From an uncultured Muribaculaceae bacterium (GTDB taxonomy: Bacteria > Bacteroidota > Bacteroidia > Bacteroidales > Muribaculaceae): 64,000 nucleotides of DNA. The number at the start of each line of letters is the position of its first letter. Positions within the stretch are counted from its first letter, which is position 1. Made by a program: the position numbers and the translations under genes. This document shows, piece after piece, positions 1 to 64,000 of this stretch. The notes below the pieces were generated by a model. That model was not told the origin of the DNA. It saw nothing but the letters and a program-made list of their open reading frames with translations, and did no database searches. The stretch covers positions 383 through 64,382 of the forward strand of contig CAZYEO010000001.1 of assembly GCA_964646495.1 (NCBI GenBank), given 5' to 3'.

Positions 1-783
1 GGCAATCCACTGTCCGTAATATTTGCCCCATACGGCTTTTCCCCATCCGGTGTCAGCAAGTGTGAGATGGAGACTATCTTCACCAAGATTGTGCCAATAT
101 GAACCCGTGATTATATGTCCTAACGGATACAAAAAATCATGGGCAACCATTTTAGGCTCGCCGGTAGTTCCCGATGTAAAGTATAATAATGACACATCAT
201 CATTGTTATTTGCATGTTTGGGACGCACAAATGGTGCGGCATCCTCTATCCCTTTGTTGAAATCAATCCAGCCATCGGGTATTTCAGGTCCTATGGATAT
301 ATAAGAGTGGACAGTAGGGCATTTTGGTGCAGCTTTTATGATATGATCAAGTACAATGTTATCGCCCACAGCCACAATAGCTTTTATATCGGCTGCATTG
401 GCACGATACACAATATCTTTTTCGGTGAGTAGGTGAGTGGCTGGAATTACTGTAGCTCCGAGTTTGTGCAATGCTGTGATGGCAAACCAAAATTGGTATC
501 TGCGTTTTAATATAAGCATTACCATATCTCCACGTCCTATTCCGAGAGATTGGAAGAATGAAGCAGTTTTGTCGCTCTCACGTTTAATGTCGGCAAATGT
601 GAATTGAATAGTTTTACCATCCTCATTTGTCCAGAGCAATGCCTTTTTATCAGGATTTGTGCGTGCCCATTCATCTACAACATCATATCCGAAGTTGAAG
701 TTATCGGGAACGTTTATTTTGAAGTTTTCCATGTAATCCTCGTAGGATTCGAAAACTGTTTTATCAAGAAATTTTTCTAACAT
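1..783 (-). CDS. AMP-dependent acyl-CoA synthetase/ligase, N-terminal part (gene runs off the window start)
   Basis: This ORF is absent from the ORF track because it has no stop in the window. Manual reverse translation from the ATG at 783-781 gives MLEKFLDKTVFESYEDYMENF... and stays open to nt 1. It contains the AMP-binding signature LLYFTSGTTGEPKMV (about nt 140-185). Confidence 0.8.
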   Translation of the reverse strand, partial: MLEKFLDKTVFESYEDYMENFKINVPDNFNFGYDVVDEWARTNPDKKALLWTNEDGKTIQFTFADIKRESDKTASFFQSLGIGRGDMVMLILKRRYQFWFAITALHKLGATVIPATHLLTEKDIVYRANAADIKAIVAVGDNIVLDHIIKAAPKCPTVHSYISIGPEIPDGWIDFNKGIEDAAPFVRPKHANNNDDVSLLYFTSGTTGEPKMVAHDFLYPLGHIITGSYWHNLGEDSLHLTLADTGWGKAVWGKYYGQWIA

Positions 784-810
784 AATTTTCTTCTATTGAA
801 ATGTGGTTGG

Positions 811-1356
811 TTATAATATTATGGCTATGAATTTTACAGAACGCTCATCGAGAGCTTTCATGCCGTGAGGGCGCATTGAATCAAACATTATTGAATCACC
901 CTCCTCAAGGATTATATTATTCCCCCCAATAGTAAATTGCATTCTTCCATTCACGACGTAATTAAATTCTTGTCCTTTATGTGAATTTAGATGCACAGGA
1001 TTGTCGTTTGGTTCTACAGTAACCATAAATGGATCAATCTCTCTATTGGCAAATCCTGCTGCAAGAGATTGATAGCTGTAGCATTTGGTGCGCTCAACAC
1101 TTACACCCATTTCCTTTCGTGTCACGAAATAGCTATTCATTTTAGGTTCTTCTCCAAATAGGATTGCTGTAAGTTCTACTCCAAATTCATGAGCTACTGA
1201 GTGCAGGAAGCTCACTGGGATGTCGGTAGTACCATTTTCATATTTTTTGTACGTTCCCGGATCGATGTTGCATTTCTTTGCTATTTCCGGAATAGAAAGA
1301 TCAAGAGCATCTCTAAGTCCCCTTAATCTTTTGGCTACTTGTTCGATATGGTCCAT
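811..1356 (-). CDS. XRE-family HTH transcriptional regulator with C-terminal cupin domain
   Basis: 181 aa. The N-terminus is an HTH_3-like segment (LRGLRDALDLSIPEIAKKCNIDPGTYKKYENG). The C-terminus is a cupin_2-like barrel (HSHKGQEFNYVVNGRMQF...GDSIMFDSMRPHG). The ATG at 1356 was verified. Confidence 0.8.
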   Translation of the reverse strand: MDHIEQVAKRLRGLRDALDLSIPEIAKKCNIDPGTYKKYENGTTDIPVSFLHSVAHEFGVELTAILFGEEPKMNSYFVTRKEMGVSVERTKCYSYQSLAAGFANREIDPFMVTVEPNDNPVHLNSHKGQEFNYVVNGRMQFTIGGNNIILEEGDSIMFDSMRPHGMKALDERSVKFIAIIL

Positions 1357-1485
1357 GACTGTTGTTTTTACGGATAGTAAATGCTATCATAGATAGCTGA
1401 CAATTGTGACAAAGGTAAAAAGAATTACTGAAAAAGAGAACTGCAATATTGATTTTATTGTTGTGATGCCATTTTAATTATATCT

Positions 1486-1530
1486 TAAAATTAATGCGGA
1501 CAAAAGAATATATCTTCTGTCCGCATTAAT
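1486..1530 (-). terminator. Rho-independent terminator downstream of the GH97 gene
   Basis: 12-bp perfect stem, attaatgcggac (1490-1501) with gtccgcattaat (1519-1530). On the minus strand it is followed by TTTT (plus-strand A-run 1486-1489). Confidence 0.6.
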
Positions 1531-1555
1531 ATTGAGAGTATGTATATATTATATA

Positions 1556-3745
<2,190 letters not shown>

Positions 3746-3895
3746 TTACATCATAGTGCAAAATTACTTAAACTTTACAATAGATTAAATATAATATCCC
3801 TCAAATATAAATAAATGTTGTTCACAAAGTTGAGGTATTAGTTTGTATTACAAATGATTGTAGCTGTTGTGGTGATGCGGGATATATGAAGGTGA

Positions 3896-4717
3896 TTATA
3901 GATTTTTCGTATTCAAACCAACGATTCTGTATGATGCTGTGAGTAATGATTCCGGAATTATTGGAGTATCGATAGGGAAAGTGCGATGTCTCGTGAAAAT
4001 TTGTCCACTCTTATTGCTTTGCAATGCTCTAAGTATGGCTTTTGCTCCTTGTTTGGGAGAGCTGATGAAAGGGCGGAAAAATATATTTGCAATCGGGTCA
4101 TACCATTTGTTCATGGATATCATATCGCTGTTCACTATTCCCGGATCGGCACATTTTATTTGTACATTATCACCATATTTAGCATGTAGATATGCAGCAT
4201 AGGCAGTGAGCGCAAGTTTGCTACGTCCATAAGTGCCAAGTTGTGAAAATTGCTCTTTGGTTTCGTGGAGATGAATATCTTGAAATTTATGAATCTTTCG
4301 AGTTACGGAAATTGTGAAAACGATATTGGCATGTGGCACCACCATTGGGAGTAATAATTCCGTGAGTAACATTTGTGATAGATAATTTACACCGATAGTA
4401 GTTTCAAATCCATCTTGGGTGAGGGTGTATTGTGAACATTTTATGCCTGCATTATTTATGATTCCTTTTACCAAGAGATTACGCTTGCCGATTGATAATG
4501 CAAATTTGCGAATTGATTGAAAGGAATCGAGTGACAATAATTCGGGGAAAATATGTTGATTGCCTGTTTCTCGTATTATCTCATTGCATATTTTATTGCC
4601 CTTCTCCATGTCGCGACAACCCACAATCACCTTTTCATCATGTATTGCAAGTGAGCGAAGCACTTCGGTTCCGATAGCTCCGGTAGCACCTGTAATTATG
4701 TATACCCCTGTATTCAT
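3896..4717 (-). CDS. Short-chain dehydrogenase/reductase (SDR); candidate hydroxysteroid dehydrogenase
   Basis: 273 aa. It has a Rossmann motif ITGATGAIGTEV, NNAGI, and catalytic YGRSKLALTAY (YxxxK). It is the last gene of the four-gene minus-strand operon, 6 nt after the previous gene. Confidence 0.75.
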   Translation of the reverse strand: MNTGVYIITGATGAIGTEVLRSLAIHDEKVIVGCRDMEKGNKICNEIIRETGNQHIFPELLSLDSFQSIRKFALSIGKRNLLVKGIINNAGIKCSQYTLTQDGFETTIGVNYLSQMLLTELLLPMVVPHANIVFTISVTRKIHKFQDIHLHETKEQFSQLGTYGRSKLALTAYAAYLHAKYGDNVQIKCADPGIVNSDMISMNKWYDPIANIFFRPFISSPKQGAKAILRALQSNKSGQIFTRHRTFPIDTPIIPESLLTASYRIVGLNTKNL

Positions 4718-4723
4718 TAAAAA

Positions 4724-5527
4724 TTATTTGTCAAGAAGTTTGTGCTTTACAATAAGTCTTATTTTCGATGGCAGCATGGCGACAAAAACTATTGAAAATC
4801 TATTTATAAATCCATTGATGTATTGTTTCTTTTTTGCAAAAGTAGCCTTTAATGCTCCACGGACAAATTTTTGAGGAGTTACCAAAACTCCCAATTTTAC
4901 CCCCAATTGTTGAAGATTTTTGGGCAATCCAAATAGATCGGTAGCAATCCCTCCGGGACAAGCTACCGTTACCGATACACCAGAATCGCTCAATTCAAGT
5001 TGGATAGCTCTCGATAGTACCCTGATATATGCTTTTGTTGCTCCATACATTGAGATTCCGGGCATTGGCATCCAGCATGACATCGACGACATATTAAGAA
5101 TATATCCATGATTGCGTTTTGCCATTTCGCTGCCGAATATGTGACATAACTCAGTTACGGCACGTATATGAAGGTCAATAAATAGGTTTATTCTCTCTTG
5201 AGACATTTCTATTAATGCCTTGAACGCAAAAATGCCGGCATTATTAATAAGAATATCCACTATTAAATTGTTCTCTGTGCACCAATTTAATATATGTGTA
5301 GCAGCATTTGGTGTCGATAAATCAATATGGAGATATGAAACAGAAACATCATAATCATGCTCAATCTCCGATGATGTGAGTCTAAGCTCCTGTTCTTGAT
5401 TGCTCACAAGAATGAGATTCACACCATTTGCAGCGAGTTGGCGAGAAAATTCCTTTCCTATTCCCGAAGACCCACCTGTGATTAAAGCTGTAGATCCTTG
5501 CGGAATTTTGTTATTTATGATGTTCAT
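4724..5527 (-). CDS. Classical SDR oxidoreductase; candidate 3-hydroxysteroid dehydrogenase
   Basis: 267 aa. It has ITGGSSGIGKEF (TGxxxGxG), INNAGI and YGATKAYIRVL (YxxxK). Its start overlaps the upstream gene by 17 nt. Confidence 0.75.
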   Translation of the reverse strand: MNIINNKIPQGSTALITGGSSGIGKEFSRQLAANGVNLILVSNQEQELRLTSSEIEHDYDVSVSYLHIDLSTPNAATHILNWCTENNLIVDILINNAGIFAFKALIEMSQERINLFIDLHIRAVTELCHIFGSEMAKRNHGYILNMSSMSCWMPMPGISMYGATKAYIRVLSRAIQLELSDSGVSVTVACPGGIATDLFGLPKNLQQLGVKLGVLVTPQKFVRGALKATFAKKKQYINGFINRFSIVFVAMLPSKIRLIVKHKLLDK

Positions 5528-6755
5528 TATATTTCTGAATATTCTCTATCTCCTGGAGAATTTTTTTGGGTAGCTCCTCGGTGCAATGTTTGTGACAAGC
5601 CATTTCCATAGAATACATTCGAGCTATACAGTAGTTTACATGATCGCATCCGCAACGTTGCTCACCGGCTTTCATTCTATTAACGAAATCAGGTTCATTA
5701 ATCAGGGCGCGTCCTATTTGCACGAATTGAAATCCATCGTTGAGCACGGTATCTATGCCATCGCGCGACACACAACCTCCTACATATATTAAAGGCATAT
5801 CGGGTAGTGCTTTGTGAAATTTAAGAGCATCTTCTCGAAAATATAATTCTTTGAAATCACACTTAGGAATCATTATATTACCGAACATTTTAACCCCCTT
5901 ACTCAACCATTTTTTATCCATATAATAAGATAGTGTGGTAATTGGCATTTTTCCTCGCATTACATACATTGGGGCTTTACTCACAAATCCTCCGCTTAAC
6001 ACCAACGCATGTGCTCCAAGCTCTTGAAGCTCTTTTGCAACAGTGATACAATCATCAATTTCCATTCCACCCTTGAATCCATCGCGCATGTTCATCTTCA
6101 CCACAACTCCCATATCGGATTCGGCTGCCGACATCACTTCACTCATACACATGCGCATGAATTTCATTCTATTATCAAGCGATCCTCCATATTTATCTTT
6201 GCGCTTATTGGTGTAAGGCGACAAAAATTGGCTTATAAGATAACCATGCCCTGCATGAATTTCCACACAGTCAAAACCTGAATCACGAGCCATTCTCACG
6301 GCTTCGCCAAATGCTAAAGCGGTTTCGCGAATTTCAACATTTGTCATAGCGCGTGTAAATGTAGGTGCATATAAGTTGAATCGTCCCGATGGCGACCATG
6401 GAGTTTCTCCGATAATCTCCTTTTTAGACATATTACCGCAGTGCCCCAACTGAATGGATGCCTTAGCTCCACCTGCATGAATGGCATCGGTAACATCTCG
6501 CAGATCCCGTAATATATCTGGGCGTATCCATAATTGATGAGGGAATGAAAGTCCACTTCGCATCACTGCCGCATAAGCAACAGTGCTCATTCCTACTCCA
6601 CCTTGTGATACGGAAGAATGATAATCCAAAAGCATTTCAGATGGTCGGTTTTCATCGCACATACCTTCAAATGCTGCCGATCGTATCGTTCTATTGCGTA
6701 GCGTGATCGGTCCTATGTTGTTTTCAGTAAAAAGTAGAGATTTAGAATTATCCAT
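5511..6755 (-). CDS. Old-Yellow-Enzyme family NADH:flavin oxidoreductase with Cys-rich C-terminus; candidate 3-oxo-delta4-steroid 5-beta-reductase
   Basis: 414 aa. OYE signature HAGHGYLISQFLSPYTNKRKDKYGGSLDNR. The C-terminal cysteine cluster RCGCDHVNYC...ACHKHC resembles the Fe-S site of the 2,4-dienoyl-CoA reductase/BaiCD branch. The second FAD/NAD domain of that branch is absent. Confidence 0.7.
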   Translation of the reverse strand: MDNSKSLLFTENNIGPITLRNRTIRSAAFEGMCDENRPSEMLLDYHSSVSQGGVGMSTVAYAAVMRSGLSFPHQLWIRPDILRDLRDVTDAIHAGGAKASIQLGHCGNMSKKEIIGETPWSPSGRFNLYAPTFTRAMTNVEIRETALAFGEAVRMARDSGFDCVEIHAGHGYLISQFLSPYTNKRKDKYGGSLDNRMKFMRMCMSEVMSAAESDMGVVVKMNMRDGFKGGMEIDDCITVAKELQELGAHALVLSGGFVSKAPMYVMRGKMPITTLSYYMDKKWLSKGVKMFGNIMIPKCDFKELYFREDALKFHKALPDMPLIYVGGCVSRDGIDTVLNDGFQFVQIGRALINEPDFVNRMKAGEQRCGCDHVNYCIARMYSMEMACHKHCTEELPKKILQEIENIQKYNEHHK

Positions 6756-6783
6756 TTGATATAATAGAATTATAATTTTTGAA

Positions 6784-7554
6784 TTAATATATGCCCGGAA
6801 TTATGCTTTTTAGCTTCAGTGAAGTAAATTTTTCGCCAAATTTCTTGCAATAATGCTCATTTATTTTTTTTGCTCTTGGAGCAAGATTAGCAAATGTCCA
6901 CAATGCAAATACTGCACCTGCCCAGCTCCATGTGAGTATTGCAAATCCTATCCATTCCACAGTTTCGCCAAAATAATTTGCACTTGAAACCCATCGATAG
7001 AGTCCGCCACGAGGTATATAATGGCCGGTGTCACCCGGTTTGCGTAAGTTGCGGATTATGTGGTCGCTATGCCAATTAATACCCATGCCTGAAAAGAATA
7101 TAATAGTACCGATTATGAATTGCGGCGACCAAAGCCATTCCACTTGGTATTGATTGGGTGACGACACATAAAAAATCCATCCCCCTTGCATTAGAGCATT
7201 AAGGATATTGAATGTTACACCACTCAATATAATAGTAATAGGCATTCTGCTCTTGCCTTTTATTAATAAAGGAAAGATAAATGACCTGTAGATATAATGA
7301 ATCTGAAACAAGCATAGAAATATCAGCGGTACAACCTCCCACTTGCGATTGCTTTCAAGCCAGAGCCAGAGCATAACCACCACCACGGGAGATTCCATGA
7401 GCACCCAGCCGAGACGATTGCTAACCGAGAAACCCCATTTTGGTGTGTACATCATTCCATAGCCGGCTTTCACATAGTGTAATGCGATGAAGACTATTAT
7501 TGCTATGATGCTCATTGCAATCAGGAATATATTGAAGTACTCGAAATAAAACAT
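6784..7554 (-). CDS. 3-oxo-5-alpha-steroid 4-dehydrogenase (SRD5A-like steroid 5-alpha-reductase) family membrane protein
   Basis: 256 aa and polytopic. The C-terminal steroid-reductase domain motif is HSDHIIRNLRKPGDTGHYIPRGGLYRWVSSANYFGETVEWIGFAI. It is the first gene of the operon, and the ATG at 7554 was verified. Confidence 0.75.
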   Translation of the reverse strand: MFYFEYFNIFLIAMSIIAIIVFIALHYVKAGYGMMYTPKWGFSVSNRLGWVLMESPVVVVMLWLWLESNRKWEVVPLIFLCLFQIHYIYRSFIFPLLIKGKSRMPITIILSGVTFNILNALMQGGWIFYVSSPNQYQVEWLWSPQFIIGTIIFFSGMGINWHSDHIIRNLRKPGDTGHYIPRGGLYRWVSSANYFGETVEWIGFAILTWSWAGAVFALWTFANLAPRAKKINEHYCKKFGEKFTSLKLKSIIPGIY

Positions 7555-7590
7555 TTTTTAGGTTAAAATGATACTTGCGTGATTTTTTTA

Positions 7591-7598
7591 CAAAAATA
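7591..7598 (-). promoter_or_regulatory. Bacteroidetes -7 promoter box (TATTTTTG on minus strand) for the steroid-reductase operon
   Basis: Plus-strand CAAAAATA matches the reverse complement of the TAnnTTTG consensus, 37 nt upstream of the ATG at 7554. The call rests on the motif alone. Confidence 0.4.
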
Positions 7599-7716
7599 CA
7601 AAAATTAATCAAATGATATAAAGAGACTCTCAAGAAATATACAATTAGAATAAAATACACTCATTTTTCAGATATTTAGAACAAAAAAAGATGCTTCCTA
7701 TTGCTGAAAGAATATG

Positions 7717-7724
7717 TATCTTTG
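7717..7724 (+). promoter_or_regulatory. Bacteroidetes -7 promoter box TATCTTTG
   Basis: It matches TAnnTTTG 49 nt upstream of the ATG at 7773. It lies inside the longer 7701 ORF, which argues for the 7773 start. Confidence 0.4.
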
Positions 7725-7772
7725 TCCGATTTTTATATAAAATATTTTTTAATTGAAATTTATAGCCCGATA

Positions 7773-8729
7773 ATGAAGAAAATTTTAGCTATTGTTTATG
7801 TGATATTTATTGGCGCTAATGCATGGGGCTTAACGCTTGAGAAAATTAATTATGGTGACTTCAATTCATGGATTACAAGGCATATAAAAGAATCAAGCGT
7901 TATCGGGGGTAATACTCGTACGCTATATGAAATAGGACCTTCCGGAAATATATACGGCGATAAGCCATACGTAAATCAAGGTGGTTCACCTTGGGCTACA
8001 TCTAATGTGATGGCAAAGGTGATGGGAGTTACAAAAACAAGTAATGCCGTATACAGCGAACCACGCGAAGGTGATGGATATTGTGTTAAAATGTGTACGA
8101 TACTTGAAGAGGTAAAAGCACTGGGAATAATTAACATGAAAGTTCTTGTTTCTGGTAGTGTTTTTCTTGGGCGAGTGTTTGAACCGATAAGCAGTACAAA
8201 GAATCCATATTCTAAAATGGAAATGGGAGTGCCTTATACTAAACGCCCCGATTGCCTCGTATTTGATTATAAAGTTACGGTTCCTCCCGGTAATAGAATA
8301 TATTCCAGTGGATTTGGAACGCAAAAAACTATCCCCGGACAAGATTATGCCGAAGTATACGTACTTCTTCAACAACGTTGGGAAGATGCTCAGGGTAATT
8401 TGCATGCAAAACGTGTGGGAACAGGACGCCAGCGTTTCGGTAACACTGTGGCAAGATGGCAATCCGACTATAAAATGCCAATCTATTACGGTAATATAAC
8501 GAACCATGCCGGTTATAAACCATATATGGCACTAATCTCAAAAGAAAATTCATACTATGCTCGCAATAGTAAGGGTAAAATGGTTCCGGTAATAGAGGAA
8601 GGGTGGGCAGATGCCAATGCTAAACCCACTCACGTGATGATGATGGCATCTTCGGGATGTGGAACCGCATATACGGGGACAGTGGGAATGACCCTATGGA
8701 TAGATAATGTGGCTTTCGGATTTGAATAA
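7773..8729 (+). CDS. Secreted protein, probably PCMD (putative carbohydrate metabolism domain) family
   Basis: 318 aa from the ATG at 7773, with a signal peptide MKKILAIVYVIFIGANAWG. INYGDFNSWI and the overall pattern resemble Bacteroides PCMD-domain proteins. The family assignment is from memory only. Confidence 0.5.
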   Translation: MKKILAIVYVIFIGANAWGLTLEKINYGDFNSWITRHIKESSVIGGNTRTLYEIGPSGNIYGDKPYVNQGGSPWATSNVMAKVMGVTKTSNAVYSEPREGDGYCVKMCTILEEVKALGIINMKVLVSGSVFLGRVFEPISSTKNPYSKMEMGVPYTKRPDCLVFDYKVTVPPGNRIYSSGFGTQKTIPGQDYAEVYVLLQQRWEDAQGNLHAKRVGTGRQRFGNTVARWQSDYKMPIYYGNITNHAGYKPYMALISKENSYYARNSKGKMVPVIEEGWADANAKPTHVMMMASSGCGTAYTGTVGMTLWIDNVAFGFE

Positions 8730-8867
8730 AATCAGAAGGGTTAAATCTTTAGAATTGTAATCAAAACGATATATGAAAATGTTGTGAATATGCTTGATAT
8801 GTAACATGATTAATACACCTTTGGGATAATTTATTAATAAATAAGGTAGTATTAAAAGTTTTTTATC

Positions 8868-8875
8868 TAATTTTG
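8868..8875 (+). promoter_or_regulatory. Bacteroidetes -7 promoter box TAATTTTG upstream of topA
   Basis: It matches TAnnTTTG 39 nt upstream of the topA ATG (8914). Confidence 0.4.
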
Positions 8876-8913
8876 TCGCCGATTTCAAGTAGGAACATAA
8901 CATCAACGTTAAT

Positions 8914-11313
8914 ATGTCAAAGAATTTAGTTATAGTAGAGTCCCCGGCAAAGGCAAAAACAATTGAGAAGTTTTTGGGAAAAGACTATCAGGTGTTGTCG
9001 AGCTATGGTCACATAAGAGATCTTCACAAAAAAGATTTCAGTATTGATCTTCTCAATGATTATAATCCTATTTATGAAATTCCCACTGAAAAGAAAGAGC
9101 TGGTAAAAACTCTAAAAAAAGCTGCTAAGGATGCCGAAATGGTATGGTTAGCATCCGATGAGGACCGCGAGGGAGAAGCTATTGCGTGGCATTTATATGA
9201 GGTACTGGGATTAAGTCCTGAAAACACCAAGCGAATTGTTTTTCATGAAATTACAAAAACGGCGATACTTGAGGCTATTGAAAATCCTCGAGATATCGAT
9301 ATTAACCGAGTGGATGCTCAGCAAGCACGTAGAGTACTTGATCGCATCGTGGGGTTTGAGTTGTCGCCGGTGTTATGGAAGAAAATTAAGCCTGCTTTGA
9401 GTGCCGGACGTGTGCAAAGTGTTGCAGTGCGTCTTATCGTGGAGCGGGAAAAAGAGATATCAGCATTCGTTACCGAGGAGTTTTTCCGTGTAGTCGCAGA
9501 ATTTATACCTCTTGATGGTGGAGCAGTCGTAAAAGCCGATCTTTCAAAGAGAATAAAAAATTTCGAGGAAGCTAAAAAATTCCTTGAAGAGTGTGCTTCT
9601 GCTAATTTTACTGTGGGTGATATTACAGTTCGCCCTGTGAAAAAATCTCCTGCTCCGCCGTTCACTACTTCCACACTTCAACAGGAAGCAAGTCGCAAAT
9701 TGGGCTTTTCGGTGTCGCAAACTATGATTGTGGCGCAGAAACTATACGAATCAGGGCATATAACATATATGCGTACCGACTCGGTGAATCTATCCAATCT
9801 TGCCATTAGTGCCATAAGCGAAGAGATAAAAAACAATATCGGTGCTGAATATTTGAAAGTTAGAAAATATCATACCAGTTCCAAGGGTGCACAAGAAGCT
9901 CACGAAGCAATACGCCCATCTTACATTGAACACAGTACTATTGTTGGTACAGCACAGGAAAAGAAACTGTATAACCTTATTTGGAAGCGTACCATTGCTT
10001 CACAAATGAGTGATGCAGAATTGCAAAAGACAAATATTGACATCAATATCTCTAATCGCGACGAAAAATTTACGGCTACCGGAGAGGTGCTTAAATTTGA
10101 TGGTTTCTTGCGTGTATATATGGAGAGTACCGATGATGAGGGTGATGCGGCTGAAACTGCCAATATGCTTCCTGCTCTTAAAACTGGAGAGCGACTTAAC
10201 ACAAAAAATATTTCGGCGTTACAACGTTTTACTCAGCAGCCATCTCGATACAACGAAGCAACATTGGTGCGCAAATTAGAAGAATTGGGTATCGGGCGCC
10301 CATCTACCTATGCTCCCACAATATCCACCATCCAAAATCGTGAATATGTGGTGAGAGGTGAGAGTCTTGGCAACGAGCGTCAATATAAAGTACTTACTCT
10401 TTCGGCAAATAAGATAAAAGAGGTAGTGAAAACCGAAATTACAGGTGCTGAAAAAGGGAAATTACTACCTACCGACATAGGTGTGGTGGTGAATGATTTC
10501 TTGTTGGAATATTTCCCTTCCATTATGGATTATAACTTTACTGCATCAATTGAAGAGCAATTTGATGAAATTGCCGAAGGAAATATAAGGTGGAATGATG
10601 AAATACGTAAATTCTATGAATTATTTCATCCTGATGTAGATAAGATAAATAATATGCGTCTTGAACGCAAAGTAGGGGAGCGTGTATTGGGTATTGATCC
10701 TAAAAGTGGAAAAGAGGTAGCTGTAAAAATAGGGCGATTCGGACCTGTAGTGCAGATTGGTAATGCCGATGATGAGGAGAAGCCACAATTTGCATCTCTT
10801 CTAAAAGAACAGTCGGTAAGTACCATAACTCTTGAGGAAGCATTAAAATTGTTTGATATGCCACGTGAGCTTGGCAATTTCGAGGATTCAATGGTGACGG
10901 TAGCAATAGGACGTTTTGGTCCATATATTAAGCATGCCGGTAAATTTGTTTCGATTCCTAAGGATTTTGCGCCACAAACAATTACTCTTGATGAGGCTGC
11001 TCAATTGATATATAAGAAACGCGAAGAGGAGAGTAATAGGATCGTTCTCACCTTTGATGCTGAACCGGATTTGCAAGTGCTTAACGGTCGTTTCGGAGTA
11101 TATATTTCATATAACAAGAAAAATTATAAAATACCTAAGGGGACAGATGCAAAGTCATTGACCTTGGAGCAATGCAAGGAGATTATCGCTAATCAACCGG
11201 AACCAAAGGGGAAACGCGGAACTTCAAAAGCTACAGCCAAAACAAAAGCTCCGGCTAAAGCAAAAACAGCAACTAAGGCAAAGCCTAAGAAAGTTGCAAA
11301 AAAGACTTCATAA
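8914..11313 (+). CDS. topA: DNA topoisomerase I (type IA)
   Basis: 799 aa. Toprim start LVIVESPAKAKTIEKFLG, acidic DEDREGE, and the active-site Tyr context ITYMRTDS. It ends in a Lys/Ala-rich basic C-terminal tail. Confidence 0.95.
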   Translation: MSKNLVIVESPAKAKTIEKFLGKDYQVLSSYGHIRDLHKKDFSIDLLNDYNPIYEIPTEKKELVKTLKKAAKDAEMVWLASDEDREGEAIAWHLYEVLGLSPENTKRIVFHEITKTAILEAIENPRDIDINRVDAQQARRVLDRIVGFELSPVLWKKIKPALSAGRVQSVAVRLIVEREKEISAFVTEEFFRVVAEFIPLDGGAVVKADLSKRIKNFEEAKKFLEECASANFTVGDITVRPVKKSPAPPFTTSTLQQEASRKLGFSVSQTMIVAQKLYESGHITYMRTDSVNLSNLAISAISEEIKNNIGAEYLKVRKYHTSSKGAQEAHEAIRPSYIEHSTIVGTAQEKKLYNLIWKRTIASQMSDAELQKTNIDINISNRDEKFTATGEVLKFDGFLRVYMESTDDEGDAAETANMLPALKTGERLNTKNISALQRFTQQPSRYNEATLVRKLEELGIGRPSTYAPTISTIQNREYVVRGESLGNERQYKVLTLSANKIKEVVKTEITGAEKGKLLPTDIGVVVNDFLLEYFPSIMDYNFTASIEEQFDEIAEGNIRWNDEIRKFYELFHPDVDKINNMRLERKVGERVLGIDPKSGKEVAVKIGRFGPVVQIGNADDEEKPQFASLLKEQSVSTITLEEALKLFDMPRELGNFEDSMVTVAIGRFGPYIKHAGKFVSIPKDFAPQTITLDEAAQLIYKKREEESNRIVLTFDAEPDLQVLNGRFGVYISYNKKNYKIPKGTDAKSLTLEQCKEIIANQPEPKGKRGTSKATAKTKAPAKAKTATKAKPKKVAKKTS

Positions 11314-11408
11314 ATATCTTTCGACCATATCAGACGAATATTTATAAGGAAATTCTTATAGCCTATTGTAGTTTTTCCAAAACGAAATTTTGAGGTAAAA
11401 TTCAAATT

Positions 11409-11463
11409 ATTTACTCTGCCAAATAGAATGTAAATTCATACTTCAGGCAGAGTAAATGCGTTT
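11409..11463 (+). terminator. Possible terminator hairpin after topA
   Basis: 12-bp perfect stem, atttactctgcc (11409-11420) with ggcagagtaaat (11446-11457). The loop is large (25 nt) and is followed by gcgtttt. Confidence 0.35.
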
Positions 11464-11630
11464 TAATAATACCATACTAAGTTGGATGAATATATATGAA
11501 AGGAATGAGGATTAAATAAACAGTCCAATTATTATATGAAAAAATTTAATTCAAAACTTGCGCCTAGTTGTATTTTAGCAATTGCCTATTTTTTTGTAGC
11601 TTTACACAATTATTTTTAATATATTATCTG

Positions 11631-14159
11631 ATGGAGATTGAAAGAAATAAACAGAATGCTTTTGTAAGAGTATTCAATAATAAGACCGCACTCTACAACG
11701 TAATTGCAATTGCATTGTTTGCGCTTATATCATGGTTGTATTTTTATCCCGATGCAATTGAGGGGAATATACTAAAACAGCATGATGTGCTGCAAGGGAT
11801 AGCCATAGGACAAGAGGGAAAGGCTTTTACGGAAGAAACCGGAGAAACAACTCGCTGGACTAATTCATTATTCGGAGGGATGCCTAACTTTCAAATTTCG
11901 CCATCCTATGAAAGTAGTAAATTGATAAGTTGGTTAAGTAAGGCATATAGTCTATGGTTGCCTTCGCCTGTGAATCTGGTGTTTATCATGATGCTTGGAT
12001 TTTATATCCTGCTTTTGGCATTTAAGGTGAAATGGTATATTGCTATTCCGGGAGCATTAGCCTATGCGTTCTCGTCATATTTCTTCATCATAATAGGGGC
12101 AGGGCATATATGGAAATATATCACCCTTGCCTATATTCCTCCAACCATTGCCGGAATTGTGTGGTGTTACCGAGGCAAATACTTTTCAGGGGCAGCTGTG
12201 GCAGCGTTTTTTGCTATGTTGCAAATTGCTTCCAATCACGTGCAAATGTCATATTATTTCATGTTTGTGATCATAGCAATCTCAATAGCTTTCCTTGTGT
12301 CGGCAATAAAAGAGAAAAAATCTATGTCATGGGTGAAATCTACAATAGTACTTATATGTGCTGCCATTCTTGCTGTGGCTGCTAATGCCCCCAATCTATA
12401 CAACACCTATGAATATAGTAAGGAAACTATGCGTGGTGGACATTCGGAGCTTACAAAACCGGGAGAATCGGTGAAAACTTCTTCCAATGGACTAAATAAA
12501 GATTACATTACTGCTTGGAGCTATGGTGTGGATGAAACCTTATCTCTTATCATTCCAAATGTAAAAGGTGGTGCTTCGGTGAAACCTGAAAAGGGGGAAA
12601 ATAAGCCGATGCCACTTTCGGCAGCATCTAAAGCGAAAGAGATGCTCAATTATCATGAAATAGATGGTGATGTGTATCAATACTTAGGACAATTCCCACA
12701 ATACTTTGGTGATCAACCCGGAACGAATGGACCCGTGTATGTGGGTGCATTGATATTCGTGTTTTTTATTCTTGGTTGTATAATTGTGAAAGGACCTATG
12801 AAATGGGCTCTTCTTGCTGCTACGATATTCTCTATAGTATTGTCGTGGGGACATAACTTTATGATGGTTACCGATTGGTTTATTGATTATATGCCTATGT
12901 ATAATAAATTTAGAACGGTATCGAGTATCCTTGTAATAGCAGAATTTACAATGCCTTTGCTTGCTATATTGGCAATACAAAAATTGGTGAGTGAGAAAAA
13001 ATTCTTTGAAAAATATCGCAATCCATTATTTATTTCTTTTGGCTTAACGGCATTTATATGCATATTATTATGGCTCATGCCACAGTTCCTCGGCTCTCCA
13101 TATTCGGTAATGGAACGTGATGCTTATATTACTTCGGGAATGGCACAACAATATCCACAACTTTTTGCGGCAGTGGAAGCTGTACGTTATCAGATGGTTT
13201 CGAGCGATGCACTTAGAAGTCTATTTGTCGTGTTACTTGGGTTTGGAGTATTGGTAGTATTGGCGATGGGATATATAAAAACAAAAATTGCATGTGTAAT
13301 ACTCGGAGCTATCGTGCTGGGTGATTTATATCTTGTGAATAAACGCTATCTAAACACCGACTCATTCCTCCCGGCTCCATTGACTCAATCCGAAAAAATT
13401 GTACCGAGATTAGTAGATCGACAAATTCTCATGGATACTTCAATGAATTATCGTGTATTAGATCAATCTCGTTTTGGCGATGCAATGCCCTCTTATTTCC
13501 ATAAGACAATCGGAGGTTATCATGCTGCAAAATTATCGAGGTATCAAGACCTCATGGATACTTATATTGTGAGTGAAAATCCAAATCCGGCAGTCATTGA
13601 TATGCTAAATGCGAAATATGTTGTGATGAATGACACTTTAGCGCAGGTGAATCCCTATGCTATGGGTAACGCATGGTTTGTGGAGGGTATTGAGTACACC
13701 TCTACTCCAGATGAAGAGATGACATTGTTGGGTAAGATAAATCCTGCTACTCATGCGGTAGCAGATAAAAAATTTGAAGCTGCGCTCGGAAATAGTATTC
13801 CACAAAAAATGCCAGGAGATACTATATTTGAAACTTCATATGCCCCGAATAAGCTCACATATCACGCAAATACCCAAAATGGTGCTTTAGCCGTGTTCTC
13901 CGAGATATACTTCCCATGGGGATGGATTGCTACCATTGACGGGAAAGAAGTCCCTATTGGGCGGGTAAACTATGTTCTACGCGCAATGAAAATTCCAGCC
14001 GGTAGTCATACTATTGAAATGCGCTTCGATCCGCAATCGGTGAAAGTAACCGAGACTATTGCTTATATTGCTATTCTATTGATATATGCGCTGATTGTAA
14101 TGACATTGGTAGGTGTGGGCAAAAAGAAAGAGAGCGACAAAATTATTATTAAAGAATAA
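11631..14159 (+). CDS. YfhO-family polytopic membrane protein (putative glycosyl-transfer/glycan-modifying membrane protein)
   Basis: 842 aa from the ATG at 11631 (the track start at 11568 is TTG). It has many TM segments, a large C-terminal extracytoplasmic domain and a final TM. The family assignment rests on overall architecture and remembered similarity to Bacteroidetes YfhO proteins. Confidence 0.7.
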   Translation: MEIERNKQNAFVRVFNNKTALYNVIAIALFALISWLYFYPDAIEGNILKQHDVLQGIAIGQEGKAFTEETGETTRWTNSLFGGMPNFQISPSYESSKLISWLSKAYSLWLPSPVNLVFIMMLGFYILLLAFKVKWYIAIPGALAYAFSSYFFIIIGAGHIWKYITLAYIPPTIAGIVWCYRGKYFSGAAVAAFFAMLQIASNHVQMSYYFMFVIIAISIAFLVSAIKEKKSMSWVKSTIVLICAAILAVAANAPNLYNTYEYSKETMRGGHSELTKPGESVKTSSNGLNKDYITAWSYGVDETLSLIIPNVKGGASVKPEKGENKPMPLSAASKAKEMLNYHEIDGDVYQYLGQFPQYFGDQPGTNGPVYVGALIFVFFILGCIIVKGPMKWALLAATIFSIVLSWGHNFMMVTDWFIDYMPMYNKFRTVSSILVIAEFTMPLLAILAIQKLVSEKKFFEKYRNPLFISFGLTAFICILLWLMPQFLGSPYSVMERDAYITSGMAQQYPQLFAAVEAVRYQMVSSDALRSLFVVLLGFGVLVVLAMGYIKTKIACVILGAIVLGDLYLVNKRYLNTDSFLPAPLTQSEKIVPRLVDRQILMDTSMNYRVLDQSRFGDAMPSYFHKTIGGYHAAKLSRYQDLMDTYIVSENPNPAVIDMLNAKYVVMNDTLAQVNPYAMGNAWFVEGIEYTSTPDEEMTLLGKINPATHAVADKKFEAALGNSIPQKMPGDTIFETSYAPNKLTYHANTQNGALAVFSEIYFPWGWIATIDGKEVPIGRVNYVLRAMKIPAGSHTIEMRFDPQSVKVTETIAYIAILLIYALIVMTLVGVGKKKESDKIIIKE

Positions 14160-14180
14160 AAGGGGTAGAACGGAATAACA

Positions 14181-14897
14181 GTGAATCGCATAAGAAGATA
14201 TTATTCGGCGTTGAGCCGTTACCATAAAAGTAACGGATATGGTATTCATTCCCCATTTGCGTTTAATTTTGTGTTAAGAGTGCTAAGAGAGCGATGTCCG
14301 TATTATGCTTATACAGAAATAGAAGCATTGCGAAGGAGTGTGATACAACGTACCCGTCGATACGGCAGACATCCTCGTATAATATCATTCAAGAATGCAA
14401 AGCTATTGTTTCGTGTAGTGAATTATGCCAATCCGAAAGTGATATTGCAATTTGGAACCAGCTATGGAGTATCTACTGCAAGTATGCTTTCGGTGTCTTC
14501 ACGTTCAAAAATTGTTCTTTTCGAGCCGCATTTGTCGGATTATGAAGTTACAGCCTCTGTACTCGGTCCCTTTATGAATCGCATCATGTCGTTTCCCTCT
14601 ATCAATGAATCTATAAAAGGATATAAAAAACTTATAGATAGTGATGATATACCATTTATTCTCATTAATAGTGTGGATGAAAGGGATGCCGAAGCTCTGC
14701 GCTCCTACATTACATCCATAATATCCTCTCAGGGAATAATAGTGATGCGTAATCTTAGTAGAAGTGAATCTATGGCAAATCTATGGGCACATTGTCGTAG
14801 TAGAGCGAGGTATGGTATGGCATTTAGCAATGAAAAAATTGCTGTGATAGTATCCAATCCAAAATTACCTCGACAGGAATATTCATTATGGTTTTAA
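14181..14897 (+). CDS. Hypothetical protein, class I SAM-dependent methyltransferase-like
   Basis: 238 aa with a GTG start. The N-terminal GIHSPFAFNFV motif and the ILQFGTSYGVSTA segment (motif I-like) resemble Bacteroidetes O-methyltransferase-fold proteins. The functional call is weak. Confidence 0.5.
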   Translation: MNRIRRYYSALSRYHKSNGYGIHSPFAFNFVLRVLRERCPYYAYTEIEALRRSVIQRTRRYGRHPRIISFKNAKLLFRVVNYANPKVILQFGTSYGVSTASMLSVSSRSKIVLFEPHLSDYEVTASVLGPFMNRIMSFPSINESIKGYKKLIDSDDIPFILINSVDERDAEALRSYITSIISSQGIIVMRNLSRSESMANLWAHCRSRARYGMAFSNEKIAVIVSNPKLPRQEYSLWF

Positions 14898-15376
14898 AGA
14901 AAATGATACAAAATAAAGAAATAAAATGGGTTGCACTCCCATTTAACGAATTAGCTCCCATGCAAATTTATGATATGCTTTCACTTCGTGCAGAAGTGTT
15001 TGTGGTAGAGCAAGAACAGGCATATCAAGATTTGGATTATCGTGATATGAAGTGTGTACATGTGCTTGGTTACGATTTGGATGGTGTGCTTGCAGCACAT
15101 TGTAGAGTATTCCCGATTGGTGGGTATTATGATGATGGCTGCATCGGTAGGGTGGTAGTAAAGCCATCTCACCGAGGAACCGGATTAGGTCACGTGTTGA
15201 TTGAAAAGGGGCTTGAAGCACATTATGCCCTGAATGGAGATGAGGCTTCTGTTTCCATATCGGCACAACTGCGATTGCGTGATTTTTATGAAGCACACGG
15301 ATTCCTGAAAGCATCCACCTGCTATCAAGAGGACAATATTCCCCATATAAAAATGACCAAAGCAGTTCCTAAATAA
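14888..15376 (+). CDS. GNAT family N-acetyltransferase (ElaA-like)
   Basis: 162 aa. ElaA-type pattern YDMLSLRAEVFVVEQEQAYQDLD and acetyl-CoA site RVVVKPSHRGTGLGHVLIE. The start overlaps the stop of the upstream gene (ATGGTTTTAA). Confidence 0.8.
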   Translation: MVLKKMIQNKEIKWVALPFNELAPMQIYDMLSLRAEVFVVEQEQAYQDLDYRDMKCVHVLGYDLDGVLAAHCRVFPIGGYYDDGCIGRVVVKPSHRGTGLGHVLIEKGLEAHYALNGDEASVSISAQLRLRDFYEAHGFLKASTCYQEDNIPHIKMTKAVPK

Positions 15377-15404
15377 GTATTTTGGATTAATATCATCTTT
15401 GAAT

Positions 15405-15691
15405 ATGATAGTATCTTTGCCGGACGATAGCGTAAAAACAGTGACCTATGTTGATTTGGATTGATATATGGGACGGTGGTATGAGATAGCAAGATATCCG
15501 CAATGGTATGAAAAAGGACTCACGGACGTTTCAACCATCTATACCCAAAAAGAGGGATATGTAGAGGTCGTAAATTCAGGTTATAAGAATGGACTATTTC
15601 CACTGCTCTTTACCTCACAATTACAAAACGCGCAAAAGAATCGGGGTTCGACCTGTCCAAATTAGTAAAAATGCAGTTTAAGCAGCAATAA
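15405..15691 (+). pseudogene. blc: Decayed bacterial lipocalin (Blc-like) gene
   Basis: The reading MIVSLPDDSVKTVTYVDLD-TGA-YMGRWYEIARYPQWYEKGL carries the lipocalin GxWYEIAR motif, interrupted by an in-frame TGA. After about 45 aa the frame is lost. A different frame then reads ...AKESGFDLSKLVKMQFKQQ-stop, which matches the Blc C-terminus. About 100 central codons are missing. Confidence 0.7.
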
Positions 15692-15712
15692 AAATTTAAT
15701 GATAAACGAAAA

Positions 15713-15746
15713 AATCATTGCACTTTATAATGCAATGATTTTTTGT
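15713..15746. terminator. Bidirectional rho-independent terminator between the lipocalin relic and manC
   Basis: Perfect 10-bp stem, aatcattgca (15713-15722) with tgcaatgatt (15731-15740). An A-run lies upstream and TTTTGTTT downstream. Confidence 0.7.
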
Positions 15747-15770
15747 TTCATTTGTGCTACGAGGGCATAA

Positions 15771-16850
15771 TTATAGAAATTTATCGCCAAATTCTGCCTT
15801 AATATCGTTTACGTAGAGTTTTATTTTTTGTTCTTCAGCCATTGGGCATATAAGTAACACATCGTTGGTGTCAGCCACAATATAATCGCTCAAGCCAGAA
15901 ATTACAATTAATTTATCACCTTTTCCGGCTATCATATTGTTTTTGCAATCGTAGAGACGTGCGCTGCAATTTTGTGTCACATTGCCATCTTTAGATTTCT
16001 GCGAATTGTCGTATAGTGATCCCCACGTGCCAAGATCGTTCCATCCGAAATCCACACATTCGACATATACGTTTGATGCCTTTTCCATGATAGCAAAATC
16101 AATCGAGATATTGGGGCATGATGAAAATTCCTGATGAATAAATTCGTTTTCGGTTGCTGTTCCGAAGTAATCCATTCCTTTATCAAATTGGCAACAGATT
16201 TCGGGAGCATGCTCGCGGAATGCGCTGATAATACTTTTTGCACTCCATAAAAATATGCCAGAGTTCCAGAAAAACTCACCGCTATTCAAGAATATTTTGG
16301 CTAATTCAAGATTCGGTTTTTCGGTAAATGTTTTTACTTTTGAGATGCCGGGACAGTATTCTTCATCAATTTGAATATATCCATATCCGGTTTCTGGGCG
16401 TGATGGCTTGATGCCGAGAGTGAGAAGAGCCGGATTGGATTCAACAAAATCGAATCCTTTGTTAATGCTTTCACGGAATGCATCCTCACGCAATATGAGG
16501 TGATCGCTGGGGGCAACCATCATTGACGCTTTAGGATTTATGGCATGAATATGATATGCCGCCCATGCAATACATGGAGCAGTGTTGCGGCGATCCGGTT
16601 CCAGAAGTATTTGGCTGTCCTTTAACTGTGGGAGTTGTTCACGCACCAAGGGAGCATATATCTCATTGGTGACTATTATTATATTCTCAGGAGGAACAAT
16701 CCCTTCTAATCTATCATAACTCATCTGCAAGAGCGATCTGCCAGTGCCGAAGAAGTCAATGAACTGTTTAGGGAGATTTGTGCGGCTATAAGGCCAGAAA
16801 CGGCTTCCGACGCCCCCTCCCATAATCACGCAATACCGATTATTTTCCAT
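15771..16850 (-). CDS. manC: Mannose-1-phosphate guanylyltransferase
   Basis: 359 aa. It has the nucleotidyltransferase motif VIMGGGVGSRFWPYSR and LPKQF. The length fits the short GMP form without a PMI domain. Confidence 0.85.
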   Translation of the reverse strand: MENNRYCVIMGGGVGSRFWPYSRTNLPKQFIDFFGTGRSLLQMSYDRLEGIVPPENIIIVTNEIYAPLVREQLPQLKDSQILLEPDRRNTAPCIAWAAYHIHAINPKASMMVAPSDHLILREDAFRESINKGFDFVESNPALLTLGIKPSRPETGYGYIQIDEEYCPGISKVKTFTEKPNLELAKIFLNSGEFFWNSGIFLWSAKSIISAFREHAPEICCQFDKGMDYFGTATENEFIHQEFSSCPNISIDFAIMEKASNVYVECVDFGWNDLGTWGSLYDNSQKSKDGNVTQNCSARLYDCKNNMIAGKGDKLIVISGLSDYIVADTNDVLLICPMAEEQKIKLYVNDIKAEFGDKFL

Positions 16851-16990
16851 TGATATACTGGTTTAATGTTATCAATTTACCATAGATTGTCTATGATATT
16901 TTCATTTGCTAAGATAAATATAAAAAAGGGGGTTACCAAATTCTAAAACATAAATTATATGTATTGTGAATACCGGCTTACTATGGATAT

Positions 16991-17033
16991 AAAAAAGCGA
17001 GACTACCTGATTTATTCAAGTAGTCCCGCTTTT
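16991..17033 (-). terminator. Rho-independent terminator of the ppiD-like gene
   Basis: The stem pairs aaagcgagactac (16994-17006) with gtagtcccgcttt (17020-17032), with one mismatch. On the minus strand it is followed by a T-run (plus-strand A-run 16991-16996). Confidence 0.6.
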
Positions 17034-17053
17034 ATAGGATTATGTGGATATGA

Positions 17054-19117
17054 TTAATAGAATTTAATCATCTCATTTTTTACTTCAGTTGAGTTGCGTA
17101 GAATATCTACAGCCTTTTGCATTACTGCTTGTCCACCGCGAATTGCTGAGAATCTGTCGCCACTTTGAGCTGGTGTGAGGCTTGGAGCTTGATCGTTTTT
17201 GCCGGTAACTTGGAATACATATACTCCAAAATTACCTTTCACCGGACCTACTAATTCTCCTGTTTTAGCTACAGGAACACGACCGAGCAATGCTGGTTCC
17301 ATTCCGATCATTGGGATATATGGTTGAGCGAATGTAACCGAAGTTGTATCTACCGAAGTGCTCATTACTTGTGCGTATCCTGCAATGTCTTTTGCCTTTC
17401 CTTTGTATTGTGACATAAGGTTTTCAGCCTTTTTATCGCGGATAATTTCGTTGGTAAGAGCTGTGCGCAAATCTTTGTCGGTAACAGGTGTGTAGCCTTC
17501 TTCGATAACTTCGTCGATTGCTACTACAACCATCTTATTGTTTGATTCTTTATCGAATATTGATGAAACATTTCCTACTTCGCCACCGAAAGCCCATTGG
17601 ATAGCTTTGCGAGTGTAAGGAATACGATCAATCTGAGCCGATGCCGGAGTTATTACAGTTTCAACAGCTTGATATCCGGCAGGAATAGCTTTTTCAGTAA
17701 ATGTTTTGTTTGTATTGTTTTGCGTAATGTATGTTTGAAGATTATCGCGCAAATTTTGTATAGTAGTTTCACTTGGGAATACTTTGTAAGAAACTTCAGC
17801 TATTTCATACATTTGTTTAGGAGCTTTCTTTTCAGTTACTTGAAGAAGCATTGCACCTTGATCCGAAGAATTTAGAGCAAAATATTCAGCGCCTGCACCA
17901 AGAATCTTAGTTTTTATTTCTTGAGATTCTGCACCTGCTTGCATTATAGATTGCCACATATCCATTTGAGCTGTTACACCTTTAATTTTTTGAATATCAG
18001 CTATCGGTTTACCTGCATTAAGCATTTTGAGTACTGAATCTTGGAGTGTCTTATTACCTTCTACACCTACCATATTCATTTTTACAGAATCTGTTTCGAC
18101 TTTTTTGCCGATAAGTTTTGTCAATGAATAAGTATCTCCGATATGTTTAACAGGAGTTAGTGCTTCAACCTCAGAAGTAAGGATAAATTCTTTAACTTGA
18201 GGGTCGTTGATGTCGCTTGCACGCACAACACGTTGGTTGATCGAAAGGTCACTATTATTTCTGATGTCGTCGATACCCGGTTTGCTCTTAAGAATAGCTA
18301 CGGCATCTTCAACTACTTTTTGTGCAGCAGCTTCATCGGTAGCCGATGGCTTAATATCCACTGCTATATAGTGAATGCGACGCATATCAGTGTCTAATTT
18401 ATATTTCTCTTTGTTCTTGTTGTAAAGAGCGTTGATTTCAGCATCAGTTACTTTGAAATCATCGTCTTTGAGCGATGAGTATTCTTTTTTTGCGTAAATG
18501 ATGTTGGATGTAGAAGCGTTCTCTGCATAAAGTGCATTTTTGTCCAAGTCGTTTGCTTGTACAGCTCCAGTGATGAGATTAGCTAACTTCATGTATTGGA
18601 GGGTTTTCTCCATTTCGTTTTCACGTTTCATCCATTCGGCACGAGCAGGAGCAATACTTTCTTCTGGAATACCGTAGTTTGAAGGGTTGAAAATCATGTC
18701 GTAGAGTTGAGCAGGAGTTTGTGCACCCATTTGTTGTGCAAATTGCACCATTCTTGGGTTGGCATTTTTACCTACCATCGCTTCTGTAAGTTCTTCTTGG
18801 CTCACATAGATGTCAAGGTCTTCAACTTCTTTGTCAAGAAGAATCTCCTGAATCATGCCGTTAAGCACTTGTTGTTGTACCAATGCAGGATCAACCGATT
18901 GGTTGTTTTGCTGCATCATTTGGCTTTCCTCTTCGTAGCGTTTTTGAAACTCTTGGATGTCAATTTTTTTACTACCTACTTGGGCTGCCATGTTTGTATT
19001 CCCGAAAAGAGTTCTTCCATTGGATAAGAAGTCGCCGAGAATAAAGGCGACAAGCGCTACGCCGATCACTATAGTCAATAGTGCGGCTTTACTTCTGATT
19101 TTCTCTAATGTTGCCAT
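17054..19117 (-). CDS. ppiD: Periplasmic chaperone / peptidyl-prolyl isomerase PpiD-like (SurA N-terminal domain protein)
   Basis: 687 aa. The N-terminal anchor MATLEKIRSKAALLTIVIGVALVAFILGDF is typical of PpiD, followed by a long chaperone region and a parvulin-like C-terminal part. Confidence 0.75.
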   Translation of the reverse strand: MATLEKIRSKAALLTIVIGVALVAFILGDFLSNGRTLFGNTNMAAQVGSKKIDIQEFQKRYEEESQMMQQNNQSVDPALVQQQVLNGMIQEILLDKEVEDLDIYVSQEELTEAMVGKNANPRMVQFAQQMGAQTPAQLYDMIFNPSNYGIPEESIAPARAEWMKRENEMEKTLQYMKLANLITGAVQANDLDKNALYAENASTSNIIYAKKEYSSLKDDDFKVTDAEINALYNKNKEKYKLDTDMRRIHYIAVDIKPSATDEAAAQKVVEDAVAILKSKPGIDDIRNNSDLSINQRVVRASDINDPQVKEFILTSEVEALTPVKHIGDTYSLTKLIGKKVETDSVKMNMVGVEGNKTLQDSVLKMLNAGKPIADIQKIKGVTAQMDMWQSIMQAGAESQEIKTKILGAGAEYFALNSSDQGAMLLQVTEKKAPKQMYEIAEVSYKVFPSETTIQNLRDNLQTYITQNNTNKTFTEKAIPAGYQAVETVITPASAQIDRIPYTRKAIQWAFGGEVGNVSSIFDKESNNKMVVVAIDEVIEEGYTPVTDKDLRTALTNEIIRDKKAENLMSQYKGKAKDIAGYAQVMSTSVDTTSVTFAQPYIPMIGMEPALLGRVPVAKTGELVGPVKGNFGVYVFQVTGKNDQAPSLTPAQSGDRFSAIRGGQAVMQKAVDILRNSTEVKNEMIKFY

Positions 19118-19279
19118 TTAAAATATGATCTTTTTTTAGTTTTCAATTTTTATTCTTCAATGTGCTTCGCATGCAATGAATTTTTTCGTTGCATAAACGT
19201 TGCCCAGTGTAATATTAAATAATCATTTACTGTGTAATAGCTGTGCCTTTTACTCCTATATCATGGTTATTTAAGCACG

Positions 19280-19310
19280 CAAAGATACCAAAATTTACAT
19301 AACACTCAAA
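19280..19310 (-). promoter_or_regulatory. Bacteroidetes promoter (-7 TATCTTTG, -33 TTTG) for ppiD-like gene
   Basis: Plus-strand CAAAGATA at 19280-19287 and CAAA at 19307-19310 with a 19-nt spacer. It sits about 160 nt upstream of the ATG at 19117. Confidence 0.45.
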
Positions 19311-19391
19311 ATTGTAGTATTTTTTTTCTTGTTTTTTTTGAAGGAGTCTTTTTTTTTGAAGAAAATAGTGAGAAAATATTGGTACATAGGA

Positions 19392-19429
19392 GCAAAAAAG
19401 AGGAGCGCATAAATCGTTATGCACTCCTC
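19392..19429 (-). terminator. Rho-independent terminator of metK
   Basis: The stem pairs gaggagcgcataa (19400-19412) with ttatgcactcctc (19417-19429), with one G-U pair. The minus strand continues with TTTTTTGCT. Confidence 0.75.
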
Positions 19430-19448
19430 TCAAGATGTTTATTGGATG

Positions 19449-20738
19449 TTATAAACCGAACGCTGCTTTGAGCGTTGGAACATAATCAAGTTTTTCCCAT
19501 GTGAATAGTTCCACTTCCATCTCTTTCTCTCCTTCGTATTTTGAAGAAAAATGCTTTGTGATGGTTTGCGGCATACGTCCCACATGTCCGTAGGCAGCTG
19601 TTTCTTCGTAAATAGGGTTGCGCAATTTTAGCCTGCGTTCTATCGCTTTGGGGCGAAGATCGAAAATGTCGCTTAATATTGCTGCTATTTCTGCGTCACT
19701 CTGTTTTACTTTTTTAGTGCCGTATGTATTTACACACACACTCACCGGGCGTGCTACACCAATTGCATAGGCTACTTGCACTAAAATTTCATCGGCAATA
19801 CCTGCTGCAATAGCATTTTTGGCAATGTGGCGAGCAGCATAAGCAGCAGAACGGTCTACTTTAGAGGGGTCTTTGCCCGAAAAAGCTCCACCTCCGTGTG
19901 CTCCTTTTCCTCCGTAGGTATCGACGATTATTTTGCGACCGGTAAGTCCGGTGTCTCCATGAGGTCCTCCGATAACAAATTTCCCGGTTGGATTTACATG
20001 AAGTATCAGTTTGTCGTCAAACATGTCCTGTAGCTCTTGTGATAATGTAGCTTTAACACGAGGAATTAATATATCGCGAACATCATCATGTATTTTGGTG
20101 AGCATTTCGGCATCGGCTGCAAGTTGTGCTTCCTGTGATCCGTCGGATGGTAATATAAATTCGTCATGTTGTGTGCTCACTACGATTGTGTGGATGCGCA
20201 CAGGTTTGTTATCTTCATTGTATTCTATCGTCACTTGGCTTTTTGAGTCAGGACGAAGGTAGGTCATCACCTTTCCTTCGCGACGAATATCGGCAAGAGC
20301 TTGGAGCAATTGATGTGAAAGATCGAGAGATAACGGCATGAAGTTTTCGGTTTCGTTGCAGGCATAGCCAAACATCATTCCTTGATCTCCGGCTCCTTGT
20401 TCCTCTTCGTCTATGCGTTCTACTCCACGGTTGATGTCAGCACTCTGTTCATGCAGGGCAGAGAGTACTCCGCAAGAATCGGCATCAAACTTGTATTCGC
20501 TTTTGTTATAGCCAATACGGTTTATCACGTTGCGCGTAACATCCATAAGGTCGATATACGCTTTTGATTTTACTTCGCCTGCCACGATTACTTGACCGGT
20601 GGTGACGAGGGTTTCGCACGCAACTTTCGATTCAGGGTCGAAAGCCATGAATTGGTCGAGCAGCGCATCGCTGATTTGATCGGCAACCTTATCGGGATGC
20701 CCTTCTGAAACTGATTCGGATGTGAATAGATAATTCAT
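19449..20738 (-). CDS. metK: S-adenosylmethionine synthetase
   Basis: Motifs [23 protein letters not shown] and GGGAFSGKD. The ATG at 20738 ([10 protein letters not shown]) is preferred over the TTG at 20747. Confidence 0.97.
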
Positions 20739-20883
20739 TTTTTCCAATTTTTTAGGGTGGAAAAAATGCTAAGCAATAACTATGAATTACTTGGGAATTG
20801 TAGTTCGCAGTTTTTAGCATTTTTTATCGTGGTTGCAAGCAGCCAAATTTTTCCACTGGGTTAATAAAAATATTTTATCGCCA

Positions 20884-20891
20884 CAAAGATA
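20884..20891 (-). promoter_or_regulatory. Bacteroidetes -7 box TATCTTTG upstream of metK
   Basis: Plus-strand CAAAGATA. It implies a 5' leader of about 135-140 nt for metK. Confidence 0.4.
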
Positions 20892-20968
20892 ATATTCTAC
20901 CTACCTATATTGCACATAAATGGTGTTAAATATATCCAATGCCATTATATTATAAACCAAATTTGTTT

Positions 20969-22417
20969 TTAATCCTTGTTCTCGGAAATCAACAAAAGTT
21001 TATCGCCACTAACTAATTTAAGCGATCCGTTAGGTATCAAAAATTTATCCTCACGTTTTACGATCATAACTAATGTTCCTTTAGGTATTTTCATATCCTT
21101 CAGGGTGTCGGCTTCTTCGAGCATATCATCGGTAATGGTGATGTCGTGGAGCTTGGAGTCTATTTCATCGGGAAGCTCTACACCGAAATCATTTCCCTCT
21201 TTTTGGAATGGCAACGAGAGTTTCAAGAATCGAGCTACTGCAGGTATAGTAGTGCCTTGCACGATTAACGACACAATGGTTATGAAAAATACTATATTGA
21301 AAATCATATTTGAGCCTTCGACGCCGGCAACCACAGGGTAGGTGGCGAAAATAATAGGTACTGCTCCGCGTAGCCCCACCCATGAGACGAATAGCTTTGA
21401 TCTCATATTTATCCTGCGGAATGGAAGCAAGCATAAAAATACACTAATAGGTCTACCAATGAGAATCACAAACACTGCAATCAATAATGCTACACCTGCA
21501 ACACTAAGCATTTCGTGTGGGTTAACTAAAAGACCAAGAACTAAGAACATTATTATCTGGAATAGCCATGTGAGCCCATCCATAAATGTGGCAATCTCTT
21601 TGCGGTGAGCTATTTTGCTGTTTCCTATTATCATTCCTGATATATATACAGCCAGATAGCCGTTGCCCCCCAATATATCTGTAATCGAAAAAATAAAGAA
21701 TATGAATGCCAGAAGAAATATAGGGTATAATGATTGATTGTCGATGTTCAACTTATTGATTGTTCGCACTGCAATATATCCTATGATGTATCCCACCAAC
21801 GCCCCTACTGCAAATTGGGTGGCAAAAGAGCCTAATATGCTGCCAAAATTCATCCCATTTGTGTTTAGGATTTGAATTAGAACGATGGTCAGCATATACG
21901 CCATAGGGTCATTACTTCCGCTTTCCAGCTCAAGCATAGGACGCATATTGTTTTTAAGATTCATTTTTTGAGAGCGCAGAATTGCAAACACCGAAGCCGA
22001 ATCGGTCGATGACATTGTGGCTGCTAATAGTAATGAGGGGATGAATGCAAAGTGAATGTTTGTCCAGCTGAATCCCGATACGTACCATACGAATAAACCT
22101 GTGATAAGGGCTGTAAGAAGTACTCCAGCAGTAGATAATACTATTCCTGGGGCGAGAATGGGCTTTATATCGGAGTATTTCGTATCCATTCCTCCCGAAA
22201 ATAAAATAATGCTAAGTGCTACCATGCTAATAAACTGAGCCTGATCAACATTGCTAAATTGTATCCCAAGCCCATCGCTTCCAAAAAACATTCCTACCAT
22301 AAGGAATAGCAAAAGTGCGGGTACACCAAATTTATATCCCGTTTTCCCTACGAGAATACTCGCAAAAAGCAGAATCGAACCGGTAAGTAATATATTTTCT
22401 GAGGTAATAAAATTCAT
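20969..22417 (-). CDS. K+/H+ (monovalent cation:proton) antiporter, NhaP2/CvrA type with C-terminal TrkA_C domain
   Basis: 482 aa. The CPA1-type membrane domain begins ...GYKFGVPALLLFLMVGMFFGSDGLG. The soluble C-terminus (ITITDDMLEEADTLKDMKIPKGTLVMIVKRED) is typical of a TrkA_C/RCK_C domain. Confidence 0.85.
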   Translation of the reverse strand: MNFITSENILLTGSILLFASILVGKTGYKFGVPALLLFLMVGMFFGSDGLGIQFSNVDQAQFISMVALSIILFSGGMDTKYSDIKPILAPGIVLSTAGVLLTALITGLFVWYVSGFSWTNIHFAFIPSLLLAATMSSTDSASVFAILRSQKMNLKNNMRPMLELESGSNDPMAYMLTIVLIQILNTNGMNFGSILGSFATQFAVGALVGYIIGYIAVRTINKLNIDNQSLYPIFLLAFIFFIFSITDILGGNGYLAVYISGMIIGNSKIAHRKEIATFMDGLTWLFQIIMFLVLGLLVNPHEMLSVAGVALLIAVFVILIGRPISVFLCLLPFRRINMRSKLFVSWVGLRGAVPIIFATYPVVAGVEGSNMIFNIVFFITIVSLIVQGTTIPAVARFLKLSLPFQKEGNDFGVELPDEIDSKLHDITITDDMLEEADTLKDMKIPKGTLVMIVKREDKFLIPNGSLKLVSGDKLLLISENKD

Positions 22418-22445
22418 ATTTTGATAAAAACAGTATTATTATGCG

Positions 22446-22453
22446 CAAAAATA
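22446..22453 (-). promoter_or_regulatory. Bacteroidetes -7 box TATTTTTG for the antiporter gene
   Basis: Plus-strand CAAAAATA, 29 nt upstream of the ATG at 22417. Confidence 0.35.
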
Positions 22454-22659
22454 GGAATAACTTCCGGAATGAATGCACTCGTTATAATTTTTATAGAAAT
22501 ATATATTAATTATGTATTATTTATGCGTGGGGTTTTAATAAATGCTTTTTATTCTCTTTTAAGTCCGTCGGAATATGTTAAAACTTGAGGCTATACGATC
22601 GATTGTGATTTTTAAAGTGATTTTTTTGTGGTATATTTTGTGAAATAGGAAATATGTAG

Positions 22660-22667
22660 TAATTTTG
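22660..22667 (+). promoter_or_regulatory. Bacteroidetes -7 box TAATTTTG for rplU-rpmA
   Basis: It matches TAnnTTTG 87 nt upstream of the rplU ATG. Confidence 0.4.
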
Positions 22668-22753
22668 TGCACTCATTCCGCATAGGCTACACAAAGAGAG
22701 ATGCTTAAATGCATATCCGCCTCACGGACTAACCTGTAAAAATAAAAAAACAG

Positions 22754-23074
22754 ATGTACGCAATCGTAGAAATTCAGGGACAACAATTCAAAGCCGAAGC
22801 AGGCAAGTACTTGTATGTTCACTATCTCGGCGACGAAGCAAAAGAAGGCGACGCAGTTGACTTCGACAAAGTGCTTCTCATTGATGCCGACGGTACCGTA
22901 AAGGTTGGTGCTCCTACCGTTGAAGGCGCAAAAGTAGTATGCGAGGTGAAACGTCCCCTCGTGAAAGGTGAAAGGATTATCGTTTTCAAGAAGAAAAGAA
23001 GAAAAGGATACCGTAAACGCAATGGCCACCGCCAATGCTTCACTGAAGTAGTGATAAAAGACGTAATTGCATAA
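22754..23074 (+). CDS. rplU: 50S ribosomal protein L21
   Basis: 106 aa. It starts [22 protein letters not shown], the canonical L21 N-terminus. Confidence 0.97.
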
Positions 23075-23097
23075 CCCCAAAAAAGTTTTAAGAAGAA

Positions 23098-23367
23098 ATG
23101 GCACATAAAAAAGGTGTAGGTAGTTCTAAGAACGGCCGTGAATCGGAAAGCAAACGATTAGGTGTGAAAATTTTTGGTGGTCAATTTGCAAAGGCTGGTA
23201 ACATCCTTAAACGTCAACGTGGCACAGTGCACCATGCAGGTGCTAATGTAGGTTTAGGCAAAGATCACACTCTTTATGCTTTGGTAGATGGTACTGTAGT
23301 ATTCACTACCGGCAAAAACGGACGTTCGTTTATGAATGTCACTCCAATTGCAAAAAGCGAAAACTAA
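23098..23367 (+). CDS. rpmA: 50S ribosomal protein L27
   Basis: 89 aa. It starts [24 protein letters not shown], the canonical L27 N-terminus. Confidence 0.97.
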
Positions 23368-23423
23368 CAATGCTTCGGCTTCTCCCATACAACGAGGAAA
23401 AGTAATAGCATAAATTTATTATT

Positions 23424-23455
23424 AAAGGCATTCACACAATCATGTGAGTGCCTTT
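23424..23455 (+). terminator. Terminator hairpin after rpmA
   Basis: 13-bp stem, aaaggcattcaca (23424-23436) with tgtgagtgccttt (23443-23455), with one G-U pair. The T-tract is weak. Confidence 0.5.
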
Positions 23456-23500
23456 GATAATATTAACGGAATAATAATAAGATAAATACATAGATATTTC

Positions 23501-24604
23501 ATGGCACTTCAATGTGGTATCGTAGGACTCCCAAATGTAGGGAAATCGACTCTTTTCAACTGTTTGTCGAATGCTAAGGCACAATCGGCTAATTTTCCAT
23601 TCTGCACAATTGAGCCCAATGTGGGAGTAATCACTGTGCCCGATGAAAGGCTTAATAAACTTGCCGAAATTATAAATCCCAATCGCATTGTACCTACAAC
23701 GGTTGAAATTGTGGATATAGCCGGCTTGGTGAAAGGTGCATCGAAAGGTGAGGGATTAGGTAATAAATTCTTGGCGAATATAAGGGAAACAGATGCTATT
23801 CTTCATGTGTTGCGTTGTTTTGATGATGACAATATAACTCATGTGGATGGTACGGTGAATCCATTGCGCGACAAGGAAATTATAGATTACGAGCTTCAAT
23901 TAAAGGATCTCGAAACGATCGAAGGACGCATAAGCCGTGTGCAGAAGCAAGCTCAAACTGGGGGTGATAAGAATGCTAAATTTCAATATGAAGTATTGCG
24001 CCAATTCAAAGAAGCCTTGGAGCAAGGAAAAGCGGCTCGCACGGTGACATTCGACAGCAAGGATGAGCAAAAATTTGCACGCGAATTGTTTCTTCTCACA
24101 AATAAACCGGTGATGTATGTGTGCAATGTCGATGATGCATCGGCTGTAAACGGGAATAAGTATGTAGAGATGGTGAAGGAAGCTGTGAAGGAGGAGAATG
24201 CTGAGATACTTATTGTAGCAGCAAAAACCGAATCGGAAATTGCAGAATTCGACACATACGAGGAGCGACAAATGTTTCTTAATGAAATAGGACTCGAAGA
24301 ATCGGGTGTATCACGTTTGATTCGTCAGGCATATCACTTACTCAATCTACAAACATATATTACTGCCGGTGTACAGGAAGTACGCGCATGGACATTCCTT
24401 AAAGGGAGTAAAGCACCACAATGTGCTGGTGTTATACATACTGACTTCGAAAAAGGATTTATTCGTGCTGAGGTAATAAAATATGAAGATTTTATTACTC
24501 TCGGAGGTGAAGCTGCATGTAAAGAAGCAGGTAAAATGAGTGTTGAGGGTAAGGAATATGTGGTGCAAGATGGCGATATAATGCACTTCCGCTTCAACGT
24601 ATAG
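23501..24604 (+). CDS. ychF: Redox-regulated ribosome-binding ATPase YchF
   Basis: 367 aa. P-loop GIVGLPNVGKSTLFN, a TGS-like C-terminus and the canonical ending DGDIMHFRFNV. Confidence 0.95.
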   Translation: MALQCGIVGLPNVGKSTLFNCLSNAKAQSANFPFCTIEPNVGVITVPDERLNKLAEIINPNRIVPTTVEIVDIAGLVKGASKGEGLGNKFLANIRETDAILHVLRCFDDDNITHVDGTVNPLRDKEIIDYELQLKDLETIEGRISRVQKQAQTGGDKNAKFQYEVLRQFKEALEQGKAARTVTFDSKDEQKFARELFLLTNKPVMYVCNVDDASAVNGNKYVEMVKEAVKEENAEILIVAAKTESEIAEFDTYEERQMFLNEIGLEESGVSRLIRQAYHLLNLQTYITAGVQEVRAWTFLKGSKAPQCAGVIHTDFEKGFIRAEVIKYEDFITLGGEAACKEAGKMSVEGKEYVVQDGDIMHFRFNV

Positions 24605-24619
24605 CATAAAGTCTGAAAT

Positions 24620-24664
24620 AAGAGGATAGGAATATGGAAACGATATTTTTTATCCTCTTTTTGA
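24620..24664 (+). terminator. Terminator hairpin after ychF
   Basis: The stem pairs aagaggata (24620-24628) with tatcctctt (24651-24659) and is followed by TTTT. Confidence 0.5.
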
Positions 24665-24686
24665 TGTATAATATATGATTGGTGCG

Positions 24687-24694
24687 TAAATTTG
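24687..24694 (+). promoter_or_regulatory. Bacteroidetes -7 box TAAATTTG for the GT2 gene
   Basis: It matches TAnnTTTG 24 nt upstream of the ATG at 24718. Confidence 0.35.
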
Positions 24695-24717
24695 CACCTA
24701 AAATACTTCGGTAGAAT

Positions 24718-25899
24718 ATGTATCTTAATTTTGACATCTCAATAATAGCGGTCTATATTGCAGGGGCTTCATTGCTATGTAGTATTATTGTGGTGTCAAT
24801 GATTTTATTACGATATGGTGCTATACCGAGATTTTGTAAAAAAGAAGCCGAGGGAAAGATTGATTATGTCGATTCGTTGGCTCCGGTGAGTGTTATTGTG
24901 TATGCAAGCAATGATGCTGACAATATTGAGCGCAATCTCCCTCTTTTATTGCAACAGGATTATCCGCAATATGAAGTTATTGTGGTGAATGATGGCACAA
25001 CCGACTATTCCAAAGATATTTTGGCTAAAATGGAATTGGAATATCCCAACTTGTATCAGACTTATGTACCAACAGATACATGCAACCTGTCAAGCAAGAA
25101 GTTATCGCTCACCTTGGGCGTGAAAGCAGCGAAATACGATATTATATTGAATACGGCAGCCAATTGCGCTCCACAGAGCAATGGTTGGTTGCGAAATATG
25201 ATGCGCAATTTCACAGATAACACCGATTTGGTAATAGGCTATTCGCATAATGATTATCAACGAGATAACGGATATGGCAAATTTTATAGAATCTTTGATC
25301 AGGTGAGTGGTGATGTGCAATATTTATCCTATGCCATACGCAATAAAGCATATCGTGGAACGGGTAATAACTTGGCATATCGAAAAAGTCTATTTTTTGA
25401 ACACAAAGGTTTTTCAAAATCATTGAATCTGCATTATGGTGACGATGATATATTTGTAAACAGTGTAGTTACAGCCACCAACACTAAGGTGGAATTGTCG
25501 CCCGAAAGCCAAATGGTGAGCTATTATAGCGATATAAGCCAATCATGGCAAGAATTAAAGTTGAGATACGGATTCACAGCTCGGTATTTGCATACCAGGT
25601 CATTTGGAATGGCAAAATTCTTTATGCTAATATTATGGCTCACGTTAATGCTAAGCATCAGTATAGCTCTTATCGATCCTCATAATTGGTTTAATCTGAG
25701 TAGTGCATCCTTATGTATTGTATTACCTTATGTAATCGCGATTGTGATGTATCGTAAAAGCTCAAAACATCTTCAAGCTCCGAATTTGTGCCTTTCCGTA
25801 CCCTTTTTTATGATGATGAAACCAATCATAAATCTAAGATACCGCTTAATGGGGCATGGACGCCGTATCACAAATTATACATGGCAGCGACGTAAGTGA
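24718..25899 (+). CDS. Family 2 glycosyltransferase, membrane-associated
   Basis: 393 aa. An N-terminal TM is followed by the GT-A motif VSVIVYASNDADNIERNLPLLLQQDYPQYEVIVVNDGTTD and a DDD motif (YGDDDIF), with C-terminal TM segments. Confidence 0.85.
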   Translation: MYLNFDISIIAVYIAGASLLCSIIVVSMILLRYGAIPRFCKKEAEGKIDYVDSLAPVSVIVYASNDADNIERNLPLLLQQDYPQYEVIVVNDGTTDYSKDILAKMELEYPNLYQTYVPTDTCNLSSKKLSLTLGVKAAKYDIILNTAANCAPQSNGWLRNMMRNFTDNTDLVIGYSHNDYQRDNGYGKFYRIFDQVSGDVQYLSYAIRNKAYRGTGNNLAYRKSLFFEHKGFSKSLNLHYGDDDIFVNSVVTATNTKVELSPESQMVSYYSDISQSWQELKLRYGFTARYLHTRSFGMAKFFMLILWLTLMLSISIALIDPHNWFNLSSASLCIVLPYVIAIVMYRKSSKHLQAPNLCLSVPFFMMMKPIINLRYRLMGHGRRITNYTWQRRK

Positions 25900-25998
25900 T
25901 TATGTTAGTATATAGATATTTATGTATTTTTAAACAAGGATTTGTTTTGTGAATAAGTATCTTTACACACTTTTAACCAATATATAATACAATTATTT

Positions 25999-27715
25999 AT
26001 GAAGAAAATTTTACTTTTTATTTCAATGATCGTAGGGACTTTCCCTATGACATTTGCTCAGTCTCCAATCGAAGTTGTAAAGTCCGTAAGCTATGGTGAT
26101 GTTATCGCTACTGATAAAGCTATATATACTGGTGCAACTGCTATTAACGCCAATAATGAAAGTTTTGTGGCCGGAGTATTTGATAAAGCATTTACAATCA
26201 AAACTCAACTTGAACCGATTTCTGTAAGCTCATTTGTGGCTAAATACGACAGTGATCTCATTCCGATGTGGTCGGTAGCGATTCAGGGAGCAGCCACAGT
26301 AACTACTATAGCCGAAGATGGAAATGGTGGTGTGTATGTAGCCGGTACGATGGCTGATGAGGTCGTATTTAATGGTACTGATGGAGTTTCTATCACAAAA
26401 GAGGGTATGAAAATGGAGGGTGCATTCACCACAGGGCAGAATGTATCGTTTATTGCTCATTACAATGCTGCCGGAGTGGTTCAAAAAGTGAGCACAATAA
26501 TTCCTGAGCAAATACCAGCCTTGGTAGCAACAGGAATGTATTTCCCTGCTGATGGCGATTTGTATTTCCGCATTGGCAAACTCGAAGTGGCTAATGGTAC
26601 AGTATATGCTTCAGCTGTGTACACAGGTGAAATAACATCTACTTCCGGAACAAAGTATAGCGGAGGCTACATGGATGTATATGGGTTTATGTTTTTAGAC
26701 CTTCGTGCAGGCGCGGTATTTGCGCTTGATAATGATTTAGCTATTAAAAATGCTGCATTTGAGGTTCATCCAAAAAGTGGCGATGCGAAACAACAGGAAG
26801 TACGTAATTTCACATTTACCACAAATGGAACTGAAATGTATGTAGGCTTCGTGGCACTTGGTGAAGAGAACTATTCGGCATTTAATACTACCGGAAATCT
26901 ATCATTTTACATTTACAGATGAAGGTGTGACAGCACTCGGACACGTAGTTGCTAAATTGGATCTTGCAACAAGTACATTGAATAAACTTGAAAAATGGGA
27001 ATATGTTACAGATGAAACACTTGATATAGATAAGATGCTTTATATGAAGGTTGCTAACGGCAATCTACTTATAGCAGGAACTTATCTTGGTAGCCTTCCA
27101 TTTGACAACAATGTAAAAGCTACATCTTCTGACGATATTTATGCTGTGGCATTGAATCCTAATGATTTGAGCGTTAAATGGACATATACTTCAGGCTATG
27201 ATGAAGGTGCGAAAACTGATAAAGAAGAGATATTTACTGCTGCAACTTATTGTGATGGTGCATTCTTGATTTCAGGATATGCAGCAACCAAAGCAGGGCA
27301 TGTGATTGACAATTCCATAAGAATTGAAGTAGATCCCAAAACAGGTGCTTCATTGAGCATCGCCAAAGCTACAAATGTAACATATTCGATGGCAGCTCAA
27401 GATAAATATTTTGTATCAGCTTCTTCAGAATCTCCTGCAATGTCGTCATTTATTGTAGAATTGTGGAAAAATACATCTGGAGTGGAATCAGTAATCGGCA
27501 ATACGAATAAAGTTACTGTTTATCCTAACCCTGCAACTGAAGTATTGAACTTTACCGAATTGTGTGATGTGAAAATTCTTTCGTTGTCAGGAAGTATGCT
27601 TGCTAAAGCAAATGGTGTGACATCAATAGAAGTGTCTTCATTGCAACAGGGCTTGTATATTGCACGTATTGTGAATGATGGAAAAGTGGAAATGGTGAAA
27701 TTCATTAAGAAATAA
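25999..27715 (+). pseudogene. T9SS-sorted secreted protein interrupted by a 1-nt frameshift (ORFs 25999-26922 and 26858-27715)
   Basis: ORF1 has a signal peptide (MKKILLFISMIVGTFPMTFAQ). ORF2 ends with a Por/T9SS C-terminal sorting domain (VTVYPNPATEVLNF...GLYIARIVNDGKVEMVKFIKK). The frames meet at the T4 run 26905-26908. Removing one T gives continuous ...NTTGNLSFTFTDEGVTALG... Confidence 0.65.
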
Positions 27716-27738
27716 CCATTCCCCCCTACATAATAAAT

Positions 27739-27780
27739 AGAGAAAGGAGCGTTCATCATGCGGTGAATGCTCCTTTCTCT
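27739..27780. terminator. Strong bidirectional terminator between convergent genes
   Basis: 17-bp stem, agagaaaggagcgttca with tgaatgctcctttctct (one G-U pair) and an 8-nt loop. It lies between the stops at 27715 (+) and 27796 (-). Confidence 0.75.
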
Positions 27781-27795
27781 GTTTATCGGATAGTT

Positions 27796-30171
27796 TTAAT
27801 ATTCAAATGTGATTCCTATACCCGGAATGAGTGTGCCGCTACTCTGTTTTATATACTTCATGGTGTAGCGTTGCTGGTCGATTGGAGCCGAGGGATTCTC
27901 AATTACTCCTGTACTCATTAATACATCGGGACGGTTGAATTTGCTTATGGTAACGTTCTGCAAATCAATGTAAAATCCAAGCATGCAGCGTTTCACGTAG
28001 AACGTTTTATCGATGCGTAAGTCCAATTGCCCGTATGATGGTAATCTTTCGGAGTTGAAGCGAGAATAATCGAAGTAGGGTTGTCCTTTGGCATTCCAAG
28101 CTGTGACGAGCGATGATTTATCTTCATCGTAGGGAGTATAGGGTGCGCCACCGATAAATTTAAATCGTGCTCCAACGCTCCAATTGTGTGGAAAATTATA
28201 TGTGCCACTAATGTTGAATATAAATCTGTTGTCCCATGCCGAAGGTATATATTCAGATGTGGAGTTATTGCGGTATTCGCTTTTGAATATTGTGAGCGAT
28301 GAGGATAGATTCAGTTTTGAGGCAATAAACCAGCGTGCAAGAAACTCTATTCCATACGCCCTTCCTTGAGCAGATGATACCAATGGTTCATTGCCTATCA
28401 CTCCATAATCATCACCTTTACAACTCAATGGAATATTTTCTTCGATGCAAAGAGGAATATTGTCGTAGTTTTTATAAAATCCTTCCATTGATAACTCCAA
28501 TGAAGCCCCTTTCGACCAATTTAAGCCGGCAGAAGTTTGAATCACACGCATATATTCAAGATTTTCATTCACATATTTCCCTTGATAATCCTTATATCCT
28601 AAGGCTGTGTATGGTGGCAGTTGGTAAAATAATCCGCCATTGGCACTTATTGAAATGCCATGTCCTATTTTGTAGGATAGTGAAGCGCGGGGTGATAGCT
28701 GTTTCAGCATGTTACTCATTTTAGAAGAGTAGCCACATCCGTCGCTTCTCAGTCCAAGAGTGGCGTTAAAACGGTCGTCGGGAGTAGCGAAATGCGCTGT
28801 GGCAAATACACCCCATTTCATTGTACCGAGAAAAGTGTGATAACGATCTGTCGATGGTGTGCCTGCAATAAATAGTTTTTGATATGTATCATTAAGATAT
28901 TGAGCATATTCAATGTTTGTGCCGACATTTATTTTCCATTGTTCTAACATGGTGAGATTCTCAAATCTAAACTTTGATTCCTGTTCGGTGGATTTAAGCC
29001 TCAACCGTAAATTCTCGGGCATGGAATCATCGTTGCCGGTGTATTTCAGGTTGTCATTATTCATATAGCTGTGACTCAACACCACTGTTTGCTGGTTAAT
29101 GCCGGCATAGTGCTTATATACTGCGCCTAAGGTGAAAGTTTGCTGTTTGATAAGAGGAAGATAGCTTAATATATATTCTGATTTTTCATCGTCGAGCGAA
29201 GTATTTAGCTTCATGTTGTCGATACCCACAAGCCCCATTAGAGTTAATTCGTTTCTTGGATTAAAGCGTGTTTTTATCTTAAACTGTCCGTCGGTAAATG
29301 TGGGAAGGAATGGCAATTTAATCATCTTGAAAAGTAATTGCAGATAAGATTGTCGCATTGAAACGAGATAAGAGGTTTTATCCCCTATATGCCCGGTGGA
29401 TGTGAGCGAAAATTCCGATGTACCGAGTGTGGCTTTCAGAGTGTAACCATTCATATTCCCTTCTTGAAGTTTGAAATCAAGTACAGAACTCAGGGCATTT
29501 CCACGTTCGGCAGGTACGGTGCCGGTGAAAAATTTCACTTCCCGTATTAAATCTGCATTTATTATCCCCACAGGTCCACCCGAAGCCCCTTCTGTGCTGA
29601 AATGATTGATATTAGGTATCTCTACGCCATCAAGATAAAATCTATTTTCGGATGGTGCTCCACCTCTTACTATCAAGTCATTGCGATAGCCGGCAGGGGA
29701 GAACGAAACACCGGGATATGATTGCACTATGCGAGAAATATCGCGATTTGCTCCGGGGCTTTTCTCAATTTCTTGAATCCCGATTATATGTAATCCGATA
29801 GGGTTGGCATCATCGCGCCGTATGGGAGAGGATGTGATGTTTACCTCTTTTAATAGTGCCGGATTATCTTCCATTTCGATAATAATATCGATGTCGCGAG
29901 TAGTGACGAAATATTGAGGTGTGATATTATCCTTATATCCCATAGATGCCGCATGCAATGTGTAAGTTCCGGGAGTTACATCCGGAAAACTAAAATATCC
30001 CGTGCTATCACATACTACAGCGCGAGGAGTTCCTACAAGAGCTACATTAACATATTCTATGGGGGTTCGTTCGGTTTTTGAGATTACTCGCCCGGTAATT
30101 GTGTGCGATGATTGAGCCCAAGATGATAGCGATAACGACAATAGCAGAGCTACAATAGAAAGTATTCTCAT
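27796..30171 (-). CDS. TonB-dependent outer-membrane receptor with N-terminal carboxypeptidase-regulatory-like domain
   Basis: 791 aa with a signal peptide. It has a CarbopepD_reg-like segment (ITGRVISKTERTPIEYVNVALVG...GTYTLHAASMGY), a plug, a beta-barrel and a terminal aromatic (ITFEY). There is no adjacent SusD. Confidence 0.8.
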   Translation of the reverse strand: MRILSIVALLLSLSLSSWAQSSHTITGRVISKTERTPIEYVNVALVGTPRAVVCDSTGYFSFPDVTPGTYTLHAASMGYKDNITPQYFVTTRDIDIIIEMEDNPALLKEVNITSSPIRRDDANPIGLHIIGIQEIEKSPGANRDISRIVQSYPGVSFSPAGYRNDLIVRGGAPSENRFYLDGVEIPNINHFSTEGASGGPVGIINADLIREVKFFTGTVPAERGNALSSVLDFKLQEGNMNGYTLKATLGTSEFSLTSTGHIGDKTSYLVSMRQSYLQLLFKMIKLPFLPTFTDGQFKIKTRFNPRNELTLMGLVGIDNMKLNTSLDDEKSEYILSYLPLIKQQTFTLGAVYKHYAGINQQTVVLSHSYMNNDNLKYTGNDDSMPENLRLRLKSTEQESKFRFENLTMLEQWKINVGTNIEYAQYLNDTYQKLFIAGTPSTDRYHTFLGTMKWGVFATAHFATPDDRFNATLGLRSDGCGYSSKMSNMLKQLSPRASLSYKIGHGISISANGGLFYQLPPYTALGYKDYQGKYVNENLEYMRVIQTSAGLNWSKGASLELSMEGFYKNYDNIPLCIEENIPLSCKGDDYGVIGNEPLVSSAQGRAYGIEFLARWFIASKLNLSSSLTIFKSEYRNNSTSEYIPSAWDNRFIFNISGTYNFPHNWSVGARFKFIGGAPYTPYDEDKSSLVTAWNAKGQPYFDYSRFNSERLPSYGQLDLRIDKTFYVKRCMLGFYIDLQNVTISKFNRPDVLMSTGVIENPSAPIDQQRYTMKYIKQSSGTLIPGIGITFEY

Positions 30172-30175
30172 AAAT

Positions 30176-31312
30176 TTATTCTAATGATTTTTCTTTACAT
30201 GGTTTACTATCTTTGCTACTGATATTTCGGGGATTATGCACGATATATTCATCGTAATATGAAATAAGAAGAGTAGTAAGAGGTAGAGCAATTATTAGAC
30301 CTATAAACCCTAATAGTGTACCCCATATCGAAAGTGACAAAAATATAATAGCAGGATTTAACCCCATATATTTACCCATGATTTTCGGAGTGAGATACAT
30401 ATCTTGAATGGCTTGAACAATGCAATATACTGCTATAGTTTCACCAAACATAATCCAGAAGTTCTCCCCTGTACTCACGCTATATACCAAGCATAGAACC
30501 GCTGCAAAAGGAATCGAAATCAATTGCAAATATGGAACCATATTGAGAATCCCGATAAATAATCCGAATACTACTGCCATTGGTAGCCCAATGATAAGAA
30601 ATCCGATACTGAACAGTATTCCTACTATAAATGAAATGAGTGCCTGCCCTCTGAAATAATGGTTCATACTATTTTGAATATCTCTAAAAACCTTAAATGT
30701 TCCCTTTTGATATTTTTGAGGTACGGCATTCTTAAATCCATTCATCACCCTGTCGTAGTCGATAAGGATAAATATCAAATATAAAAAAACTACCAACCAG
30801 CTGACAATAGTCAGAATCACACGAATACCCCCATCGAGAACAATCCACGTATCACCCACTACCTCCTCGATAATAGTTGCCCATTGGTCTTGAGATAATA
30901 ATCCTTTTAATTTCTCGAAATCAAGATATTTTATCACAAAATCATGTACGGCATCCGGTATATATGGAATATCAAGCTGTTCTTGTGTATAACGCTGAAA
31001 CAACGCTATCATTTGTTCTATTTCGGTGATAATATATGGAATGAAAAAATATAATCCTATGCCCACAAATAGAGTAATCTCGATAAGAGTGACTATGATA
31101 GCTATTAAGTTGCCTTTCAAATGCAATAGTTTGCGATTATAGGTTACCAATGGCTGTATGAGATATGCCAATAAACATGCCACGATAAAGGGCAATAAAA
31201 CACCTTTAAGATAATTAATTATGAATAATACTCCTGCTATAATTATCACCGTGAATATTATTCTCATTACACGGTCGAATGTATATGGTTTCCTTTCTGT
31301 CATTGTACTCAT
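30176..31312 (-). CDS. AI-2E family transporter (PerM/UPF0118 permease)
   Basis: About 378 aa from the ATG at 31312. It has about 8 TM segments and a PerM-type pattern (FGLFIGILNMVPYLQ). It sits 4 nt upstream of the TonB-dependent receptor gene. The promoter box at 31338-31345 lies inside the longer track ORF. Confidence 0.75.
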   Translation of the reverse strand: MSTMTERKPYTFDRVMRIIFTVIIIAGVLFIINYLKGVLLPFIVACLLAYLIQPLVTYNRKLLHLKGNLIAIIVTLIEITLFVGIGLYFFIPYIITEIEQMIALFQRYTQEQLDIPYIPDAVHDFVIKYLDFEKLKGLLSQDQWATIIEEVVGDTWIVLDGGIRVILTIVSWLVVFLYLIFILIDYDRVMNGFKNAVPQKYQKGTFKVFRDIQNSMNHYFRGQALISFIVGILFSIGFLIIGLPMAVVFGLFIGILNMVPYLQLISIPFAAVLCLVYSVSTGENFWIMFGETIAVYCIVQAIQDMYLTPKIMGKYMGLNPAIIFLSLSIWGTLLGFIGLIIALPLTTLLISYYDEYIVHNPRNISSKDSKPCKEKSLE

Positions 31313-31337
31313 ATCCAAAATTATAAAGTTTATTTTG

Positions 31338-31345
31338 CAAAGATA
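31338..31345 (-). promoter_or_regulatory. Bacteroidetes -7 box TATCTTTG for the AI-2E transporter operon
   Basis: Plus-strand CAAAGATA, 26 nt upstream of the ATG at 31312. Confidence 0.4.
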
Positions 31346-31390
31346 ATGAAAAGTTAATGGCAAAAATATGTTTTTATCCTTTTAAAGCTG

Positions 31391-31433
31391 TGAATCGATG
31401 GAGCTTATTGCAATTGGGCGTTGAAATAATTAT
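31391..31433. repeat. Left copy of a perfect 43-bp direct repeat bracketing the PUL
   Basis: tgaatcgatggagcttattgcaattgggcgttgaaataattat is identical base for base to 54958-55000. Its last 4 nt overlap the stop codon of the regulator gene. Confidence 0.95.
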
Positions 31434-34351
31434 AATTTCTGGAGATATTCGGCGAGATTTGTATCTCTACTCAATTCCATCTTTTTGCGTAATCTGTACC
31501 GAGCCATTTCCACGCTTCGGAATGAAATATTCATAAGTGGTGCAATATCTTTTGAACATAGCCCCATTTTAAGATAAGCACATAGCCTCTGATCTCCCAA
31601 ATTCAGCTGTGGATACTGTTCAAGCAAGCGATTCATGTAATTTTCATAAACAATATCAAAGTTACGGATAAAATTGCGCCAATCGTCGTCGTGACTTATG
31701 CTCTCTTTTGTTATATTTTGAATTTTATTGAGTTGTTTGTTTGCCGAAATACTTAAACTACCATCATTTTCGCTTTCCTGTAATTTGGAAATCATAGCGG
31801 AAATATCCATTAATATTTCATTTTTACGAATCATATTCATGGTTATATTTGATAGCTCTTCTGATTTGCTCTTGATGTCATGCTCCAATTGTTCGTTCTT
31901 GAGGTGAGCTATTTCATAATTTTTGCGTATGGTCTCTTCTTCTGCTTTATGCTTTATTTCTTCTAATTCCTTTTCTTTGCGTTGCAGTATTGCGCGTGTG
32001 GCATCTTGGTATGATTTTTTTATGTATTTTATGGTAAATACTAATAGGATTATAAACATGATAAAATATACGCAATAAGCCCAAATACTTCTATACCAAG
32101 GAGGTAGAATTGTAATTTTTAAAGAATATTCAATGTTCTCACCATCGTATGTATCAATAGCCTTTATTCGTAATATATAGTTTCCTTCTGCCAATCGTGT
32201 GTATTCTTTGGTGTTGATGCGTGATAAAGAACTCCATTCTTCATCATATTTCTCAAGTAAACAACTGTACAGCACCGCATTTTCAGCCCGATATTCGGGC
32301 ATAGTGTAGATAAAACGCAATGAATTATGTTTATACGGTATATTTATGCATGTATCGTATTTCTCTTTCGTGGTATTGAAAATCAAAGAATCATTTTCAA
32401 CCGTTGAAAATATTTTAATTATAATATTGTGTTTTTCCTTCACATATTCTTTGTTGTCTTTTAATTTTATTTCGTAAAAACCATCTTGGTTTGAAATAAT
32501 AATTGATTGGTCGTTAATGAAATTCAAGTCGTTGAAACCGGCAATTATTTTATTAGAAAGTGGCTTGAAGCTTAATGAATCGACATCATATCCACCTCTG
32601 TTATTCCGATATGCTACCTGCAATAGATTATAAGAAATATTCCATATATCATTGTTTGTGGGTTGATATATTTTTGCACTTGGATTATTTTTGAAAAGAT
32701 TGTCTAATTTAGCATCACTTATAAATGAATCACTTTCGGCAACGTATTTGAAAAACCCTCCGGGTGAAGATATTATAAACTCATTGTTCACAATGTTAGG
32801 AATGTTATTATAATCGGCAGGAAGTCCTGTTGCTTTGTTGAATAACTTGTCAATGGTGAATTCTGATAAATTTTCGTTCAATATAAGCTTATATACACCC
32901 TTCATCCAATGTCCTATCCATATATTACCCCATTTATCTTCTATTACATTGCTCCCGGCTTCATTAAATCCATTTATTTTATTTGCTAAACTCCATACAC
33001 CGTTTTTGTTTTGGATAAGGTAGAAACTGTTATAGGTAAATGCAAGCGCATACCCCGGATGCTTTTTCAGCTTAGTTACAGACCATGTGCCGGGAATAGA
33101 TTTTATCTGCGACCATTGTCCATTTAAGTTTTGATATAATCCGGCATCGCAACATGCAAAAAGGCTTTTACCAATTGTATCAATACTCCACACTTGTCCC
33201 TTTATGATTGATTCCATTTCGGTGGGTTTTTTGTTAGACTCCAATGGATATACAGTAGAATATAGACCATGGTTAGTACCCATAAATAGAGTTTTGTCTA
33301 TGAGCAATGATGCATATCCTGCTCCATATATTGTAGGATTGCCTAATACGTTGGATATTGGAGAGTTATGCAGTACATAATCAATTCCATTGTCTAAGCC
33401 CAACCATATATTTTTAAGTTTATCTATATATATATTCAAAACGGTGTTATTTTGCATGCCGCTTAAAGTGTTGAGGAAAGTGCTCTCATTGGTATGACAG
33501 TCTTTTATTACTATTCCTAAATTCACTGTTCCGAATATTAAATTGTTATTGCTAATGGTGGCAGTAAATACTTGATTTTCTCGGAGAAAGGGATCAATAT
33601 CCAATTTTAACGGTTTTATTGAGTTTCCGTTATAACTATATACACCATCTAAAGATGTAACTATCAATAATTGATCGAATGGTAAGAAACTATTTAATAT
33701 TGCAACAACTTTTTTCCCTATTATAAATTCGTTTCCGTTTATTGGTATGAATTTATTACCGGAAAGCATATTTATCCCCTTGTTAATAGATGCCACATAT
33801 ATTTTATTGTCGATTAAGGCTGATGTAGTTATTTTATCATCGAAATGAATCGTAGAAGTTACATTGCCGTCATAACATAATAGATCGTAGTCGCTTTGAA
33901 ACCAATAATCATTATCTTTTTTGAAAATATTCCAGATTTCGGTCAAATGTATATTATCATCTTTTAGGGTAGGAATTAAACTATAATAGTCGAGGTCGCC
34001 ATTTATATTATTGTTCTGAAAATATCCAAATTCCGATGAACCACCAACGTATATACGACCATTCCTGTTGTCAATGTTTATCGAACGCACAGTTGTGTGG
34101 TTGGAATTATAGTGTTGTTCCCATGATTTACTATCAAAAGATAATAATCCTTTATCGTTGCCGAAATACATTCTCCCCAAACTATCCTGTGCAGCCGCCC
34201 AATTTTGAGTGCCAGCATTATAAAGCGATCTACTGAAATTTCTTACCAATGGATATGAAGCTTGCATTTCTAAATATGAAGATATAGCAATTATCATCAC
34301 TATGAATATCTTAAAATATCGAAATGAATGATTAAATATATCTTTTGTCAT
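31430..34351 (-). CDS. PUL regulator: periplasmic two-component-regulator-propeller / Y_Y_Y sensor domain, one TM, coiled coil and C-terminal LuxR(GerE)-type HTH (no kinase or receiver)
   Basis: 973 aa. It has repeated Reg_prop-like beta-propeller blades, a Y_Y_Y-like Ig region (YSCLLEKYDEEWS...GNYILRIKA) and a TM segment (IWAYCVYFIMFIILLVFTI). The C-terminal HTH is GDQRLCAYLKMGLCSKDIAPLMNISFRSVEMARYRLRKKM. Confidence 0.85.
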   Translation of the reverse strand: MTKDIFNHSFRYFKIFIVMIIAISSYLEMQASYPLVRNFSRSLYNAGTQNWAAAQDSLGRMYFGNDKGLLSFDSKSWEQHYNSNHTTVRSINIDNRNGRIYVGGSSEFGYFQNNNINGDLDYYSLIPTLKDDNIHLTEIWNIFKKDNDYWFQSDYDLLCYDGNVTSTIHFDDKITTSALIDNKIYVASINKGINMLSGNKFIPINGNEFIIGKKVVAILNSFLPFDQLLIVTSLDGVYSYNGNSIKPLKLDIDPFLRENQVFTATISNNNLIFGTVNLGIVIKDCHTNESTFLNTLSGMQNNTVLNIYIDKLKNIWLGLDNGIDYVLHNSPISNVLGNPTIYGAGYASLLIDKTLFMGTNHGLYSTVYPLESNKKPTEMESIIKGQVWSIDTIGKSLFACCDAGLYQNLNGQWSQIKSIPGTWSVTKLKKHPGYALAFTYNSFYLIQNKNGVWSLANKINGFNEAGSNVIEDKWGNIWIGHWMKGVYKLILNENLSEFTIDKLFNKATGLPADYNNIPNIVNNEFIISSPGGFFKYVAESDSFISDAKLDNLFKNNPSAKIYQPTNNDIWNISYNLLQVAYRNNRGGYDVDSLSFKPLSNKIIAGFNDLNFINDQSIIISNQDGFYEIKLKDNKEYVKEKHNIIIKIFSTVENDSLIFNTTKEKYDTCINIPYKHNSLRFIYTMPEYRAENAVLYSCLLEKYDEEWSSLSRINTKEYTRLAEGNYILRIKAIDTYDGENIEYSLKITILPPWYRSIWAYCVYFIMFIILLVFTIKYIKKSYQDATRAILQRKEKELEEIKHKAEEETIRKNYEIAHLKNEQLEHDIKSKSEELSNITMNMIRKNEILMDISAMISKLQESENDGSLSISANKQLNKIQNITKESISHDDDWRNFIRNFDIVYENYMNRLLEQYPQLNLGDQRLCAYLKMGLCSKDIAPLMNISFRSVEMARYRLRKKMELSRDTNLAEYLQKL

Positions 34352-34414
34352 TACTTATTGCTTGTTTAAATAAGAATGTGTTTTTTAACAAATGAATTAT
34401 ATTAATAATTTAGT

Positions 34415-34422
34415 CAAATATA
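34415..34422 (-). promoter_or_regulatory. Bacteroidetes -7 box TATATTTG for the regulator gene
   Basis: Plus-strand CAAATATA, 64 nt upstream of the ATG at 34351. Confidence 0.35.
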
Positions 34423-34456
34423 TAAAAAATAATATTGTTGATGTGTTGGTTCGCTT

Positions 34457-34470
34457 ATGTTGTACAACAT
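34457..34470. promoter_or_regulatory. Perfect 14-bp palindrome ATGTTGTACAACAT, candidate operator in the regulator-susC intergenic region
   Basis: It was read directly from the sequence. It sits between the divergent regulator and susC-like genes. Dimeric LuxR-type HTH proteins typically bind palindromes. Confidence 0.35.
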
Positions 34471-34595
34471 ATTTTATGTAAATTACTGATAAACAGTGAA
34501 TTTATAGATATATGTTTAGTTTTTGTAGTATGAATATATAAGGTATGTTGAGTTTTTTATGAATATATTTTTATTCATTATATGTAATATATGTT

Positions 34596-34603
34596 TAGTT
34601 TTG
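34596..34603 (+). promoter_or_regulatory. Bacteroidetes -7 box TAGTTTTG for the susC-like operon
   Basis: It matches TAnnTTTG 99 nt upstream of the susC-like ATG. It lies within the second copy of the 16-bp direct repeat atatatgtttagtttt. Confidence 0.4.
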
Positions 34604-34701
34604 CAATGTGATTTCGCCATAATATAAAGCAAGTCACAAAAATCTTAAATATAGAATAAAATTATTAACAAAAATGATTTAATACCAAACCCCAATATTT
34701 T

Positions 34702-37700
34702 ATGAATAAAAAGATATTATGCTTATGCTTTTTGTTATTTGCGTCAATAGGTATTGCGCAAAATCTAAAAGTTCAAGGAACAGTAACGCAGGCTGAAGAT
34801 GGAGAGCCTCTTGTAGGTGCTCCTGTGCTTGTAAAAGGTAATCCATCTCTATCGGTTACAACAGATATTGATGGCAATTACATTATCAATGTGCCTATGG
34901 GAAAAACTTTAGTTTTTTCATATATAGGATGTAAACCTATTGAAAAAGTAATAAACGAATCACAACAATTAAATGTGCAACTCACAGCCGAGAGCCACAT
35001 GCTCGATGAAGTTGTGGCAATAGGTTATGGAACCATGAAAAAAAGTGATTTAACGGGTGCTGTCTCAACTATATCATCCGATAAATTGCAGAAAACGCCT
35101 GCCGCCAGTCTCGCCAATGCTTTGCAAGGACAAGCAGCCGGAGTGTCAGTAAACTCTAATACCGGTCAGCCGGGCGCCGCACCCGAGGTGAGAATACGTG
35201 GTGTAGGGACTATTAATGGAGCATCACCTATATATGTAGTAGATGGAGTGATTGTAGAAGATATCTCGTTTTTGTCACCCAATGACATAGAGCACACAGA
35301 GGTGCTGAAAGATGCCTCAGCAACAGCTATTTATGGTTCGCGTGGAGCAAACGGTGTAATCATTGTTACCACTCGTGGAGGTAAAGTAAATAAAAAAACA
35401 AACATTACATTAGATGCATATATCGGTTTGCAACAACGATACCGTAAACTCGATGTAATGAATGCAAAGCAATTTGCTGATACTTATGTGGCTATCAATG
35501 GCAATAAATCTTCGCGTAAGGTATATGAAGAACAAGGATTTAATAAATGGTTGGGAATATATCAAGGAATAAATTCATCAATCTATCACCCTACCATATA
35601 TGATGCAGAGAAAAATCCCAATGGTTTGGATTATTCTAAAATTGATACCGATTGGCAAGATGAAGTATTTCGCGATGCAATGATTCAAAATTACCACTTA
35701 GCATTTGATGGTGGTAGCGAAAAAACAACTTACTCCATGTCAGGCAGTTGGTATTCTCAGGATGGTACTATTATGGGTAGTAATTATCAGCGTTTGACGG
35801 TGCGATTAAACACTTCACATAAAGTAACTGACTGGTTGAAGATTGGAGAAAATATATCATTTATGAGTTCTACTTCTCGTTCATCGCTCAATAATAGTGA
35901 ATCGGCAGGTGCATCAATATTATCAGCAGCATTAGCAATGGCTCCGTGGGATCCTGTAAGATACCCCCAAGGTTCAGTGAATAAAAATGGTAAAGATTTA
36001 AGTGGAGGGATAAGTGCAGGTTCTAATTTTAAGAATGTAACCAATCCATATAGTATGGTTGAATATTCGCATCCTTCTAACCGTAGCGAACGATTTGTAG
36101 GCATTGTCTATGCAGAATTGACTCCTATTAAAAATCTTACTTTGCGCTCAAGCTATAGTTTTGATTATAACATAACTACAGCCAAGCTATTTAAAGATAA
36201 ATATGAGGTATCAGCTTACGATAAATCGGACAAAAATTTCTTATCATCAGATATTTTCCGCTATTATAATTGGAATGTAGATAATATTGCTACTTACACC
36301 AATTCTATCAATGATCATGATTTTTCGGTTATGGCAGGACAAACTATTGAGGAATATAACACTTATGGTATAGGTAACTCGGGTTCGTCAATTCTTAATC
36401 CAGAAGAACGTAATTGGTACTTATCGCAAGTGACCGATGATTTTGGTCGCCCAGGAGACACTGTGGGTCGTAGTCGTAGATTCTCATTTTTAGGGCGTTT
36501 ATATTACAGTTTCAAAAACCGTTATATGCTGACTGTCAATTTCCGTGCTGACGGTAGTAGCAAATTTGCTGAAAAGCCATGGGGTTATTTCCCATCTACT
36601 GCTCTTGCTTGGAGAATCAGCGAAGAATCTTTCATGAAAGATATTACTACCCTCGACATGTTGAAGCTTCGTGTAGGTTGGGGTAAGGTAGGTAACGATA
36701 AGATCAATGACAATGCGTTTATCCTAAACATGTTTAATCAAGGTCCATCATTTGTCGATTATGTATTTGGTAAAGATCAACAACTTGCCAATGGTGCCAC
36801 TGTACTTACATGGATAAATAATGGTGGTCACTGGGAGAATACCGAACAATGGAGTTTAGGCGTAGATTTCGGATTATGGGGATCAAGACTCACCGGGTCG
36901 GTGGATTTATTTATACGCAACACCAATGACATGCTAATTGGAGTCACTGCTCCGGCTCATGTGGGTAACCGTTATGCAGGTATGAGCAACGTTGGAACAG
37001 TGAGCAACAAAGGTGTTGAATTAACTTTGGATTATCGTAATAATATAGGTGATTTAAGTTACTCCGTTGGTGGAAACATATCATTTATCAAAAATAAAAT
37101 GACCGGTCTTAATGGTGGATCACCAGTGTATGGCGGCTATTCTAATATTACAGTTGTGAATGAAGGATATCCATTATATTATTTCTGGGGATATCAATAC
37201 GACGGAATGTTCCGCACAGACGAAGAAGCACTTGAATATCTTCATGGATATACTGCCAATGACATCCCTTTCCATGCCGGAGATGCTAAATATCGTGATG
37301 TTAGTGGCGATGGTAAAATCGATGATAAAGACCGTGTGGATTTAGGTTCAAGTATTCCTACCATTAATTATGGTATAAATATTGGTGCCGGCTATAAGGG
37401 ATTTGATCTCCAATTATTTTTCCAAGGAGTAGGTGGAAATAAAATTTACAATCAAGTACGCCATCGTTTAGAGAGCACAGGTACAACATCTGTTCTTTCC
37501 CCTATAATGGTTGATGCATGGACTACAAATAATCCTGATGGAACAATTCCAAACCCCAAAAACTCAATCAATTACTATGCGTCAAGCCGTTTTCTTGAGA
37601 GCGGGGCGTATTTCAGGTTGAAAAATCTGCAAATCGGTTATACTCTTCCTGCTGCAATTTCAAAAAAAGCATTCTTGCAAAATTGCCGATTCTATCTTCA

Positions 37701-37824
37701 AGGTAGCAACCTCTTTACCATTACTAAATATAATGGTTATGATCCAGAAGTTGGCGGTGGCATAGACTATGGAAACTATCCTCAATCGCGTACTTATATC
37801 TTTGGTGTCAATATTACTTACTAA
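34702..37824 (+). CDS. SusC/RagA-family TonB-linked outer-membrane transporter
   Basis: 1040 aa. It has a signal peptide, a CarbopepD_reg-like N-terminus (VQGTVTQAEDGEPLVGAPVLVKG), a SusC-type plug (DEVVAIGYGTMKKSDLTGAVS; NGASPIYVVDGV) and the terminal FGVNITY. A SusD gene follows immediately. Confidence 0.95.
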   Translation: MNKKILCLCFLLFASIGIAQNLKVQGTVTQAEDGEPLVGAPVLVKGNPSLSVTTDIDGNYIINVPMGKTLVFSYIGCKPIEKVINESQQLNVQLTAESHMLDEVVAIGYGTMKKSDLTGAVSTISSDKLQKTPAASLANALQGQAAGVSVNSNTGQPGAAPEVRIRGVGTINGASPIYVVDGVIVEDISFLSPNDIEHTEVLKDASATAIYGSRGANGVIIVTTRGGKVNKKTNITLDAYIGLQQRYRKLDVMNAKQFADTYVAINGNKSSRKVYEEQGFNKWLGIYQGINSSIYHPTIYDAEKNPNGLDYSKIDTDWQDEVFRDAMIQNYHLAFDGGSEKTTYSMSGSWYSQDGTIMGSNYQRLTVRLNTSHKVTDWLKIGENISFMSSTSRSSLNNSESAGASILSAALAMAPWDPVRYPQGSVNKNGKDLSGGISAGSNFKNVTNPYSMVEYSHPSNRSERFVGIVYAELTPIKNLTLRSSYSFDYNITTAKLFKDKYEVSAYDKSDKNFLSSDIFRYYNWNVDNIATYTNSINDHDFSVMAGQTIEEYNTYGIGNSGSSILNPEERNWYLSQVTDDFGRPGDTVGRSRRFSFLGRLYYSFKNRYMLTVNFRADGSSKFAEKPWGYFPSTALAWRISEESFMKDITTLDMLKLRVGWGKVGNDKINDNAFILNMFNQGPSFVDYVFGKDQQLANGATVLTWINNGGHWENTEQWSLGVDFGLWGSRLTGSVDLFIRNTNDMLIGVTAPAHVGNRYAGMSNVGTVSNKGVELTLDYRNNIGDLSYSVGGNISFIKNKMTGLNGGSPVYGGYSNITVVNEGYPLYYFWGYQYDGMFRTDEEALEYLHGYTANDIPFHAGDAKYRDVSGDGKIDDKDRVDLGSSIPTINYGINIGAGYKGFDLQLFFQGVGGNKIYNQVRHRLESTGTTSVLSPIMVDAWTTNNPDGTIPNPKNSINYYASSRFLESGAYFRLKNLQIGYTLPAAISKKAFLQNCRFYLQGSNLFTITKYNGYDPEVGGGIDYGNYPQSRTYIFGVNITY

Positions 37825-37839
37825 TAAAACTCATTAACG

Positions 37840-39447
37840 ATGAAATTTCAAAAAAATATATATATAGTAGCTTTTGCTTTTGGCTTGCTTATGTCGTTTT
37901 CTTCCTGTAATGGGTGGCTTAAAGAGCCATCGCCAGGCAAAACAGAATTACCCGACTTCTTTACAGGCGGAAAGGCAGCTATCCAATGTGTGAATGCAGC
38001 TTATACCCCTCTTGCATGGGAATATAATAAAACATATTGTTCGGAATGGTTTATCGGAGATATAGCATCTGATGATGCACTCAAAGGTGGACAAAATGTT
38101 GCTGACGGACAGCCATATTATGATATCGAGAACTTTAAGGTGAATGCCAATAATGAATTGTTGCTCGATTTCTATCGTGGGCAATATCAAGGCATAGCCC
38201 GTTGTAATCTTGCAATTAAGGAGATACCTAATGTTGATCCTGATGAGGATATGACAGAAGCCCGCAAAGATTGTCTTATAGGCGAAGCTTATTTCTTGCG
38301 TGCATTATATTATTTTCGTCTTGTAAGAATATATGGAGGCGTACCATTGGTTGACTTTGTGATAGATAGTTCAGAAAAATGGCAACAACCTCGCGCTTCA
38401 AAGGAAGATGTATATAATCACATTATAATTGATCTTGCTAAAGCTAAAGATCTCCTTTGGGAGAAGTCAGCCTATGCTGATGCTGATCTTGGGCGTGCTA
38501 CTCGTGGTGCAGCGATTGCAATGCTTATGAAAACGTACCTATGCATGCATGATTATGCAAATGCTTATAAATATGGCAAATTATTCATGGAGGAGGAAAA
38601 TCAAAAACAATATTCTCTATGCAACAGATATTTAGACAACTTCACTCTTGCTGGTGAAAATGGTGTAGAATCTGTATTTGAAATACAATATATGGCTGAG
38701 GGTACGAGTGACTATGGAGAAGGGTTCGGGTTCACACGCGGTACATTCACCACAATATTGGTTCGTCCTCGTCTGAGCAGTTTAGGAGGCAGAAGCGGGT
38801 GGGGGTTCAATCATCCTACCAAAAATTTATATGATGAATATGAGATAGGTGATCCTCGTCGTGAAATTACCATCGGTGTACCAAGTGAGTCTGATCTCGA
38901 AAATGTAGAAGTGTCATATTTAGGTAACTACTATTATAATTTGAAGTATTCTTATTATGATTGGGATCTTAAACAATTTCCGGCTACCGATCATGCCACT
39001 CGTTCACCACTTAACTATAAATTGATAAGATTATCGGATGTAATGTTGATGTTTGCCGAGGCATCTGTAGAAACGGGTGATAATACAAGCGCAAAAAAGA
39101 TGCTTGAGGATGTCCGTAGCCGAGCACGTCAGAATTCTGATGTAAATAATGTACTTCCTTCGTTCCCAGGCTACAATGGATATGCCGACAATTCCGATGA
39201 TCTTCGTAAAGCAATCCGCCACGAGCGCCGTGTGGAGCTTGCAATGGAGGGACATCGCTGGTTCGACCTGGTACGTTGGGGCATCGCTTACGAAGTATTA
39301 GACAAGACAAACGGTTCATACCCTCGGACAGAAACTCAAGAGGCACGAGATGAAATGGCATCATTCATTCAAGGTAAAAACGAGCTATTCCCGTTGCCAT
39401 CAGAAGAAATCCATCTTAATCCGATGGATCAAAACGAAGGATATTAA
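37840..39447 (+). CDS. SusD/RagB-family nutrient-binding outer-membrane lipoprotein
   Basis: 535 aa. It has a lipoprotein signal (LLMSFSSC), a TPR-like SusD fold pattern (RALYYFRLVRIYGGVPL; ERRVELAMEGHRWFDLVRWG) and sits 15 nt after the susC-like gene. Confidence 0.95.
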   Translation: MKFQKNIYIVAFAFGLLMSFSSCNGWLKEPSPGKTELPDFFTGGKAAIQCVNAAYTPLAWEYNKTYCSEWFIGDIASDDALKGGQNVADGQPYYDIENFKVNANNELLLDFYRGQYQGIARCNLAIKEIPNVDPDEDMTEARKDCLIGEAYFLRALYYFRLVRIYGGVPLVDFVIDSSEKWQQPRASKEDVYNHIIIDLAKAKDLLWEKSAYADADLGRATRGAAIAMLMKTYLCMHDYANAYKYGKLFMEEENQKQYSLCNRYLDNFTLAGENGVESVFEIQYMAEGTSDYGEGFGFTRGTFTTILVRPRLSSLGGRSGWGFNHPTKNLYDEYEIGDPRREITIGVPSESDLENVEVSYLGNYYYNLKYSYYDWDLKQFPATDHATRSPLNYKLIRLSDVMLMFAEASVETGDNTSAKKMLEDVRSRARQNSDVNNVLPSFPGYNGYADNSDDLRKAIRHERRVELAMEGHRWFDLVRWGIAYEVLDKTNGSYPRTETQEARDEMASFIQGKNELFPLPSEEIHLNPMDQNEGY

Positions 39448-39462
39448 TAAACTTAAAAAAGC

Positions 39463-39490
39463 AATAGGCGGATAATTCCGTCCGCCTATT
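39463..39490 (+). terminator. Intra-operon hairpin after the susD-like gene (attenuator/processing site)
   Basis: 10-bp perfect stem, aataggcgga (39463-39472) with tccgcctatt (39481-39490). There is no strong T-tract. Confidence 0.45.
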
Positions 39491-39523
39491 CTAAATATTA
39501 TTAACTTATAAAAATAATTTATT

Positions 39524-40495
39524 ATGAAAAAGATGACTCTTTTTGCTGCTGTGGCAGCACTCAGCATTGGTATGATCAATGCACAAGATTTTGTAACCGA
39601 CAAACCCGGATTATCAGGTCCAAAAGCCGCCGGAGCTGTGTTTGACGTATTGCAATTAGATCCAATTTCGGTTGAAAGTTTGAAAACAGCAGGGAAAACA
39701 GTAAATGATTTTTCTCTTGACAACACTACTCGTTGCTGGTATATATGGACTGATACATTTAAAGCCGGAGAATCGAGCAATCCTGGTGTTGATGATCAAA
39801 CAGAAGGATATATATCAATGGAAGTACTAAATCAAGGATGGTCGGGTGCAGGTTTTTGTATTCTTGATGGATCGCCGATTGATTTGTCACATGTAAGCGA
39901 GGATACGCATTTCCATATGGGTCTTAATACATATAATGCTCCTGCAAGTGTAGCAGTAATAGCGTTTGATGGTAAAGATTTTGCAGATCCTAAAAACCCT
40001 GTTGCATCAGCACCATTTAAAGGTTCAGTAGGTAAAACTGCTTTTGTTGATAATGGAGCTACTTTTCCTCTTCTTGGTAATTTTGGAACAGGAGAAAATG
40101 AAGGTGAATGGGTAGCTATAGATATTACGCTTAAAGATATGAAAAAAATGTGGCCGTCTTTTAATTTTAATGGCACGAAAGCATGGGCAGGTAACATCTT
40201 TGCTATTTTAGCAGGTGGCGTTCCTGGAACCGCTGTACAAATTGATGCCGTATATTTTTATACTCCAAGCGGAAGTGGTAGCGTAGGTAGCATATCATCT
40301 GATGATGTAGCTATCATAGTTTCAGATAAGACTATCAGTGCAGCAGGAACAGATAATGCACCTATGCAATTGATAAATATGGGTGGTCAAACCGTGAAAA
40401 CTTCTAACACTTCAATTATGGGTGTTGAGAATATTGCTAACGGTATTTACATCGTAAAAACTGCCGGTGTTACTAAAAAGGTAATTATTAAATAA
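39524..40495 (+). CDS. PUL-encoded putative surface glycan-binding protein with T9SS C-terminal sorting domain
   Basis: 323 aa. It has a signal peptide MKKMTLFAAVAALSIGMINAQ (no lipobox Cys) and no recognisable catalytic motif. The C-terminus is ...MGVENIANGIYIVKTAGVTKKVIIK (Por_Secre_tail type). It occupies the position after susD that SGBPs normally take. Confidence 0.65.
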   Translation: MKKMTLFAAVAALSIGMINAQDFVTDKPGLSGPKAAGAVFDVLQLDPISVESLKTAGKTVNDFSLDNTTRCWYIWTDTFKAGESSNPGVDDQTEGYISMEVLNQGWSGAGFCILDGSPIDLSHVSEDTHFHMGLNTYNAPASVAVIAFDGKDFADPKNPVASAPFKGSVGKTAFVDNGATFPLLGNFGTGENEGEWVAIDITLKDMKKMWPSFNFNGTKAWAGNIFAILAGGVPGTAVQIDAVYFYTPSGSGSVGSISSDDVAIIVSDKTISAAGTDNAPMQLINMGGQTVKTSNTSIMGVENIANGIYIVKTAGVTKKVIIK

Positions 40496-40516
40496 TAGTA
40501 TGATTTAGTTTTACAG

Positions 40517-40554
40517 AAGTGGCGGACTAATTATGTTTGCCCGCCACTTTTTTA
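40517..40554 (+). terminator. Rho-independent terminator/attenuator inside the PUL
   Basis: The stem pairs aagtggcgg (40517-40525) with ccgccactt (40541-40549) and is followed by TTTTTTA. Confidence 0.6.
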
Positions 40555-40654
40555 CCTATACATATCTATATACAACTATATTCTAATGAAACACATGCTA
40601 TTGCTCGCATGTCAATGAGCATAATTTATATAATTCTTAACAATAATAATTCTA

Positions 40655-41839
40655 ATGAAATCCATATATCTACTTTTCTGTGTACTAATCGGTTTTTTCT
40701 CTTCTGCCACAATTCTTGCTGCCAACGATCAAAATGGCTCCGGAGAGACTGATGGATATAAGTTGGTGTGGCAAGATCTTTTTGATGCTTCAGAAATCAA
40801 TCCTATGCGCTGGGAAATAGAAGTAAATGGTGAGGGGGGTGGTAATAATGAATTACAGTATTACACCGACGACGATAAAAATGTGCGTCTTGCTAAAGAT
40901 GCAGATGGCAATGGTTGCCTTATACTTTCGGCTATAAGAGAATCATATTTAGGAAAAAACTTCACATCAGGGCGTATAATATCTAAAAACCGTATTGCAT
41001 TCACGCATGGTAAAATAGAAGCATCTATTAAACTTCCAAACACAGCCAATGGATTATGGCCGGCATTTTGGATGATGGGAAATGATTTCGACATGGTAGG
41101 GTGGCCGAAGTGTGGCGAAATAGATATAATGGAATTTGGTAACATTACCGGAATAAACGCCGGCACACAAGATCGTTATTTTAATGGCGCATGCCACTGG
41201 GGACCATCTTGGGAAAATCATCCAATGTATGCAAATGCCATTACCAATGAGTATAGTTTGCAAGATGGACAATTTCATCTTTATACCCTTATTTGGACTG
41301 AGAATAAGATAACAATGTATGTGGATTATGATAAAAATCCTACAAAAAAGCCATATTACGAAATGGATATTACCTATCAAGGTGAAAACATTTGGTCGCC
41401 GAGCAATTATTTTCATAAAGAAAATTTCATATTATTCAATCTTGCTGTGGGTGGTAATTTTACAGGCATACACAATGCTGACAGAATTACAGCATTAGGG
41501 TCAGCAAAAGGGAGTGTGGCTAATATGTATGTAAACTATGTTCGGATTTATCAAAAAGGGACTCCCGATGAATCTACTAATTTTCAAGATGCCGGAGATT
41601 CTCCTGCCGGAATCAATGAAATTGAAATCGATAAGGATAACTCAATTATGATATGTACATCCAATAAAGTAACATTACCATTTGTGGCAAAATTCACTGT
41701 ATATGATATGTTGGGAGGTAAAGTATTAGAAGAGCAAAGTTCATATATACTACTCGACAATTTATCATCTGGAATTTATATCGTGAAAGCTGTAGCCGAA
41801 AATGGTAGTGTATATACAAATAAGGTAATAAAAAAATAA
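40655..41839 (+). CDS. GH16 endo-beta-1,3-glucanase (laminarinase) with T9SS C-terminal sorting domain
   Basis: 394 aa with a signal peptide. GH16 laminarinase motifs are ELQYYT, WPAFWMMG and the catalytic GEIDIMEF (ExDxxE). The C-terminus is ...LSSGIYIVKAVAENGSVYTNKVIKK. Confidence 0.9.
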   Translation: MKSIYLLFCVLIGFFSSATILAANDQNGSGETDGYKLVWQDLFDASEINPMRWEIEVNGEGGGNNELQYYTDDDKNVRLAKDADGNGCLILSAIRESYLGKNFTSGRIISKNRIAFTHGKIEASIKLPNTANGLWPAFWMMGNDFDMVGWPKCGEIDIMEFGNITGINAGTQDRYFNGACHWGPSWENHPMYANAITNEYSLQDGQFHLYTLIWTENKITMYVDYDKNPTKKPYYEMDITYQGENIWSPSNYFHKENFILFNLAVGGNFTGIHNADRITALGSAKGSVANMYVNYVRIYQKGTPDESTNFQDAGDSPAGINEIEIDKDNSIMICTSNKVTLPFVAKFTVYDMLGGKVLEEQSSYILLDNLSSGIYIVKAVAENGSVYTNKVIKK

Positions 41840-41863
41840 AAAAATTAAGATAAAGCGATATAT

Positions 41864-42736
41864 ATGAAGGTAATAAATGTTTTGGGGTTATTATTTTTTT
41901 TCATGGTTGCTCCTGTTGCTCACAGCATCGAACCATCAAAAATGGTGGGGTATACTCTCACATGGAGTGATGAATTTGATGGAGATAGCATAGATCGCGC
42001 TGCTTGGAACATTGAACATAATGGTTCGGGCTGTGGTAACAGAGAGTTACAATTTTATGTTGATGATAGTGCTAATGTTGATGTGAAAAACGGAAATTTA
42101 ATACTTACAGCATTAAAAAAAGATTTTGAAGGCAAAAATTTCACATCGGGCCGTATTAATACATGTGGTAAAGTAAGGTTTACTTATGGGATAATAGAGG
42201 CAAAAATTAAGATTCCACCCACAGCCAATGGGTTGTGGCCGGCATTTTGGATGATGGGTGATGATATAACCAATAATGGATGGCCATTTTGTGGAGAGAT
42301 TGATATATTAGAAATGGGACATTCCAACGGTATAGAGTCTGATAATCAAGATAAATTGTTTAATGGTGCCCTGCATTGGGGCAATCCTGCTGATGGACAT
42401 AAACAATTGGTAGGAGATAGGGTCAATGATTATAGTTTACAAGATGATCATTATCATGTATTTTATACCGTATGGACTCCTGAGAAAATTGAGATGTATA
42501 TTGATGATAATCCAAAGCCTTATCTTACGGTTGATATCTCAGATGACACAAATAAATCATCGGTAGGGTATTATTTTCATAAGCCTAATTTTATTTTATT
42601 CAATTTGGCTGTGGGTGGTGGTTTCCCTTCCCTCTATGATGCCGATAAAATAACTGGGCTTGATGATGGAAGAGCTTCGATGGTGGTCGATTATGTGAGA
42701 GTATATCAAAAAGAAAATACAGTGTTATTAAATTAA
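41864..42736 (+). CDS. GH16 endo-beta-1,3-glucanase (laminarinase), catalytic domain only
   Basis: 290 aa with a signal peptide. Motifs are ELQFYV, WPAFWMMG and the catalytic GEIDILEM. It is a paralogue of the preceding gene but has no sorting domain. Confidence 0.9.
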   Translation: MKVINVLGLLFFFMVAPVAHSIEPSKMVGYTLTWSDEFDGDSIDRAAWNIEHNGSGCGNRELQFYVDDSANVDVKNGNLILTALKKDFEGKNFTSGRINTCGKVRFTYGIIEAKIKIPPTANGLWPAFWMMGDDITNNGWPFCGEIDILEMGHSNGIESDNQDKLFNGALHWGNPADGHKQLVGDRVNDYSLQDDHYHVFYTVWTPEKIEMYIDDNPKPYLTVDISDDTNKSSVGYYFHKPNFILFNLAVGGGFPSLYDADKITGLDDGRASMVVDYVRVYQKENTVLLN

Positions 42737-42755
42737 AAATCGAATATTATACATT

Positions 42756-44981
42756 ATGAATAAATTTATTTTTGTTTCGTTTTTGCTTATTTCTTCCCTC
42801 TTTAACTCCATAGCGGCAACAGTCGCAGATACTGAGAAGAAGATAGACGTACTGCTGAGTAAAATGACGTTGACCGAGAAGATAGGACAACTTAATCAAT
42901 TGTCGGGTGATAATTATAATAAGGATATTGCCGACAAAGTGAAAAAAGGGGATGTCGGATCTATTCTCAATATTGTGGATGCTAATATAGTGAATAAGCT
43001 ACAATATGATGCTGTTAAAAATAGTCGTTTGGGTATCCCCTTGGTTTTTGCTCGCGATGTGATTCATGGATTTAAAACCATCTTTCCTATCCCATTGGGG
43101 CAAGCAGCTACTTGGAATCCGTCATTGGTAGAAGATGGGGCTCGCATAGCAGCCGATGAAGCATCGTCGGTGGGTATCCGTTGGACTTTTTCACCTATGC
43201 TCGATGTTTCTCGTGATGCTCGTTGGGGTCGTATTGCTGAGTCGTTTGGCGAAGATACTTATTTGACTTCCGTTTTAGGTGTTGCAATGATAAAGGGATA
43301 TCAAGGGGATGATTTGACTAAACCCAACACTATGGCTGCATGTGCAAAACACTTTGCCGGATATGGTGCGTCTGAAAGTGGTAAAGATTACAACACTACT
43401 TGGATTCCTGAGAACCTATTGCGCGATGTTTATTTGCCCCCTTTTGAAGCAGCTGTTGAAGCCGGTGCTGCTACATTTATGTGCTCATTTAATGATATTA
43501 ATGGGGTCCCATCATCGGGCAACAGTCATTTGCTTCGCGATATATTAAGAGGCGAATGGAAATATACAGGAATGATGGTGAGCGACTGGGGATCGATACA
43601 GCAAATGATTCCTCATGGATTCTGTACAGATCTTAAAGATGCAGCCCTTAAATCGGCTCTTGCAGGTGTAGACATGGATATGGAAAGCCATGCCTATTCT
43701 AAATACCTTCAGCAACTTATTGATGAAAAGAAAATCGATGTGAAAGTAATCGATGAATTAGTGCGCAATGTGTTGCGCTTGAAATTCAACTTAGGTCTGT
43801 TTGATAATCCGTATGTGGATATAAAGCAGAGCAACAAATTTTATTCGCCTGAGGCTCTTGAAAAAGCCCGTATTGCCGCCGAAGAAGGAACTATATTATT
43901 AAAGAATACAGGAATACTTCCTCTCTCGTCATCAACTAAGAAAATAGCTGTGGTAGGCCCTATGATGAATGCTCAGCACGACCAAGCCGGGACATGGAGT
44001 TTTGACCTTGAAAAGGAACATTGTATAACGCCATTGACATCCCTTATCCAAATGTATGGTAAAGATGCCATAATATCTGCTCCCGGGCTTGAATATAGCC
44101 GTGACATGAGTGAAAAAGGATTTGCAGATGCTGTCAATGCGGCACGCCAAGCAGATGTAGTGTTAATGTTTGCTGGTGAAGAAGCTGTGTTGTCGGGCGA
44201 AGCACATTGTCGTGCAGATATATCTCTACCGGGAGCACAAACTAAACTCTTAGAAACTCTTAAAGCCACTGGCAAACCGATTGTGTTGGTTATTCAGACA
44301 GGTCGTCCAATGACTATTGCTCATGAAACAGACCTTGCCGATGCAGTTCTCTATACATTCCATGCCGGAACAATGTTCGGACCGGCTCTTGCAAATATGA
44401 TTTCAGGTAAAGTTTCACCGTCGGGTAAGCTCCCGGTAAGTCTTGCATATATGGTGGGTCAAATGCCACTGTATTATGCACATAAAAACACAGGTCGTCC
44501 TGCCGAAAATATTGTGTATATAAATGATATCGAACGCGAAGCAGGTCAAACATCCACTGGATGTACAAGTTTTTATCTCGATGCCGGTGACGGTGCATTA
44601 TTTCCATTTGGATATGGATTGTCATATACCACTTTTGAATATGGAGATGTACGTCTTTCTTCAAATAAAATGACTACTGATGGAGCAATCACGGTAACTT
44701 GCAGTGTTACCAATACCGGAAAAATGGAGTGTGCAGAAACTGCTCAATTATATGTTCGTGATATTGTGGGCTCACTTATTCGTCCTGTGAAAGAGCTTAA
44801 AGGTTTTGAAAAAATCAGATTGAAACCGGGAGAAACGCGCAATGTCTCATTTACGCTCAATGCAAAAGATCTTGGGTTCAATCAACTTAATTCTACTAAA
44901 ATAGTAGAACCCGGAGATTTCAATGTGTGGGTAGCCGCTAATAGCGCATCGGGTAATCCAGCTAAATTTAAAATTTACTAA
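42756..44981 (+). CDS. bglX: GH3 beta-glucosidase (BglX-like, probably periplasmic exo-beta-1,3-glucosidase)
   Basis: 741 aa with a signal peptide and no lipobox. GH3 motifs are KHFAGYG and the nucleophile region MMVSDWGS. A C-terminal Fn3-like domain is present. Confidence 0.92.
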   Translation: MNKFIFVSFLLISSLFNSIAATVADTEKKIDVLLSKMTLTEKIGQLNQLSGDNYNKDIADKVKKGDVGSILNIVDANIVNKLQYDAVKNSRLGIPLVFARDVIHGFKTIFPIPLGQAATWNPSLVEDGARIAADEASSVGIRWTFSPMLDVSRDARWGRIAESFGEDTYLTSVLGVAMIKGYQGDDLTKPNTMAACAKHFAGYGASESGKDYNTTWIPENLLRDVYLPPFEAAVEAGAATFMCSFNDINGVPSSGNSHLLRDILRGEWKYTGMMVSDWGSIQQMIPHGFCTDLKDAALKSALAGVDMDMESHAYSKYLQQLIDEKKIDVKVIDELVRNVLRLKFNLGLFDNPYVDIKQSNKFYSPEALEKARIAAEEGTILLKNTGILPLSSSTKKIAVVGPMMNAQHDQAGTWSFDLEKEHCITPLTSLIQMYGKDAIISAPGLEYSRDMSEKGFADAVNAARQADVVLMFAGEEAVLSGEAHCRADISLPGAQTKLLETLKATGKPIVLVIQTGRPMTIAHETDLADAVLYTFHAGTMFGPALANMISGKVSPSGKLPVSLAYMVGQMPLYYAHKNTGRPAENIVYINDIEREAGQTSTGCTSFYLDAGDGALFPFGYGLSYTTFEYGDVRLSSNKMTTDGAITVTCSVTNTGKMECAETAQLYVRDIVGSLIRPVKELKGFEKIRLKPGETRNVSFTLNAKDLGFNQLNSTKIVEPGDFNVWVAANSASGNPAKFKIY

Positions 44982-44998
44982 TCTAAATTATTTTGTTG

Positions 44999-46552
44999 AT
45001 GAAAAAACATAGCATATTATTAATAATTCTTGTAATATTCACATCCCAGATTTCGTATTCTGCCAAGAGTTTCAAAAGGGGGGTCAGTGAGAATAGTTTC
45101 GTTTTTGAAGGTGAATTTATACCTATGGAACCCGGTGTATCTTGGTATTATACGTGGGGAAATACCATGGGGAATATAAGAAATCTTGCAGGTGAAAAAA
45201 TAGATTATACCGGTATGGAATTTATTCCAATGTGCTGGAATGAAAACTATGATTCTGATAAAATCAGAACATATTGTAATGCGCATCCTGCCACAAAGTA
45301 TCTTTTAGGTTTTAATGAGCCAAACTTTAAGGCACAAGCGAATATGACACCAGCCCAAGCAGCTGCTCAATGGCCCGCAGTGCAAGCTCTTGCCAAAGAA
45401 CTTAATCTTAAATTAGTAGGCCCTGCTGTAAACTATTCTCCTGATGGAGCCGACAATGACCCTTATACATGGTATTCGAATTTTGTAAAACTTGTGGGAT
45501 TAGATGCGTTTGATTATATAGCTATTCACAACTATAGTGGTGGGAAAGATGGCATGAAAAATATGATCGATAAATTCTATGACTTATATGGTAAACAAAT
45601 ATGGGTAACAGAATTTTGTAATTGGCCGGGCGAAACAAGTGGAGCTGCCATAATTAGTGTCGATACTCAAGTTTCGTCAATGATATCTCAATTGGAATAT
45701 CTTGAAAAGAGTGACCGTGTATTCCGCTATTCATGGTTTAAGGCTAAAGAAGCTGTTTCGAGCCAAGTGAATTATGGGTTGATGATAGCACAGAATGGCA
45801 ATGGAGTGCGAACACTCACGCAAGCTGGTTATGTATATACTTATTTGACAAATTTTGATGCCAATATTTATAATGCTACCGAAACTCCTGTGTCTGCCGG
45901 CAACTTCATAAGCTCATCAGGTATATTACTCGATAAAACCACCGATGAAACACAACCGGGAATGTTGGAAATTACAAAATTCAATGCCGGATACGTGGAT
46001 TATCAATATGATGTGCCAACTGCCGGTAGTTATAAAATAACTCTTCGAGTATCGGGTAAAGGTGAGCCTATGCGTTATGATCCATGCGTTGCATTGTATA
46101 CTGTAGACAGCGATGGAAATATACTTTCTACCCTTTCCGAACCGGAAATATTTGAAATTTCTGGCGATGATGCAGTGTTTGCCGATAAATCATTTTATGT
46201 GACTCTTGAAGCGGGGAAACAAATAATTCGTGTGGCTGACGGACGCCCGAGCCGTCCAAGTGGTATTCATATAAGCACAATCACTATCAAAAACACTGCT
46301 GCAGTAGAATCAATATCCGACAATGTGGATAGCAATTTTGTAGCATTTTATGCTAATGGCTCGATTCATTTTATTGCTAATAAAGATATAATCTCTGCTG
46401 AAGTATTCGACATAAACGGTAGAATGATCTTATCGGGTGAGGTAAATAATTCTTATATTAATTCCCCTATTATGTCAAGTGGGATATATATTGTAAAAGC
46501 TAAAAATACTATTGGTGAGATAGAGATCTCTAAATTTATAATAAAAAATTAG
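44999..46552 (+). CDS. GH128-type (Glyco_hydro_cc, PF11790-like) beta-1,3-glucanase with CBM6/35-like module and T9SS C-terminal sorting domain
   Basis: About 517 aa from the ATG at 44999. The catalytic-core pattern is KRGVSEN, SWYYTWG, LLGFNEPN (acid/base region), YIAIHNYSG and IWVTEFCNW (nucleophile region). A beta-sandwich module follows (AGSYKITLRVSG...). The C-terminus is ...SSGIYIVKAKNTIGEIEISKFIIKN. Confidence 0.75.
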   Translation: MKKHSILLIILVIFTSQISYSAKSFKRGVSENSFVFEGEFIPMEPGVSWYYTWGNTMGNIRNLAGEKIDYTGMEFIPMCWNENYDSDKIRTYCNAHPATKYLLGFNEPNFKAQANMTPAQAAAQWPAVQALAKELNLKLVGPAVNYSPDGADNDPYTWYSNFVKLVGLDAFDYIAIHNYSGGKDGMKNMIDKFYDLYGKQIWVTEFCNWPGETSGAAIISVDTQVSSMISQLEYLEKSDRVFRYSWFKAKEAVSSQVNYGLMIAQNGNGVRTLTQAGYVYTYLTNFDANIYNATETPVSAGNFISSSGILLDKTTDETQPGMLEITKFNAGYVDYQYDVPTAGSYKITLRVSGKGEPMRYDPCVALYTVDSDGNILSTLSEPEIFEISGDDAVFADKSFYVTLEAGKQIIRVADGRPSRPSGIHISTITIKNTAAVESISDNVDSNFVAFYANGSIHFIANKDIISAEVFDINGRMILSGEVNNSYINSPIMSSGIYIVKAKNTIGEIEISKFIIKN

Positions 46553-46606
46553 TCCCTTAATACAAAATTTAAATATAACAAACATGAATAGAAAACACTT
46601 TTTTTG

Positions 46607-48757
46607 ATGCTTGCATTTGCATCCATTACAAGCTTGGTGTCGGCTAAGTCCATAATTAATTGGAATGTAGCCACAAATCTGTTGCAAGATGCAACGGTGG
46701 TAACATCTTCTACAAGAGCGATTGAGGATCAGCCAATCAATATTACAGATGGAAATATTTCTACTGGATGGCAGGCTGTAGAGAAAGCTAATAATGTAGT
46801 TGGCAACCCTGATTGGGTAATTATTGATCTGGGATCCAAGAAACATATTGCTGATGTTGAAGTAGCGCAGCAAGATGCTCTTGCTACTAAATATGATTTT
46901 TATTTAGTAGATGCAGTTCCTTCATATTTATCTCGTGAAATTAATACTGGCACAGAAGAAGCTCCCAATCTTGTAAATGTGAACTATATTACTGATGATT
47001 GGTATACGAACAACACTCCTGTTTATACTCATAATGAAGATGAAGTTGGATACGACAAAGCATTGAAAGGTACTAACTATGACACACACGCAGTAGATGC
47101 AGTGGGGCAATATATTGTTATTGTCGCTAAGGAATATAATGTGTGGGGCGAAGGCTATGGAATGAAAATATGGGAAGTGCGTGCTACCGAAAAAACGAGT
47201 GACATAGATAGCCCAAAGACTATCACCTTGTCGGATTCTTCTGTGAAAAACGGACAAATGATTTCAACCACTTTAACCGCAATAACCGTAGGAGGAAAAG
47301 AGATAAATGATATATCTGCGTTTACAAATATAAATCTTACTATAAGCGATAATGCTGCTGCTGATATTGTCGATAAAGGGAACGGCACATTTGAAATCAC
47401 TGGTAAAAAAGTAGGAGAGTACACATTAACAGCGAAAGCGAGCCTAAATGGTGAAGAAGTAACAGCAACAGCAATTTTGAATGTATTATTCAGTTGGGAT
47501 AAAGCTACCGATGTTGCTCTTAATAAAACAGCTACTGCAAGCCACAACTCTGCAAATGCTTATAAAGCAATAAATGGAAGTGGAAACGGATGGGAAGTTG
47601 GCGAAAACATTACTACTGGCACATGGTATCAAGTAGATCTTGGAGGAGATTATAAAATTTCAGCTATTGGAGTTCAATGGGAAACCGCTTATGCCAATCA
47701 TTATAAATACTACTATGCTACAGAAAAAGATGGTGACGGTGAACCCAATTGGATAGAATTACTTGAGGTAAATACCTACAAAACAGCTGATAATCAAACT
47801 ATATTTACAGATGTATTTAGTGAAGTGACTGCTCGATATATTAAATTGGAATGTATTCAAAGTCAAGTATGGGGTATGCACTTTTTTAATTTCAAAGTTG
47901 CCGGTGTGCCGTCAGCATCACCTGTGCCTACTACTATGATTATTAATTCTTCAGCCAACGGGTTGTTTATTGGTGAATCGGCAACTATAACATCTGTAGT
48001 GAAAGATCAATTTGGAAGCTTGATGGATATCGCTCCAGAATTGACTATCACTGACGGAACTGAAACCGGAACTATTACTGGATCTGTTTTTACCTCTACT
48101 GCGAAAGGGACCGCCACAATTACTGCTAAAGCCGGTGATCTTGTAAAAACTATTGATATAGTAATTGCCGCCGATAAAAATAAATATCTTATCAAATCTG
48201 GTGCATCAGCGATAACCAATACAGATGAGAATGGAGCAAAGGCTATCGACAAAGACATAAACACATATGTTGAATTCCCCATTGCTGATTTCCCAAGCTC
48301 AATCACAGTGAAACTTGACAATTTGTATATTCTTGACATGATCACTATAGATTGGGAGCGTGCTTGTCCTGCCGACTATACAGTTACCCTTGCAACTGAT
48401 GAAGCCGGGTTGGATACTAATACTCCGATACATGTAGTAGCTGATAGACCAGATCCTAACGCAAACATACAGGACCGTATTTATGGCAAAACCATGAAAT
48501 CTGTGAAATATATTAAGATTAATATGACAAAAGCTGCTACCCCTTGGGATGTGAAATTATTTGAAGTCAGCCCTTATGGTGTTATTGATCCAGCTACAGG
48601 TGTAGGAGCGATAGCAACCGACAAAGCCAATATTCCGGTTGATGTATATTCCATCAGTGGCAACTTGGTTCGCAAATCAGTATTACCTGAAGATGCAACC
48701 AAGGATTTAGCTCCAGGTTTTTATATTGTGGGAAAAGAGAAAAGGATAGTAAAATAA
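46607..48757 (+). CDS. Multi-domain F5/8 type C (discoidin/CBM32-like) + Big_2 protein with T9SS C-terminal sorting domain; 5' end affected by a T7 tract
   Basis: About 716 aa. Discoidin-like modules include ITDGNISTGWQA...DWVIIDLG and ALNKTATASHN...TWYQVDLGGDYKISAIGVQWE. Ig-like Big_2 segments are present. The C-terminus is ...LAPGFYIVGKEKRIVK. An upstream ATG at 46584 (MNRKHFF-stop) would join in frame if the T-run 46599-46605 had 8 T instead of 7. Confidence 0.75.
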   Translation: MLAFASITSLVSAKSIINWNVATNLLQDATVVTSSTRAIEDQPINITDGNISTGWQAVEKANNVVGNPDWVIIDLGSKKHIADVEVAQQDALATKYDFYLVDAVPSYLSREINTGTEEAPNLVNVNYITDDWYTNNTPVYTHNEDEVGYDKALKGTNYDTHAVDAVGQYIVIVAKEYNVWGEGYGMKIWEVRATEKTSDIDSPKTITLSDSSVKNGQMISTTLTAITVGGKEINDISAFTNINLTISDNAAADIVDKGNGTFEITGKKVGEYTLTAKASLNGEEVTATAILNVLFSWDKATDVALNKTATASHNSANAYKAINGSGNGWEVGENITTGTWYQVDLGGDYKISAIGVQWETAYANHYKYYYATEKDGDGEPNWIELLEVNTYKTADNQTIFTDVFSEVTARYIKLECIQSQVWGMHFFNFKVAGVPSASPVPTTMIINSSANGLFIGESATITSVVKDQFGSLMDIAPELTITDGTETGTITGSVFTSTAKGTATITAKAGDLVKTIDIVIAADKNKYLIKSGASAITNTDENGAKAIDKDINTYVEFPIADFPSSITVKLDNLYILDMITIDWERACPADYTVTLATDEAGLDTNTPIHVVADRPDPNANIQDRIYGKTMKSVKYIKINMTKAATPWDVKLFEVSPYGVIDPATGVGAIATDKANIPVDVYSISGNLVRKSVLPEDATKDLAPGFYIVGKEKRIVK

Positions 48758-48787
48758 TAAATATTTAGCTTTCCATAATATTTGATG

Positions 48788-48825
48788 AAAGTCCGCTCTA
48801 CCGTAATGCGGTAGGCGGACTTTTT
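48788..48825 (+). terminator. Rho-independent terminator/attenuator inside the PUL
   Basis: Extended stem aaagtccgc-t-ctaccg / cggtag-gcggacttt (48788-48823) followed by TTTTT. Confidence 0.7.
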
Positions 48826-48918
48826 ACATAAAAAAGGGATGTTTCCTCCCTTTTAGGATAATCCTATGCCTAATAATATTGATATTATAATCACAAACCT
48901 GACATATAACAATAAACT

Positions 48919-51900
48919 ATGAACTTAACAAAAATAATCGTTGGTGCGCTTTTAATGTCGTTCTCCTTTGGGCTGTCTGCTCAAGAGCCGGTGCAGATAG
49001 GCGCAGCAAGCTATGCAGCATATCCCCCTTTATATAAAGGACGTACTGATGCACATAATGGGGACTTAAGCTCATTGATGCAGACAAAAAAGCTATATAT
49101 CAATGAATCGGATAAAATGGATGACGGACAACGTCGCCCCTTACCCACCAACGATTGGTGGACAGGTCTTATTAATGCTCCTTTTGCTGACGCTCTTTGG
49201 GCTTATCCACAAATGGTACACCCTTTTGAGGCAGGTATTACTATTAACTATCCTTCATATTGGAACGAGAATGGAACCGAAGTAAAATCAAACTCAAACA
49301 TTACCATTAAAGGTGTTAAATTCACAGCTGTGTCTGCCATAGCCCATGATTGGCATGACTGGGATGTAGAAATGCTTATGTCGGGAGCCGACGGCAAACA
49401 AGAGATGTATGTTACCTTGGCGCATGGCATCCCTTTTACTTGGATTGAACTTAAAGAATTTTCACCTCGCATTACATTTTCATCTTCTGCAGAATATTTC
49501 GACGTAGAGGGAAATAAACTTGATATTTCTGATATATTATCTTATGCCGACAACAAAATCACGGTGAAAATAGGGAGTGATTATTACGGCATATTTGTGC
49601 CTGACGCTACCGGATATAGTATAAAAGATGGAGCATTGGCATTGGTATTTGCTGAAACGAAGAAACAATTTATCTCGGTAGGAATGATGAAAAATATTTC
49701 AGACTTAAAAATTTTTGCCGAATATGCCTATTCAGTACCTCGCAAAACTACAGTTTCTTGGAATTTTGATGAATATAAAGCAGAACTCACTACTAAATGG
49801 CAAATAGATGCAGAAAACTTGCTTGATAAAGCTAAGCCTGCATTGGTGATGCAAGGATTTCTACCTCACGCCTATAAAGATGCTTTGAGTAAGCCATCCT
49901 TTCAGTCTGAGTCATATTTATCTCCTCGTGGGAGATTGAAAATTGCTACACCATCATCGGACAATATTTATACCTTCTCTTATAGATTTTCGGGTATGCT
50001 ACCATATTATGCTGCTCCCAAAGAGAATAATGCTGAAGCTAATCCGTATATCAAAGATCGCATGACAGACCTTATGACTAAATATGCCAAAAACGGCACA
50101 TTTGGTAACGATACATATTGGGGTGGTAAAGGATTGACGCAGATGGCTCTGAATATGACATTTGCACATGAAATGGGCGACGAAGAAAACTTTAAGTTGA
50201 GTAAAGATAAATTAAAAGCTAAATTGATCGACTGGCTCACCTTTACTCCCGGTGAAGAACAGGTTTTTTTCTCATATTATCCTCGGTGGGGAAGTTTGGT
50301 AGGACATGAAACATCGTATGATTCCGATGCTTTCAATGATCACCATTTTCATTATGGCTATTTTATATATTCAGGCGCGTTGTTGTGCATGATGGATAAA
50401 GATTTTAGGCTCAATTACGGACCTATGTTGCGTTTAATTGCAAAAGATTATGCCAATTGGGAACATGATGATAGCCAATTTCCTTTTTTGCGTACATTGG
50501 ATCCGTGGGCAGGTCATTCCTATGCAGGGGGTCTTGGCGACAACGCTAATAGTAATGGGAATGGACAGGAGTCATCATCGGAAGCAATGCAATCATGGGG
50601 TGCCATATATTTGCTTGGAGTTGCACTTAACGATAATGCAATGCGTGATGCCGGGATATTCGGTTGGAGTACAGAATCTCGTGCCACTGCTGAATATTGG
50701 TTTGACCGCGACCAAATACATCCTGAAAAAGAACATAACTATGACTACACCCTTTACACATCACCATATTGTACCAATCTTACCTCGAAAGGTATAGGTT
50801 GGTGGACATGGTTTAGTGGTGATGCTTTGTGGATGCATTCTATTCAATGGATGCCTGTGTCACCTTGTTTGAACTATTTGTCGCAGGATTTGGATTTCGT
50901 GAAATGGGATTATGATAAAATGATGAGTGCCACGGCATATAAATGGTTTGATGCCGTAGGTACAAATGCCCCCTTAGCTAATCAATCGGTAGGCAATGTG
51001 GTATTATGTTACATGGAGCGTTCAAATCCCGATGAAGCCGCTAAAATATTTGACAGGGCTTATGAAGAAAATTATGGGATTGCTACAGGTATTGATACCG
51101 GACATATATCATATTTTACAATTCAATCACACCGTACGTATGGTGATATAGATTTTTCGGTGCATGCAGACATCCTTACAGCTACAGCTTATAAGAAAAA
51201 GGATGGCTCGATGACATACATGGCATACAATTCGTATGATACGGAGAGGATGGTAAGATTTTTCAAAGATGGAACCACTGTAGCTACGGTGAAAGTGCCT
51301 GCACGGAGTTTGGTTGCTTACGGTGTTGCTGCTGTAGCTTCATCGGTAGTGATGGAATCAGCTGAAGGATTAATCATGCCTCCATCTGCAAAATCTTTGT
51401 TATCTGTTAGTGTTTTGGATCAATATGGGGCAACAATGGATGATGTTAAATATTCATTCGTTGTGAGTGATGCCAATCTCGCTTTTATAGATGGCAAAAA
51501 CATATTGAACATCAATGCTACTGCCACAAAAGGATCTAAATTTACCGTTACGGTTAAAGTGAATGATGATATAAAGAGTGTAATGGATTTTACAGTGAAC
51601 GACATTCCGGTGATAGCATCAGCATCCATTACTCCTCAACTTAAATATCTTGAAAAAGGTGATAAGGCTACATTTACGATTGACCCTATAGATCAATATG
51701 GCAATTTTATGAACTTGGATATTGATTGGACTATAACAAAAGGAGGCAAAAAGGTTTCAGACTCCAATGTGCTTGATGCAACTGAAATCGGCATATATGA
51801 TATTGAAGCCAATATCGGAGGGAAAAAATATACTCAACAAGTATATCTTACACCTAAATTTAACAATGTAGCCTTGAATAAAACAGCCATTTCCAGTAGT

Positions 51901-54867
51901 GAAGAAAATGTCGGAACTCCTACAAAATTTGTAAATGATGGAGATAATACTACTCGTTGGGGAAGCAATCATAATGAAAATGAATGGATATATGTGGATC
52001 TTGGCGAAAATTGTTATATATCTAAAGTAAATATAAATTGGGAAGATGCCTATGGTAGTATATATGATATTCAAATAGCATCCGATGGTGCAACGACCGA
52101 ACAATTTAATGGAATATATGCGGGCACAACTGTGAATAAAACAGTGATTTCTGAAAAAGAATGGAAAACAGTTGTTTCAGTAACCGATAATGCCAGTAAA
52201 GGTGATAATACTCAAGTTATTGGCACAGAAGGAAGATATGTGAGGATGAAAGGAATAAAACGAGCTACAAATTATGGATACTCTATTAAAGAATTTGAGG
52301 TTTTTGGTATTCCTAAATCTTTACCTCAAGATGGAATAATTGGTATTGATATATTGTCTCCCGATTTTATGGATGAAGATGATTTTGCTATACTTGAAGC
52401 AAAGGCATATACTCTTGATGGAAAAGAGATAGCAAAAGATGTTGCATGGGAGTGCGAGGCTGAAAAAGCAACAATCGACGGAAACAAATTCGCACCATCT
52501 ACCTATGGCAGAATGGAAGTAACGGCAAAGTCATCAGATGGCTACTCGGCTGTGAAAAATATCATGGTAAATGAGGTGGTTAAACTTAAATCATTGAAAA
52601 TAACTCCCGAAAACACTCAAATCCTTCTTGGAGATGATATCGCTTATTCCATATCCGGTCTTAATCAATTCGGTGGAGAATATGAATTCAATACATCAAC
52701 ACTTGCAGTAGAAATAAGCAATGTTACGGATCCTGAAAATGTATTTGTGGTAACAGACGGAAGTGCATATTACCATATGTCAGACAATACTTTTGGCTCT
52801 ACAAAGGTAGGAGATTATAATCTTAAATTTGTAAGTGGAAATGTCGTTAAAAATGTGCTTATTGGAGTGGCAGATGTGTCAAAAGCCAACTTGGCACTTA
52901 ATCGTCAAGCCACAAGTTCCTCCTCATATGGGATAAATACTGCATCTAAAATTAATGATGGCGATGTACTGACACGATGGGAAAGTGATAAAGCTGATGG
53001 TGAATATGTAACTATCGATCTTGAATCACCTTTCGTGTTGGATCGCATGAATGTGATATGGGAAGCAGCTTATGCCACAAATTACCATGTGATGGCGTCG
53101 ATGAATGGTGACGCGTGGACTAATATTTTGACTAAAACAGATGGCGATGGTGCTACTGATTCTTTCACCATATCGCCTGTGCCTGCACAATATGTGCGTC
53201 TGATATGCGACAAACGTGCCGTAGTAGATTATGCGAATAGTATTTATGAATGGGAAATTTATGGTTTATCTCGATTCACAGGAGAAAATGACAATAAAGC
53301 ACCTGTAATTTCGGGGTTTAATATCCAGCCTGACGGAGCACAACTCACAATCAAAGCTAATGCAAACGATGATTCAGGATATATATTCTATACCCTTACA
53401 CGCACCACATCGGGCGTAATAAATGGTAATCCTGTGGAGGTGTCCTCTTACTCTAAGTCGGGCGAAGAAATTTCAATTACATCCGTGGGTTTGAAAGATA
53501 ATGTAGAATATATTTATACTCTTACAGCTACCGATCCATTTGGGAATAAAAGCTCCCGTGTTATAAAACATACTGCCGAGGTGTCAATAGATGGAGTGAA
53601 TCTTGCTCTTAATAAATATGCTTATGCTTCTTCGGCCGAGAACCCGGCTTTAGTAGCTCAATACGCTGTAGATGGTAACTCAGATACGCGTTGGGGAAGT
53701 GAATTTAATGATAATGAGTGGATAACAGTGGATCTTGCAGATGCATATCTGATTGATAACATCAAAATTAAGTGGAATAACTTTGCTTTTGCTACTAATT
53801 ATGATGTGTCAGTATCAATTGATGGTGACAAATTTGATAATATATATTCCAAAGAAGGATTCGTAGGAGGTGAGGAAAATATAGTTGTATCACCGACTGC
53901 TGCTCGATATATTAGGATTGTAGGGCTTAAACGTTCATCAATATATGGTACGAGTATTGATGAGCTCGAGGTATATGGTAGCGATATGTTGTTGAGCATC
54001 ACCGGTGCCGTGAGACACAATATACGCCTTGAGGGTCGTTGGGATAATAAAATATTTGCAGCATTAGATAGTAAAGATGCTACCAGTTATGATGTAACAT
54101 CCGTAAGCCAATTCCCGGAATCGATTACTACTCTAAATCCAAATTGTTTGATATATGTTCCATCTTCCTTTACATCGGCTCTTCATCCAAATATGGTTAA
54201 GGTAAATGAGGAAAATTACCAAGCCAATTCAATAGAATTATATGATGGATTTAATTTTGAATCTCTTCACGATATTTCTGTCGGAGGCGACATGGAATTT
54301 AATAAGTCTATGACAGGCGCTGTAATTCCAATAATTTTACCATTCCCTATAGAGGGAACGGAATCCATGAAAATAGCTTTACCCGATACTGAAAGAAATG
54401 ATGCAGTGTGTTTTTATTTGTCGGAAAATAATAAAAGTGAAGCCAATCAACCAATTGTATTGAAACTCACCACATCAATCAGTAAAATTAAAGGTGCAGG
54501 TAATATATTGTATCGTTCATCGACTTCAAGAATAAACCAAATCACCGGAACATATATGTATAAACCTGCTTTCGAGGGGGAATATCGTTGGCAAAACGGA
54601 GTTTTCGTGCGTCAAATATCTGGTGACGATTTTAACCCCTTTGAGTTGGTTGTGGAATATAGCTCAAATCTCTCCTCGGAATTACCTTTGAAGGTAACCG
54701 ATGTTCCAACAGGAATTGAAGAAACGAGAGAGGATATGAATGTTATTGTAGATGTTTACAATATTTGGGGGATTAAAATACGTGCAAAAATTCTGAAATC
54801 AGAAGCCTTCAAAGGTCTTCTTCCGGGTGTTTATATATCTAATGGTGAAAAAATAATAGTGCGGTAA
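48919..54867 (+). CDS. Giant GH81 endo-beta-1,3-glucanase with Big_2 and three F5/8 type C modules and T9SS C-terminal sorting domain
   Basis: 1982 aa with a signal peptide. GH81 motifs are LPTNDWWT, FNDHHFHYGYFIYSGALL and NGQESSSEAMQSWGAIYL. The three discoidin modules lie at about 51868-52310, 52891-53265 and 53601-53982 (each ALN+xxxSS...DG...TRW...W..VDL). The C-terminus is ...LPGVYISNGEKIIVR. Confidence 0.85.
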   Translation: MNLTKIIVGALLMSFSFGLSAQEPVQIGAASYAAYPPLYKGRTDAHNGDLSSLMQTKKLYINESDKMDDGQRRPLPTNDWWTGLINAPFADALWAYPQMVHPFEAGITINYPSYWNENGTEVKSNSNITIKGVKFTAVSAIAHDWHDWDVEMLMSGADGKQEMYVTLAHGIPFTWIELKEFSPRITFSSSAEYFDVEGNKLDISDILSYADNKITVKIGSDYYGIFVPDATGYSIKDGALALVFAETKKQFISVGMMKNISDLKIFAEYAYSVPRKTTVSWNFDEYKAELTTKWQIDAENLLDKAKPALVMQGFLPHAYKDALSKPSFQSESYLSPRGRLKIATPSSDNIYTFSYRFSGMLPYYAAPKENNAEANPYIKDRMTDLMTKYAKNGTFGNDTYWGGKGLTQMALNMTFAHEMGDEENFKLSKDKLKAKLIDWLTFTPGEEQVFFSYYPRWGSLVGHETSYDSDAFNDHHFHYGYFIYSGALLCMMDKDFRLNYGPMLRLIAKDYANWEHDDSQFPFLRTLDPWAGHSYAGGLGDNANSNGNGQESSSEAMQSWGAIYLLGVALNDNAMRDAGIFGWSTESRATAEYWFDRDQIHPEKEHNYDYTLYTSPYCTNLTSKGIGWWTWFSGDALWMHSIQWMPVSPCLNYLSQDLDFVKWDYDKMMSATAYKWFDAVGTNAPLANQSVGNVVLCYMERSNPDEAAKIFDRAYEENYGIATGIDTGHISYFTIQSHRTYGDIDFSVHADILTATAYKKKDGSMTYMAYNSYDTERMVRFFKDGTTVATVKVPARSLVAYGVAAVASSVVMESAEGLIMPPSAKSLLSVSVLDQYGATMDDVKYSFVVSDANLAFIDGKNILNINATATKGSKFTVTVKVNDDIKSVMDFTVNDIPVIASASITPQLKYLEKGDKATFTIDPIDQYGNFMNLDIDWTITKGGKKVSDSNVLDATEIGIYDIEANIGGKKYTQQVYLTPKFNNVALNKTAISSSEENVGTPTKFVNDGDNTTRWGSNHNENEWIYVDLGENCYISKVNINWEDAYGSIYDIQIASDGATTEQFNGIYAGTTVNKTVISEKEWKTVVSVTDNASKGDNTQVIGTEGRYVRMKGIKRATNYGYSIKEFEVFGIPKSLPQDGIIGIDILSPDFMDEDDFAILEAKAYTLDGKEIAKDVAWECEAEKATIDGNKFAPSTYGRMEVTAKSSDGYSAVKNIMVNEVVKLKSLKITPENTQILLGDDIAYSISGLNQFGGEYEFNTSTLAVEISNVTDPENVFVVTDGSAYYHMSDNTFGSTKVGDYNLKFVSGNVVKNVLIGVADVSKANLALNRQATSSSSYGINTASKINDGDVLTRWESDKADGEYVTIDLESPFVLDRMNVIWEAAYATNYHVMASMNGDAWTNILTKTDGDGATDSFTISPVPAQYVRLICDKRAVVDYANSIYEWEIYGLSRFTGENDNKAPVISGFNIQPDGAQLTIKANANDDSGYIFYTLTRTTSGVINGNPVEVSSYSKSGEEISITSVGLKDNVEYIYTLTATDPFGNKSSRVIKHTAEVSIDGVNLALNKYAYASSAENPALVAQYAVDGNSDTRWGSEFNDNEWITVDLADAYLIDNIKIKWNNFAFATNYDVSVSIDGDKFDNIYSKEGFVGGEENIVVSPTAARYIRIVGLKRSSIYGTSIDELEVYGSDMLLSITGAVRHNIRLEGRWDNKIFAALDSKDATSYDVTSVSQFPESITTLNPNCLIYVPSSFTSALHPNMVKVNEENYQANSIELYDGFNFESLHDISVGGDMEFNKSMTGAVIPIILPFPIEGTESMKIALPDTERNDAVCFYLSENNKSEANQPIVLKLTTSISKIKGAGNILYRSSTSRINQITGTYMYKPAFEGEYRWQNGVFVRQISGDDFNPFELVVEYSSNLSSELPLKVTDVPTGIEETREDMNVIVDVYNIWGIKIRAKILKSEAFKGLLPGVYISNGEKIIVR

Positions 54868-54895
54868 ATATAATAAATAATTATATTAAATTCAT

Positions 54896-54940
54896 AGATG
54901 GGGATGCGCTTATATTTTATGCTCATCTCCATCTTCATTT
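54896..54940 (+). terminator. Terminator hairpin at the end of the PUL
   Basis: The stem pairs agatggggatg (54896-54906) with catctccatct (54924-54934), with one G-U pair. It is followed by tcatttta. Confidence 0.55.
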
Positions 54941-54957
54941 TATTCATTTAAAAATAT

Positions 54958-55000
54958 TGAATCGATGGAGCTTATTGCAATTGGGCGTTGAAATAATTAT
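54958..55000. repeat. Right copy of the perfect 43-bp direct repeat bracketing the PUL
   Basis: It is identical to 31391-31433, and the repeat starts are 23,567 bp apart. It lies between the PUL terminator and the asnA promoter. Confidence 0.95.
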
Positions 55001-55024
55001 TTTTTGAGCAAAATGATACTAAAA

Positions 55025-55057
55025 TTTGGATTGTTGTGGAAGTTTGTATTATCTTTG
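55025..55057 (+). promoter_or_regulatory. Bacteroidetes promoter for asnA (-33 TTTG, -7 TATCTTTG)
   Basis: TTTG at 55025-55028 and TATCTTTG at 55050-55057 with a 21-nt spacer, 28 nt upstream of the ATG at 55085. Confidence 0.5.
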
Positions 55058-55084
55058 CGCACTATCGCATATAAAAAAATAATT

Positions 55085-56119
55085 ATGGCATTGATAATTC
55101 CAAAGAAATACAAGCAAAAGCTACTTCCCGAAACGACGGAAGTGGCTATTAAAGCAATTAAAGACGCCTTTCAAGAACGCATAGCAAAAGCATTGAATCT
55201 ACGTCGTGTCACAGCTCCATTATTTGTGCTTTCGGGCACAGGTCTTAATGATGACTTGAATGGGGTGGAGCATGCGGTAAGTTTTAAGATAAAAGATATG
55301 AATGATGCCAACGCTGAGGTGGTGCATTCTCTTGCCAAATGGAAACGAGCCAAATTGGGATCGTATGGTGTGGCTCCGGGATATGGAATTTACACTGATA
55401 TGAACGCTATTCGCACATTTGAAGAGCTTGATAATCTCCATTCGCTCTATGTAGATCAGTGGGATTGGGAGCAATCGATAAATGCGTGTGATCGTACTCT
55501 GGACTATTTGAGATTGACTGTCGAAAAAATATATTGTGCGGTTCGTGAAACTGAATGGATGATATATGAACGTTTCCCGCATATTACACCTATTCTTCCT
55601 AAAAGGATAAAATTTATACATGCCGAGCAATTGCTTCAACAATATCCCGACTTGTCGGCAAAAGATCGTGAAGCTCAAGCTGCCAAAGAACATGGGGCTA
55701 TTTTTCTCATAGGAATAGGCAATCCGCTATCCAATGGAGAACCTCATGATGGACGTGCACCTGATTATGATGATTGGAGTACTCCCAATTCTGACGGTTT
55801 TGTAGGTCTAAATGGTGATATGATATTTTGGAATCCAATTCTCGAATGTCCGTTTGAGTTGTCTTCAATGGGTATTCGTGTAGATGAGGAATCACTTGCA
55901 TTGCAATTGAAATTGCGTGGATGCGAAGATCGGAAGCAATATAAGTTTCATAAAGCATTGCTGGCAGGAGAGTTGCCATGTTCTATTGGTGGAGGAATAG
56001 GGCAGAGCCGTCTTTGTATGTTCCTTTTGCAGAAAGCACATGTGGGCGAAGTGCAAGCCAGTATTTGGCCTGATGATCAGATTGATATTTGTGCTAAGCA
56101 TGGTATCACGCTAATGTAG
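55085..56119 (+). CDS. asnA: Aspartate--ammonia ligase (asparagine synthetase A)
   Basis: 344 aa from the ATG at 55085. Motifs close to E. coli AsnA are VVHSLAKWKR, YVDQWDWE, RAPDYDDWSTP, LSSMGIRVD and GGGIGQSRL. Confidence 0.95.
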   Translation: MALIIPKKYKQKLLPETTEVAIKAIKDAFQERIAKALNLRRVTAPLFVLSGTGLNDDLNGVEHAVSFKIKDMNDANAEVVHSLAKWKRAKLGSYGVAPGYGIYTDMNAIRTFEELDNLHSLYVDQWDWEQSINACDRTLDYLRLTVEKIYCAVRETEWMIYERFPHITPILPKRIKFIHAEQLLQQYPDLSAKDREAQAAKEHGAIFLIGIGNPLSNGEPHDGRAPDYDDWSTPNSDGFVGLNGDMIFWNPILECPFELSSMGIRVDEESLALQLKLRGCEDRKQYKFHKALLAGELPCSIGGGIGQSRLCMFLLQKAHVGEVQASIWPDDQIDICAKHGITLM

Positions 56120-56329
56120 TTTTAGTTATTAATAGATATGAGGTAGAGGGGAGTTATAATATGGCTTTCCTCTATTTCTTTGTAAATATGGTTGCCAAGT
56201 ATAGCCTATATTCAGATTAATGATAGTTGTTTTAAGTTATTATGAGGCTTTTATAATAAATATCGGGGATAAATGCGATTTTTTAGATATATTTTGTGGG
56301 TGTAATTTTGGAGAATTAAAAAATAGTAG

Positions 56330-56337
56330 TATCTTTG
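56330..56337 (+). promoter_or_regulatory. Bacteroidetes -7 box TATCTTTG upstream of tRNA-Asp
   Basis: It matches TAnnTTTG 42 nt upstream of the tRNA 5' end. A second match, TAATTTTG, lies at 56303-56310. Confidence 0.4.
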
Positions 56338-56378
56338 CACTCGCAATCTCAAAAGAGGGATTGTTAAGATTCAAAATT

Positions 56379-56452
56379 GGTGCGGTAGTTCAGTTGGTTA
56401 GAATACCTGCCTGTCACGCAGGGGGTCGCGGGTTCGAGTCCCGTCCGCACCG
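56379..56452 (+). tRNA. tRNA-Asp (anticodon GTC)
   Basis: The cloverleaf was folded manually. Acceptor GGTGCGG/CCGCACC, D-arm GTTC..GAAT, anticodon stem CCTGC/GCAGG with loop CTGTCAC (GTC), T-arm GCGGG-TTCGAGT-CCCGT, discriminator G. CCA is not encoded. Confidence 0.95.
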
Positions 56453-56540
56453 CAGTGGAGAGAGAAGATGGACAACTTTACTTGAAAATAGTAAGTTGTC
56501 CATCCTTTCTTTGTTTAATCCCTATCGAAATTGAGGATAA
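56441..56540. repeat. Left copy of a perfect 100-bp direct repeat (attL-like): last 12 nt of tRNA-Asp plus 88 nt downstream
   Basis: It is identical base for base to 59739-59838 (checked by hand). Confidence 0.95.
56467..56516 (+). terminator. Rho-independent terminator of tRNA-Asp (inside the 100-bp repeat)
   Basis: 12-bp stem, gatggacaactt (56467-56478) with aagttgtccatc (56493-56504), followed by CTTTCTTTGTTT. It is duplicated at about 59765-59814. Confidence 0.7.
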
Positions 56541-56575
56541 TTCAAAGATATATTATTTTGATAGATTGAGCAATA

Positions 56576-57469
56576 CTATTTTACACCTTTCAACTCTCTT
56601 TCCATAGCTTCTCTACGCTTTTCAGCTTCCGAAGTAGAGTTGTCAGTTGAAGGTTTTTCTTTTACCCAAGCACCTTTATTTTCGCTATAATAGATTTTCT
56701 GTCTTGCTAATGCCTTGCAATCCGTTTCTGATAGTTCGGTATAATTCCAGTCCGTTCCGTTGTCAGGAGTGCCTAAAAAGTCATTCAAATCAACTTCTAT
56801 TTCGTTAGCGGGATTGGTCATTTTCTTTATCAGAGATTCAAAAGGCGATTCTGACGATTTTTCAAATTCTACTTTAAGGGAGACTTCCTCAGTTTTTGGA
56901 GACTCTATTTGTACTGGAGATTGATTTGCTACACGATTGCGAACTTCTACCATTTCTTTGAATGTTACATACTCACACCTAATTTTCCTGATCTTATCTA
57001 CAAAAATCTGTTTCCCAATCCTATCTATATGATCAGAATAGCCAACGCTATATAATTCGCCTTGAGGAACCTCAAATATTAAGGATAACTCTTTCTTGGT
57101 CTTGGGATTGATTGTCTCAGAGAATAACAGTGGATTCAGTCTTGATGTGAAGTTGGTTGAGACATCGTAACGGCAATCGTTATAATCAAACAAACTCAAG
57201 TCGTTTTGATACAAGGTTTGCGGCTCTTTGCTAATATTTTCGATAATGAAGTCCAATTTCATTATTGCACTTCCTTTGGGTAGACTCCATTCCCTATCTA
57301 ACGTCATTTTCATATTGGTAAGATGAAAGACTTTAAGGGTCTTATTAGGAGCAACAACCTGTTTCAAGCCATCGGATATATTAATTATTCCCATATTATA
57401 CAAAACAGAAACACCCAACCCTAAAGCAAGACATATAATAATAGCCCAAAGAAGTTTAGTTGATTTCAT
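56576..57469 (-). CDS. Membrane-anchored hypothetical protein, DUF4352-like Ig-fold ectodomain plus acidic C-terminal region
   Basis: 297 aa. It has an N-terminal TM (LLWAIIICLALGLGVSVL). The central beta-sandwich pattern (MKLDFIIENISKEPQTLYQNDLSLFDYNDCRYD...ELSLIFEVP) resembles DUF4352. It sits 3 nt downstream of the preceding gene. Confidence 0.55.
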   Translation of the reverse strand: MKSTKLLWAIIICLALGLGVSVLYNMGIINISDGLKQVVAPNKTLKVFHLTNMKMTLDREWSLPKGSAIMKLDFIIENISKEPQTLYQNDLSLFDYNDCRYDVSTNFTSRLNPLLFSETINPKTKKELSLIFEVPQGELYSVGYSDHIDRIGKQIFVDKIRKIRCEYVTFKEMVEVRNRVANQSPVQIESPKTEEVSLKVEFEKSSESPFESLIKKMTNPANEIEVDLNDFLGTPDNGTDWNYTELSETDCKALARQKIYYSENKGAWVKEKPSTDNSTSEAEKRREAMERELKGVK

Positions 57470-57472
57470 ATT

Positions 57473-57943
57473 TTATCTGTTATGAGGATATTTGTCTCGA
57501 TTGGTATTCATTTCTATGCCTGAAGAAAATTCATTTTGCTTAGGTTGAGTTTTTAGAGGTGAACTATTTGTTCTATTACCATTCGAAATATTTTCGGAAT
57601 TATTTGAATCTAAAGCTTCTTTTATCTTATCCTCTCCTAAAATAAAAACATGATTCAAGATTCCGAAAGAAACAATCTTATTGTTTTCTTGATAAGAAAT
57701 TTTACCAAGACTGAAAATGAAGTAATTATCAGTTGATAAATGGGTCTTAATGAAACCTTCCATGATAAATGAACCCAAACCACCCCATACTATACCAGCA
57801 ACCCCATCTTTGTCAGTCTTTTCTCTTACAATATCCGTAAGAAAATTATTAATAGATTCTGAATGCTCCTGCTTATTGGGGCAAGTCAGAGCAAATACGA
57901 CAATTAAGCTCACAAAAGACAAAAATATTAAAAGTTTTTTCAT
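57473..57943 (-). CDS. Small lipoprotein/membrane protein, DUF4359-like
   Basis: 156 aa from the ATG at 57943 (the track start at 57952 is TTG). It has a signal peptide with a possible lipobox (VVFALTC). The pattern NYFIFSLGKISY...SFGILNHVFI resembles DUF4359. The family call is from memory and low-confidence. Confidence 0.5.
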   Translation of the reverse strand: MKKLLIFLSFVSLIVVFALTCPNKQEHSESINNFLTDIVREKTDKDGVAGIVWGGLGSFIMEGFIKTHLSTDNYFIFSLGKISYQENNKIVSFGILNHVFILGEDKIKEALDSNNSENISNGNRTNSSPLKTQPKQNEFSSGIEMNTNRDKYPHNR

Positions 57944-58387
57944 TAATTGCAATTTTTAGCCTTTGACAACCAACGAAGGTATTATACAAAAAAGAAGTGG
58001 GCTGCCGTCCACGCCTATCAGGTATCGCCAAACACCTACATATACACGAACAAACAATCCCCCTATACGTGGAGTCATCTGTACCTTGTATATGCCCTTT
58101 TAATTTGGCAATTTCGATAGGCAAAGGCACTTCTTAAATATGTCCGTTCCGAAGAACAAATACAAAGATAACGAATTTAGATTCGCCACCAATTGTATTA
58201 CTGGCAAAATATTGCTTACACTCCGATAAGGTGGGTTTTAGTTGCTCCAAACTTGTGTTTATTCGTATTCCGCATGGGCTAAGTTAGTTGGCATTGAGCA
58301 AAAGACAAAATTCTAATTAATATTTTCTTAACAAGTCAATTAAAATTTGTACTTTCGTATATCAATACTAAAACACTACATATTAGA

Positions 58388-59593
58388 ATGAAGACTATTT
58401 TCTCAGAATATTACCCAATAAGCAAAGATGTCATTAATAATGCTTGGGACAAAGGTGTATTTTGCTATGACGCCAATGTTTTATTGAACTTATATAGGTA
58501 CTCCAATGAAACTCGAAATAAAATCTTCGAGAACATTGAATATTTTATAGGCAAAACTATAATGCCATATCAAGCTTGTTATGAGTATCACAAAAATAGA
58601 AGAAGCGTTGAGGATAGTTTATCAAATAGTTACGACGAAATAATAAAGGTTATTGAAAAAACCATTAATTCATTAGAGTCAGGAGACATTACTGGATATA
58701 GAAAACATTGTGCTTTAGATATTTATAAAGATATAATCAAACCAATAAAATTGACAGCAACAAAGGTAATTAAGAAAATTAATGATATAAAAAGTGATCA
58801 TCCTTCATTGCTAAATGCCTCGGAAATACACGAGAAAATCAGCCAACTATTCGATGGTAAAGTCTCAAATAAATTTCTCGAAGATGAACTGAAGAAGATA
58901 TATACGGAAGGCAAGATTAGATATGAAAAGAAGATTCCTCCTGGATTTGCAGACTATGATAACAAAAAGAACAAAGGTGAAAATAGCTTGTACGGAGATT
59001 TGATTATTTGGAAACACCTTATCGAAATAAGCAAGAATAAAAATTCAGATATTATTTTTGTTACAGATGATAGAAAAAAAGATTGGTGGGACATTCACCA
59101 TGGACAAACAAAAGGTGCGCTACCCGAATTATACAGTGAGTTCAAGGAACTTACATCACATAATATTTTAATATATTCGGTAGAGGACTATATGAAATAC
59201 GCTCCAGAACATTCAGAGATTGCAGTCCCTAAGAAAGTTATTAATGAAATTGAGGAGCTTAGAAAGGTTGACGAACGAAGAAAAGCCTATCTTGATTATG
59301 ATTCTCTCTCCAAAATAACGGAATACATAAATAAGCAAAATAGCGTTTGGGAGAATCTTAATAAACAAAATGAGGTTTTCAAAGCATTGAATAACTATAC
59401 TACGTTGACTGATTATTCAAAATCAATCGAAGAGTTCAATAAAACAATACAAAAGATTAACCCCAAGATTGAATATATCGAATTAATTGAAAATATGAAT
59501 AAATTCAATGCCGGTGAAACAATATGGGATAATATAAATTTCAAAAGAAAAAAGGATTTCTTTCATAACGTGGACGAAGATGATAATGAATAA
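58388..59593 (+). CDS. PIN-like domain (DUF4935-type) predicted nuclease with long helical C-terminal region
   Basis: 401 aa. The N-terminal PIN-like beta-strand with Asp is VFCYDANVLLNLY (D28). The conserved acidic cluster is IIFVTDDRKKDWW (D227/D228), after GDLIIWKHLIE. The C-terminal roughly 130 aa are Lys/Glu/Asn-rich and helical. The gene is very AT-rich. Confidence 0.65.
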   Translation: MKTIFSEYYPISKDVINNAWDKGVFCYDANVLLNLYRYSNETRNKIFENIEYFIGKTIMPYQACYEYHKNRRSVEDSLSNSYDEIIKVIEKTINSLESGDITGYRKHCALDIYKDIIKPIKLTATKVIKKINDIKSDHPSLLNASEIHEKISQLFDGKVSNKFLEDELKKIYTEGKIRYEKKIPPGFADYDNKKNKGENSLYGDLIIWKHLIEISKNKNSDIIFVTDDRKKDWWDIHHGQTKGALPELYSEFKELTSHNILIYSVEDYMKYAPEHSEIAVPKKVINEIEELRKVDERRKAYLDYDSLSKITEYINKQNSVWENLNKQNEVFKALNNYTTLTDYSKSIEEFNKTIQKINPKIEYIELIENMNKFNAGETIWDNINFKRKKDFFHNVDEDDNE

Positions 59594-59738
59594 CAAATCA
59601 AGGGCCGGTATAAGGGACGGAAATTTTGTTTATGATTGACATCCTCACGTTCCTGAATGAAAAATGCAAATCATATAATCACTTCAAAATGATTAAAATA
59701 TCAGTCAAATAAAGTCATTTGATTGCAAAAAGGAGCTA

Positions 59739-59838
59739 CCGTCCGCACCGCAGTGGAGAGAGAAGATGGACAACTTTACTTGAAAATAGTAAGTTGTCCA
59801 TCCTTTCTTTGTTTAATCCCTATCGAAATTGAGGATAA
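59739..59838. repeat. Right copy of the perfect 100-bp direct repeat (attR-like), carrying only the last 12 nt of tRNA-Asp
   Basis: It is identical to 56441-56540. It is preceded by non-tRNA sequence (aaggagcta). Confidence 0.95.
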
Positions 59839-60050
59839 GCCTGAAAAATATTAGCTTGAAAGATAATTAATCGCAATAATTTGCAAGATTTTGAATTATT
59901 ACCTGTATATTAGCCGTCCGACATATTTAATCGGTTAATTTGCTTGTTATGAGATTATAAACTGAATAGTTCTGAATACCCATTGCAAGGTTTTCTTGAG
60001 CTATTCAGTTTTGGGTTTTTATTTACGCAAAATATCCTGTATGCTTTGTG

Positions 60051-61157
60051 TTATAATTCGATTTTACTCAATGGTAGATTCCATGCTTTTGCCACTGCCG
60101 GGAATACTACTTTTCCTTCAACGATATTAAGTCCTTGTTCGAGAGCTTTATCCTCTTTGCATGCTTGCCGCCATCCTTTATTGGCTAATTTTATTGCATA
60201 AGGAAGTGTGGCATTGTCGAGTGCTAAAGTAGATGTTTGTGGCACAGCTCCAGGAATATTGGCTACACAATAATGAATCACGCCGTCTATTTCAAATGTT
60301 GGATTTGAATGTGTGGTAGGGTGCGATGTTTCAAAACATCCGCCTTGGTCTATTGCCACATCGACCATTACCGATCCTTTTTGGATGAGTTTCAGCATGT
60401 CTCTTGTGATAAGATGAGGAGCTTTTGCTCCGGGAATGAGTACTGAGCCTACAACTATATCCGTGTCGGGAAGCTCTTCACGTATGTTGTGATCTGATGA
60501 GAATAGGGTTGTTATATTTGGGGGTACAATCTCGGCAATGTATCTGAGTCGAGGCAATGAAATATCTGTGATTACTACGCGAGCTCCCATTCCTGCTGCA
60601 ATAATTGCAGCGTTATAGCCCACTACGCCGGCTCCAAGTACCAAAACTTTGGCAGGTTTCACCCCCGGTACTCCACCGATAAGTTTTCCTTTGCCTCCAT
60701 TTGGTTTTTCGAGAAACATTGCTCCAGCTTGTATTGACATTCGTCCTGCTACTTCACTCATCGGGATAAGCAGCGGTAGGGCGTTGTCGGGGGTGCGCAC
60801 TGTTTCGTATGCCAAGCACACAGCTCCGCTTTTGATCATTGCCTTTGTAAGCTCCTCGTCGGATGCGAAATGGAAGTATGTGAAAATGAGTTGATCTTTT
60901 TTTATCAGATTATATTCCTCTTTAATAGGTTCTTTTACCTTCAGAATCATTTCTGCTGTATCATACACATCTTTTATTGATGGGAGAATTGTTGCTCCTG
61001 CTTTTTCATATTCACTGTCTGTAAAACCACTGTTTTCCCCGGCAGTGTGTTGTACATACACGCAATGACCGTTTCTTACAAGTTCGGCAACACCACTTGG
61101 AGTTGCAGAAACACGATTCTCATTGTTTTTAATCTCTTTGGGAATTCCGATTTTCAT
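60051..61157 (-). CDS. ald: Alanine dehydrogenase
   Basis: 368 aa. It starts MKIGIPKEIKNNENRVSATP and has the NAD motif VLVLGAGVVGYNAA. Length and pattern are typical of Ald. Confidence 0.92.
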   Translation of the reverse strand: MKIGIPKEIKNNENRVSATPSGVAELVRNGHCVYVQHTAGENSGFTDSEYEKAGATILPSIKDVYDTAEMILKVKEPIKEEYNLIKKDQLIFTYFHFASDEELTKAMIKSGAVCLAYETVRTPDNALPLLIPMSEVAGRMSIQAGAMFLEKPNGGKGKLIGGVPGVKPAKVLVLGAGVVGYNAAIIAAGMGARVVITDISLPRLRYIAEIVPPNITTLFSSDHNIREELPDTDIVVGSVLIPGAKAPHLITRDMLKLIQKGSVMVDVAIDQGGCFETSHPTTHSNPTFEIDGVIHYCVANIPGAVPQTSTLALDNATLPYAIKLANKGWRQACKEDKALEQGLNIVEGKVVFPAVAKAWNLPLSKIEL

Positions 61158-61359
61158 GTTTTGGTATATTAAGTTATTGAGTAAGTTTTACAGCCGAAAT
61201 TTACGAAAAGCCACAAAAAACCTGCTATAAATATTGTAAAATATTTTATAAAAAACATTTATATACTAATGGCAATTCTTTATAATAGTGAAAAATGGAC
61301 TAAAAAAGGTCTTTAGAAAATAATATTGTAAAATGTGAATTATATACGCCAGAAATGAG

Positions 61360-61367
61360 TAACTTTG
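61360..61367 (+). promoter_or_regulatory. Bacteroidetes -7 box TAACTTTG upstream of the SulP gene
   Basis: It matches TAnnTTTG 97 nt upstream of the ATG at 61464. Confidence 0.35.
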
Positions 61368-61463
61368 CACCCTTAAAATCGCATAAATCGAAATGCTTCC
61401 TTTTTGTCACATTTCTAAGGGTTTAGCATGTGAATGATAGATTATAAAATACAAAAAAATTAT

Positions 61464-63176
61464 ATGAATTTAGCTTTTGGATTAAATTTTAAACCGAAAA
61501 TCATTTCCGAACTCAAAAATTACAATTTGAGTAAATTTAAGGATGATATTGTAGCCGGTATAGTAGTAGGAATAGTAGCGTTGCCGCTTGCAATCGCATT
61601 TGGTATCGCATCGGGTGTAACCCCGACAGTAGGACTTATAACAGCTATCATTGGTGGCTTTTTAGTATCGGCTCTTGGGGGGAATAGCGTTCAGATCGGT
61701 GGGCCGACGGGTGCATTTATAGTTATTGTTTATAACATAATTCAGAATTATGGCCTCACAGGACTTGCTATCGCTACATTTCTTGCGGGAGTGATACTTA
61801 TTGTATTGGGGGTGTTCAAATTGGGGACTATAATTAAATTTATTCCATATCCTATTGTAGTAGGATTTACAAGCGGTATTGCTGTTACGATTTTTTCAAC
61901 TCAAATAGTGGATTTCTTTGGACTCACAGTTGATAAAGTTCCAAGTGATTTTGTGTCTAAATGGGGTGTGTATTTTGATAACTTCGGTTCGATAAGTTTA
62001 CTCACTACGATAGTTGGAGTATTAACCGTGGGGATAATTGTGTGTACGCCATATATTTCAAAGAAACTACCCGGAGCACTTATTGCAATAATTGTAATGA
62101 CCGGTGCTGTTTATTTTCTCAATGGCATTGAAGGATTGGGGAGTGTAGAGACTATTGGTGATAGATTCGGTTCGTTGCCAAATAATATTCCATCTCCGCA
62201 TAGAATAGGGATTAATATGGAAACAATCAATCTTCTATTGCCTTCAGCTTTCACAATAGCAGTGCTTGGAGCCATAGAGTCATTACTCTCGGCTACAGTG
62301 GCAGATGGTGCTACAGGAAATAGAACCAATTCCAATACAGAGCTTATAGGGCAAGGAGTGGCAAATATGGTAGTTCCATTCTTCGGGGGTATCCCTGTGA
62401 CCGGAGCAATAGCCCGCACTATGACCAATATAAGTAACGGAGGGAAGACCCCCGTAGCCGGTATTATACATGCAATAGTGCTGCTGTTGATATTCCTATT
62501 CCTAATGCCTCTTATTAATTATGTACCTATGGCATGCCTTGCCGGAGTGCTTGTGATGGTAGCATATAATATGAGTGGTTGGCGTACCGTAAAGGGGATA
62601 CTGAAAAATCCTAAGTCGGATATTTCTGTATTGATAGTTACATTTATTCTTACAGTGCTATTCGACCTCACTATTGCTATAGAGATCGGACTACTGCTTG
62701 CTGTGGTATTATTCATACGTCGTGTGATGGAAAATACACAGGTGAAAGTGTTTAGCGATCAGATAGACATCGCCGATGGTACAGATTCTTCGAAGCACGA
62801 AGTGCTCAATGTGGTTAAAGGTGTGGAAATATATGAAATCGACGGACCGTTCTTCTTTGGGGTTGCAACTAAATTTGACGAAGTGATGCGTAGTATGGGT
62901 GAAAAACCGTTGGTGAGAATTATTCGTATGAGAAAAGTCCCTTTTATAGATAGTACAGGGATTCACAATTTGGAAATCCTCATAAAATCATCGAAAAAAG
63001 AGGGTATTCCAGTGGTTCTTTCCGGTGTAAATCCTCATGTTCATAAGGTGCTTAAAAATGCAAAAGTAGAAGAAATGATAGGATCCGACCATATATGCAG
63101 TAATATCACGGCAGCTGTAAAACTTGCCAATTCTTTAGTGGAAAATAAAGAGACATTGAAGCGAGTAAACTGGTAA
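61464..63176 (+). CDS. SulP-family anion permease with C-terminal STAS domain
   Basis: About 570 aa from the ATG at 61464 (an alternative ATG lies at 61434). The SulP signature region is DIVAGIVVGIVALPLAIAFGIASG. The C-terminal STAS is EIDGPFFFG...IIRMRKVPFIDSTG. Confidence 0.9.
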   Translation: MNLAFGLNFKPKIISELKNYNLSKFKDDIVAGIVVGIVALPLAIAFGIASGVTPTVGLITAIIGGFLVSALGGNSVQIGGPTGAFIVIVYNIIQNYGLTGLAIATFLAGVILIVLGVFKLGTIIKFIPYPIVVGFTSGIAVTIFSTQIVDFFGLTVDKVPSDFVSKWGVYFDNFGSISLLTTIVGVLTVGIIVCTPYISKKLPGALIAIIVMTGAVYFLNGIEGLGSVETIGDRFGSLPNNIPSPHRIGINMETINLLLPSAFTIAVLGAIESLLSATVADGATGNRTNSNTELIGQGVANMVVPFFGGIPVTGAIARTMTNISNGGKTPVAGIIHAIVLLLIFLFLMPLINYVPMACLAGVLVMVAYNMSGWRTVKGILKNPKSDISVLIVTFILTVLFDLTIAIEIGLLLAVVLFIRRVMENTQVKVFSDQIDIADGTDSSKHEVLNVVKGVEIYEIDGPFFFGVATKFDEVMRSMGEKPLVRIIRMRKVPFIDSTGIHNLEILIKSSKKEGIPVVLSGVNPHVHKVLKNAKVEEMIGSDHICSNITAAVKLANSLVENKETLKRVNW

Positions 63177-63199
63177 ATAGATATAAATAAAATATTTAA

Positions 63200-63244
63200 A
63201 CGGCTCGATAAAGGTTAAATAACCTATTGTCGAGTCGTTTTCTT
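63200..63244 (+). terminator. Terminator hairpin after the SulP gene
   Basis: The stem pairs acggctcga (63200-63208) with tcgagtcgt (63230-63238), with one G-U pair. It is followed by TTTTCTTTC. Confidence 0.5.
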
Positions 63245-63284
63245 TCTATATCTTTACGGGGATAAAAATAATACAGGATAATTT

Positions 63285-64000
63285 ATGGATAAGGAACGGA
63301 AATTGATTTTAGTGAGCAACGACGATGGTATTTATTCAAAGGGATTGCTGAGTTTGATAGAATATGTAAAAGATTTTGGAGATGTGATTGTCGTAGCGCC
63401 AAGTTCGGCACAATCAGGTAAGTCGTCAGCAATTACAGTAGAAGAACCTTTGCGAGCAGTGCGAATAGATGATTATATGGGAGCAACCAGATATAAGGTG
63501 AGTGGTACACCCGTAGATTGTGTGAAATTAGCAATGCATACGCTATCTCCACGTCGTCCTGACTTAGTCATTTCGGGTATCAATCATGGTGGAAATACCG
63601 GCATCAGTACCATATATTCCGGCACAATGGGGGCTGCATTTGAGGGTAGCATAGTAGGGATTCCGAGTATAGGGTTTTCATTACTCAATCATAGTAAAGA
63701 TGCCGATTTCAGTGTGTGTGAATCAGTAGTAAAAACAGTGGTGGAAAGAGTGATTGCTAATGGGCTACCTGATGAAATTTGTCTTAATGTGAATATACCT
63801 AATCTCCCAATCGTGAATGGGCTTAAAGTGGTAGAGGCTGCAAAAAGTAGATGGACTGATGAATTTGACACACGTATAGACCCTCATGGAAAAACATATT
63901 ATTGGCTCACGGGGCATTTCCATAACGAAGAACCTACTAATGAAGGTACAGATTTGTGGGTGCTTGCCAAGGGATATGTAAGCATTGTGCCATGTCGTGT
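63285..64000 (+). CDS. surE: 5'/3'-nucleotidase SurE (C-terminus beyond window end)
   Basis: This ORF is absent from the ORF track because it has no stop. From the ATG at 63285 it reads MDKERKLILVSNDDGIYSKGL...VVAPSSAQSGKS...ISGINHGGNTG...YSGTMGAAFEG, which are canonical SurE motifs. Confidence 0.9.
   Translation, partial: MDKERKLILVSNDDGIYSKGLLSLIEYVKDFGDVIVVAPSSAQSGKSSAITVEEPLRAVRIDDYMGATRYKVSGTPVDCVKLAMHTLSPRRPDLVISGINHGGNTGISTIYSGTMGAAFEGSIVGIPSIGFSLLNHSKDADFSVCESVVKTVVERVIANGLPDEICLNVNIPNLPIVNGLKVVEAAKSRWTDEFDTRIDPHGKTYYWLTGHFHNEEPTNEGTDLWVLAKGYVSIVPCR

Follow-up and report, generated by a model that had tools for sequence, protein, structure and literature searches.

What do four closely packed minus-strand genes encoding a membrane reductase, a flavoenzyme and two SDRs do together, and is their combination new? 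We addressed this for a locus in a 64,000-nt stretch of DNA (the window) from an uncultured bacterium that probably belongs to the Muribaculaceae. The genes and the candidate promoter elements are listed below.

7554-3896, minus strand: the four genes as a block, in transcription order from the 5AR to SDR type B
7591..7598, minus strand: candidate -7 promoter box of Bacteroidetes type, TATTTTTG, lying 37 nt before the start codon of the 5AR gene (pattern match)
6784..7554, minus strand: SRD5A1/2-type membrane steroid 5-alpha-reductase (5AR), 256 aa; PF02544 Steroid_dh, E 2.7e-43
5511..6755, minus strand: short OYE flavoenzyme of the '5BR' type, 414 aa, 46.5 kDa; PF00724 Oxidored_FMN, E 2.9e-53
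4724..5527, minus strand: classical SDR (type A), 267 aa; adh_short E 3.6e-42, with TGGSSGIG, NNAG and YGATK
3896..4717, minus strand: PRK06197-like SDR (type B), 273 aa; adh_short E 1.8e-19, PRK06197 E 3.6e-32
7717-7724: -7 box of the PCMD gene itself, TATCTTTG (pattern match)
7773..8729, plus strand: exported PCMD-domain protein with signal peptide, 318 aa; PF13201, E 2.4e-24

Gene layout, promoter elements and synteny

Along the minus strand the genes follow each other in the order 5AR, OYE, SDR type A, SDR type B, with a gap of 28 nt between 5AR and OYE, a 17-nt overlap of OYE and SDR type A and a gap of 6 nt between the SDRs; ORF positions and spacing agree with the four-gene layout described in the initial annotation. 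A sigma-70 promoter scan was set aside: it gave 19 matches, with 19.3 expected, and that model is not applicable to Bacteroidetes. We used the TAnnTTTG box instead. TATTTTTG is the sole minus-strand match to this pattern between the operon and the divergent PCMD gene. The operon itself contains a single further match on this strand, at 4837-4844, inside the third gene (SDR type A), and the scan found no -7 box between operon genes.

To place this arrangement in context, we surveyed the loci of the 80 nearest species (P. merdae and Phocaeicola are not among them), 66 of which have enough downstream sequence. All four genes (5AR-OYE-SDR_A-SDR_B) lie on one strand in 35 of these 66 loci, while 16 have 5AR-OYE-SDR_A and 5 have 5AR-OYE-SDR_B; homologues of SDR type A (33-61% identity) fill the third position in 51. 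Carriers of the four-gene form include the cultured Gabonibacter massiliensis, Alistipes hominis and Heminiphilus faecis as well as many Muribaculaceae. The initial annotation had pointed to synteny in related genomes as a check on its reading, and the co-directional order 5AR, OYE, SDR is indeed conserved across Bacteroidales families. Judged by this sequence comparison, with the order kept in 35 of 66 loci, chance does not explain the four-gene arrangement.

The same data bear on whether the genes are merely neighbours, with SDR type B, for example, belonging with the downstream GH97 gene. The absence of SDR type B from 16 of the 66 related clusters would fit separate units. However, only 6 nt separate it from SDR type A, the spaces between the operon genes are free of -7 boxes while GH97 has two of its own within a 162-nt spacer, and SDR_A-SDR_B follow 5AR-OYE in more than half of the loci, compared with a GH97 match in 1 of 80 (27% identity). 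We consider separate units extremely improbable and treat the four genes as one operon below.

The steroid 5-alpha-reductase and the short flavoenzyme

Searches against the PDB gave strong matches of 5AR to bacterial SRD5A (PbSRD5A, 7C83; 1.6e-53) and human SRD5A2 (7BW1; 1.1e-38), and merely 5.8e-5 for an enoyl-CoA reductase (TECR) structure. Residues E54, Y87, N160, D164, R171, E197, R227 and Y235 are invariant among 12 Bacteroidales homologues. E54 and Y87 align with E57 and Y91 of human SRD5A2, the catalytic pair in its structure, and the NADPH-site residues are invariant too. The features of the SRD5A1/2 subfamily (about 255 aa, full-length similarity and the Glu/Tyr pair for the 3-ketone) are all present; length, full-length alignment, catalytic Glu/Tyr and NADPH residues are common to the window's 5AR, SRD5A2 and PbSRD5A. 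Unlike these two enzymes, the window's 5AR shares its operon with a flavoenzyme and SDRs, and its presumed substrate is a bile-acid enone instead of testosterone or progesterone.

PF02544 also spans polyprenol and enoyl-CoA reductases, and 5AR additionally gives weak DUF1295 and PEMT matches, which could point to a cluster unconnected with steroids, consisting of a polyprenol/enoyl-lipid reductase plus an OYE and SDRs that act on fatty-acyl or generic enones. Membership in a polyprenol-reductase-like family had been named in the initial annotation as the outcome that would speak against a steroid role; the matches instead fall to steroid reductases, at about 1e-53 and 1e-38 versus 6e-5 for the enoyl-CoA reductase. 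In addition, 5AR is as long as SRD5A1/2 (256 aa), it retains both residues that correspond to the E and Y with which SRD5A2 binds the steroid ketone, and clusters of this type have been validated with bile acids, which makes a non-steroid function very unlikely. As a predicted steroid 5-alpha-reductase, 5AR would have functional counterparts in BaiP and BaiJ, which are soluble flavoproteins. These Firmicutes enzymes have the same outcome (3-oxo-delta4 to 3-oxo-5-alpha bile acid), but their protein family is unrelated to the SRD5A type (Lee et al. 2022, PMC9645264).

The OYE comprises an FMN barrel followed by a Cys-rich tail. The NCBIfam BaiCD model aligns with its N-terminal half only (model positions 4-261 of 642 with residues 8-264) and, at 4e-49, stays far under the model cut-off; assignment to the short-form bilirubin reductase BilR (NF045592) was rejected, since the score is 111 bits and the cut-off 425. 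The AF2 model of the OYE (pLDDT 87.5) obtained its best query coverage with 2-naphthoyl-CoA reductase (NCR, 6QKR), E. coli FadH (1PS9) and trimethylamine dehydrogenase (TMADH, 2TMD), in each case with the N-terminal domain only. TMq values against Fe-S OYE structures were 0.76-0.79 and TMt values 0.44-0.50, the matches spanning about half of the 660-730-aa targets. Thus the N-terminal domain of the class that comprises BaiCD/BaiH and these three enzymes superposes on the barrel and Cys-rich segment of the OYE, whereas the window's protein ends at residue 414 and lacks the FAD/NAD(P)H domains of approximately 250-300 aa. The OYE active-site motif H167-x-x-H170-G-Y172, C106, C370, H372, C376 and C387 are conserved in at least 98% of 121 homologues; residue 368 is Cys in 69% of them and otherwise Ser or Ala. 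The family keeps three of the four cysteines of canonical Fe-S OYEs (C370, C376 and C387) with the first (C368) variable, and the protein is a putative Fe-S flavoenzyme.

The short flavin reductase had initially been singled out as what differs in this operon, a view that does not hold. The OYE belongs to a very large Bacteroidales family of uniformly short proteins (about 410 aa). Lengths range from 396 to 422 aa in the listed top 120 of over 8000 scored homologues, every syntenic locus in related Bacteroidales has the short form, and validated Bacdor_03090 is of matching size at approximately 45.3 kDa (a 405-aa protein has 45.1 kDa). From the homologue lengths and the size of Bacdor_03090 it follows that the short OYE is the characterised form, and an OYE without the reductase domain is the norm for this cluster type. 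The caution that had been attached to its substrate range is fair, but holds for any uncharacterised orthologue.

The two SDRs and the published isoalloLCA cluster

SDR type A has the full classical SDR motif set (TGxxxGxG, NNAG, Ser/Tyr-x3-Lys). SDR type B has NNAG and YGRSK, and its glycine motif, TGATGAIG, is one residue shorter than TGxxxGxG. No specific relative of SDR type A was found in the PDB, where the SDR neighbours are generic only, and we dropped PDB neighbours as a guide to SDR specificity for this reason. As a human-gut proxy we used a metagenomic three-gene cluster, found in a homology search that started from the 5AR of a MAG labelled Parabacteroides; the proteins of this cluster have 256, 405 and 285 aa (29.9, 45.1 and 31.6 kDa). 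Identities are 59.6% for 5AR, 64% for OYE and 33% for SDR type B, the last over 243 aa (E 1e-33); SDR type A matches the 285-aa SDR over 88 aa only. SDR type B thus appears to be the homologue of the three-gene-cluster SDR and hence a candidate 3-beta-HSDH; its low identity of 33% and its atypical glycine motif count against this reading.

In the published isoalloLCA cluster, genes for 5AR, 5BR and 3-beta-HSDH are adjacent in this order (Li et al. 2021, bioRxiv 10.1101/2021.01.08.425963; likewise the review PMC10382948), and the adjacency and broad Bacteroidales distribution are backed by PMC10382948 and PMC10942478. Li et al. showed that Bacdor_03090 converts 3-oxoLCA to 3-oxo-delta4-LCA, Bacdor_03091 converts the latter to 3-oxoalloLCA, and Bacdor_03089 produces isoalloLCA from 3-oxoalloLCA; deletion of Parmer_04016-18 led to loss of isoalloLCA production. 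The tagged 5AR, 5BR and 3-beta-HSDH proteins had masses of 28.2, 45.3 and 31.7 kDa. Strains with an extra SDR ahead of the 3-beta-HSDH homologue still made isoalloLCA, and SDR type A is probably this insert, termed 'putative 17-beta-HSDH' by the same authors. They counted as homologues those proteins that exceed 50% identity and 80% coverage in comparison with their counterparts from B. dorei, P. merdae or B. vulgatus; with our proxy cluster in place of these named references, 5AR and OYE lie above the 50% threshold and the SDR below it.

Protein families, gene order, sizes, tight packing and wide Bacteroidales spread are common to the window's operon and Bacdor_03091/90/89, Parmer_04016-18 and Bvu_1964-66, and the four-gene form mentioned by Li et al. 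is the one that we find here. The differences are the uncultured, probably Muribaculaceae host, an activity that is predicted, the divergent candidate 3-beta-HSDH (33% identity to the three-gene-cluster SDR) and the adjoining divergent PCMD-domain gene. Gene set and order bear out the initial view that the genes belong with the 5AR/5BR/3-beta-HSDH (isoalloLCA-type) cluster of gut Bacteroidales, and on sequence grounds the operon is one more copy, in a four-gene variant, of an already described isoalloLCA / A-ring cluster. Sato et al. reportedly described the same cluster in 2021.

We consider it likely that the four genes constitute a single operon for A-ring isomerisation and reduction of 3-oxo steroids, most probably 3-oxo-lithocholate-type secondary bile acids. 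If the proteins are orthologues of the named validated enzymes, the short FMN (and probably Fe-S) OYE would first work in the dehydrogenase direction, as modelled on the validated B. dorei enzyme, and convert a kinked 3-oxo-5-beta steroid to the 3-oxo-delta4 enone. The SRD5A-type reductase in the inner membrane would then transfer hydride from NADPH to the alpha face of C5, giving the flat 3-oxo-5-alpha (allo) steroid, the 3-ketone of which would be reduced by one or both SDRs, with SDR type B as the candidate 3-beta-HSDH and SDR type A as a putative extra hydroxysteroid-type dehydrogenase.

The same enzymology (5-beta to delta4 to 5-alpha, and ketoreduction) could natively serve other 3-oxo steroids, such as host steroid hormones or 3-oxo-delta4 steroids derived from cholesterol or phytosterols. 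Relatives of the cluster are also present in MAGs of non-gut Bacteroidales from anaerobic digesters, and bile acids therefore need not be the sole or native substrate. No bile salt hydrolase was detected in the genome (96% complete), the extra SDR is called '17-beta-HSDH-like' by Li et al., and elsewhere the PCMD neighbour is associated with a sulfotransferase cluster arranged like the cholesterol-sulfotransferase cluster of B. thetaiotaomicron (PMC9417993). However, the activities published for clusters of this type all concern derivatives of lithocholate or deoxycholate, and the sequence favours no substrate over another. Overall, other native substrates seem rather unlikely, and we retain 3-oxo bile acids as the probable ones.

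Among the effects of isoalloLCA and related allo-bile acids are inhibition of Gram-positive pathogens and promotion of regulatory T cells. Given this bioactivity, knowing which lineages bear the cluster helps to read microbiome data. With the window's copy, an uncultured species, probably of the Muribaculaceae, joins the carriers, and the understanding of the pathway is unchanged; the sole thread that could lead towards something new is the occurrence of an exported PCMD-domain protein beside two steroid-modifying clusters.

The divergent PCMD-domain neighbour

Among 80 related loci, 7-8 have an orthologue of the PCMD gene next to or within the 5AR cluster, at several different positions. In 15 of the 25 genomes with both a PCMD orthologue and a steroid-sulfotransferase-like Sulfotransfer_3 gene, the former comes immediately after the latter. 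The order in the sulfotransferase clusters is CysQ-like, anion transporter, CysC, CysD, CysN, sulfotransferase, the same layout as in the cholesterol sulfotransferase cluster BT_0411-BT_0416 of B. thetaiotaomicron (Le et al. 2022, PMC9417993), and the PCMD orthologue follows at the end. In the literature searched we found no mention of the gene after BT_0416. The window's genome is without a BT_0416-like sulfotransferase.

In a sample of 400 genomes, 79% of those with a 5AR or sulfotransferase also have the PCMD orthologue, versus 1.4% of those with neither. An unrelated PCMD-domain paralogue, taken as a control in the same sample, shows nearly the same skew (44% versus 0.9%), so co-occurrence is not specific, and we retained physical adjacency alone. 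This adjacency makes the PCMD protein a possible accessory of the 5AR cluster. More tentatively, its subfamily might handle extracytoplasmic sterols or steroids, binding or delivering them, for instance, and be attached to whichever steroid-modifying cluster a given member of the Bacteroidales carries.

Structure prediction for the PCMD protein (AlphaFold, 7 sequences) reached a pLDDT of 46.5, and profile matches are weak and limited to uncharacterised structural-genomics entries labelled 'putative glycoside hydrolase'. The PCMD gene adjoins steroid-modifying clusters of two different types: it is commoner after the sulfotransferase and is sometimes located beside or inside the 5AR cluster.

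Operon layout and the 5-alpha-reductase

The four closely packed minus-strand ORFs proposed in the initial annotation were recovered with the positions and spacings it had described: genes 1 and 2 are 28 nt apart, genes 2 and 3 overlap by 17 nt, and 6 nt separate genes 3 and 4. The features are as follows:

7598-7591, minus: Bacteroidetes-type -7 box TATTTTTG, 37 nt upstream of the first ATG of gene 1
7554-6784, minus: gene 1, SRD5A-type 5-alpha-reductase (5AR), 256 aa; Steroid_dh PF02544, 2.7e-43 (Pfam)
6755-5511, minus: gene 2, OYE, 414 aa; Oxidored_FMN PF00724, 2.9e-53 (Pfam)
5527-4724, minus: gene 3, SDR_A, 267 aa; adh_short, 3.6e-42 (Pfam)
4717-3896, minus: gene 4, SDR_B, 273 aa; adh_short, 1.8e-19 (Pfam)

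Given the -7 box before gene 1, and since a 162-nt spacer holds separate -7 boxes for the GH97 gene downstream, genes 1-4 look like a single transcription unit. The minus-strand neighbours downstream are the GH97 gene (glycoside hydrolase, 1556-3733), a gene for an HTH-cupin regulator (811-1356) and, at 1-783, the beginning of an AMP-binding enzyme; among 80 related loci, the sole match to these neighbours was a weak GH97 at 27% identity (locus L089).

Gene 1 gives full-length alignments with the structures of a bacterial steroid 5-alpha-reductase (7C83, 1.6e-53) and human SRD5A2 (7BW1, 1.1e-38). E54 and Y87 align with Glu57 and Tyr91, the catalytic pair of SRD5A2, and both are invariant in 12 Bacteroidales homologues, as are the NADPH-site residues N160, D164, R171, E197, R227 and Y235. 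A non-steroid affiliation, for example with polyprenol reductases, would have counted against the initial annotation. Because the steroid 5-alpha-reductase structures match far better than enoyl-CoA reductase (5.8e-5 only), and because the key residues are invariant, such a polyprenol-reductase or generic reading of gene 1 is unsupported.

Relation to the characterised isoalloLCA cluster

In the study of Li et al. 2021 (bioRxiv 10.1101/2021.01.08.425963; LCA, lithocholate), the "5-beta-reductase" was found by BLASTP with BaiCD. There, Bacdor_03090 (tagged protein, ~45.3 kDa) converts 3-oxoLCA to 3-oxo-delta4-LCA, Bacdor_03091 (~28.2 kDa) converts 3-oxo-delta4-LCA to 3-oxoalloLCA, and purified Bacdor_03089 (~31.7 kDa) converts 3-oxoalloLCA to isoalloLCA; deletion of Parmer_04016-18 led to the loss of all three products. 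Sato et al. 2021, as relayed in a review (PMC10382948), found 5AR in one cluster with a predicted 3-beta-HSDH and an NADH:flavin oxidoreductase resembling BaiCD/BaiH; disruption of the P. merdae 5AR blocked allo-LCA derivatives.

As a stand-in for the named reference proteins we used a very abundant human-gut three-gene cluster (loci L094-L097), whose proteins of 256, 405 and 285 aa correspond to 29.9, 45.1 and 31.6 kDa; the 5AR and OYE of the window are 59.6% and 64% identical to its members. The gene set, order and sizes fit those of Li et al. 2021, bearing out the initial assignment to the gut 5AR/5BR/3-beta-HSDH group. Judged by protein families, order, sizes and the human-gut proxy, the locus appears to belong to the Bacteroidota 5AR-5BR-3-beta-HSDH cluster, and the proxy, sizes and synteny suggest that the window proteins are orthologous to the validated ones. 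The operon would then be one more instance of an already described cluster.

By its motifs, gene 3 is a typical classical SDR; gene 4 is an SDR that resembles PRK06197 and has NNAG and YxxxK, with a glycine motif one residue shorter. The SDR of the human-gut cluster is 33% identical to gene 4 over 243 aa and matches gene 3 over 88 aa, indicating at sequence level that gene 4, not gene 3, is its homologue. Since gene 4 would thus fill the place of the three-gene cluster's SDR, the window is best described as carrying the four-gene variant, with gene 3 as a putative inserted extra SDR and gene 4 as the candidate 3-beta-HSDH-type SDR.

The OYE gene is single-copy in the whole genome. The NCBIfam BaiCD model matches gene 2 with its N-terminal half only (4e-49, positions 4-261 of 642), and the OYE active-site motif H167-x-x-H170-G-Y172 is kept. 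In a confident AlphaFold model (pLDDT 87.5), query coverage is best against 2-naphthoyl-CoA reductase, FadH and trimethylamine dehydrogenase, in each case with the N-terminal domain (TMq 0.76-0.79). As the superpositions are confined to this domain and span approximately half of these 660-730-aa targets, gene 2 is predicted to consist of the FMN/Cys-rich portion of an Fe-S OYE-class enzyme and to lack the FAD/NAD(P)H domains. A full-length BaiCD/FadH-type enzyme is ruled out by the absence of the C-terminal domains, and BilR was rejected as well, the bilirubin-reductase N-domain model scoring 111 bits against a cut-off of 425 (NCBIfam). The Cys-rich tail maps as follows:

approximately 5595-5654, minus: Cys-rich tail, residues 368-387 of gene 2 (protein P0002), putative Fe-S cysteines

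Across 121 homologues, the tail residues C370, H372, C376 and C387 and the barrel residue C106 are invariant, while the first canonical Fe-S cysteine, C368, is Cys in 69% and Ser or Ala in 31%; this first cysteine moves one position across lineages (CxC in gene 2, CxxC in the human-gut cluster).

The initial annotation had singled out the short flavin reductase as the distinguishing feature of the locus, which does not hold. The best 120 of more than 8000 scored OYE relatives (64-75% identical; Muribaculaceae, Barnesiella, Bacteroidaceae and others) are 396-422 aa long, and the biochemically validated enzyme is itself the short form, as Bacdor_03090 has a size close to that of the human-gut 405-aa protein.

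Synteny, distribution and substrate

Species-representative genomes were scanned with a 5AR alignment, and the four window proteins were mapped onto the 80 nearest loci, 66 of which had enough downstream sequence for synteny counts. In line with the synteny check suggested at the outset, the order 5AR-OYE-SDR_A-SDR_B recurs on one strand at 35 of the 66, including in the named cultured species Gabonibacter massiliensis (Odoribacteraceae), Alistipes hominis and Heminiphilus faecis. 5AR-OYE-SDR_A accounts for 16 loci, mostly labelled Alistipes or Rikenellaceae, 5AR-OYE-SDR_B for 5 and 5AR alone for 7. The best matches to the window are Muribaculaceae records, so the MAG it comes from probably belongs to this family, within which 5AR is patchy (10 of 24 other genomes searched). 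Adjacent cluster genes are present in most cultured human gut Bacteroidales (PMC10942478).

By analogy with the validated orthologous system, the OYE would dehydrogenate a 3-oxo-5-beta steroid to the delta4-enone, the membrane reductase would carry out NADPH-dependent 5-alpha reduction of this enone, and an SDR would reduce the 3-ketone. The main rival keeps this chemistry with steroid hormones, or with enones derived from cholesterol or phytosterols, as substrates. It is favoured by cluster relatives in digester MAGs (e.g., L073), by the second SDR, which has no assigned role, and by the bile salt hydrolase search (PF02275), which found none in the whole 2.4-Mb, 96%-complete MAG. Between bile-acid and other steroid substrates, the sequence does not discriminate.

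A second group of SRD5A-like proteins, distant at 35-43% identity, is present in 35 other genomes of an order-wide sample of 400 evenly drawn Bacteroidales genomes. A distant sulfotransferase-like protein (32-43% identity) occurs with this group in 15 of its 16 genomes; in the four genomes whose positions were compared (G146, G233, G304 and G343), the two genes sit on separate contigs, and the pairing is probably a clade effect.

The divergent PCMD-domain gene

A modest upside comes from a neighbouring gene that is divergent to the operon, at a distance of 218 bp and behind a -7 box of its own. Our literature search found no mention of this PCMD-domain gene.

7773-8729, plus: exported PCMD-domain protein, 318 aa, signal peptide; PF13201, 2.4e-24
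L132, 8975-16452: one of the loci in which PCMD orthologues recur, with L078, L076, L042 and L086

Orthologues (39-56% identity) lie beside or inside the 5AR cluster at seven or eight of the 80 nearest loci in varied arrangements: divergent upstream (L025, L041, L059), upstream on the same strand (L042), between the two SDRs (L078) or after the last SDR (L076, L086). In the order-wide sample, 46 of the 400 genomes have an orthologue. At the 29 best loci, whose positions were examined, it adjoins 5AR at 3, comes right after a co-directional Sulfotransfer_3 gene at 10 and stands alone among housekeeping genes at 16. The Sulfotransfer_3 gene that precedes it closes a PAPS-synthesis cluster; one full locus reads, in order, CysQ-like, anion transporter, CysC, CysD, CysN, sulfotransferase and PCMD, which is the layout of the published B. 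thetaiotaomicron cholesterol sulfotransferase cluster BT_0411-0416 (PMC9417993). By coordinates across the 400 genomes, the gene after the sulfotransferase is PCMD in 15 of 25 genomes with both, and PCMD adjoins 5AR in 3 of 27 genomes with both.

Genomes with 5AR, the sulfotransferase or both carry PCMD in 41 of 52 cases, those with neither in 5 of 348. However, an unrelated PCMD-domain paralogue, taken as a control, has nearly the same skew (23/52 versus 3/348), so the co-occurrence is a clade or habitat effect and was dropped as specific evidence. What remains is the repeated physical linkage of the PCMD gene to two different steroid-modifying clusters. A dedicated sterol-handling role for its product is a tentative and rather unlikely reading.

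A search of the whole 96%-complete MAG for a BT_0416-like sulfotransferase found none. In a genome of another family (G274, contig C5), a 5AR (51938-52687) and a BT_0416-like sulfotransferase (58976-60073) lie approximately 6 kb apart.

Follow-up and report, generated by a model that had tools for sequence, protein, structure and literature searches.

A PUL Bracketed by a Perfect 43-nt Direct Repeat in a Muribaculaceae Genome, Possibly an Island without Its Own Recombinase

How did a complete PUL come to lie between an AI-2E family transporter gene and asnA, with the same 43 nt at either end and no mobility gene in between? In the reading that we favor, to which we assign a probability of roughly 0.4, the two copies of the 43-mer represent attL/attR-like junctions of a 23.5-kb island that lacks a recombinase and whose sole content is a complete PUL, predicted from its enzyme families to act on beta-1,3-glucan. 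The relevant features are listed here in coordinates of the window, the whole 64-kb stretch of DNA from an uncultured gut bacterium that was analyzed, with genes assigned by Pfam unless stated otherwise.

30176–31312, minus strand: AI-2E family transporter gene, left flank
31345–31338, minus strand: Bacteroidota-type -7 box (TATCTTTG) of the AI-2E gene, read from the sequence, outside the repeat
31371–31390, plus strand: degenerate leftward extension of the left repeat copy, 12/20 identical to 54938–54957 (P ~0.0035)
31391–31433, plus strand: left 43-nt repeat copy, candidate attL-like junction; its last 4 nt are the regulator stop codon plus one base
31430–34351, minus strand: PUL regulator, 973 aa, with Reg_prop, Y_Y_Y and LuxR/GerE HTH domains; low GC (0.327)
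34702–37824, plus strand: SusC-like TonB-dependent transporter (Plug, TonB_dep_Rec, CarbopepD_reg_2)
37840–39447, plus strand: SusD-like protein (SusD_RagB, SusD-like_3)
39524–40495, plus strand: 323-aa protein with no family match and a weak T9SS C-terminal match
40655–41839, plus strand: GH16 with a weak (sub-threshold) T9SS sorting domain match
41864–42736, plus strand: GH16, tandem paralogue of the preceding gene
42756–44981, plus strand: GH3 beta-glucosidase-type enzyme
44993–46552, plus strand: Glyco_hydro_cc (PF11790), GH128-like, with a weak (sub-threshold) T9SS sorting domain match
46604–48757, plus strand: F5/8 type C (carbohydrate-binding) domain protein
48919–54867, plus strand: GH81 endo-beta-1,3-glucanase-type protein, 1982 aa, with F5/8C domains; last PUL gene
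54897–54934, no strand assigned: stable hairpin after the GH81 stop, folding on both strands
54938–54957, plus strand: degenerate leftward extension of the right repeat copy, counterpart of 31371–31390
54958–55000, plus strand: right 43-nt repeat copy, candidate attR-like junction, between the GH81 terminator and the asnA promoter
55050–55057, plus strand: asnA -7 box (TATCTTTG)
55085–56119, plus strand: asnA, right flank

Extended base by base, the repeat is perfect over exactly 43 nt, and its two copies, both on the plus strand, are spaced 23,567 nt from start to start. The count within the window is two even with up to 3 mismatches allowed (0 expected from 100 shuffles). A third copy, exact or degenerate, was not found there: the next-best ungapped match on either strand reaches 25/43, the level of the maximum in shuffled sequence (24–26), and separate searches with each third of the 43-mer at up to 2 mismatches gave no extra copy. 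The middle third, a 13-mer, shows a mild excess of 2-mismatch matches (13 vs 5.8 expected), mostly within genes. To the right of the repeat, similarity ends immediately; to the left, weak similarity continues for 20 nt, at a level rarely reached by random intergenic 20-mer pairs, and such a one-sided degenerate extension fits the pattern expected of attB/attP arms. The 43-mer is unstructured (folding z-scores 0 or above), unlike REP or MITE elements, and the count, which covers the 64-kb window, gives two perfect copies and no degenerate ones. Folding rules it out as a structured element. A known RNA family was likewise rejected, the only Rfam matches in the window being a tRNA and a SAM-II riboswitch, both elsewhere, and so was a coding remnant, the six frames, read by eye, containing just one 8-codon ORF (MELIAIGR*).

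The repeat copies sit at the two ends of a single functional unit, as would fit insertion of that unit as a whole. On the left, the repeat copy takes in the regulator stop codon and one further base, from the last codon, and the regulator C-terminus (...EYLQKL*) falls at the position native to its family. On the right, the copy begins 23 nt past the strong hairpin (~54897–54934) that follows the GH81 stop and ends 85 nt ahead of the asnA ATG. An earlier note on this DNA had placed the repeat at these positions and at this spacing, with a 4-nt overlap of the regulator stop on one side and a location between the terminator of the last PUL gene and the asnA promoter on the other, and exact matching, base-by-base extension and the regulator ORF all agree with it. 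The same note had stated that the interval holds the PUL (regulator, susC/D, all GHs) and nothing else, without an integrase or transposase. Both statements are upheld: Pfam matches and a coding density of 96% leave room for PUL genes only between 31434 and 54957 (biggest gap, 350 nt), and a domain scan found no integrase or transposase in any ORF of the interval or in the other ORFs scanned within the 64-kb window. The SusC-like and SusD-like genes are adjacent, and the glycoside hydrolases (GH16 twice, GH3, PF11790 and GH81) are co-located with a dedicated Reg_prop/Y_Y_Y/GerE regulator, as is expected of a PUL.

To which class of element could such an interval belong? It shares with ICEs and IMEs the direct repeats at both ends, and it has neither its own integrase or recombinase nor conjugation genes; the scan likewise found no relaxase/oriT or conjugation domains. 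With direct repeats on both sides and no recombination genes, it corresponds to elements of the H47 genomic island or CIME type. A composite transposon or other IS-mediated insertion was rejected, with no transposase, no inverted repeat at the inner ends and no IS remnant found in the 23.5-kb interval; to our knowledge, target-site duplications are all far shorter than 43 nt. A Xer-dependent IMEX at dif was also rejected, on the grounds of GC skew: the cumulative curve shows no lasting sign change across the window, which therefore contains no replication terminus.

Once the interval and one repeat copy are removed, the AI-2E transporter gene and asnA are separated by 205 nt, a normal divergent promoter region similar in length to the ~203–243 nt found upstream of AI-2E genes in relatives. 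Both flanking promoters stay intact around the repeats, and the asnA promoter block that is conserved in relatives starts at 55006, right behind the right copy (sigma-70 scans carry no meaning for Bacteroidota promoters). Based on this anatomy, we propose the following model. A circle consisting of the PUL and one 43-mer would have entered the divergent promoter region by recombining with a single 43-mer present there, duplicating the 43-mer and sparing both promoters. The recombination function would be supplied by the host, either as a recombinase encoded elsewhere or through homologous or RecA-independent repeat recombination. The same repeats could excise the PUL again, yielding the 205-nt intergenic region and a 23,567-nt circle, and recombination between direct repeats of 43 nt is a mechanistically plausible way to lose a PUL. 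The donor was probably compositionally similar, of the same species or genus rather than distant, and the event may be younger than the split from all sampled relatives; a bound calculated by hand, P(no difference) = exp(-43d) ≥ 0.05, puts pairwise divergence at ~7% or less. No terminator follows the regulator as it now lies; in a circular permutation, the hairpin at 54897–54934 would come after it. Because this hairpin folds on both strands, it would terminate transcription in both directions in a circularized interval. The earlier note's cassette-like insertion is partly supported, with a repeat unique in the window, one bracketed functional unit, intact promoters and a plausible empty site; mobility is what we infer from this anatomy. 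Against the model weigh the lack of any recombinase found in the window and the origin of the first duplication of the 43-mer, which the model leaves unexplained.

The insertion reading is supported by a second integrase-less segment 1.4 kb from the PUL interval, a 3.3-kb low-GC island at a tRNA-Asp gene. It is bracketed by a perfect 100-nt direct repeat that starts 13 nt inside the tRNA-Asp, and this repeat, too, has a degenerate extension on one side. The proteins of the island had no PADLOC match, and its repeat is absent from IMG/VR. It is conceivable that the self-contained PUL travels as a 23.6-kb circle from strain to strain, needing just a 43-nt intergenic sequence of the host and recombination functions that the host encodes, and that the tRNA-Asp islet does likewise, but we consider so active a traffic doubtful.

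What do related genomes say about an empty site? The nearest relatives encode an AsnA 85% and an AI-2E transporter 71% identical to those of the window, and their synteny is fully scrambled. At none of 80 asnA loci from GTDB species does AI-2E or any other window gene lie within 10 kb; the asnA neighbors are unrelated to the window and not conserved even across the 16 closest loci. In two relatives AI-2E is divergent from a dacB (Peptidase_S13) gene and not from asnA. These different neighborhoods of asnA and AI-2E in the nearest relatives count against the model. The window has none of the genes that adjoin asnA or AI-2E in relatives, and the 43-mer is absent upstream of both genes in relatives. 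Because synteny is too scrambled at such distance, these genomes neither confirm nor refute the empty site that the earlier note had predicted. Neither a conspecific nor a congeneric genome is present in the data searched. Each of the 14 window proteins that were looked up stands alone in its 90%-identity cluster among 15 billion proteins and is known from the source contig only, and exact-protein look-ups of the window proteins AsnA, AI-2E and P0001 returned no record. Searches of protein clusters, GTDB species genomes, JGI metagenomes and IMG/VR found neither an empty site nor a circular junction, and neither a donor nor a second strain. The 43-mer has 0 matches in GTDB species genomes and its 24-nt core 0 matches in JGI metagenomes and in IMG/VR, which indicates that the source genome is absent from these collections.

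The composition of the PUL bears on the age and source of the proposed insertion. Its codon usage is indistinguishable from that of the flanks, and its tetranucleotide correlation with them is 0.93–0.95, as against 0.96–0.98 between the flanks. The best PUL homologues are 53–73% identical (best regulator homologue, 53%), and the donor search found no PUL protein with a relative at ≥90% identity. Because the PUL is compositionally native and its closest homologues are this distant, nothing points to a recent foreign origin; matching codon usage and distant homologues would, rather, argue against recent foreign acquisition. Homologous PULs on other contigs, of Muribaculaceae or related Bacteroidales, lie in three different housekeeping contexts, and this apparent difference in placement between genomes fits a unit that is inserted as a whole. 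The AsnA and AI-2E of the nearest relative share samples, and the closest regulator homologue was found in other samples.

The native composition, and a divergence of the PUL homologues about as great as that of the flanking genes, would be expected if no mobile cassette were involved and the PUL had long been resident. In that case, a chromosomal rearrangement that placed the AI-2E operon beside the regulator would, as a side effect, have put a copy of a 43-nt segment from upstream of asnA, originally of at least 63 nt, at the far end of the PUL; tandem duplication followed by deletion and template switching in break repair are candidate routes. The region upstream of AI-2E is indeed a synteny breakpoint with respect to the two relatives in which dacB faces AI-2E, and upstream of asnA in one relative, L006, there is a weak resemblance to the 3' end of the 43-mer (20/23 matches, E=0.6) that is not significant. 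At least two precise events would be needed, however, with end points falling by chance at the regulator stop codon and at the edge of the repeat, and the tRNA-Asp island of the same anatomy would be left unaccounted for. We regard local rearrangement as unlikely.

The flanking of the PUL could also be coincidental, or serve regulation, if the 43-mer belonged to a dispersed family of intergenic repeats or cis-regulatory elements with further copies elsewhere in the genome, for instance an upstream binding site around the ATTGCAAT palindrome common to the AI-2E and asnA promoters. Both copies do lie ~45–100 nt upstream of a Bacteroidota-type -7 box, the 13-mer excess described above points the same way, and the copy count covers the 64-kb window. 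Against this, there are just two copies in the 64 kb and no degenerate ones, and the sequence is unstructured; a binding site would not hold 43 nt perfectly identical, the sequence is missing upstream of AI-2E and asnA in relatives, and the 13-mer matches fall mostly in coding sequence. We consider a dispersed element quite improbable. The topology of the assembly deserves the same scrutiny, given that the window comes from a single metagenome-assembled contig: a population with an empty site and a PUL segment that share the 43-mer, the latter as a circle or in another strain, might have been assembled with the loop threaded into the chromosomal path. A de Bruijn graph with k up to 43 cannot separate the integrated form from the excised form plus empty site, and the PUL–flank tetranucleotide correlation is slightly below that between the flanks. 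But the repeated sequence must exist in both contexts anyway, codon usage is equal in PUL and flanks, and the final k of common assemblers exceeds 43, long enough to span the repeat. Such a misthreaded loop seems to us highly improbable.

Elements of the anatomy that we favor, a repeat-bounded island moved by functions it does not encode, are known from other bacteria. Streptococcal CIMEs are att-flanked, lack recombination and conjugation genes, and are believed to depend on a related integrative element for movement in trans; their att sites are common to identifiable ICEs or IMEs of the same species. The present interval resembles them in being repeat-flanked without recombination genes and differs in that no partner element or integrase lies within the 64-kb window. 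The term CIME itself occurs in two reviews (PMC5704250, PMC7563491). The H47 genomic island of Escherichia coli, also recombinase-less, excises and integrates by host functions independently of RecA (Azpiroz et al., PMC3191183, PMC5426353). Like the PUL interval, it combines one functional gene system with direct-repeat flanks and no encoded recombinase; unlike it, H47 belongs to another phylum, carries other cargo and has extensive but imperfect repeats, whereas the repeat described here is short and perfect. H47 attachment sites are widespread among E. coli strains, and its mobility has been demonstrated, whereas that of the present island is inferred.

The closest precedents in cargo are the ICE-borne PULs for carrageenan and porphyran of human gut Bacteroides, which are flanked by 16- and 21-bp direct repeats with single-copy empty sites and which, on excising, leave the ancestral arrangement behind (Pudlo et al., bioRxiv 10.1101/2020.06.09.142968). 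In both cases a whole PUL lies within identical direct repeats adjoining housekeeping genes. The ICE-borne PULs, however, come with integrase and conjugation or mobilization genes and 16–21-bp repeats, and their single-copy empty site is known in PUL-less strains; the interval described here holds PUL genes only within a 43-bp repeat, and the locus is known from one contig. The view of the earlier note that a clean scar of PUL acquisition is uncommon must therefore be narrowed, since direct-repeat scars are documented for ICE-borne PULs; what is unusual is the complete absence of mobility genes from a repeat-bounded PUL.

The dietary and fungal glycans accessible to a gut Bacteroidales strain are set by its PUL content, and the routes of PUL transfer known to us depend on ICEs. 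If our reading is correct, a PUL would come and go as a bare cassette, through a long direct repeat recombined by the host, by a cheaper route that annotation pipelines would miss. Such a route would help to account for differences between strains in the glycans used by Muribaculaceae, of which few members have been cultured. The present case is one tidy example in one MAG. If the PUL and the tRNA-Asp islet did travel between strains as circles, which we consider doubtful, direct-repeat-bounded cassettes without a recombinase would be a general, ICE-free route of variation in glycan niche and accessory genes in this family.

In its gene order the PUL resembles Bacteroidales beta-1,3-glucan (laminarin-type) PULs, in which a regulator divergent from SusC is followed by SusD, a small protein, two GH16 enzymes and GH3. 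The 323-aa protein takes the place of the surface glycan-binding protein of the homologous PULs. Beyond GH3, up to which the homologous PULs were compared (10-kb flank or contig end), the PUL of the window adds a GH128-like enzyme, an F5/8C protein and the giant GH81.

Our analysis of the window places a beta-1,3-glucan-type polysaccharide utilization locus (PUL) between two copies of a perfect 43-nt direct repeat (the 43-mer), 23,567 nt apart. The earlier note had located both copies and their neighbours correctly throughout.

Features of the PUL region (gene order from Pfam annotation, the 323-aa protein apart; -7 boxes read from the sequence)
27796-30171, minus, TonB-dependent-receptor-like gene
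30176-31312, minus, AI-2E transporter
31345-31338, AI-2E -7 box, Bacteroidota-type, TATCTTTG
31391-31433, plus, left repeat copy, TGAATCGATGGAGCTTATTGCAATTGGGCGTTGAAATAATTAT
31430-34351, minus, Reg_prop/Y_Y_Y/LuxR regulator
34702-37824, plus, SusC
37840-39447, plus, SusD
39524-40495, plus, 323-aa protein
40655-41839 and 41864-42736, plus, two GH16
42756-44981, plus, GH3
44993-46552, plus, PF11790 enzyme, presumably GH128-like by family mapping
46604-48757, plus, F5/8C protein
48919-54867, plus, GH81, 1982 aa
~54897-54934, hairpin
54958-55000, plus, right repeat copy, TGAATCGATGGAGCTTATTGCAATTGGGCGTTGAAATAATTAT
55050-55057, asnA -7 box, Bacteroidota-type, TATCTTTG
55085-56119, plus, asnA
56379-56453, tRNA-Asp(GTC)

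Coding sequence fills 96% of the interval between the copies, with a largest gap of 350 nt, and Pfam bears out the earlier statement that no integrase or transposase lies inside; neither these nor conjugation domains occur in the interval or in the other scanned window ORFs. The regulator's C-terminus (...EYLQKL*) has the same end position as in homologues, and the repeat therefore begins at the native stop codon. The -7 boxes of AI-2E and asnA both fall beyond the repeat copies. A block GAGCAAAATGATACTAAAATTTG at 55006-55028, upstream of asnA, is also found upstream of asnA in distant Bacteroidales (loci L001, L009 and L070) and may represent a conserved promoter element or operator. Within the PUL, the last gene, GH81, is unusually large, with three F5/8C modules in its product, and the GH16 pair are tandem paralogues (72% identity over 85 nt). 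The T9SS C-terminal sorting domain is matched weakly, below threshold (18-24 bits; cut-off 27), by three PUL proteins: the 323-aa protein, GH16a and the PF11790 enzyme.

How might this arrangement have arisen? When the interval and one 43-mer copy are removed in silico, 205 nt of divergent promoter region remain, a length similar to that upstream of AI-2E in relatives (203-243 nt). In the predicted reciprocal circle of 23,567 nt, the regulator stop would lie 60 nt from the hairpin, which folds on either strand (segments that contain it: -29 and -18 kcal/mol, z ~ -2 to -3); in the present arrangement, no regulator terminator precedes the AI-2E promoter. The size of the predicted empty site and the placement of the circle's terminator therefore favor integration of a circular cassette. 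We propose, at a probability of roughly 0.4, that a PUL cassette in circular form entered the chromosome through one 43-mer, recombination being either supplied in trans or carried out by the host acting on repeats; the PUL could be lost via the same repeats.

Extended base by base, the identity between the two copies spans exactly 43 nt; on the left it gives way to weak similarity over 20 nt (12/20, P ~0.0035 versus random intergenic pairs), and on the right it stops immediately. The asnA promoter block kept in relatives (GAGCAAAATGA..., CAAAATGATACTAAAAT) starts 6 nt past the right copy. Among the rival explanations, a two-step local rearrangement duplicating the segment upstream of asnA is in our view unlikely. 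Slightly less likely again is that the 43-mer is a dispersed or regulatory repeat with further copies in the unseen genome. The window holds two matches at up to three mismatches (chance expectation 0) and no third copy on either strand, the next-best match (25/43) equaling the shuffled-sequence maximum; at up to two mismatches, neither the first nor the last third recurs in the window, and 2-mismatch matches to the middle third are only mildly in excess and mostly intragenic. Folding revealed no secondary structure on either strand, no Rfam family matched, and neither the 43-mer in GTDB contigs (one genome per species) nor its 24-nt core in JGI metagenomes or IMG/VR was found. An assembly path that threaded a 43-mer-sharing loop into the chromosome seems to us improbable.

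Searches with AsnA, AI-2E and the regulator assign the window to a lineage of uncultured Muribaculaceae. All 14 window proteins looked up are singleton 90%-identity clusters among ~15 billion proteins, each present only on one 72,139-bp NCBI contig; given also the absence of the 43-mer and its core, the searched public data thus offer no sequence from the same species or genus. In the nearest organism (AsnA 85% and AI-2E 71% identity, both genes in the same samples), asnA lies downstream of an unrelated 303-aa gene and AI-2E diverges from a Peptidase_S13 gene, as in a second relative (67%). Across 80 asnA loci of other Bacteroidales species, neither AI-2E nor any further gene of the window lies within 10 kb, and asnA neighbors vary even across the 16 closest loci. 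At the available distances synteny is thus scrambled completely, and the lack of AI-2E/asnA adjacency in the relatives' loci examined is silent on a recent event. The 43-mer is absent upstream of both genes in relatives; a 20/23 match to its 3' end in one relative (L006) is not significant. The cassette interpretation of the earlier note is anatomically coherent; the ancestral transporter-asnA region that it supposes is backed by no relative. The nearest relative's AI-2E contigs (L084-L089 and L097-L104), from at least 10 independent samples, all stop ~190-220 nt past the AI-2E stop codon, which suggests a repeat or strain-variable junction; in the window, the TonB-dependent-receptor-like gene follows AI-2E after 4 nt.

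RSCU distances of the ten PUL genes (0.07-0.13) lie inside the flanking-gene range (0.07-0.16), and tetranucleotide correlations are 0.93-0.95 for PUL versus flanks and 0.96-0.98 between flanks. The regulator gene has a GC content of 0.327, markedly below other PUL genes and flanks (0.36-0.42), with codon usage typical of the window. Homologous PULs of the same core order occupy three different housekeeping contexts on other contigs (Muribaculaceae or related Bacteroidales), at identities of 70-73% for SusC, 73% for GH3, 63-64% for SusD, 56-67% for GH16 and 52-53% for the regulator. Composition and identities therefore speak against a recent arrival from a distant donor or a sampled one; transfer inside the species or genus would fit them, as would long residence. 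Reckoned by hand from P(no difference) = exp(-43d) >= 0.05, the perfect pair does no more than cap pairwise divergence at about 7%, an age still well below that of the separation from every relative sampled.

Within the window, a tRNA-Asp island 1.4 kb from the PUL offers the strongest support for interpreting the two 43-mers as attachment-site-like junctions. The island is bounded by a direct repeat of 100 nt without mismatch (56441-56540 and 59739-59838), extended in degenerate form on one side, which begins 13 nt within the 3' end of tRNA-Asp and takes in the downstream terminator hairpin. The two copies enclose 3.3 kb of low-GC sequence that carries DUF4352, DUF4359 and PIN_8 genes and is clearly deviant in tetranucleotide correlation (0.85-0.88). 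No integrase lies within this islet, its proteins have no PADLOC match, and the 100-nt repeat was not found in IMG/VR. Islet and PUL are built alike: the repeat core is perfect, a degenerate arm extends it on one side, and a recombinase is lacking. The islet sits at a classical integration target.

PULs borne on ICEs, whose repeats measure 16 and 21 bp and whose empty sites have been verified (bioRxiv 10.1101/2020.06.09.142968), are a precedent for a PUL between direct repeats, and the H47 island of E. coli, excised without RecA or a known site-specific recombinase (PMC3191183, PMC5426353), for an island without its own recombinase. The locus is no ICE, IS composite or IMEX; it fits best among the genomic islands that lie between direct repeats and encode no recombinase, as a further example whose cargo is a PUL. 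Elsewhere in the window, a SAM-II (long-loop) riboswitch match above the gathering score (20804-20862, minus) immediately precedes the S-adenosylmethionine synthetase gene (19449-20747, minus), an ordinary arrangement.

What the first reader, a model, noticed from the sequence alone, without database searches (positions are those of the whole stretch)
56441..59838. Integrase-less 3.2-kb islet inserted at tRNA-Asp, bounded by perfect 100-bp direct repeats
- **Repeat structure:** the last 12 nt of tRNA-Asp plus the next 88 nt (including the tRNA terminator) recur perfectly at 59739-59838. Only the left copy belongs to a complete tRNA.
- **What it suggests:** this is the attL/attR geometry left by tyrosine-integrase elements.
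- **What is odd:** the 3,198-bp cargo encodes no recombinase, no excisionase and no mobilisation gene. It holds only a PIN-like nuclease gene, two small envelope-protein genes on the opposite strand, and a 435-bp non-coding spacer.
- **Age and origin:** the cargo looks clearly more AT-rich than asnA, ald and the tRNA flanks. The 100-bp repeats have zero mismatches, which suggests a recent event.
- **Interpretation:** a tiny accessory cassette at a tRNA hotspot is where anti-phage or abortive-infection modules tend to sit. It could be a satellite-like islet mobilised in trans, or the residue of a larger element.
Basis: partly seen in the sequence, partly recalled or inferred. Interest (0 to 1): 0.78.

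Follow-up and report, generated by a model that had tools for sequence, protein, structure and literature searches.

The report
Decayed tRNA-Asp island with hidden RNA
The 3.2-kb islet is the leftover cargo end of a tRNA-Asp-specific integrating element that has lost its integrase, and its supposedly non-coding spacer holds a conserved structured RNA that matches nothing in the RNA family library Rfam.

Summary
**Observation: confirmed.**
- tRNA-Asp lies at 56379-56452.
- A perfect 100-nt direct repeat lies at 56441-56540 and 59739-59838, and occurs nowhere else in the window.
- No integrase is present in the 64 kb.

**Interpretation: partly supported.**
- The right junction (cargo|CCGTCC) is a genuine attachment-site junction.
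  - Three other hosts have it at the same nucleotide, each followed by a different terminator.
  - A 7.3-kb relative (L094) is complete. It has the integrase, an excisionase-like gene, a rolling-circle Rep, PIN_8, paired GGGACGG arm repeats at both ends and 16-nt repeats.
- The left junction is not an attachment site.
  - Element homology starts exactly at 56541. In relatives this point lies 18 nt upstream of the Rep gene.
  - It is joined to a duplicated 88-nt host flank, and arm repeats are missing there.
- The islet is therefore a decayed remnant, similar to a cis-mobilizable element. One illegitimate crossover best explains it. It is unlikely to be a satellite moved in trans.

**The spacer is not empty.**
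- Positions 57957-58173 (minus strand) hold a structured RNA with strong covariation (27 pairs with compensatory changes, 94% of positions paired).
- An invariant Bacteroidetes -7 promoter box precedes it.
- It recurs in about 30 Bacteroidales mobile-element loci, upstream of unrelated genes for exported proteins.
- It has no Rfam 15 match.

**Not settled.**
- The functions of the PIN_8 nuclease and of the RNA remain inferred.
- No genome of the same species exists, so the empty site could not be tested.

The parts
56379..56452 (+). Intact tRNA-Asp (GTC), the integration target. Its last 12 nt start the left repeat.
   Evidence: ARAGORN. Rfam tRNA, 70.2 bits.
56441..56540 (.). Left copy of the perfect 100-nt direct repeat: 12 nt of tRNA 3' end (the family's attachment-site identity starts here at CCGTCC), then 88 nt of host-type downstream sequence with a terminator-like hairpin at 56470-56501.
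   Evidence: The 88 nt are absent from all 150 related loci.
56541..56575 (-). Left breakpoint and 3' untranslated tail of the DUF4352 gene. Element homology begins exactly at 56539-56541.
   Evidence: Window 56539-56877 is 85% identical to L111 3858-4196. In L111 this point lies 18 nt upstream of the Rep start codon. No GGGACGG arm repeats here.
56576..57469 (-). Gene for a 297-aa membrane-anchored DUF4352 protein. Its C-terminal ~60-aa motif (VDLNDF..DWNYT..KGAWVK) is shared with otherwise unrelated cargo proteins of sister elements.
   Evidence: Pfam DUF4352, E 3.6e-9. 69% identical to the L089 homologue; C-terminal matches to the L081, L094 and L105 proteins.
57473..57943 (-). Gene for a 156-aa lipoprotein-like protein with weak DUF4359 similarity. 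It is the first gene after the RNA and is absent from the closest relative (L089), where DUF4352 follows the RNA directly.
   Evidence: Pfam DUF4359, 24.2 bits, below the cut-off of 27. N-terminal signal with cysteine. Insertion relative to L089.
57957..58173 (-). Conserved structured RNA (model R1). Order along the RNA: invariant TAnnTTTG -7 box, 5' hairpin, multi-helix domain, GUGG..CCAC hairpin plus U-run, then a covarying hairpin 13 nt before the start codon of the next gene.
   Evidence: cmsearch, 191 bits. RNAalifold: 23 of 44 pairs compensatory. Covariation controls. 138 G-U pairs against 28 A-C pairs, favouring the minus strand. z = -3.3. No Rfam hit.
58174..58387 (+). Rest of the spacer, upstream region of PIN_8. 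Conserved only among loci that carry PIN_8, plus L122 and L138 as far as about 58312.
   Evidence: Alignments and BLAST.
58388..59593 (+). Intact gene for a 401-aa PIN_8-family (VapC-group PIN-like) predicted nuclease.
   Evidence: Pfam PIN_8, E 2e-57. Invariant D28, E66, D189, D204, D227, D228, D232 across 19 homologues. AlphaFold pLDDT 79, with only weak PIN/VapC fold matches.
59594..59738 (+). Conserved right end of the element (the element-side arm of attR), with two arm-type repeats, GGGCCGG at 59602 and GGGACGG at 59614. They are 12 nt apart and lie 137 and 125 nt before the core.
   Evidence: 88-92% identical to the right ends of L094, L089-92 and L138. Same spacing of the repeats as in L094.
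59739..59838 (.). Right copy of the 100-nt repeat: the displaced original tRNA 3' end plus the original host flank, which continues into gcctgaaaaatatt and then ald.
   Evidence: The junction ...GAGCTA|CCGTCC is shared with L094, L091 and L138.

Best explanation
The islet is the cargo end, next to attR, of a small Bacteroidales integrative element that targets the 3' end of tRNA-Asp. It has decayed and lost its integrase.

**The intact form (L094, 7.3 kb), in order**
- tRNA-Asp
- tyrosine integrase
- excisionase-like HTH_17 gene
- an unknown gene
- a rolling-circle Rep similar to filamentous-phage gene II protein
- an exported-protein gene
- the structured leader RNA
- PIN_8
- the right end with paired arm repeats
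- a 16-nt repeat of the tRNA end

**What happened in the window (inferred)**
- Everything from the integrase to Rep is gone.
- One illegitimate crossover at a patch of microhomology joined two points. The first lies between the cargo gene and Rep in an occupied copy of the locus. The second lies 88 nt past the tRNA end in an empty copy, either a sister chromosome after excision or incoming DNA from the same species.
- Re-insertion of an aberrantly excised circle would give the same product.
- The result is tRNA + 88 nt | cargo | 12 + 88 nt | host, which is the perfect 100-bp repeat.

**What remains**
- Two expression units survive intact:
  1. A promoter plus ~217-nt structured leader RNA driving two envelope-protein genes.
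  2. A PIN_8 nuclease gene, probably a defence or addiction function.
- The islet can probably no longer excise site-specifically, because the left arm sites are missing.
- It can probably be lost by homologous recombination between the 100-bp repeats.

**Status of each step**
- Shown: family membership, the attR junction, the position of the left breakpoint, absence of an integrase, the RNA structure.
- Inferred: the route of the rearrangement, immobility, and the functions of PIN_8, the RNA and the envelope proteins.
For: 1. **attR junction.** The right junction ...CTA|CCGTCC+tRNA end is at the same nucleotide in the window, L091, L094 and L138. Each is followed by a different host terminator.
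2. **Complete relative.** L094 has tRNA-Asp, an integrase, HTH_17, Rep and PIN_8 (71% aa identity), with 16-nt repeats CCGTCCATACCGCAAA at 4036 and 11347.
3. **Arm repeats.** GGGACGG occurs four times in 21 kb of L094, as pairs 12 nt apart at both element ends. The window has the pair only at the right end, at identical distances of 125 and 137 nt.
4. **Left breakpoint.** Window 56539-56877 is 85% identical to L111 3858-4196. Homology starts at the repeat boundary, 18 nt upstream of Rep in L111.
5. **Host origin of the 88 nt.** They occur in none of 150 loci.
6. **Microhomology.** 17/26 matches at the two joined flanks, p about 2e-4.
7. **No integrase** in the 64 kb.
8. **Independent decay elsewhere.** L090-92 carry the same cargo between a tRNA-Asp fragment and attR, with a different left deletion running into DUF4352. 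An incoming integrase element sits upstream. This matches the published route of decay to a cis-mobilizable element followed by accretion (PMC5704250).
9. **Foreign origin.** The closest PIN_8 and spacer relatives are in Alistipes and other genera at 75-87%. The host's AsnA and Ald have no relative above 79-82%.
10. **RNA.**
Against: - No genome of the same species exists in any collection. The empty site, the intermediate and the age of the event were therefore not observed.
- The rearrangement route is a reconstruction. Several routes give the same product.
- GC3 of the cargo does not differ from host genes.
- Arm-site function of GGGACGG is inferred from position only.
- No experiment or database links PIN_8, DUF4352 or the RNA to a function. 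PADLOC and NCBIfam gave nothing.
- The window comes from a metagenome-assembled contig, so the join was not checked against reads.
Confidence: 0.72

Rival explanations
1. The islet is a working mini-element (a cis-mobilizable element or satellite). Both repeats serve as attachment sites, and an integrase and excisionase supplied by a related element elsewhere in the genome excise, transfer and re-insert it.
For: - Flanked by direct repeats that include the family core CCGTCC....
- attR with arm repeats is intact.
- Integrase-less versions of the same cargo exist in a second host (L090-92).
- Such elements are documented (PMC5704250).
Against: - The left side has no arm repeats and no element sequence next to the core.
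- The integrase-less copies in the two hosts have different left boundaries, so they are independent decays and not one spreading unit.
- The 88-nt flank is specific to this host.
- No integrase within 64 kb. The rest of the genome is unseen.
Confidence: 0.13
2. The islet arrived by ordinary homologous (RecA-type) single-crossover insertion of a circular DNA that already carried 100 bp of this species' tRNA-Asp flank. No site-specific step took place in this genome. This is a variant route to the same remnant and overlaps with the best explanation.
For: - Perfect identity over exactly the shared segment.
- The repeat is far longer than the family's 16-nt identity block.
- The geometry is the same as that expected from single-crossover insertion of a circle.
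Against: - It still needs an earlier aberrant excision in a cell of the same species to load the 88 nt onto the circle.
- It cannot be told apart from the crossover between sister chromosomes with present data.
Confidence: 0.25
3. Assembly artefact: the metagenome assembler joined or duplicated sequence at a repeat, and no single genome has this arrangement.
For: The window appears to come from a single 72-kb metagenome-assembled contig. Its proteins are seen on one contig only.
Against: - A chimeric join between host and foreign element would share only the ~16-nt core. It would not produce a duplicated 88-nt host flank.
- Both junctions are biologically coherent, with an exact family attR on one side and an exact gene-boundary breakpoint on the other.
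- All three genes are intact.
Confidence: 0.03
4. Ancient, fixed core content: the three genes are native to this lineage and the repeat is an old local duplication.
For: GC3 is not distinct from host genes.
Against: - Relatives that keep asnA next to tRNA-Asp (L001, L004, L006) lack these genes.
- The same cargo sits in mobile elements of Alistipes, Butyricimonas and others.
- The repeats have no mismatches.
Confidence: 0.02

Closest known systems
Cis-mobilizable elements (CIMEs): decayed integrative elements that keep their flanking attachment sites, and tandem accretion at tRNA genes (Guedon et al. 2017, PMC5704250)
   Same: - Lost integration and transfer genes.
- Sits at the 3' end of a tRNA gene between direct repeats that contain the tRNA end.
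- A second host (L090) shows the published sequence of decay followed by insertion of another integrase element upstream.
   Different: - Only attR is a complete site.
- The left site keeps the core but has lost the element-side arm.
- The repeat is inflated to 100 bp by duplicated host flank.
- Movement in cis or in trans is therefore doubtful.
Bacteroides integrative mobilizable elements that target tRNA 3' ends (NBU1 at tRNA-Leu, NBU2 at tRNA-Ser; table in PMC5704250)
   Same: - Same phylum.
- Tyrosine integrase.
- Integration into the 3' end of a tRNA gene with a short identity block. The ~13-14 bp figure is from my own knowledge.
- Carry cargo genes.
   Different: - The parent family here has no relaxase or oriT module in the loci seen.
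- It has a gene II-like rolling-circle Rep.
- Integrases are often in tandem and carry an Arm-DNA-bind_5 domain.
- It has a structured leader RNA.
- The window copy has none of the mobility genes.
[quoted passage not shown]
   Same: In sister loci the order is a tyrosine recombinase, then a conserved non-coding motif, then co-oriented short low-GC genes for exported or membrane proteins.
   Different: - Arrays here hold 1-5 genes, not up to 31.
- No repeated motif lies between the genes.
- The elements are tRNA-integrated and carry Rep.
- Recombinase identity to the rAID reference could not be tested.
- No homology to known immunity genes was found. Pfam gave nothing for 8 of 10 cargo proteins.
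VapC-group PIN-like nucleases, PIN_8 cluster (Matelska et al. 2017, PMC5499597)
   Same: - Strong Pfam PIN_8 match.
- Conserved acidic residues.
- Stands as a single gene.
   Different: - No antitoxin partner is evident.
- About 400 aa, with long helical inserts and a disordered C-terminal third.
- No solved structure closer than Foldseek E of about 0.4.
- The family's function is unknown.

Membership tests
tRNA-Asp-specific tyrosine-integrase element (L094 type) | Right junction: conserved element end abutting CCGTCC of the tRNA 3' end | tested here: met
   Window 59594-59752 is 88-92% identical to the right ends of L094, L089-92 and L138. The junction is at the same nucleotide.
tRNA-Asp-specific tyrosine-integrase element (L094 type) | Direct repeat of the tRNA 3' end at both ends, with an intact tRNA at the left | tested here: met
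   The L094 repeat is 16 nt; the window repeat is 100 nt.
tRNA-Asp-specific tyrosine-integrase element (L094 type) | Integrase (and excisionase-like gene) inside the element | tested here: not met
   No integrase homologue in the 64 kb. The cargo has three genes, none a recombinase.
tRNA-Asp-specific tyrosine-integrase element (L094 type) | Paired GGGACGG arm-type repeats at both ends | tested here: not met
   Present at 59602 and 59614 only. None near 56541.
Cis-mobilizable element (CIME) | Lost integration and transfer genes but retains functional attL and attR | tested here: inconclusive
   Loss of the genes is shown. attR is complete. attL keeps the core but lacks the element arm. Function is not testable here.
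PIN_8 (PF18476) nuclease | Profile match above the curated cut-off | tested here: met
   195.2 bits against a cut-off of 26.1.
PIN_8 (PF18476) nuclease | Conserved acidic active-site residues | tested here: met
   D28, E66, D189, D204, D227, D228 and D232 are invariant in 19 sequences. PMC5499597 lists 4-5 conserved acidic residues for the cluster.
PIN_8 (PF18476) nuclease | Nuclease activity and substrate | not testable with these tools
   No experiment. No close solved structure.
Known anti-phage defence systems (PADLOC-DB 2.0) | Any of the three cargo proteins matches a defence-system model | tested here: not met
   0 families for all three.
rAID-1 | Two or more co-directional short genes with GC of 41% or less | tested here: met
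   The two genes, 57473-57943 and 56576-57469, are both on the minus strand, with GC of 30.6% and 36.2%.
rAID-1 | Upstream XerD-like recombinase more than 44% identical to BF9343_RS08045 | not tested
   The window has no recombinase.
rAID-1 | Cargo homologous to type VI secretion immunity genes | not tested
   Only Pfam was run. DUF4352 and DUF4359 are not immunity families, and most sister cargo proteins have no family.
Any Rfam 15 RNA family (for the spacer RNA) | Covariance-model match at E of 1 or below | tested here: not met
   Only tRNA was found in the window region and in five sister loci.

The most novel reading that the evidence does not exclude
The ~217-nt element at 57957-58173 (minus strand) may be an undescribed class of structured leader RNA.
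- It is carried by a family of Bacteroidales integrative elements, and also by units linked to IS1595 transposases.
- It sits between the recombinase genes and a hot spot where unrelated genes for exported or membrane proteins are swapped in.
- It may control their expression through alternative pairings around a hairpin followed by a U-run.
- It may be the same as the conserved motif noted, but never characterised, just after the recombinase gene of rAID-1 interbacterial-defence clusters.
- If so, it would give a handle on how those clusters express or acquire genes.
Probability: 0.4. Interest if true: 0.7.

Novelty: new member of a known kind. Interest (0 to 1): 0.5.

Why it matters
- **The islet itself is ordinary.** It is a decayed tRNA-linked island. 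It is nevertheless a clean worked example of two things:
  - how a long perfect repeat can arise without a long attachment site;
  - how cargo (a PIN-like nuclease and envelope-protein genes) outlives the mobility genes.
- **The wider value lies in what the islet led to.**
  - A family of small Bacteroidales integrative elements that I did not find described. They combine tandem integrases, a gene II-like Rep and optional PIN_8.
  - A strongly covarying RNA motif with no Rfam 15 match. It precedes interchangeable genes for exported proteins and occurs in abundant gut genera (Alistipes, Butyricimonas).
- **Possible link to rAID.** If the RNA regulates or marks the cargo slot, it bears on an open question: how gut Bacteroidales acquire and express accessory defence or immunity genes. 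The authors of the rAID papers call the mechanism by which those clusters form unresolved.

Tried and rejected
1. **Empty-site test.**
   - Exact look-ups of the window's PIN_8 and Ald proteins found nothing.
   - The GTDB scan with AsnA gave at best 79% identity, with no ald beside tRNA-Asp in those loci.
   - The best Ald homologues reached 82%, and their loci show no shared gene order.
   - An exact 25-mer from the 88-nt flank was absent from JGI metagenomes.
   - The test is impossible with present data.
2. **Apparent duplicated 52-aa ORFs flanking the cassette in L090-92.** There is no DNA repeat, so this is coincidence.
3. **Plus-strand RNA or a purely DNA-level hairpin origin for Rep.** For the spacer structure, 84.3% of positions would pair on the plus strand and 81.8% by Watson-Crick pairs alone, against 94.3% on the minus strand. 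The invariant -7 box also fits minus-strand transcription. A folded single-stranded DNA site is not strictly excluded.
4. **RNA as the inverted-repeat end of an IS1595 element.** One 26-nt inverted match was found in L131, but it is not shared by L110 or L144. Not supported.
5. **RNA motif in viral contigs.** No match to the most conserved 21-mer.
6. **rAID-1 membership through integrase homologues in Bacteroides** (P0318, P0314). Their loci have neither immunity arrays nor the RNA. This gave no information.
7. **Fold search of PIN_8.** Only weak matches to PIN/VapC and a minimal RNase P. It added nothing on function.
8. **Low GC as a foreign marker.** An ordinary regulator gene in the window is just as AT-rich.
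9. **Chance matches in the metagenome scan.** Seven of the 42 pattern matches carry no motif.

Full report
**1. Observation**

- The window has a single tRNA gene, tRNA-Asp(GTC), at 56379-56452 (ARAGORN; Rfam 70.2 bits).
- Positions 56441-56540 and 59739-59838 are identical over 100 nt, 3,298 nt apart.
- The repeat starts at CCGTCC in the 3' strand of the T stem.
  - It covers the last 12 nt of the tRNA.
  - It runs 88 nt further, through a hairpin (56470-56501) and a T-rich tail.
- The 100-mer occurs only twice in the window.
- Between the copies lie:
  - a 297-aa DUF4352 gene (56576-57469, minus strand);
  - a 156-aa lipoprotein-like gene with sub-threshold DUF4359 similarity (57473-57943, minus strand);
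  - a 435-nt gap;
  - a 401-aa PIN_8 gene (58388-59593, plus strand).
- asnA and ald flank the whole.
- tblastn with seven integrases taken from related loci finds nothing in the 64 kb (best E 0.06).
- Composition supports a foreign origin only weakly.
  - The cargo is 32.8% GC against 38.0% for the window, in the lowest 2.75% of 3.2-kb windows.
  - Third-codon-position GC is no different from the flanking genes.
  - A native regulator gene at 31430-34351 is equally AT-rich.

**2. The right end is a genuine attachment-site junction of an identifiable element family**

- The closest PIN_8 proteins (71-77% identity) are in other Bacteroidales (Alistipes and others), always in places rich in integrases.
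- One of these, L094 (a 140-kb JGI contig), is a complete element. In order it has:
  - tRNA-Asp (3974-4048);
  - a tyrosine integrase (4261-5454);
  - an HTH_17 excisionase-like gene;
  - two unknown genes, one of them homologous to a gene II-like (Phage_CRI) Rep;
  - a small secreted protein gene;
  - a ~460-nt spacer;
  - PIN_8.
- In L094 the 16-nt sequence CCGTCCATACCGCAAA occurs both at the tRNA end (4036) and after PIN_8 (11347). This bounds 7.3 kb.
- The 145 nt between the PIN_8 stop codon and the repeat are 88-92% identical in the window, L094, L089-92 and L138.
- In all four, the element ends ...(G/A)(A/C)CTA and abuts CCGTCC at the same nucleotide of the tRNA.
- After the tRNA end, each host has its own different terminator.
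- In L094 the heptamer GGGACGG occurs four times in 21 kb, as two pairs 12 nt apart. One pair lies just inside each end.
- The window has the matching pair (GGGCCGG at 59602, GGGACGG at 59614) at the same 137- and 125-nt distances from the core, but only at the right end.
- I read these as arm-type binding sites for the Arm-DNA-bind_5 domain of the integrases. That reading is an inference from their position.

**3. The left end is a breakpoint, not an attachment site**

- Window 56539-56877 is 85% identical to L111/L105, an element of the Alistipes type.
- The homology begins exactly at the boundary of the left repeat (56540|56541).
- In L111 that position lies in the 55-nt gap between the cargo gene's stop codon and the start codon of Rep, 18 nt from the latter.
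- So the window kept the cargo gene's 3' tail, and everything from Rep onwards is missing.
- The 88 nt now joined there are host sequence.
  - They occur in none of 150 fetched loci (2 Mb).
  - They are not conserved even in the nearest genomes that keep asnA next to tRNA-Asp.
- The two sequences that were joined share patchy similarity: TTCAAAGATATATTATTTTGATAGAT against GCCTGAAAAATATTAGCTTGAAAGAT, 17/26 matches, empirical p about 2e-4. This is what a crossover guided by microhomology would leave.
- A single illegitimate exchange gives exactly the observed order. It would join an empty copy of the locus (tRNA + 88 nt | host) to an occupied copy at the cargo/Rep boundary.
- Re-insertion of an aberrantly excised circle that carried the 88 nt would give the same product.
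- The 100-bp repeat is thus about 12-16 nt of true attachment-site identity plus about 85 nt of duplicated host flank.
- The route is inferred. The position of the breakpoint is shown.

**4. Independent decay in another host**

- In L089-92 the same cargo (DUF4352, spacer, PIN_8; 74-80% DNA identity) lies between two landmarks:
  - an internal 43-nt fragment of tRNA-Asp (tRNA positions 25-67, ending ...CCCGTCC);
  - the attR junction.
- There the left deletion runs into the DUF4352 gene, with TCC microhomology. No integrase lies between the sites.
- In L090 an integrase gene lies just upstream of the tRNA fragment. In L089 a further element with tandem integrases has inserted into that integrase.
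- This is the sequence of decay followed by accretion described for cis-mobilizable elements (PMC5704250).
- The two hosts have different left boundaries. These are therefore separate decays that both kept the same cargo, not one mini-element spreading.
- This, together with the missing left arm sites, is why I rate movement in trans as unlikely (0.13).

**5. The 'spacer' holds a structured RNA**

*Conservation*
- The first ~220 nt of the spacer are better conserved than the PIN_8 coding sequence between the window, L089 and L094.
- A 21-nt pattern from this stretch found 42 metagenome loci. Seven were chance matches.

*Where it sits*
- In many of the real loci PIN_8 is absent and an integrase gene follows directly. 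The element therefore belongs to the backbone, and PIN_8 is optional cargo.

*Evidence for structure*
- RNAalifold on 23 non-redundant sequences (minus strand) predicts 44 pairs, 23 of them with compensatory changes.
- For a 48-pair structure, 94.3% of positions pair, against 85.3 +/- 0.6% in shuffles (0 of 500 shuffles reached the observed value).
- 27 pairs show double changes, against 16.9 in shuffles (0 of 500).
- Controls with the partners slid by 1-3 columns pair at only 36-46%.

*Which strand*
- G-U pairs outnumber A-C pairs 138 to 28 on the minus strand.
- An invariant TAnnTTTG lies at the 5' edge of the conserved block. This is the Bacteroidetes -7 promoter box; the consensus is from my own knowledge.
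- Caveat: the structure was derived by folding the minus strand, which biases the G-U count towards that strand.

*Model and independent confirmation*
- The calibrated model R1 places the RNA at 57957-58173 (minus strand) in the window.
- It finds no second copy in the window and nothing in unrelated loci.
- It scores 176.7 bits in Butyricimonas loci that were reached independently through integrase homology. There the RNA lies between the second integrase gene and a DUF4352 gene, which is followed by Rep.

*Not a known family*
- Rfam 15 has no match at E of 1 or below, either in the window or in five sister loci.

*Features at the 3' end*
- The RNA ends in a GUGG..CCAC hairpin plus a U-run.
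- The CCCAC of that hairpin can pair instead with an invariant AAGAAGUG or with an internal GUGGGU.
- A further covarying hairpin sits 13-25 nt before the next start codon.

*What follows it*
- The next gene starts at a fixed distance but is different in almost every group.
- About 21 of 24 distinct products begin with a signal peptide or a membrane helix.
- Most have no Pfam family.
- In some loci the RNA and its cargo gene face an IS1595-family transposase gene. The two flanks are conserved and the cargo between them has been swapped.

*My reading*
- The most likely role is a promoter-proximal leader that controls read-through into an interchangeable cargo slot. This is an inference.
- A free-standing small RNA or a folded single-stranded DNA site remain possible.

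**6. The cargo proteins**

- PIN_8 matches its Pfam family at E 2e-57.
- It keeps seven invariant acidic residues.
- It models with mean pLDDT 79.0 overall, high to about residue 300 and low in the C-terminal quarter.
- It has only weak fold matches, to VapC-type PIN proteins and a minimal RNase P.
- The family is listed as of unknown function (PMC5499597).
- It matches no PADLOC or NCBIfam model and only an unannotated PHROG.
- Its neighbours in Alistipes loci are typical of defence islands: an HD-domain protein resembling a dGTPase, TIR, restriction-modification genes, Mrr, Fic and DUF4435. A defence or addiction role is therefore a reasonable guess and no more.
- The DUF4352 protein shares a ~60-aa C-terminal motif with otherwise unrelated cargo proteins of sister elements.
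- In the window a second gene (DUF4359-like) sits between the RNA and DUF4352, where the closest relative has none.

**7. Comparison with known systems, and verdict**

- The closest known kind is a cis-mobilizable element, a decayed tRNA-linked island.
  - The islet meets the loss-of-genes and flanking-repeat features.
  - It fails the feature of an intact attL.
- The parent family resembles the Bacteroides NBU-type elements in its target and type of integrase. It differs in having a gene II-like Rep, often tandem integrases, and the leader RNA.
- The order recombinase, conserved motif, short low-GC genes for exported proteins recalls rAID-1 clusters (10.1101/471110; PMC12247911). The defining recombinase identity could not be tested, and two look-ups of Bacteroides integrase homologues gave no information.
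- The finding as stated is a new member of a known kind, with an ordinary mechanism of origin.
- What raises its interest is the RNA motif, which matches no Rfam family, and the element family it marks.

Noticed in passing
L110 10923-12625; L131 1917-4034; L144 3876-6407; L094 8704-8904: The RNA motif and its cargo gene repeatedly lie convergent with an IS1595-family (ISXO2-like) transposase gene. Between L110 and L144 the transposase block (80% identity) and the RNA block (94.5%) are conserved, while the cargo between them is unrelated.
   Followed up: partly
L081 6041-6054 and 15286-15299 (Alistipes finegoldii-type contigs): The PIN_8 homologue there lies in a ~9.2-kb element at tRNA-Cys, bounded by a 14-nt repeat of the tRNA 3' end (CGCTTCAGACCTCA). 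It carries tandem integrases, a gene II-like Rep and an HD-domain protein. Some samples have further integrase elements stacked at the same site.
   Followed up: partly
L089 ~11395-11438 (same right end in L090, L091, L092): All four contigs from different samples break at the same base shortly after attR. The sequence there begins GTGCGCC..., which looks like the 5' end of a group II intron, a multi-copy repeat that would stop assembly.
   Followed up: no
window 56760-56640 (minus strand; DUF4352 residues ~211-270); L081 8966-9565; L094 9027-9539; L105; L132: Cargo proteins with unrelated N-terminal parts share a C-terminal motif (I/V)xVDLND(F/Y)...DWN(Y/T)T...KGAWVK. It may be a common module that binds a partner encoded by the element.
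   Followed up: partly
L142 8394-8629 (-): A second, weak match to the RNA model (29.8 bits, E 3e-4) lies in the same locus as a strong copy (5022-5236). The locus also has a tRNA-Pro, a Bro-N protein gene and an Nmad2 protein as the gene after the RNA.
   Followed up: no
window 57473-57943 against L089 9547-9565: The DUF4359-like gene is an almost exact one-gene insertion between the RNA's 3' end and the DUF4352 start codon, with only 3 nt to the next ATG and no repeat at its borders. This suggests genes are added at the position nearest the leader.
   Followed up: partly
window 31430-34351 (-): A 973-aa gene for a regulator with a Y_Y_Y domain is the most AT-rich 3-kb stretch of the window (~31% GC), lower than the islet. 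It sits among TonB-dependent receptor genes.
   Followed up: partly
window 59914-59920: The heptamer CCGTCCG, identical to the start of the attachment-site core, recurs in the 212-nt gap between the right repeat and ald. This is probably chance for a 7-mer.
   Followed up: no
window 48919-54867 (+): A 1,982-aa secreted protein with a GH81 catalytic domain and three F5/8 type C domains lies just upstream of asnA. It looks like an ordinary polysaccharide-degradation gene.
   Followed up: no
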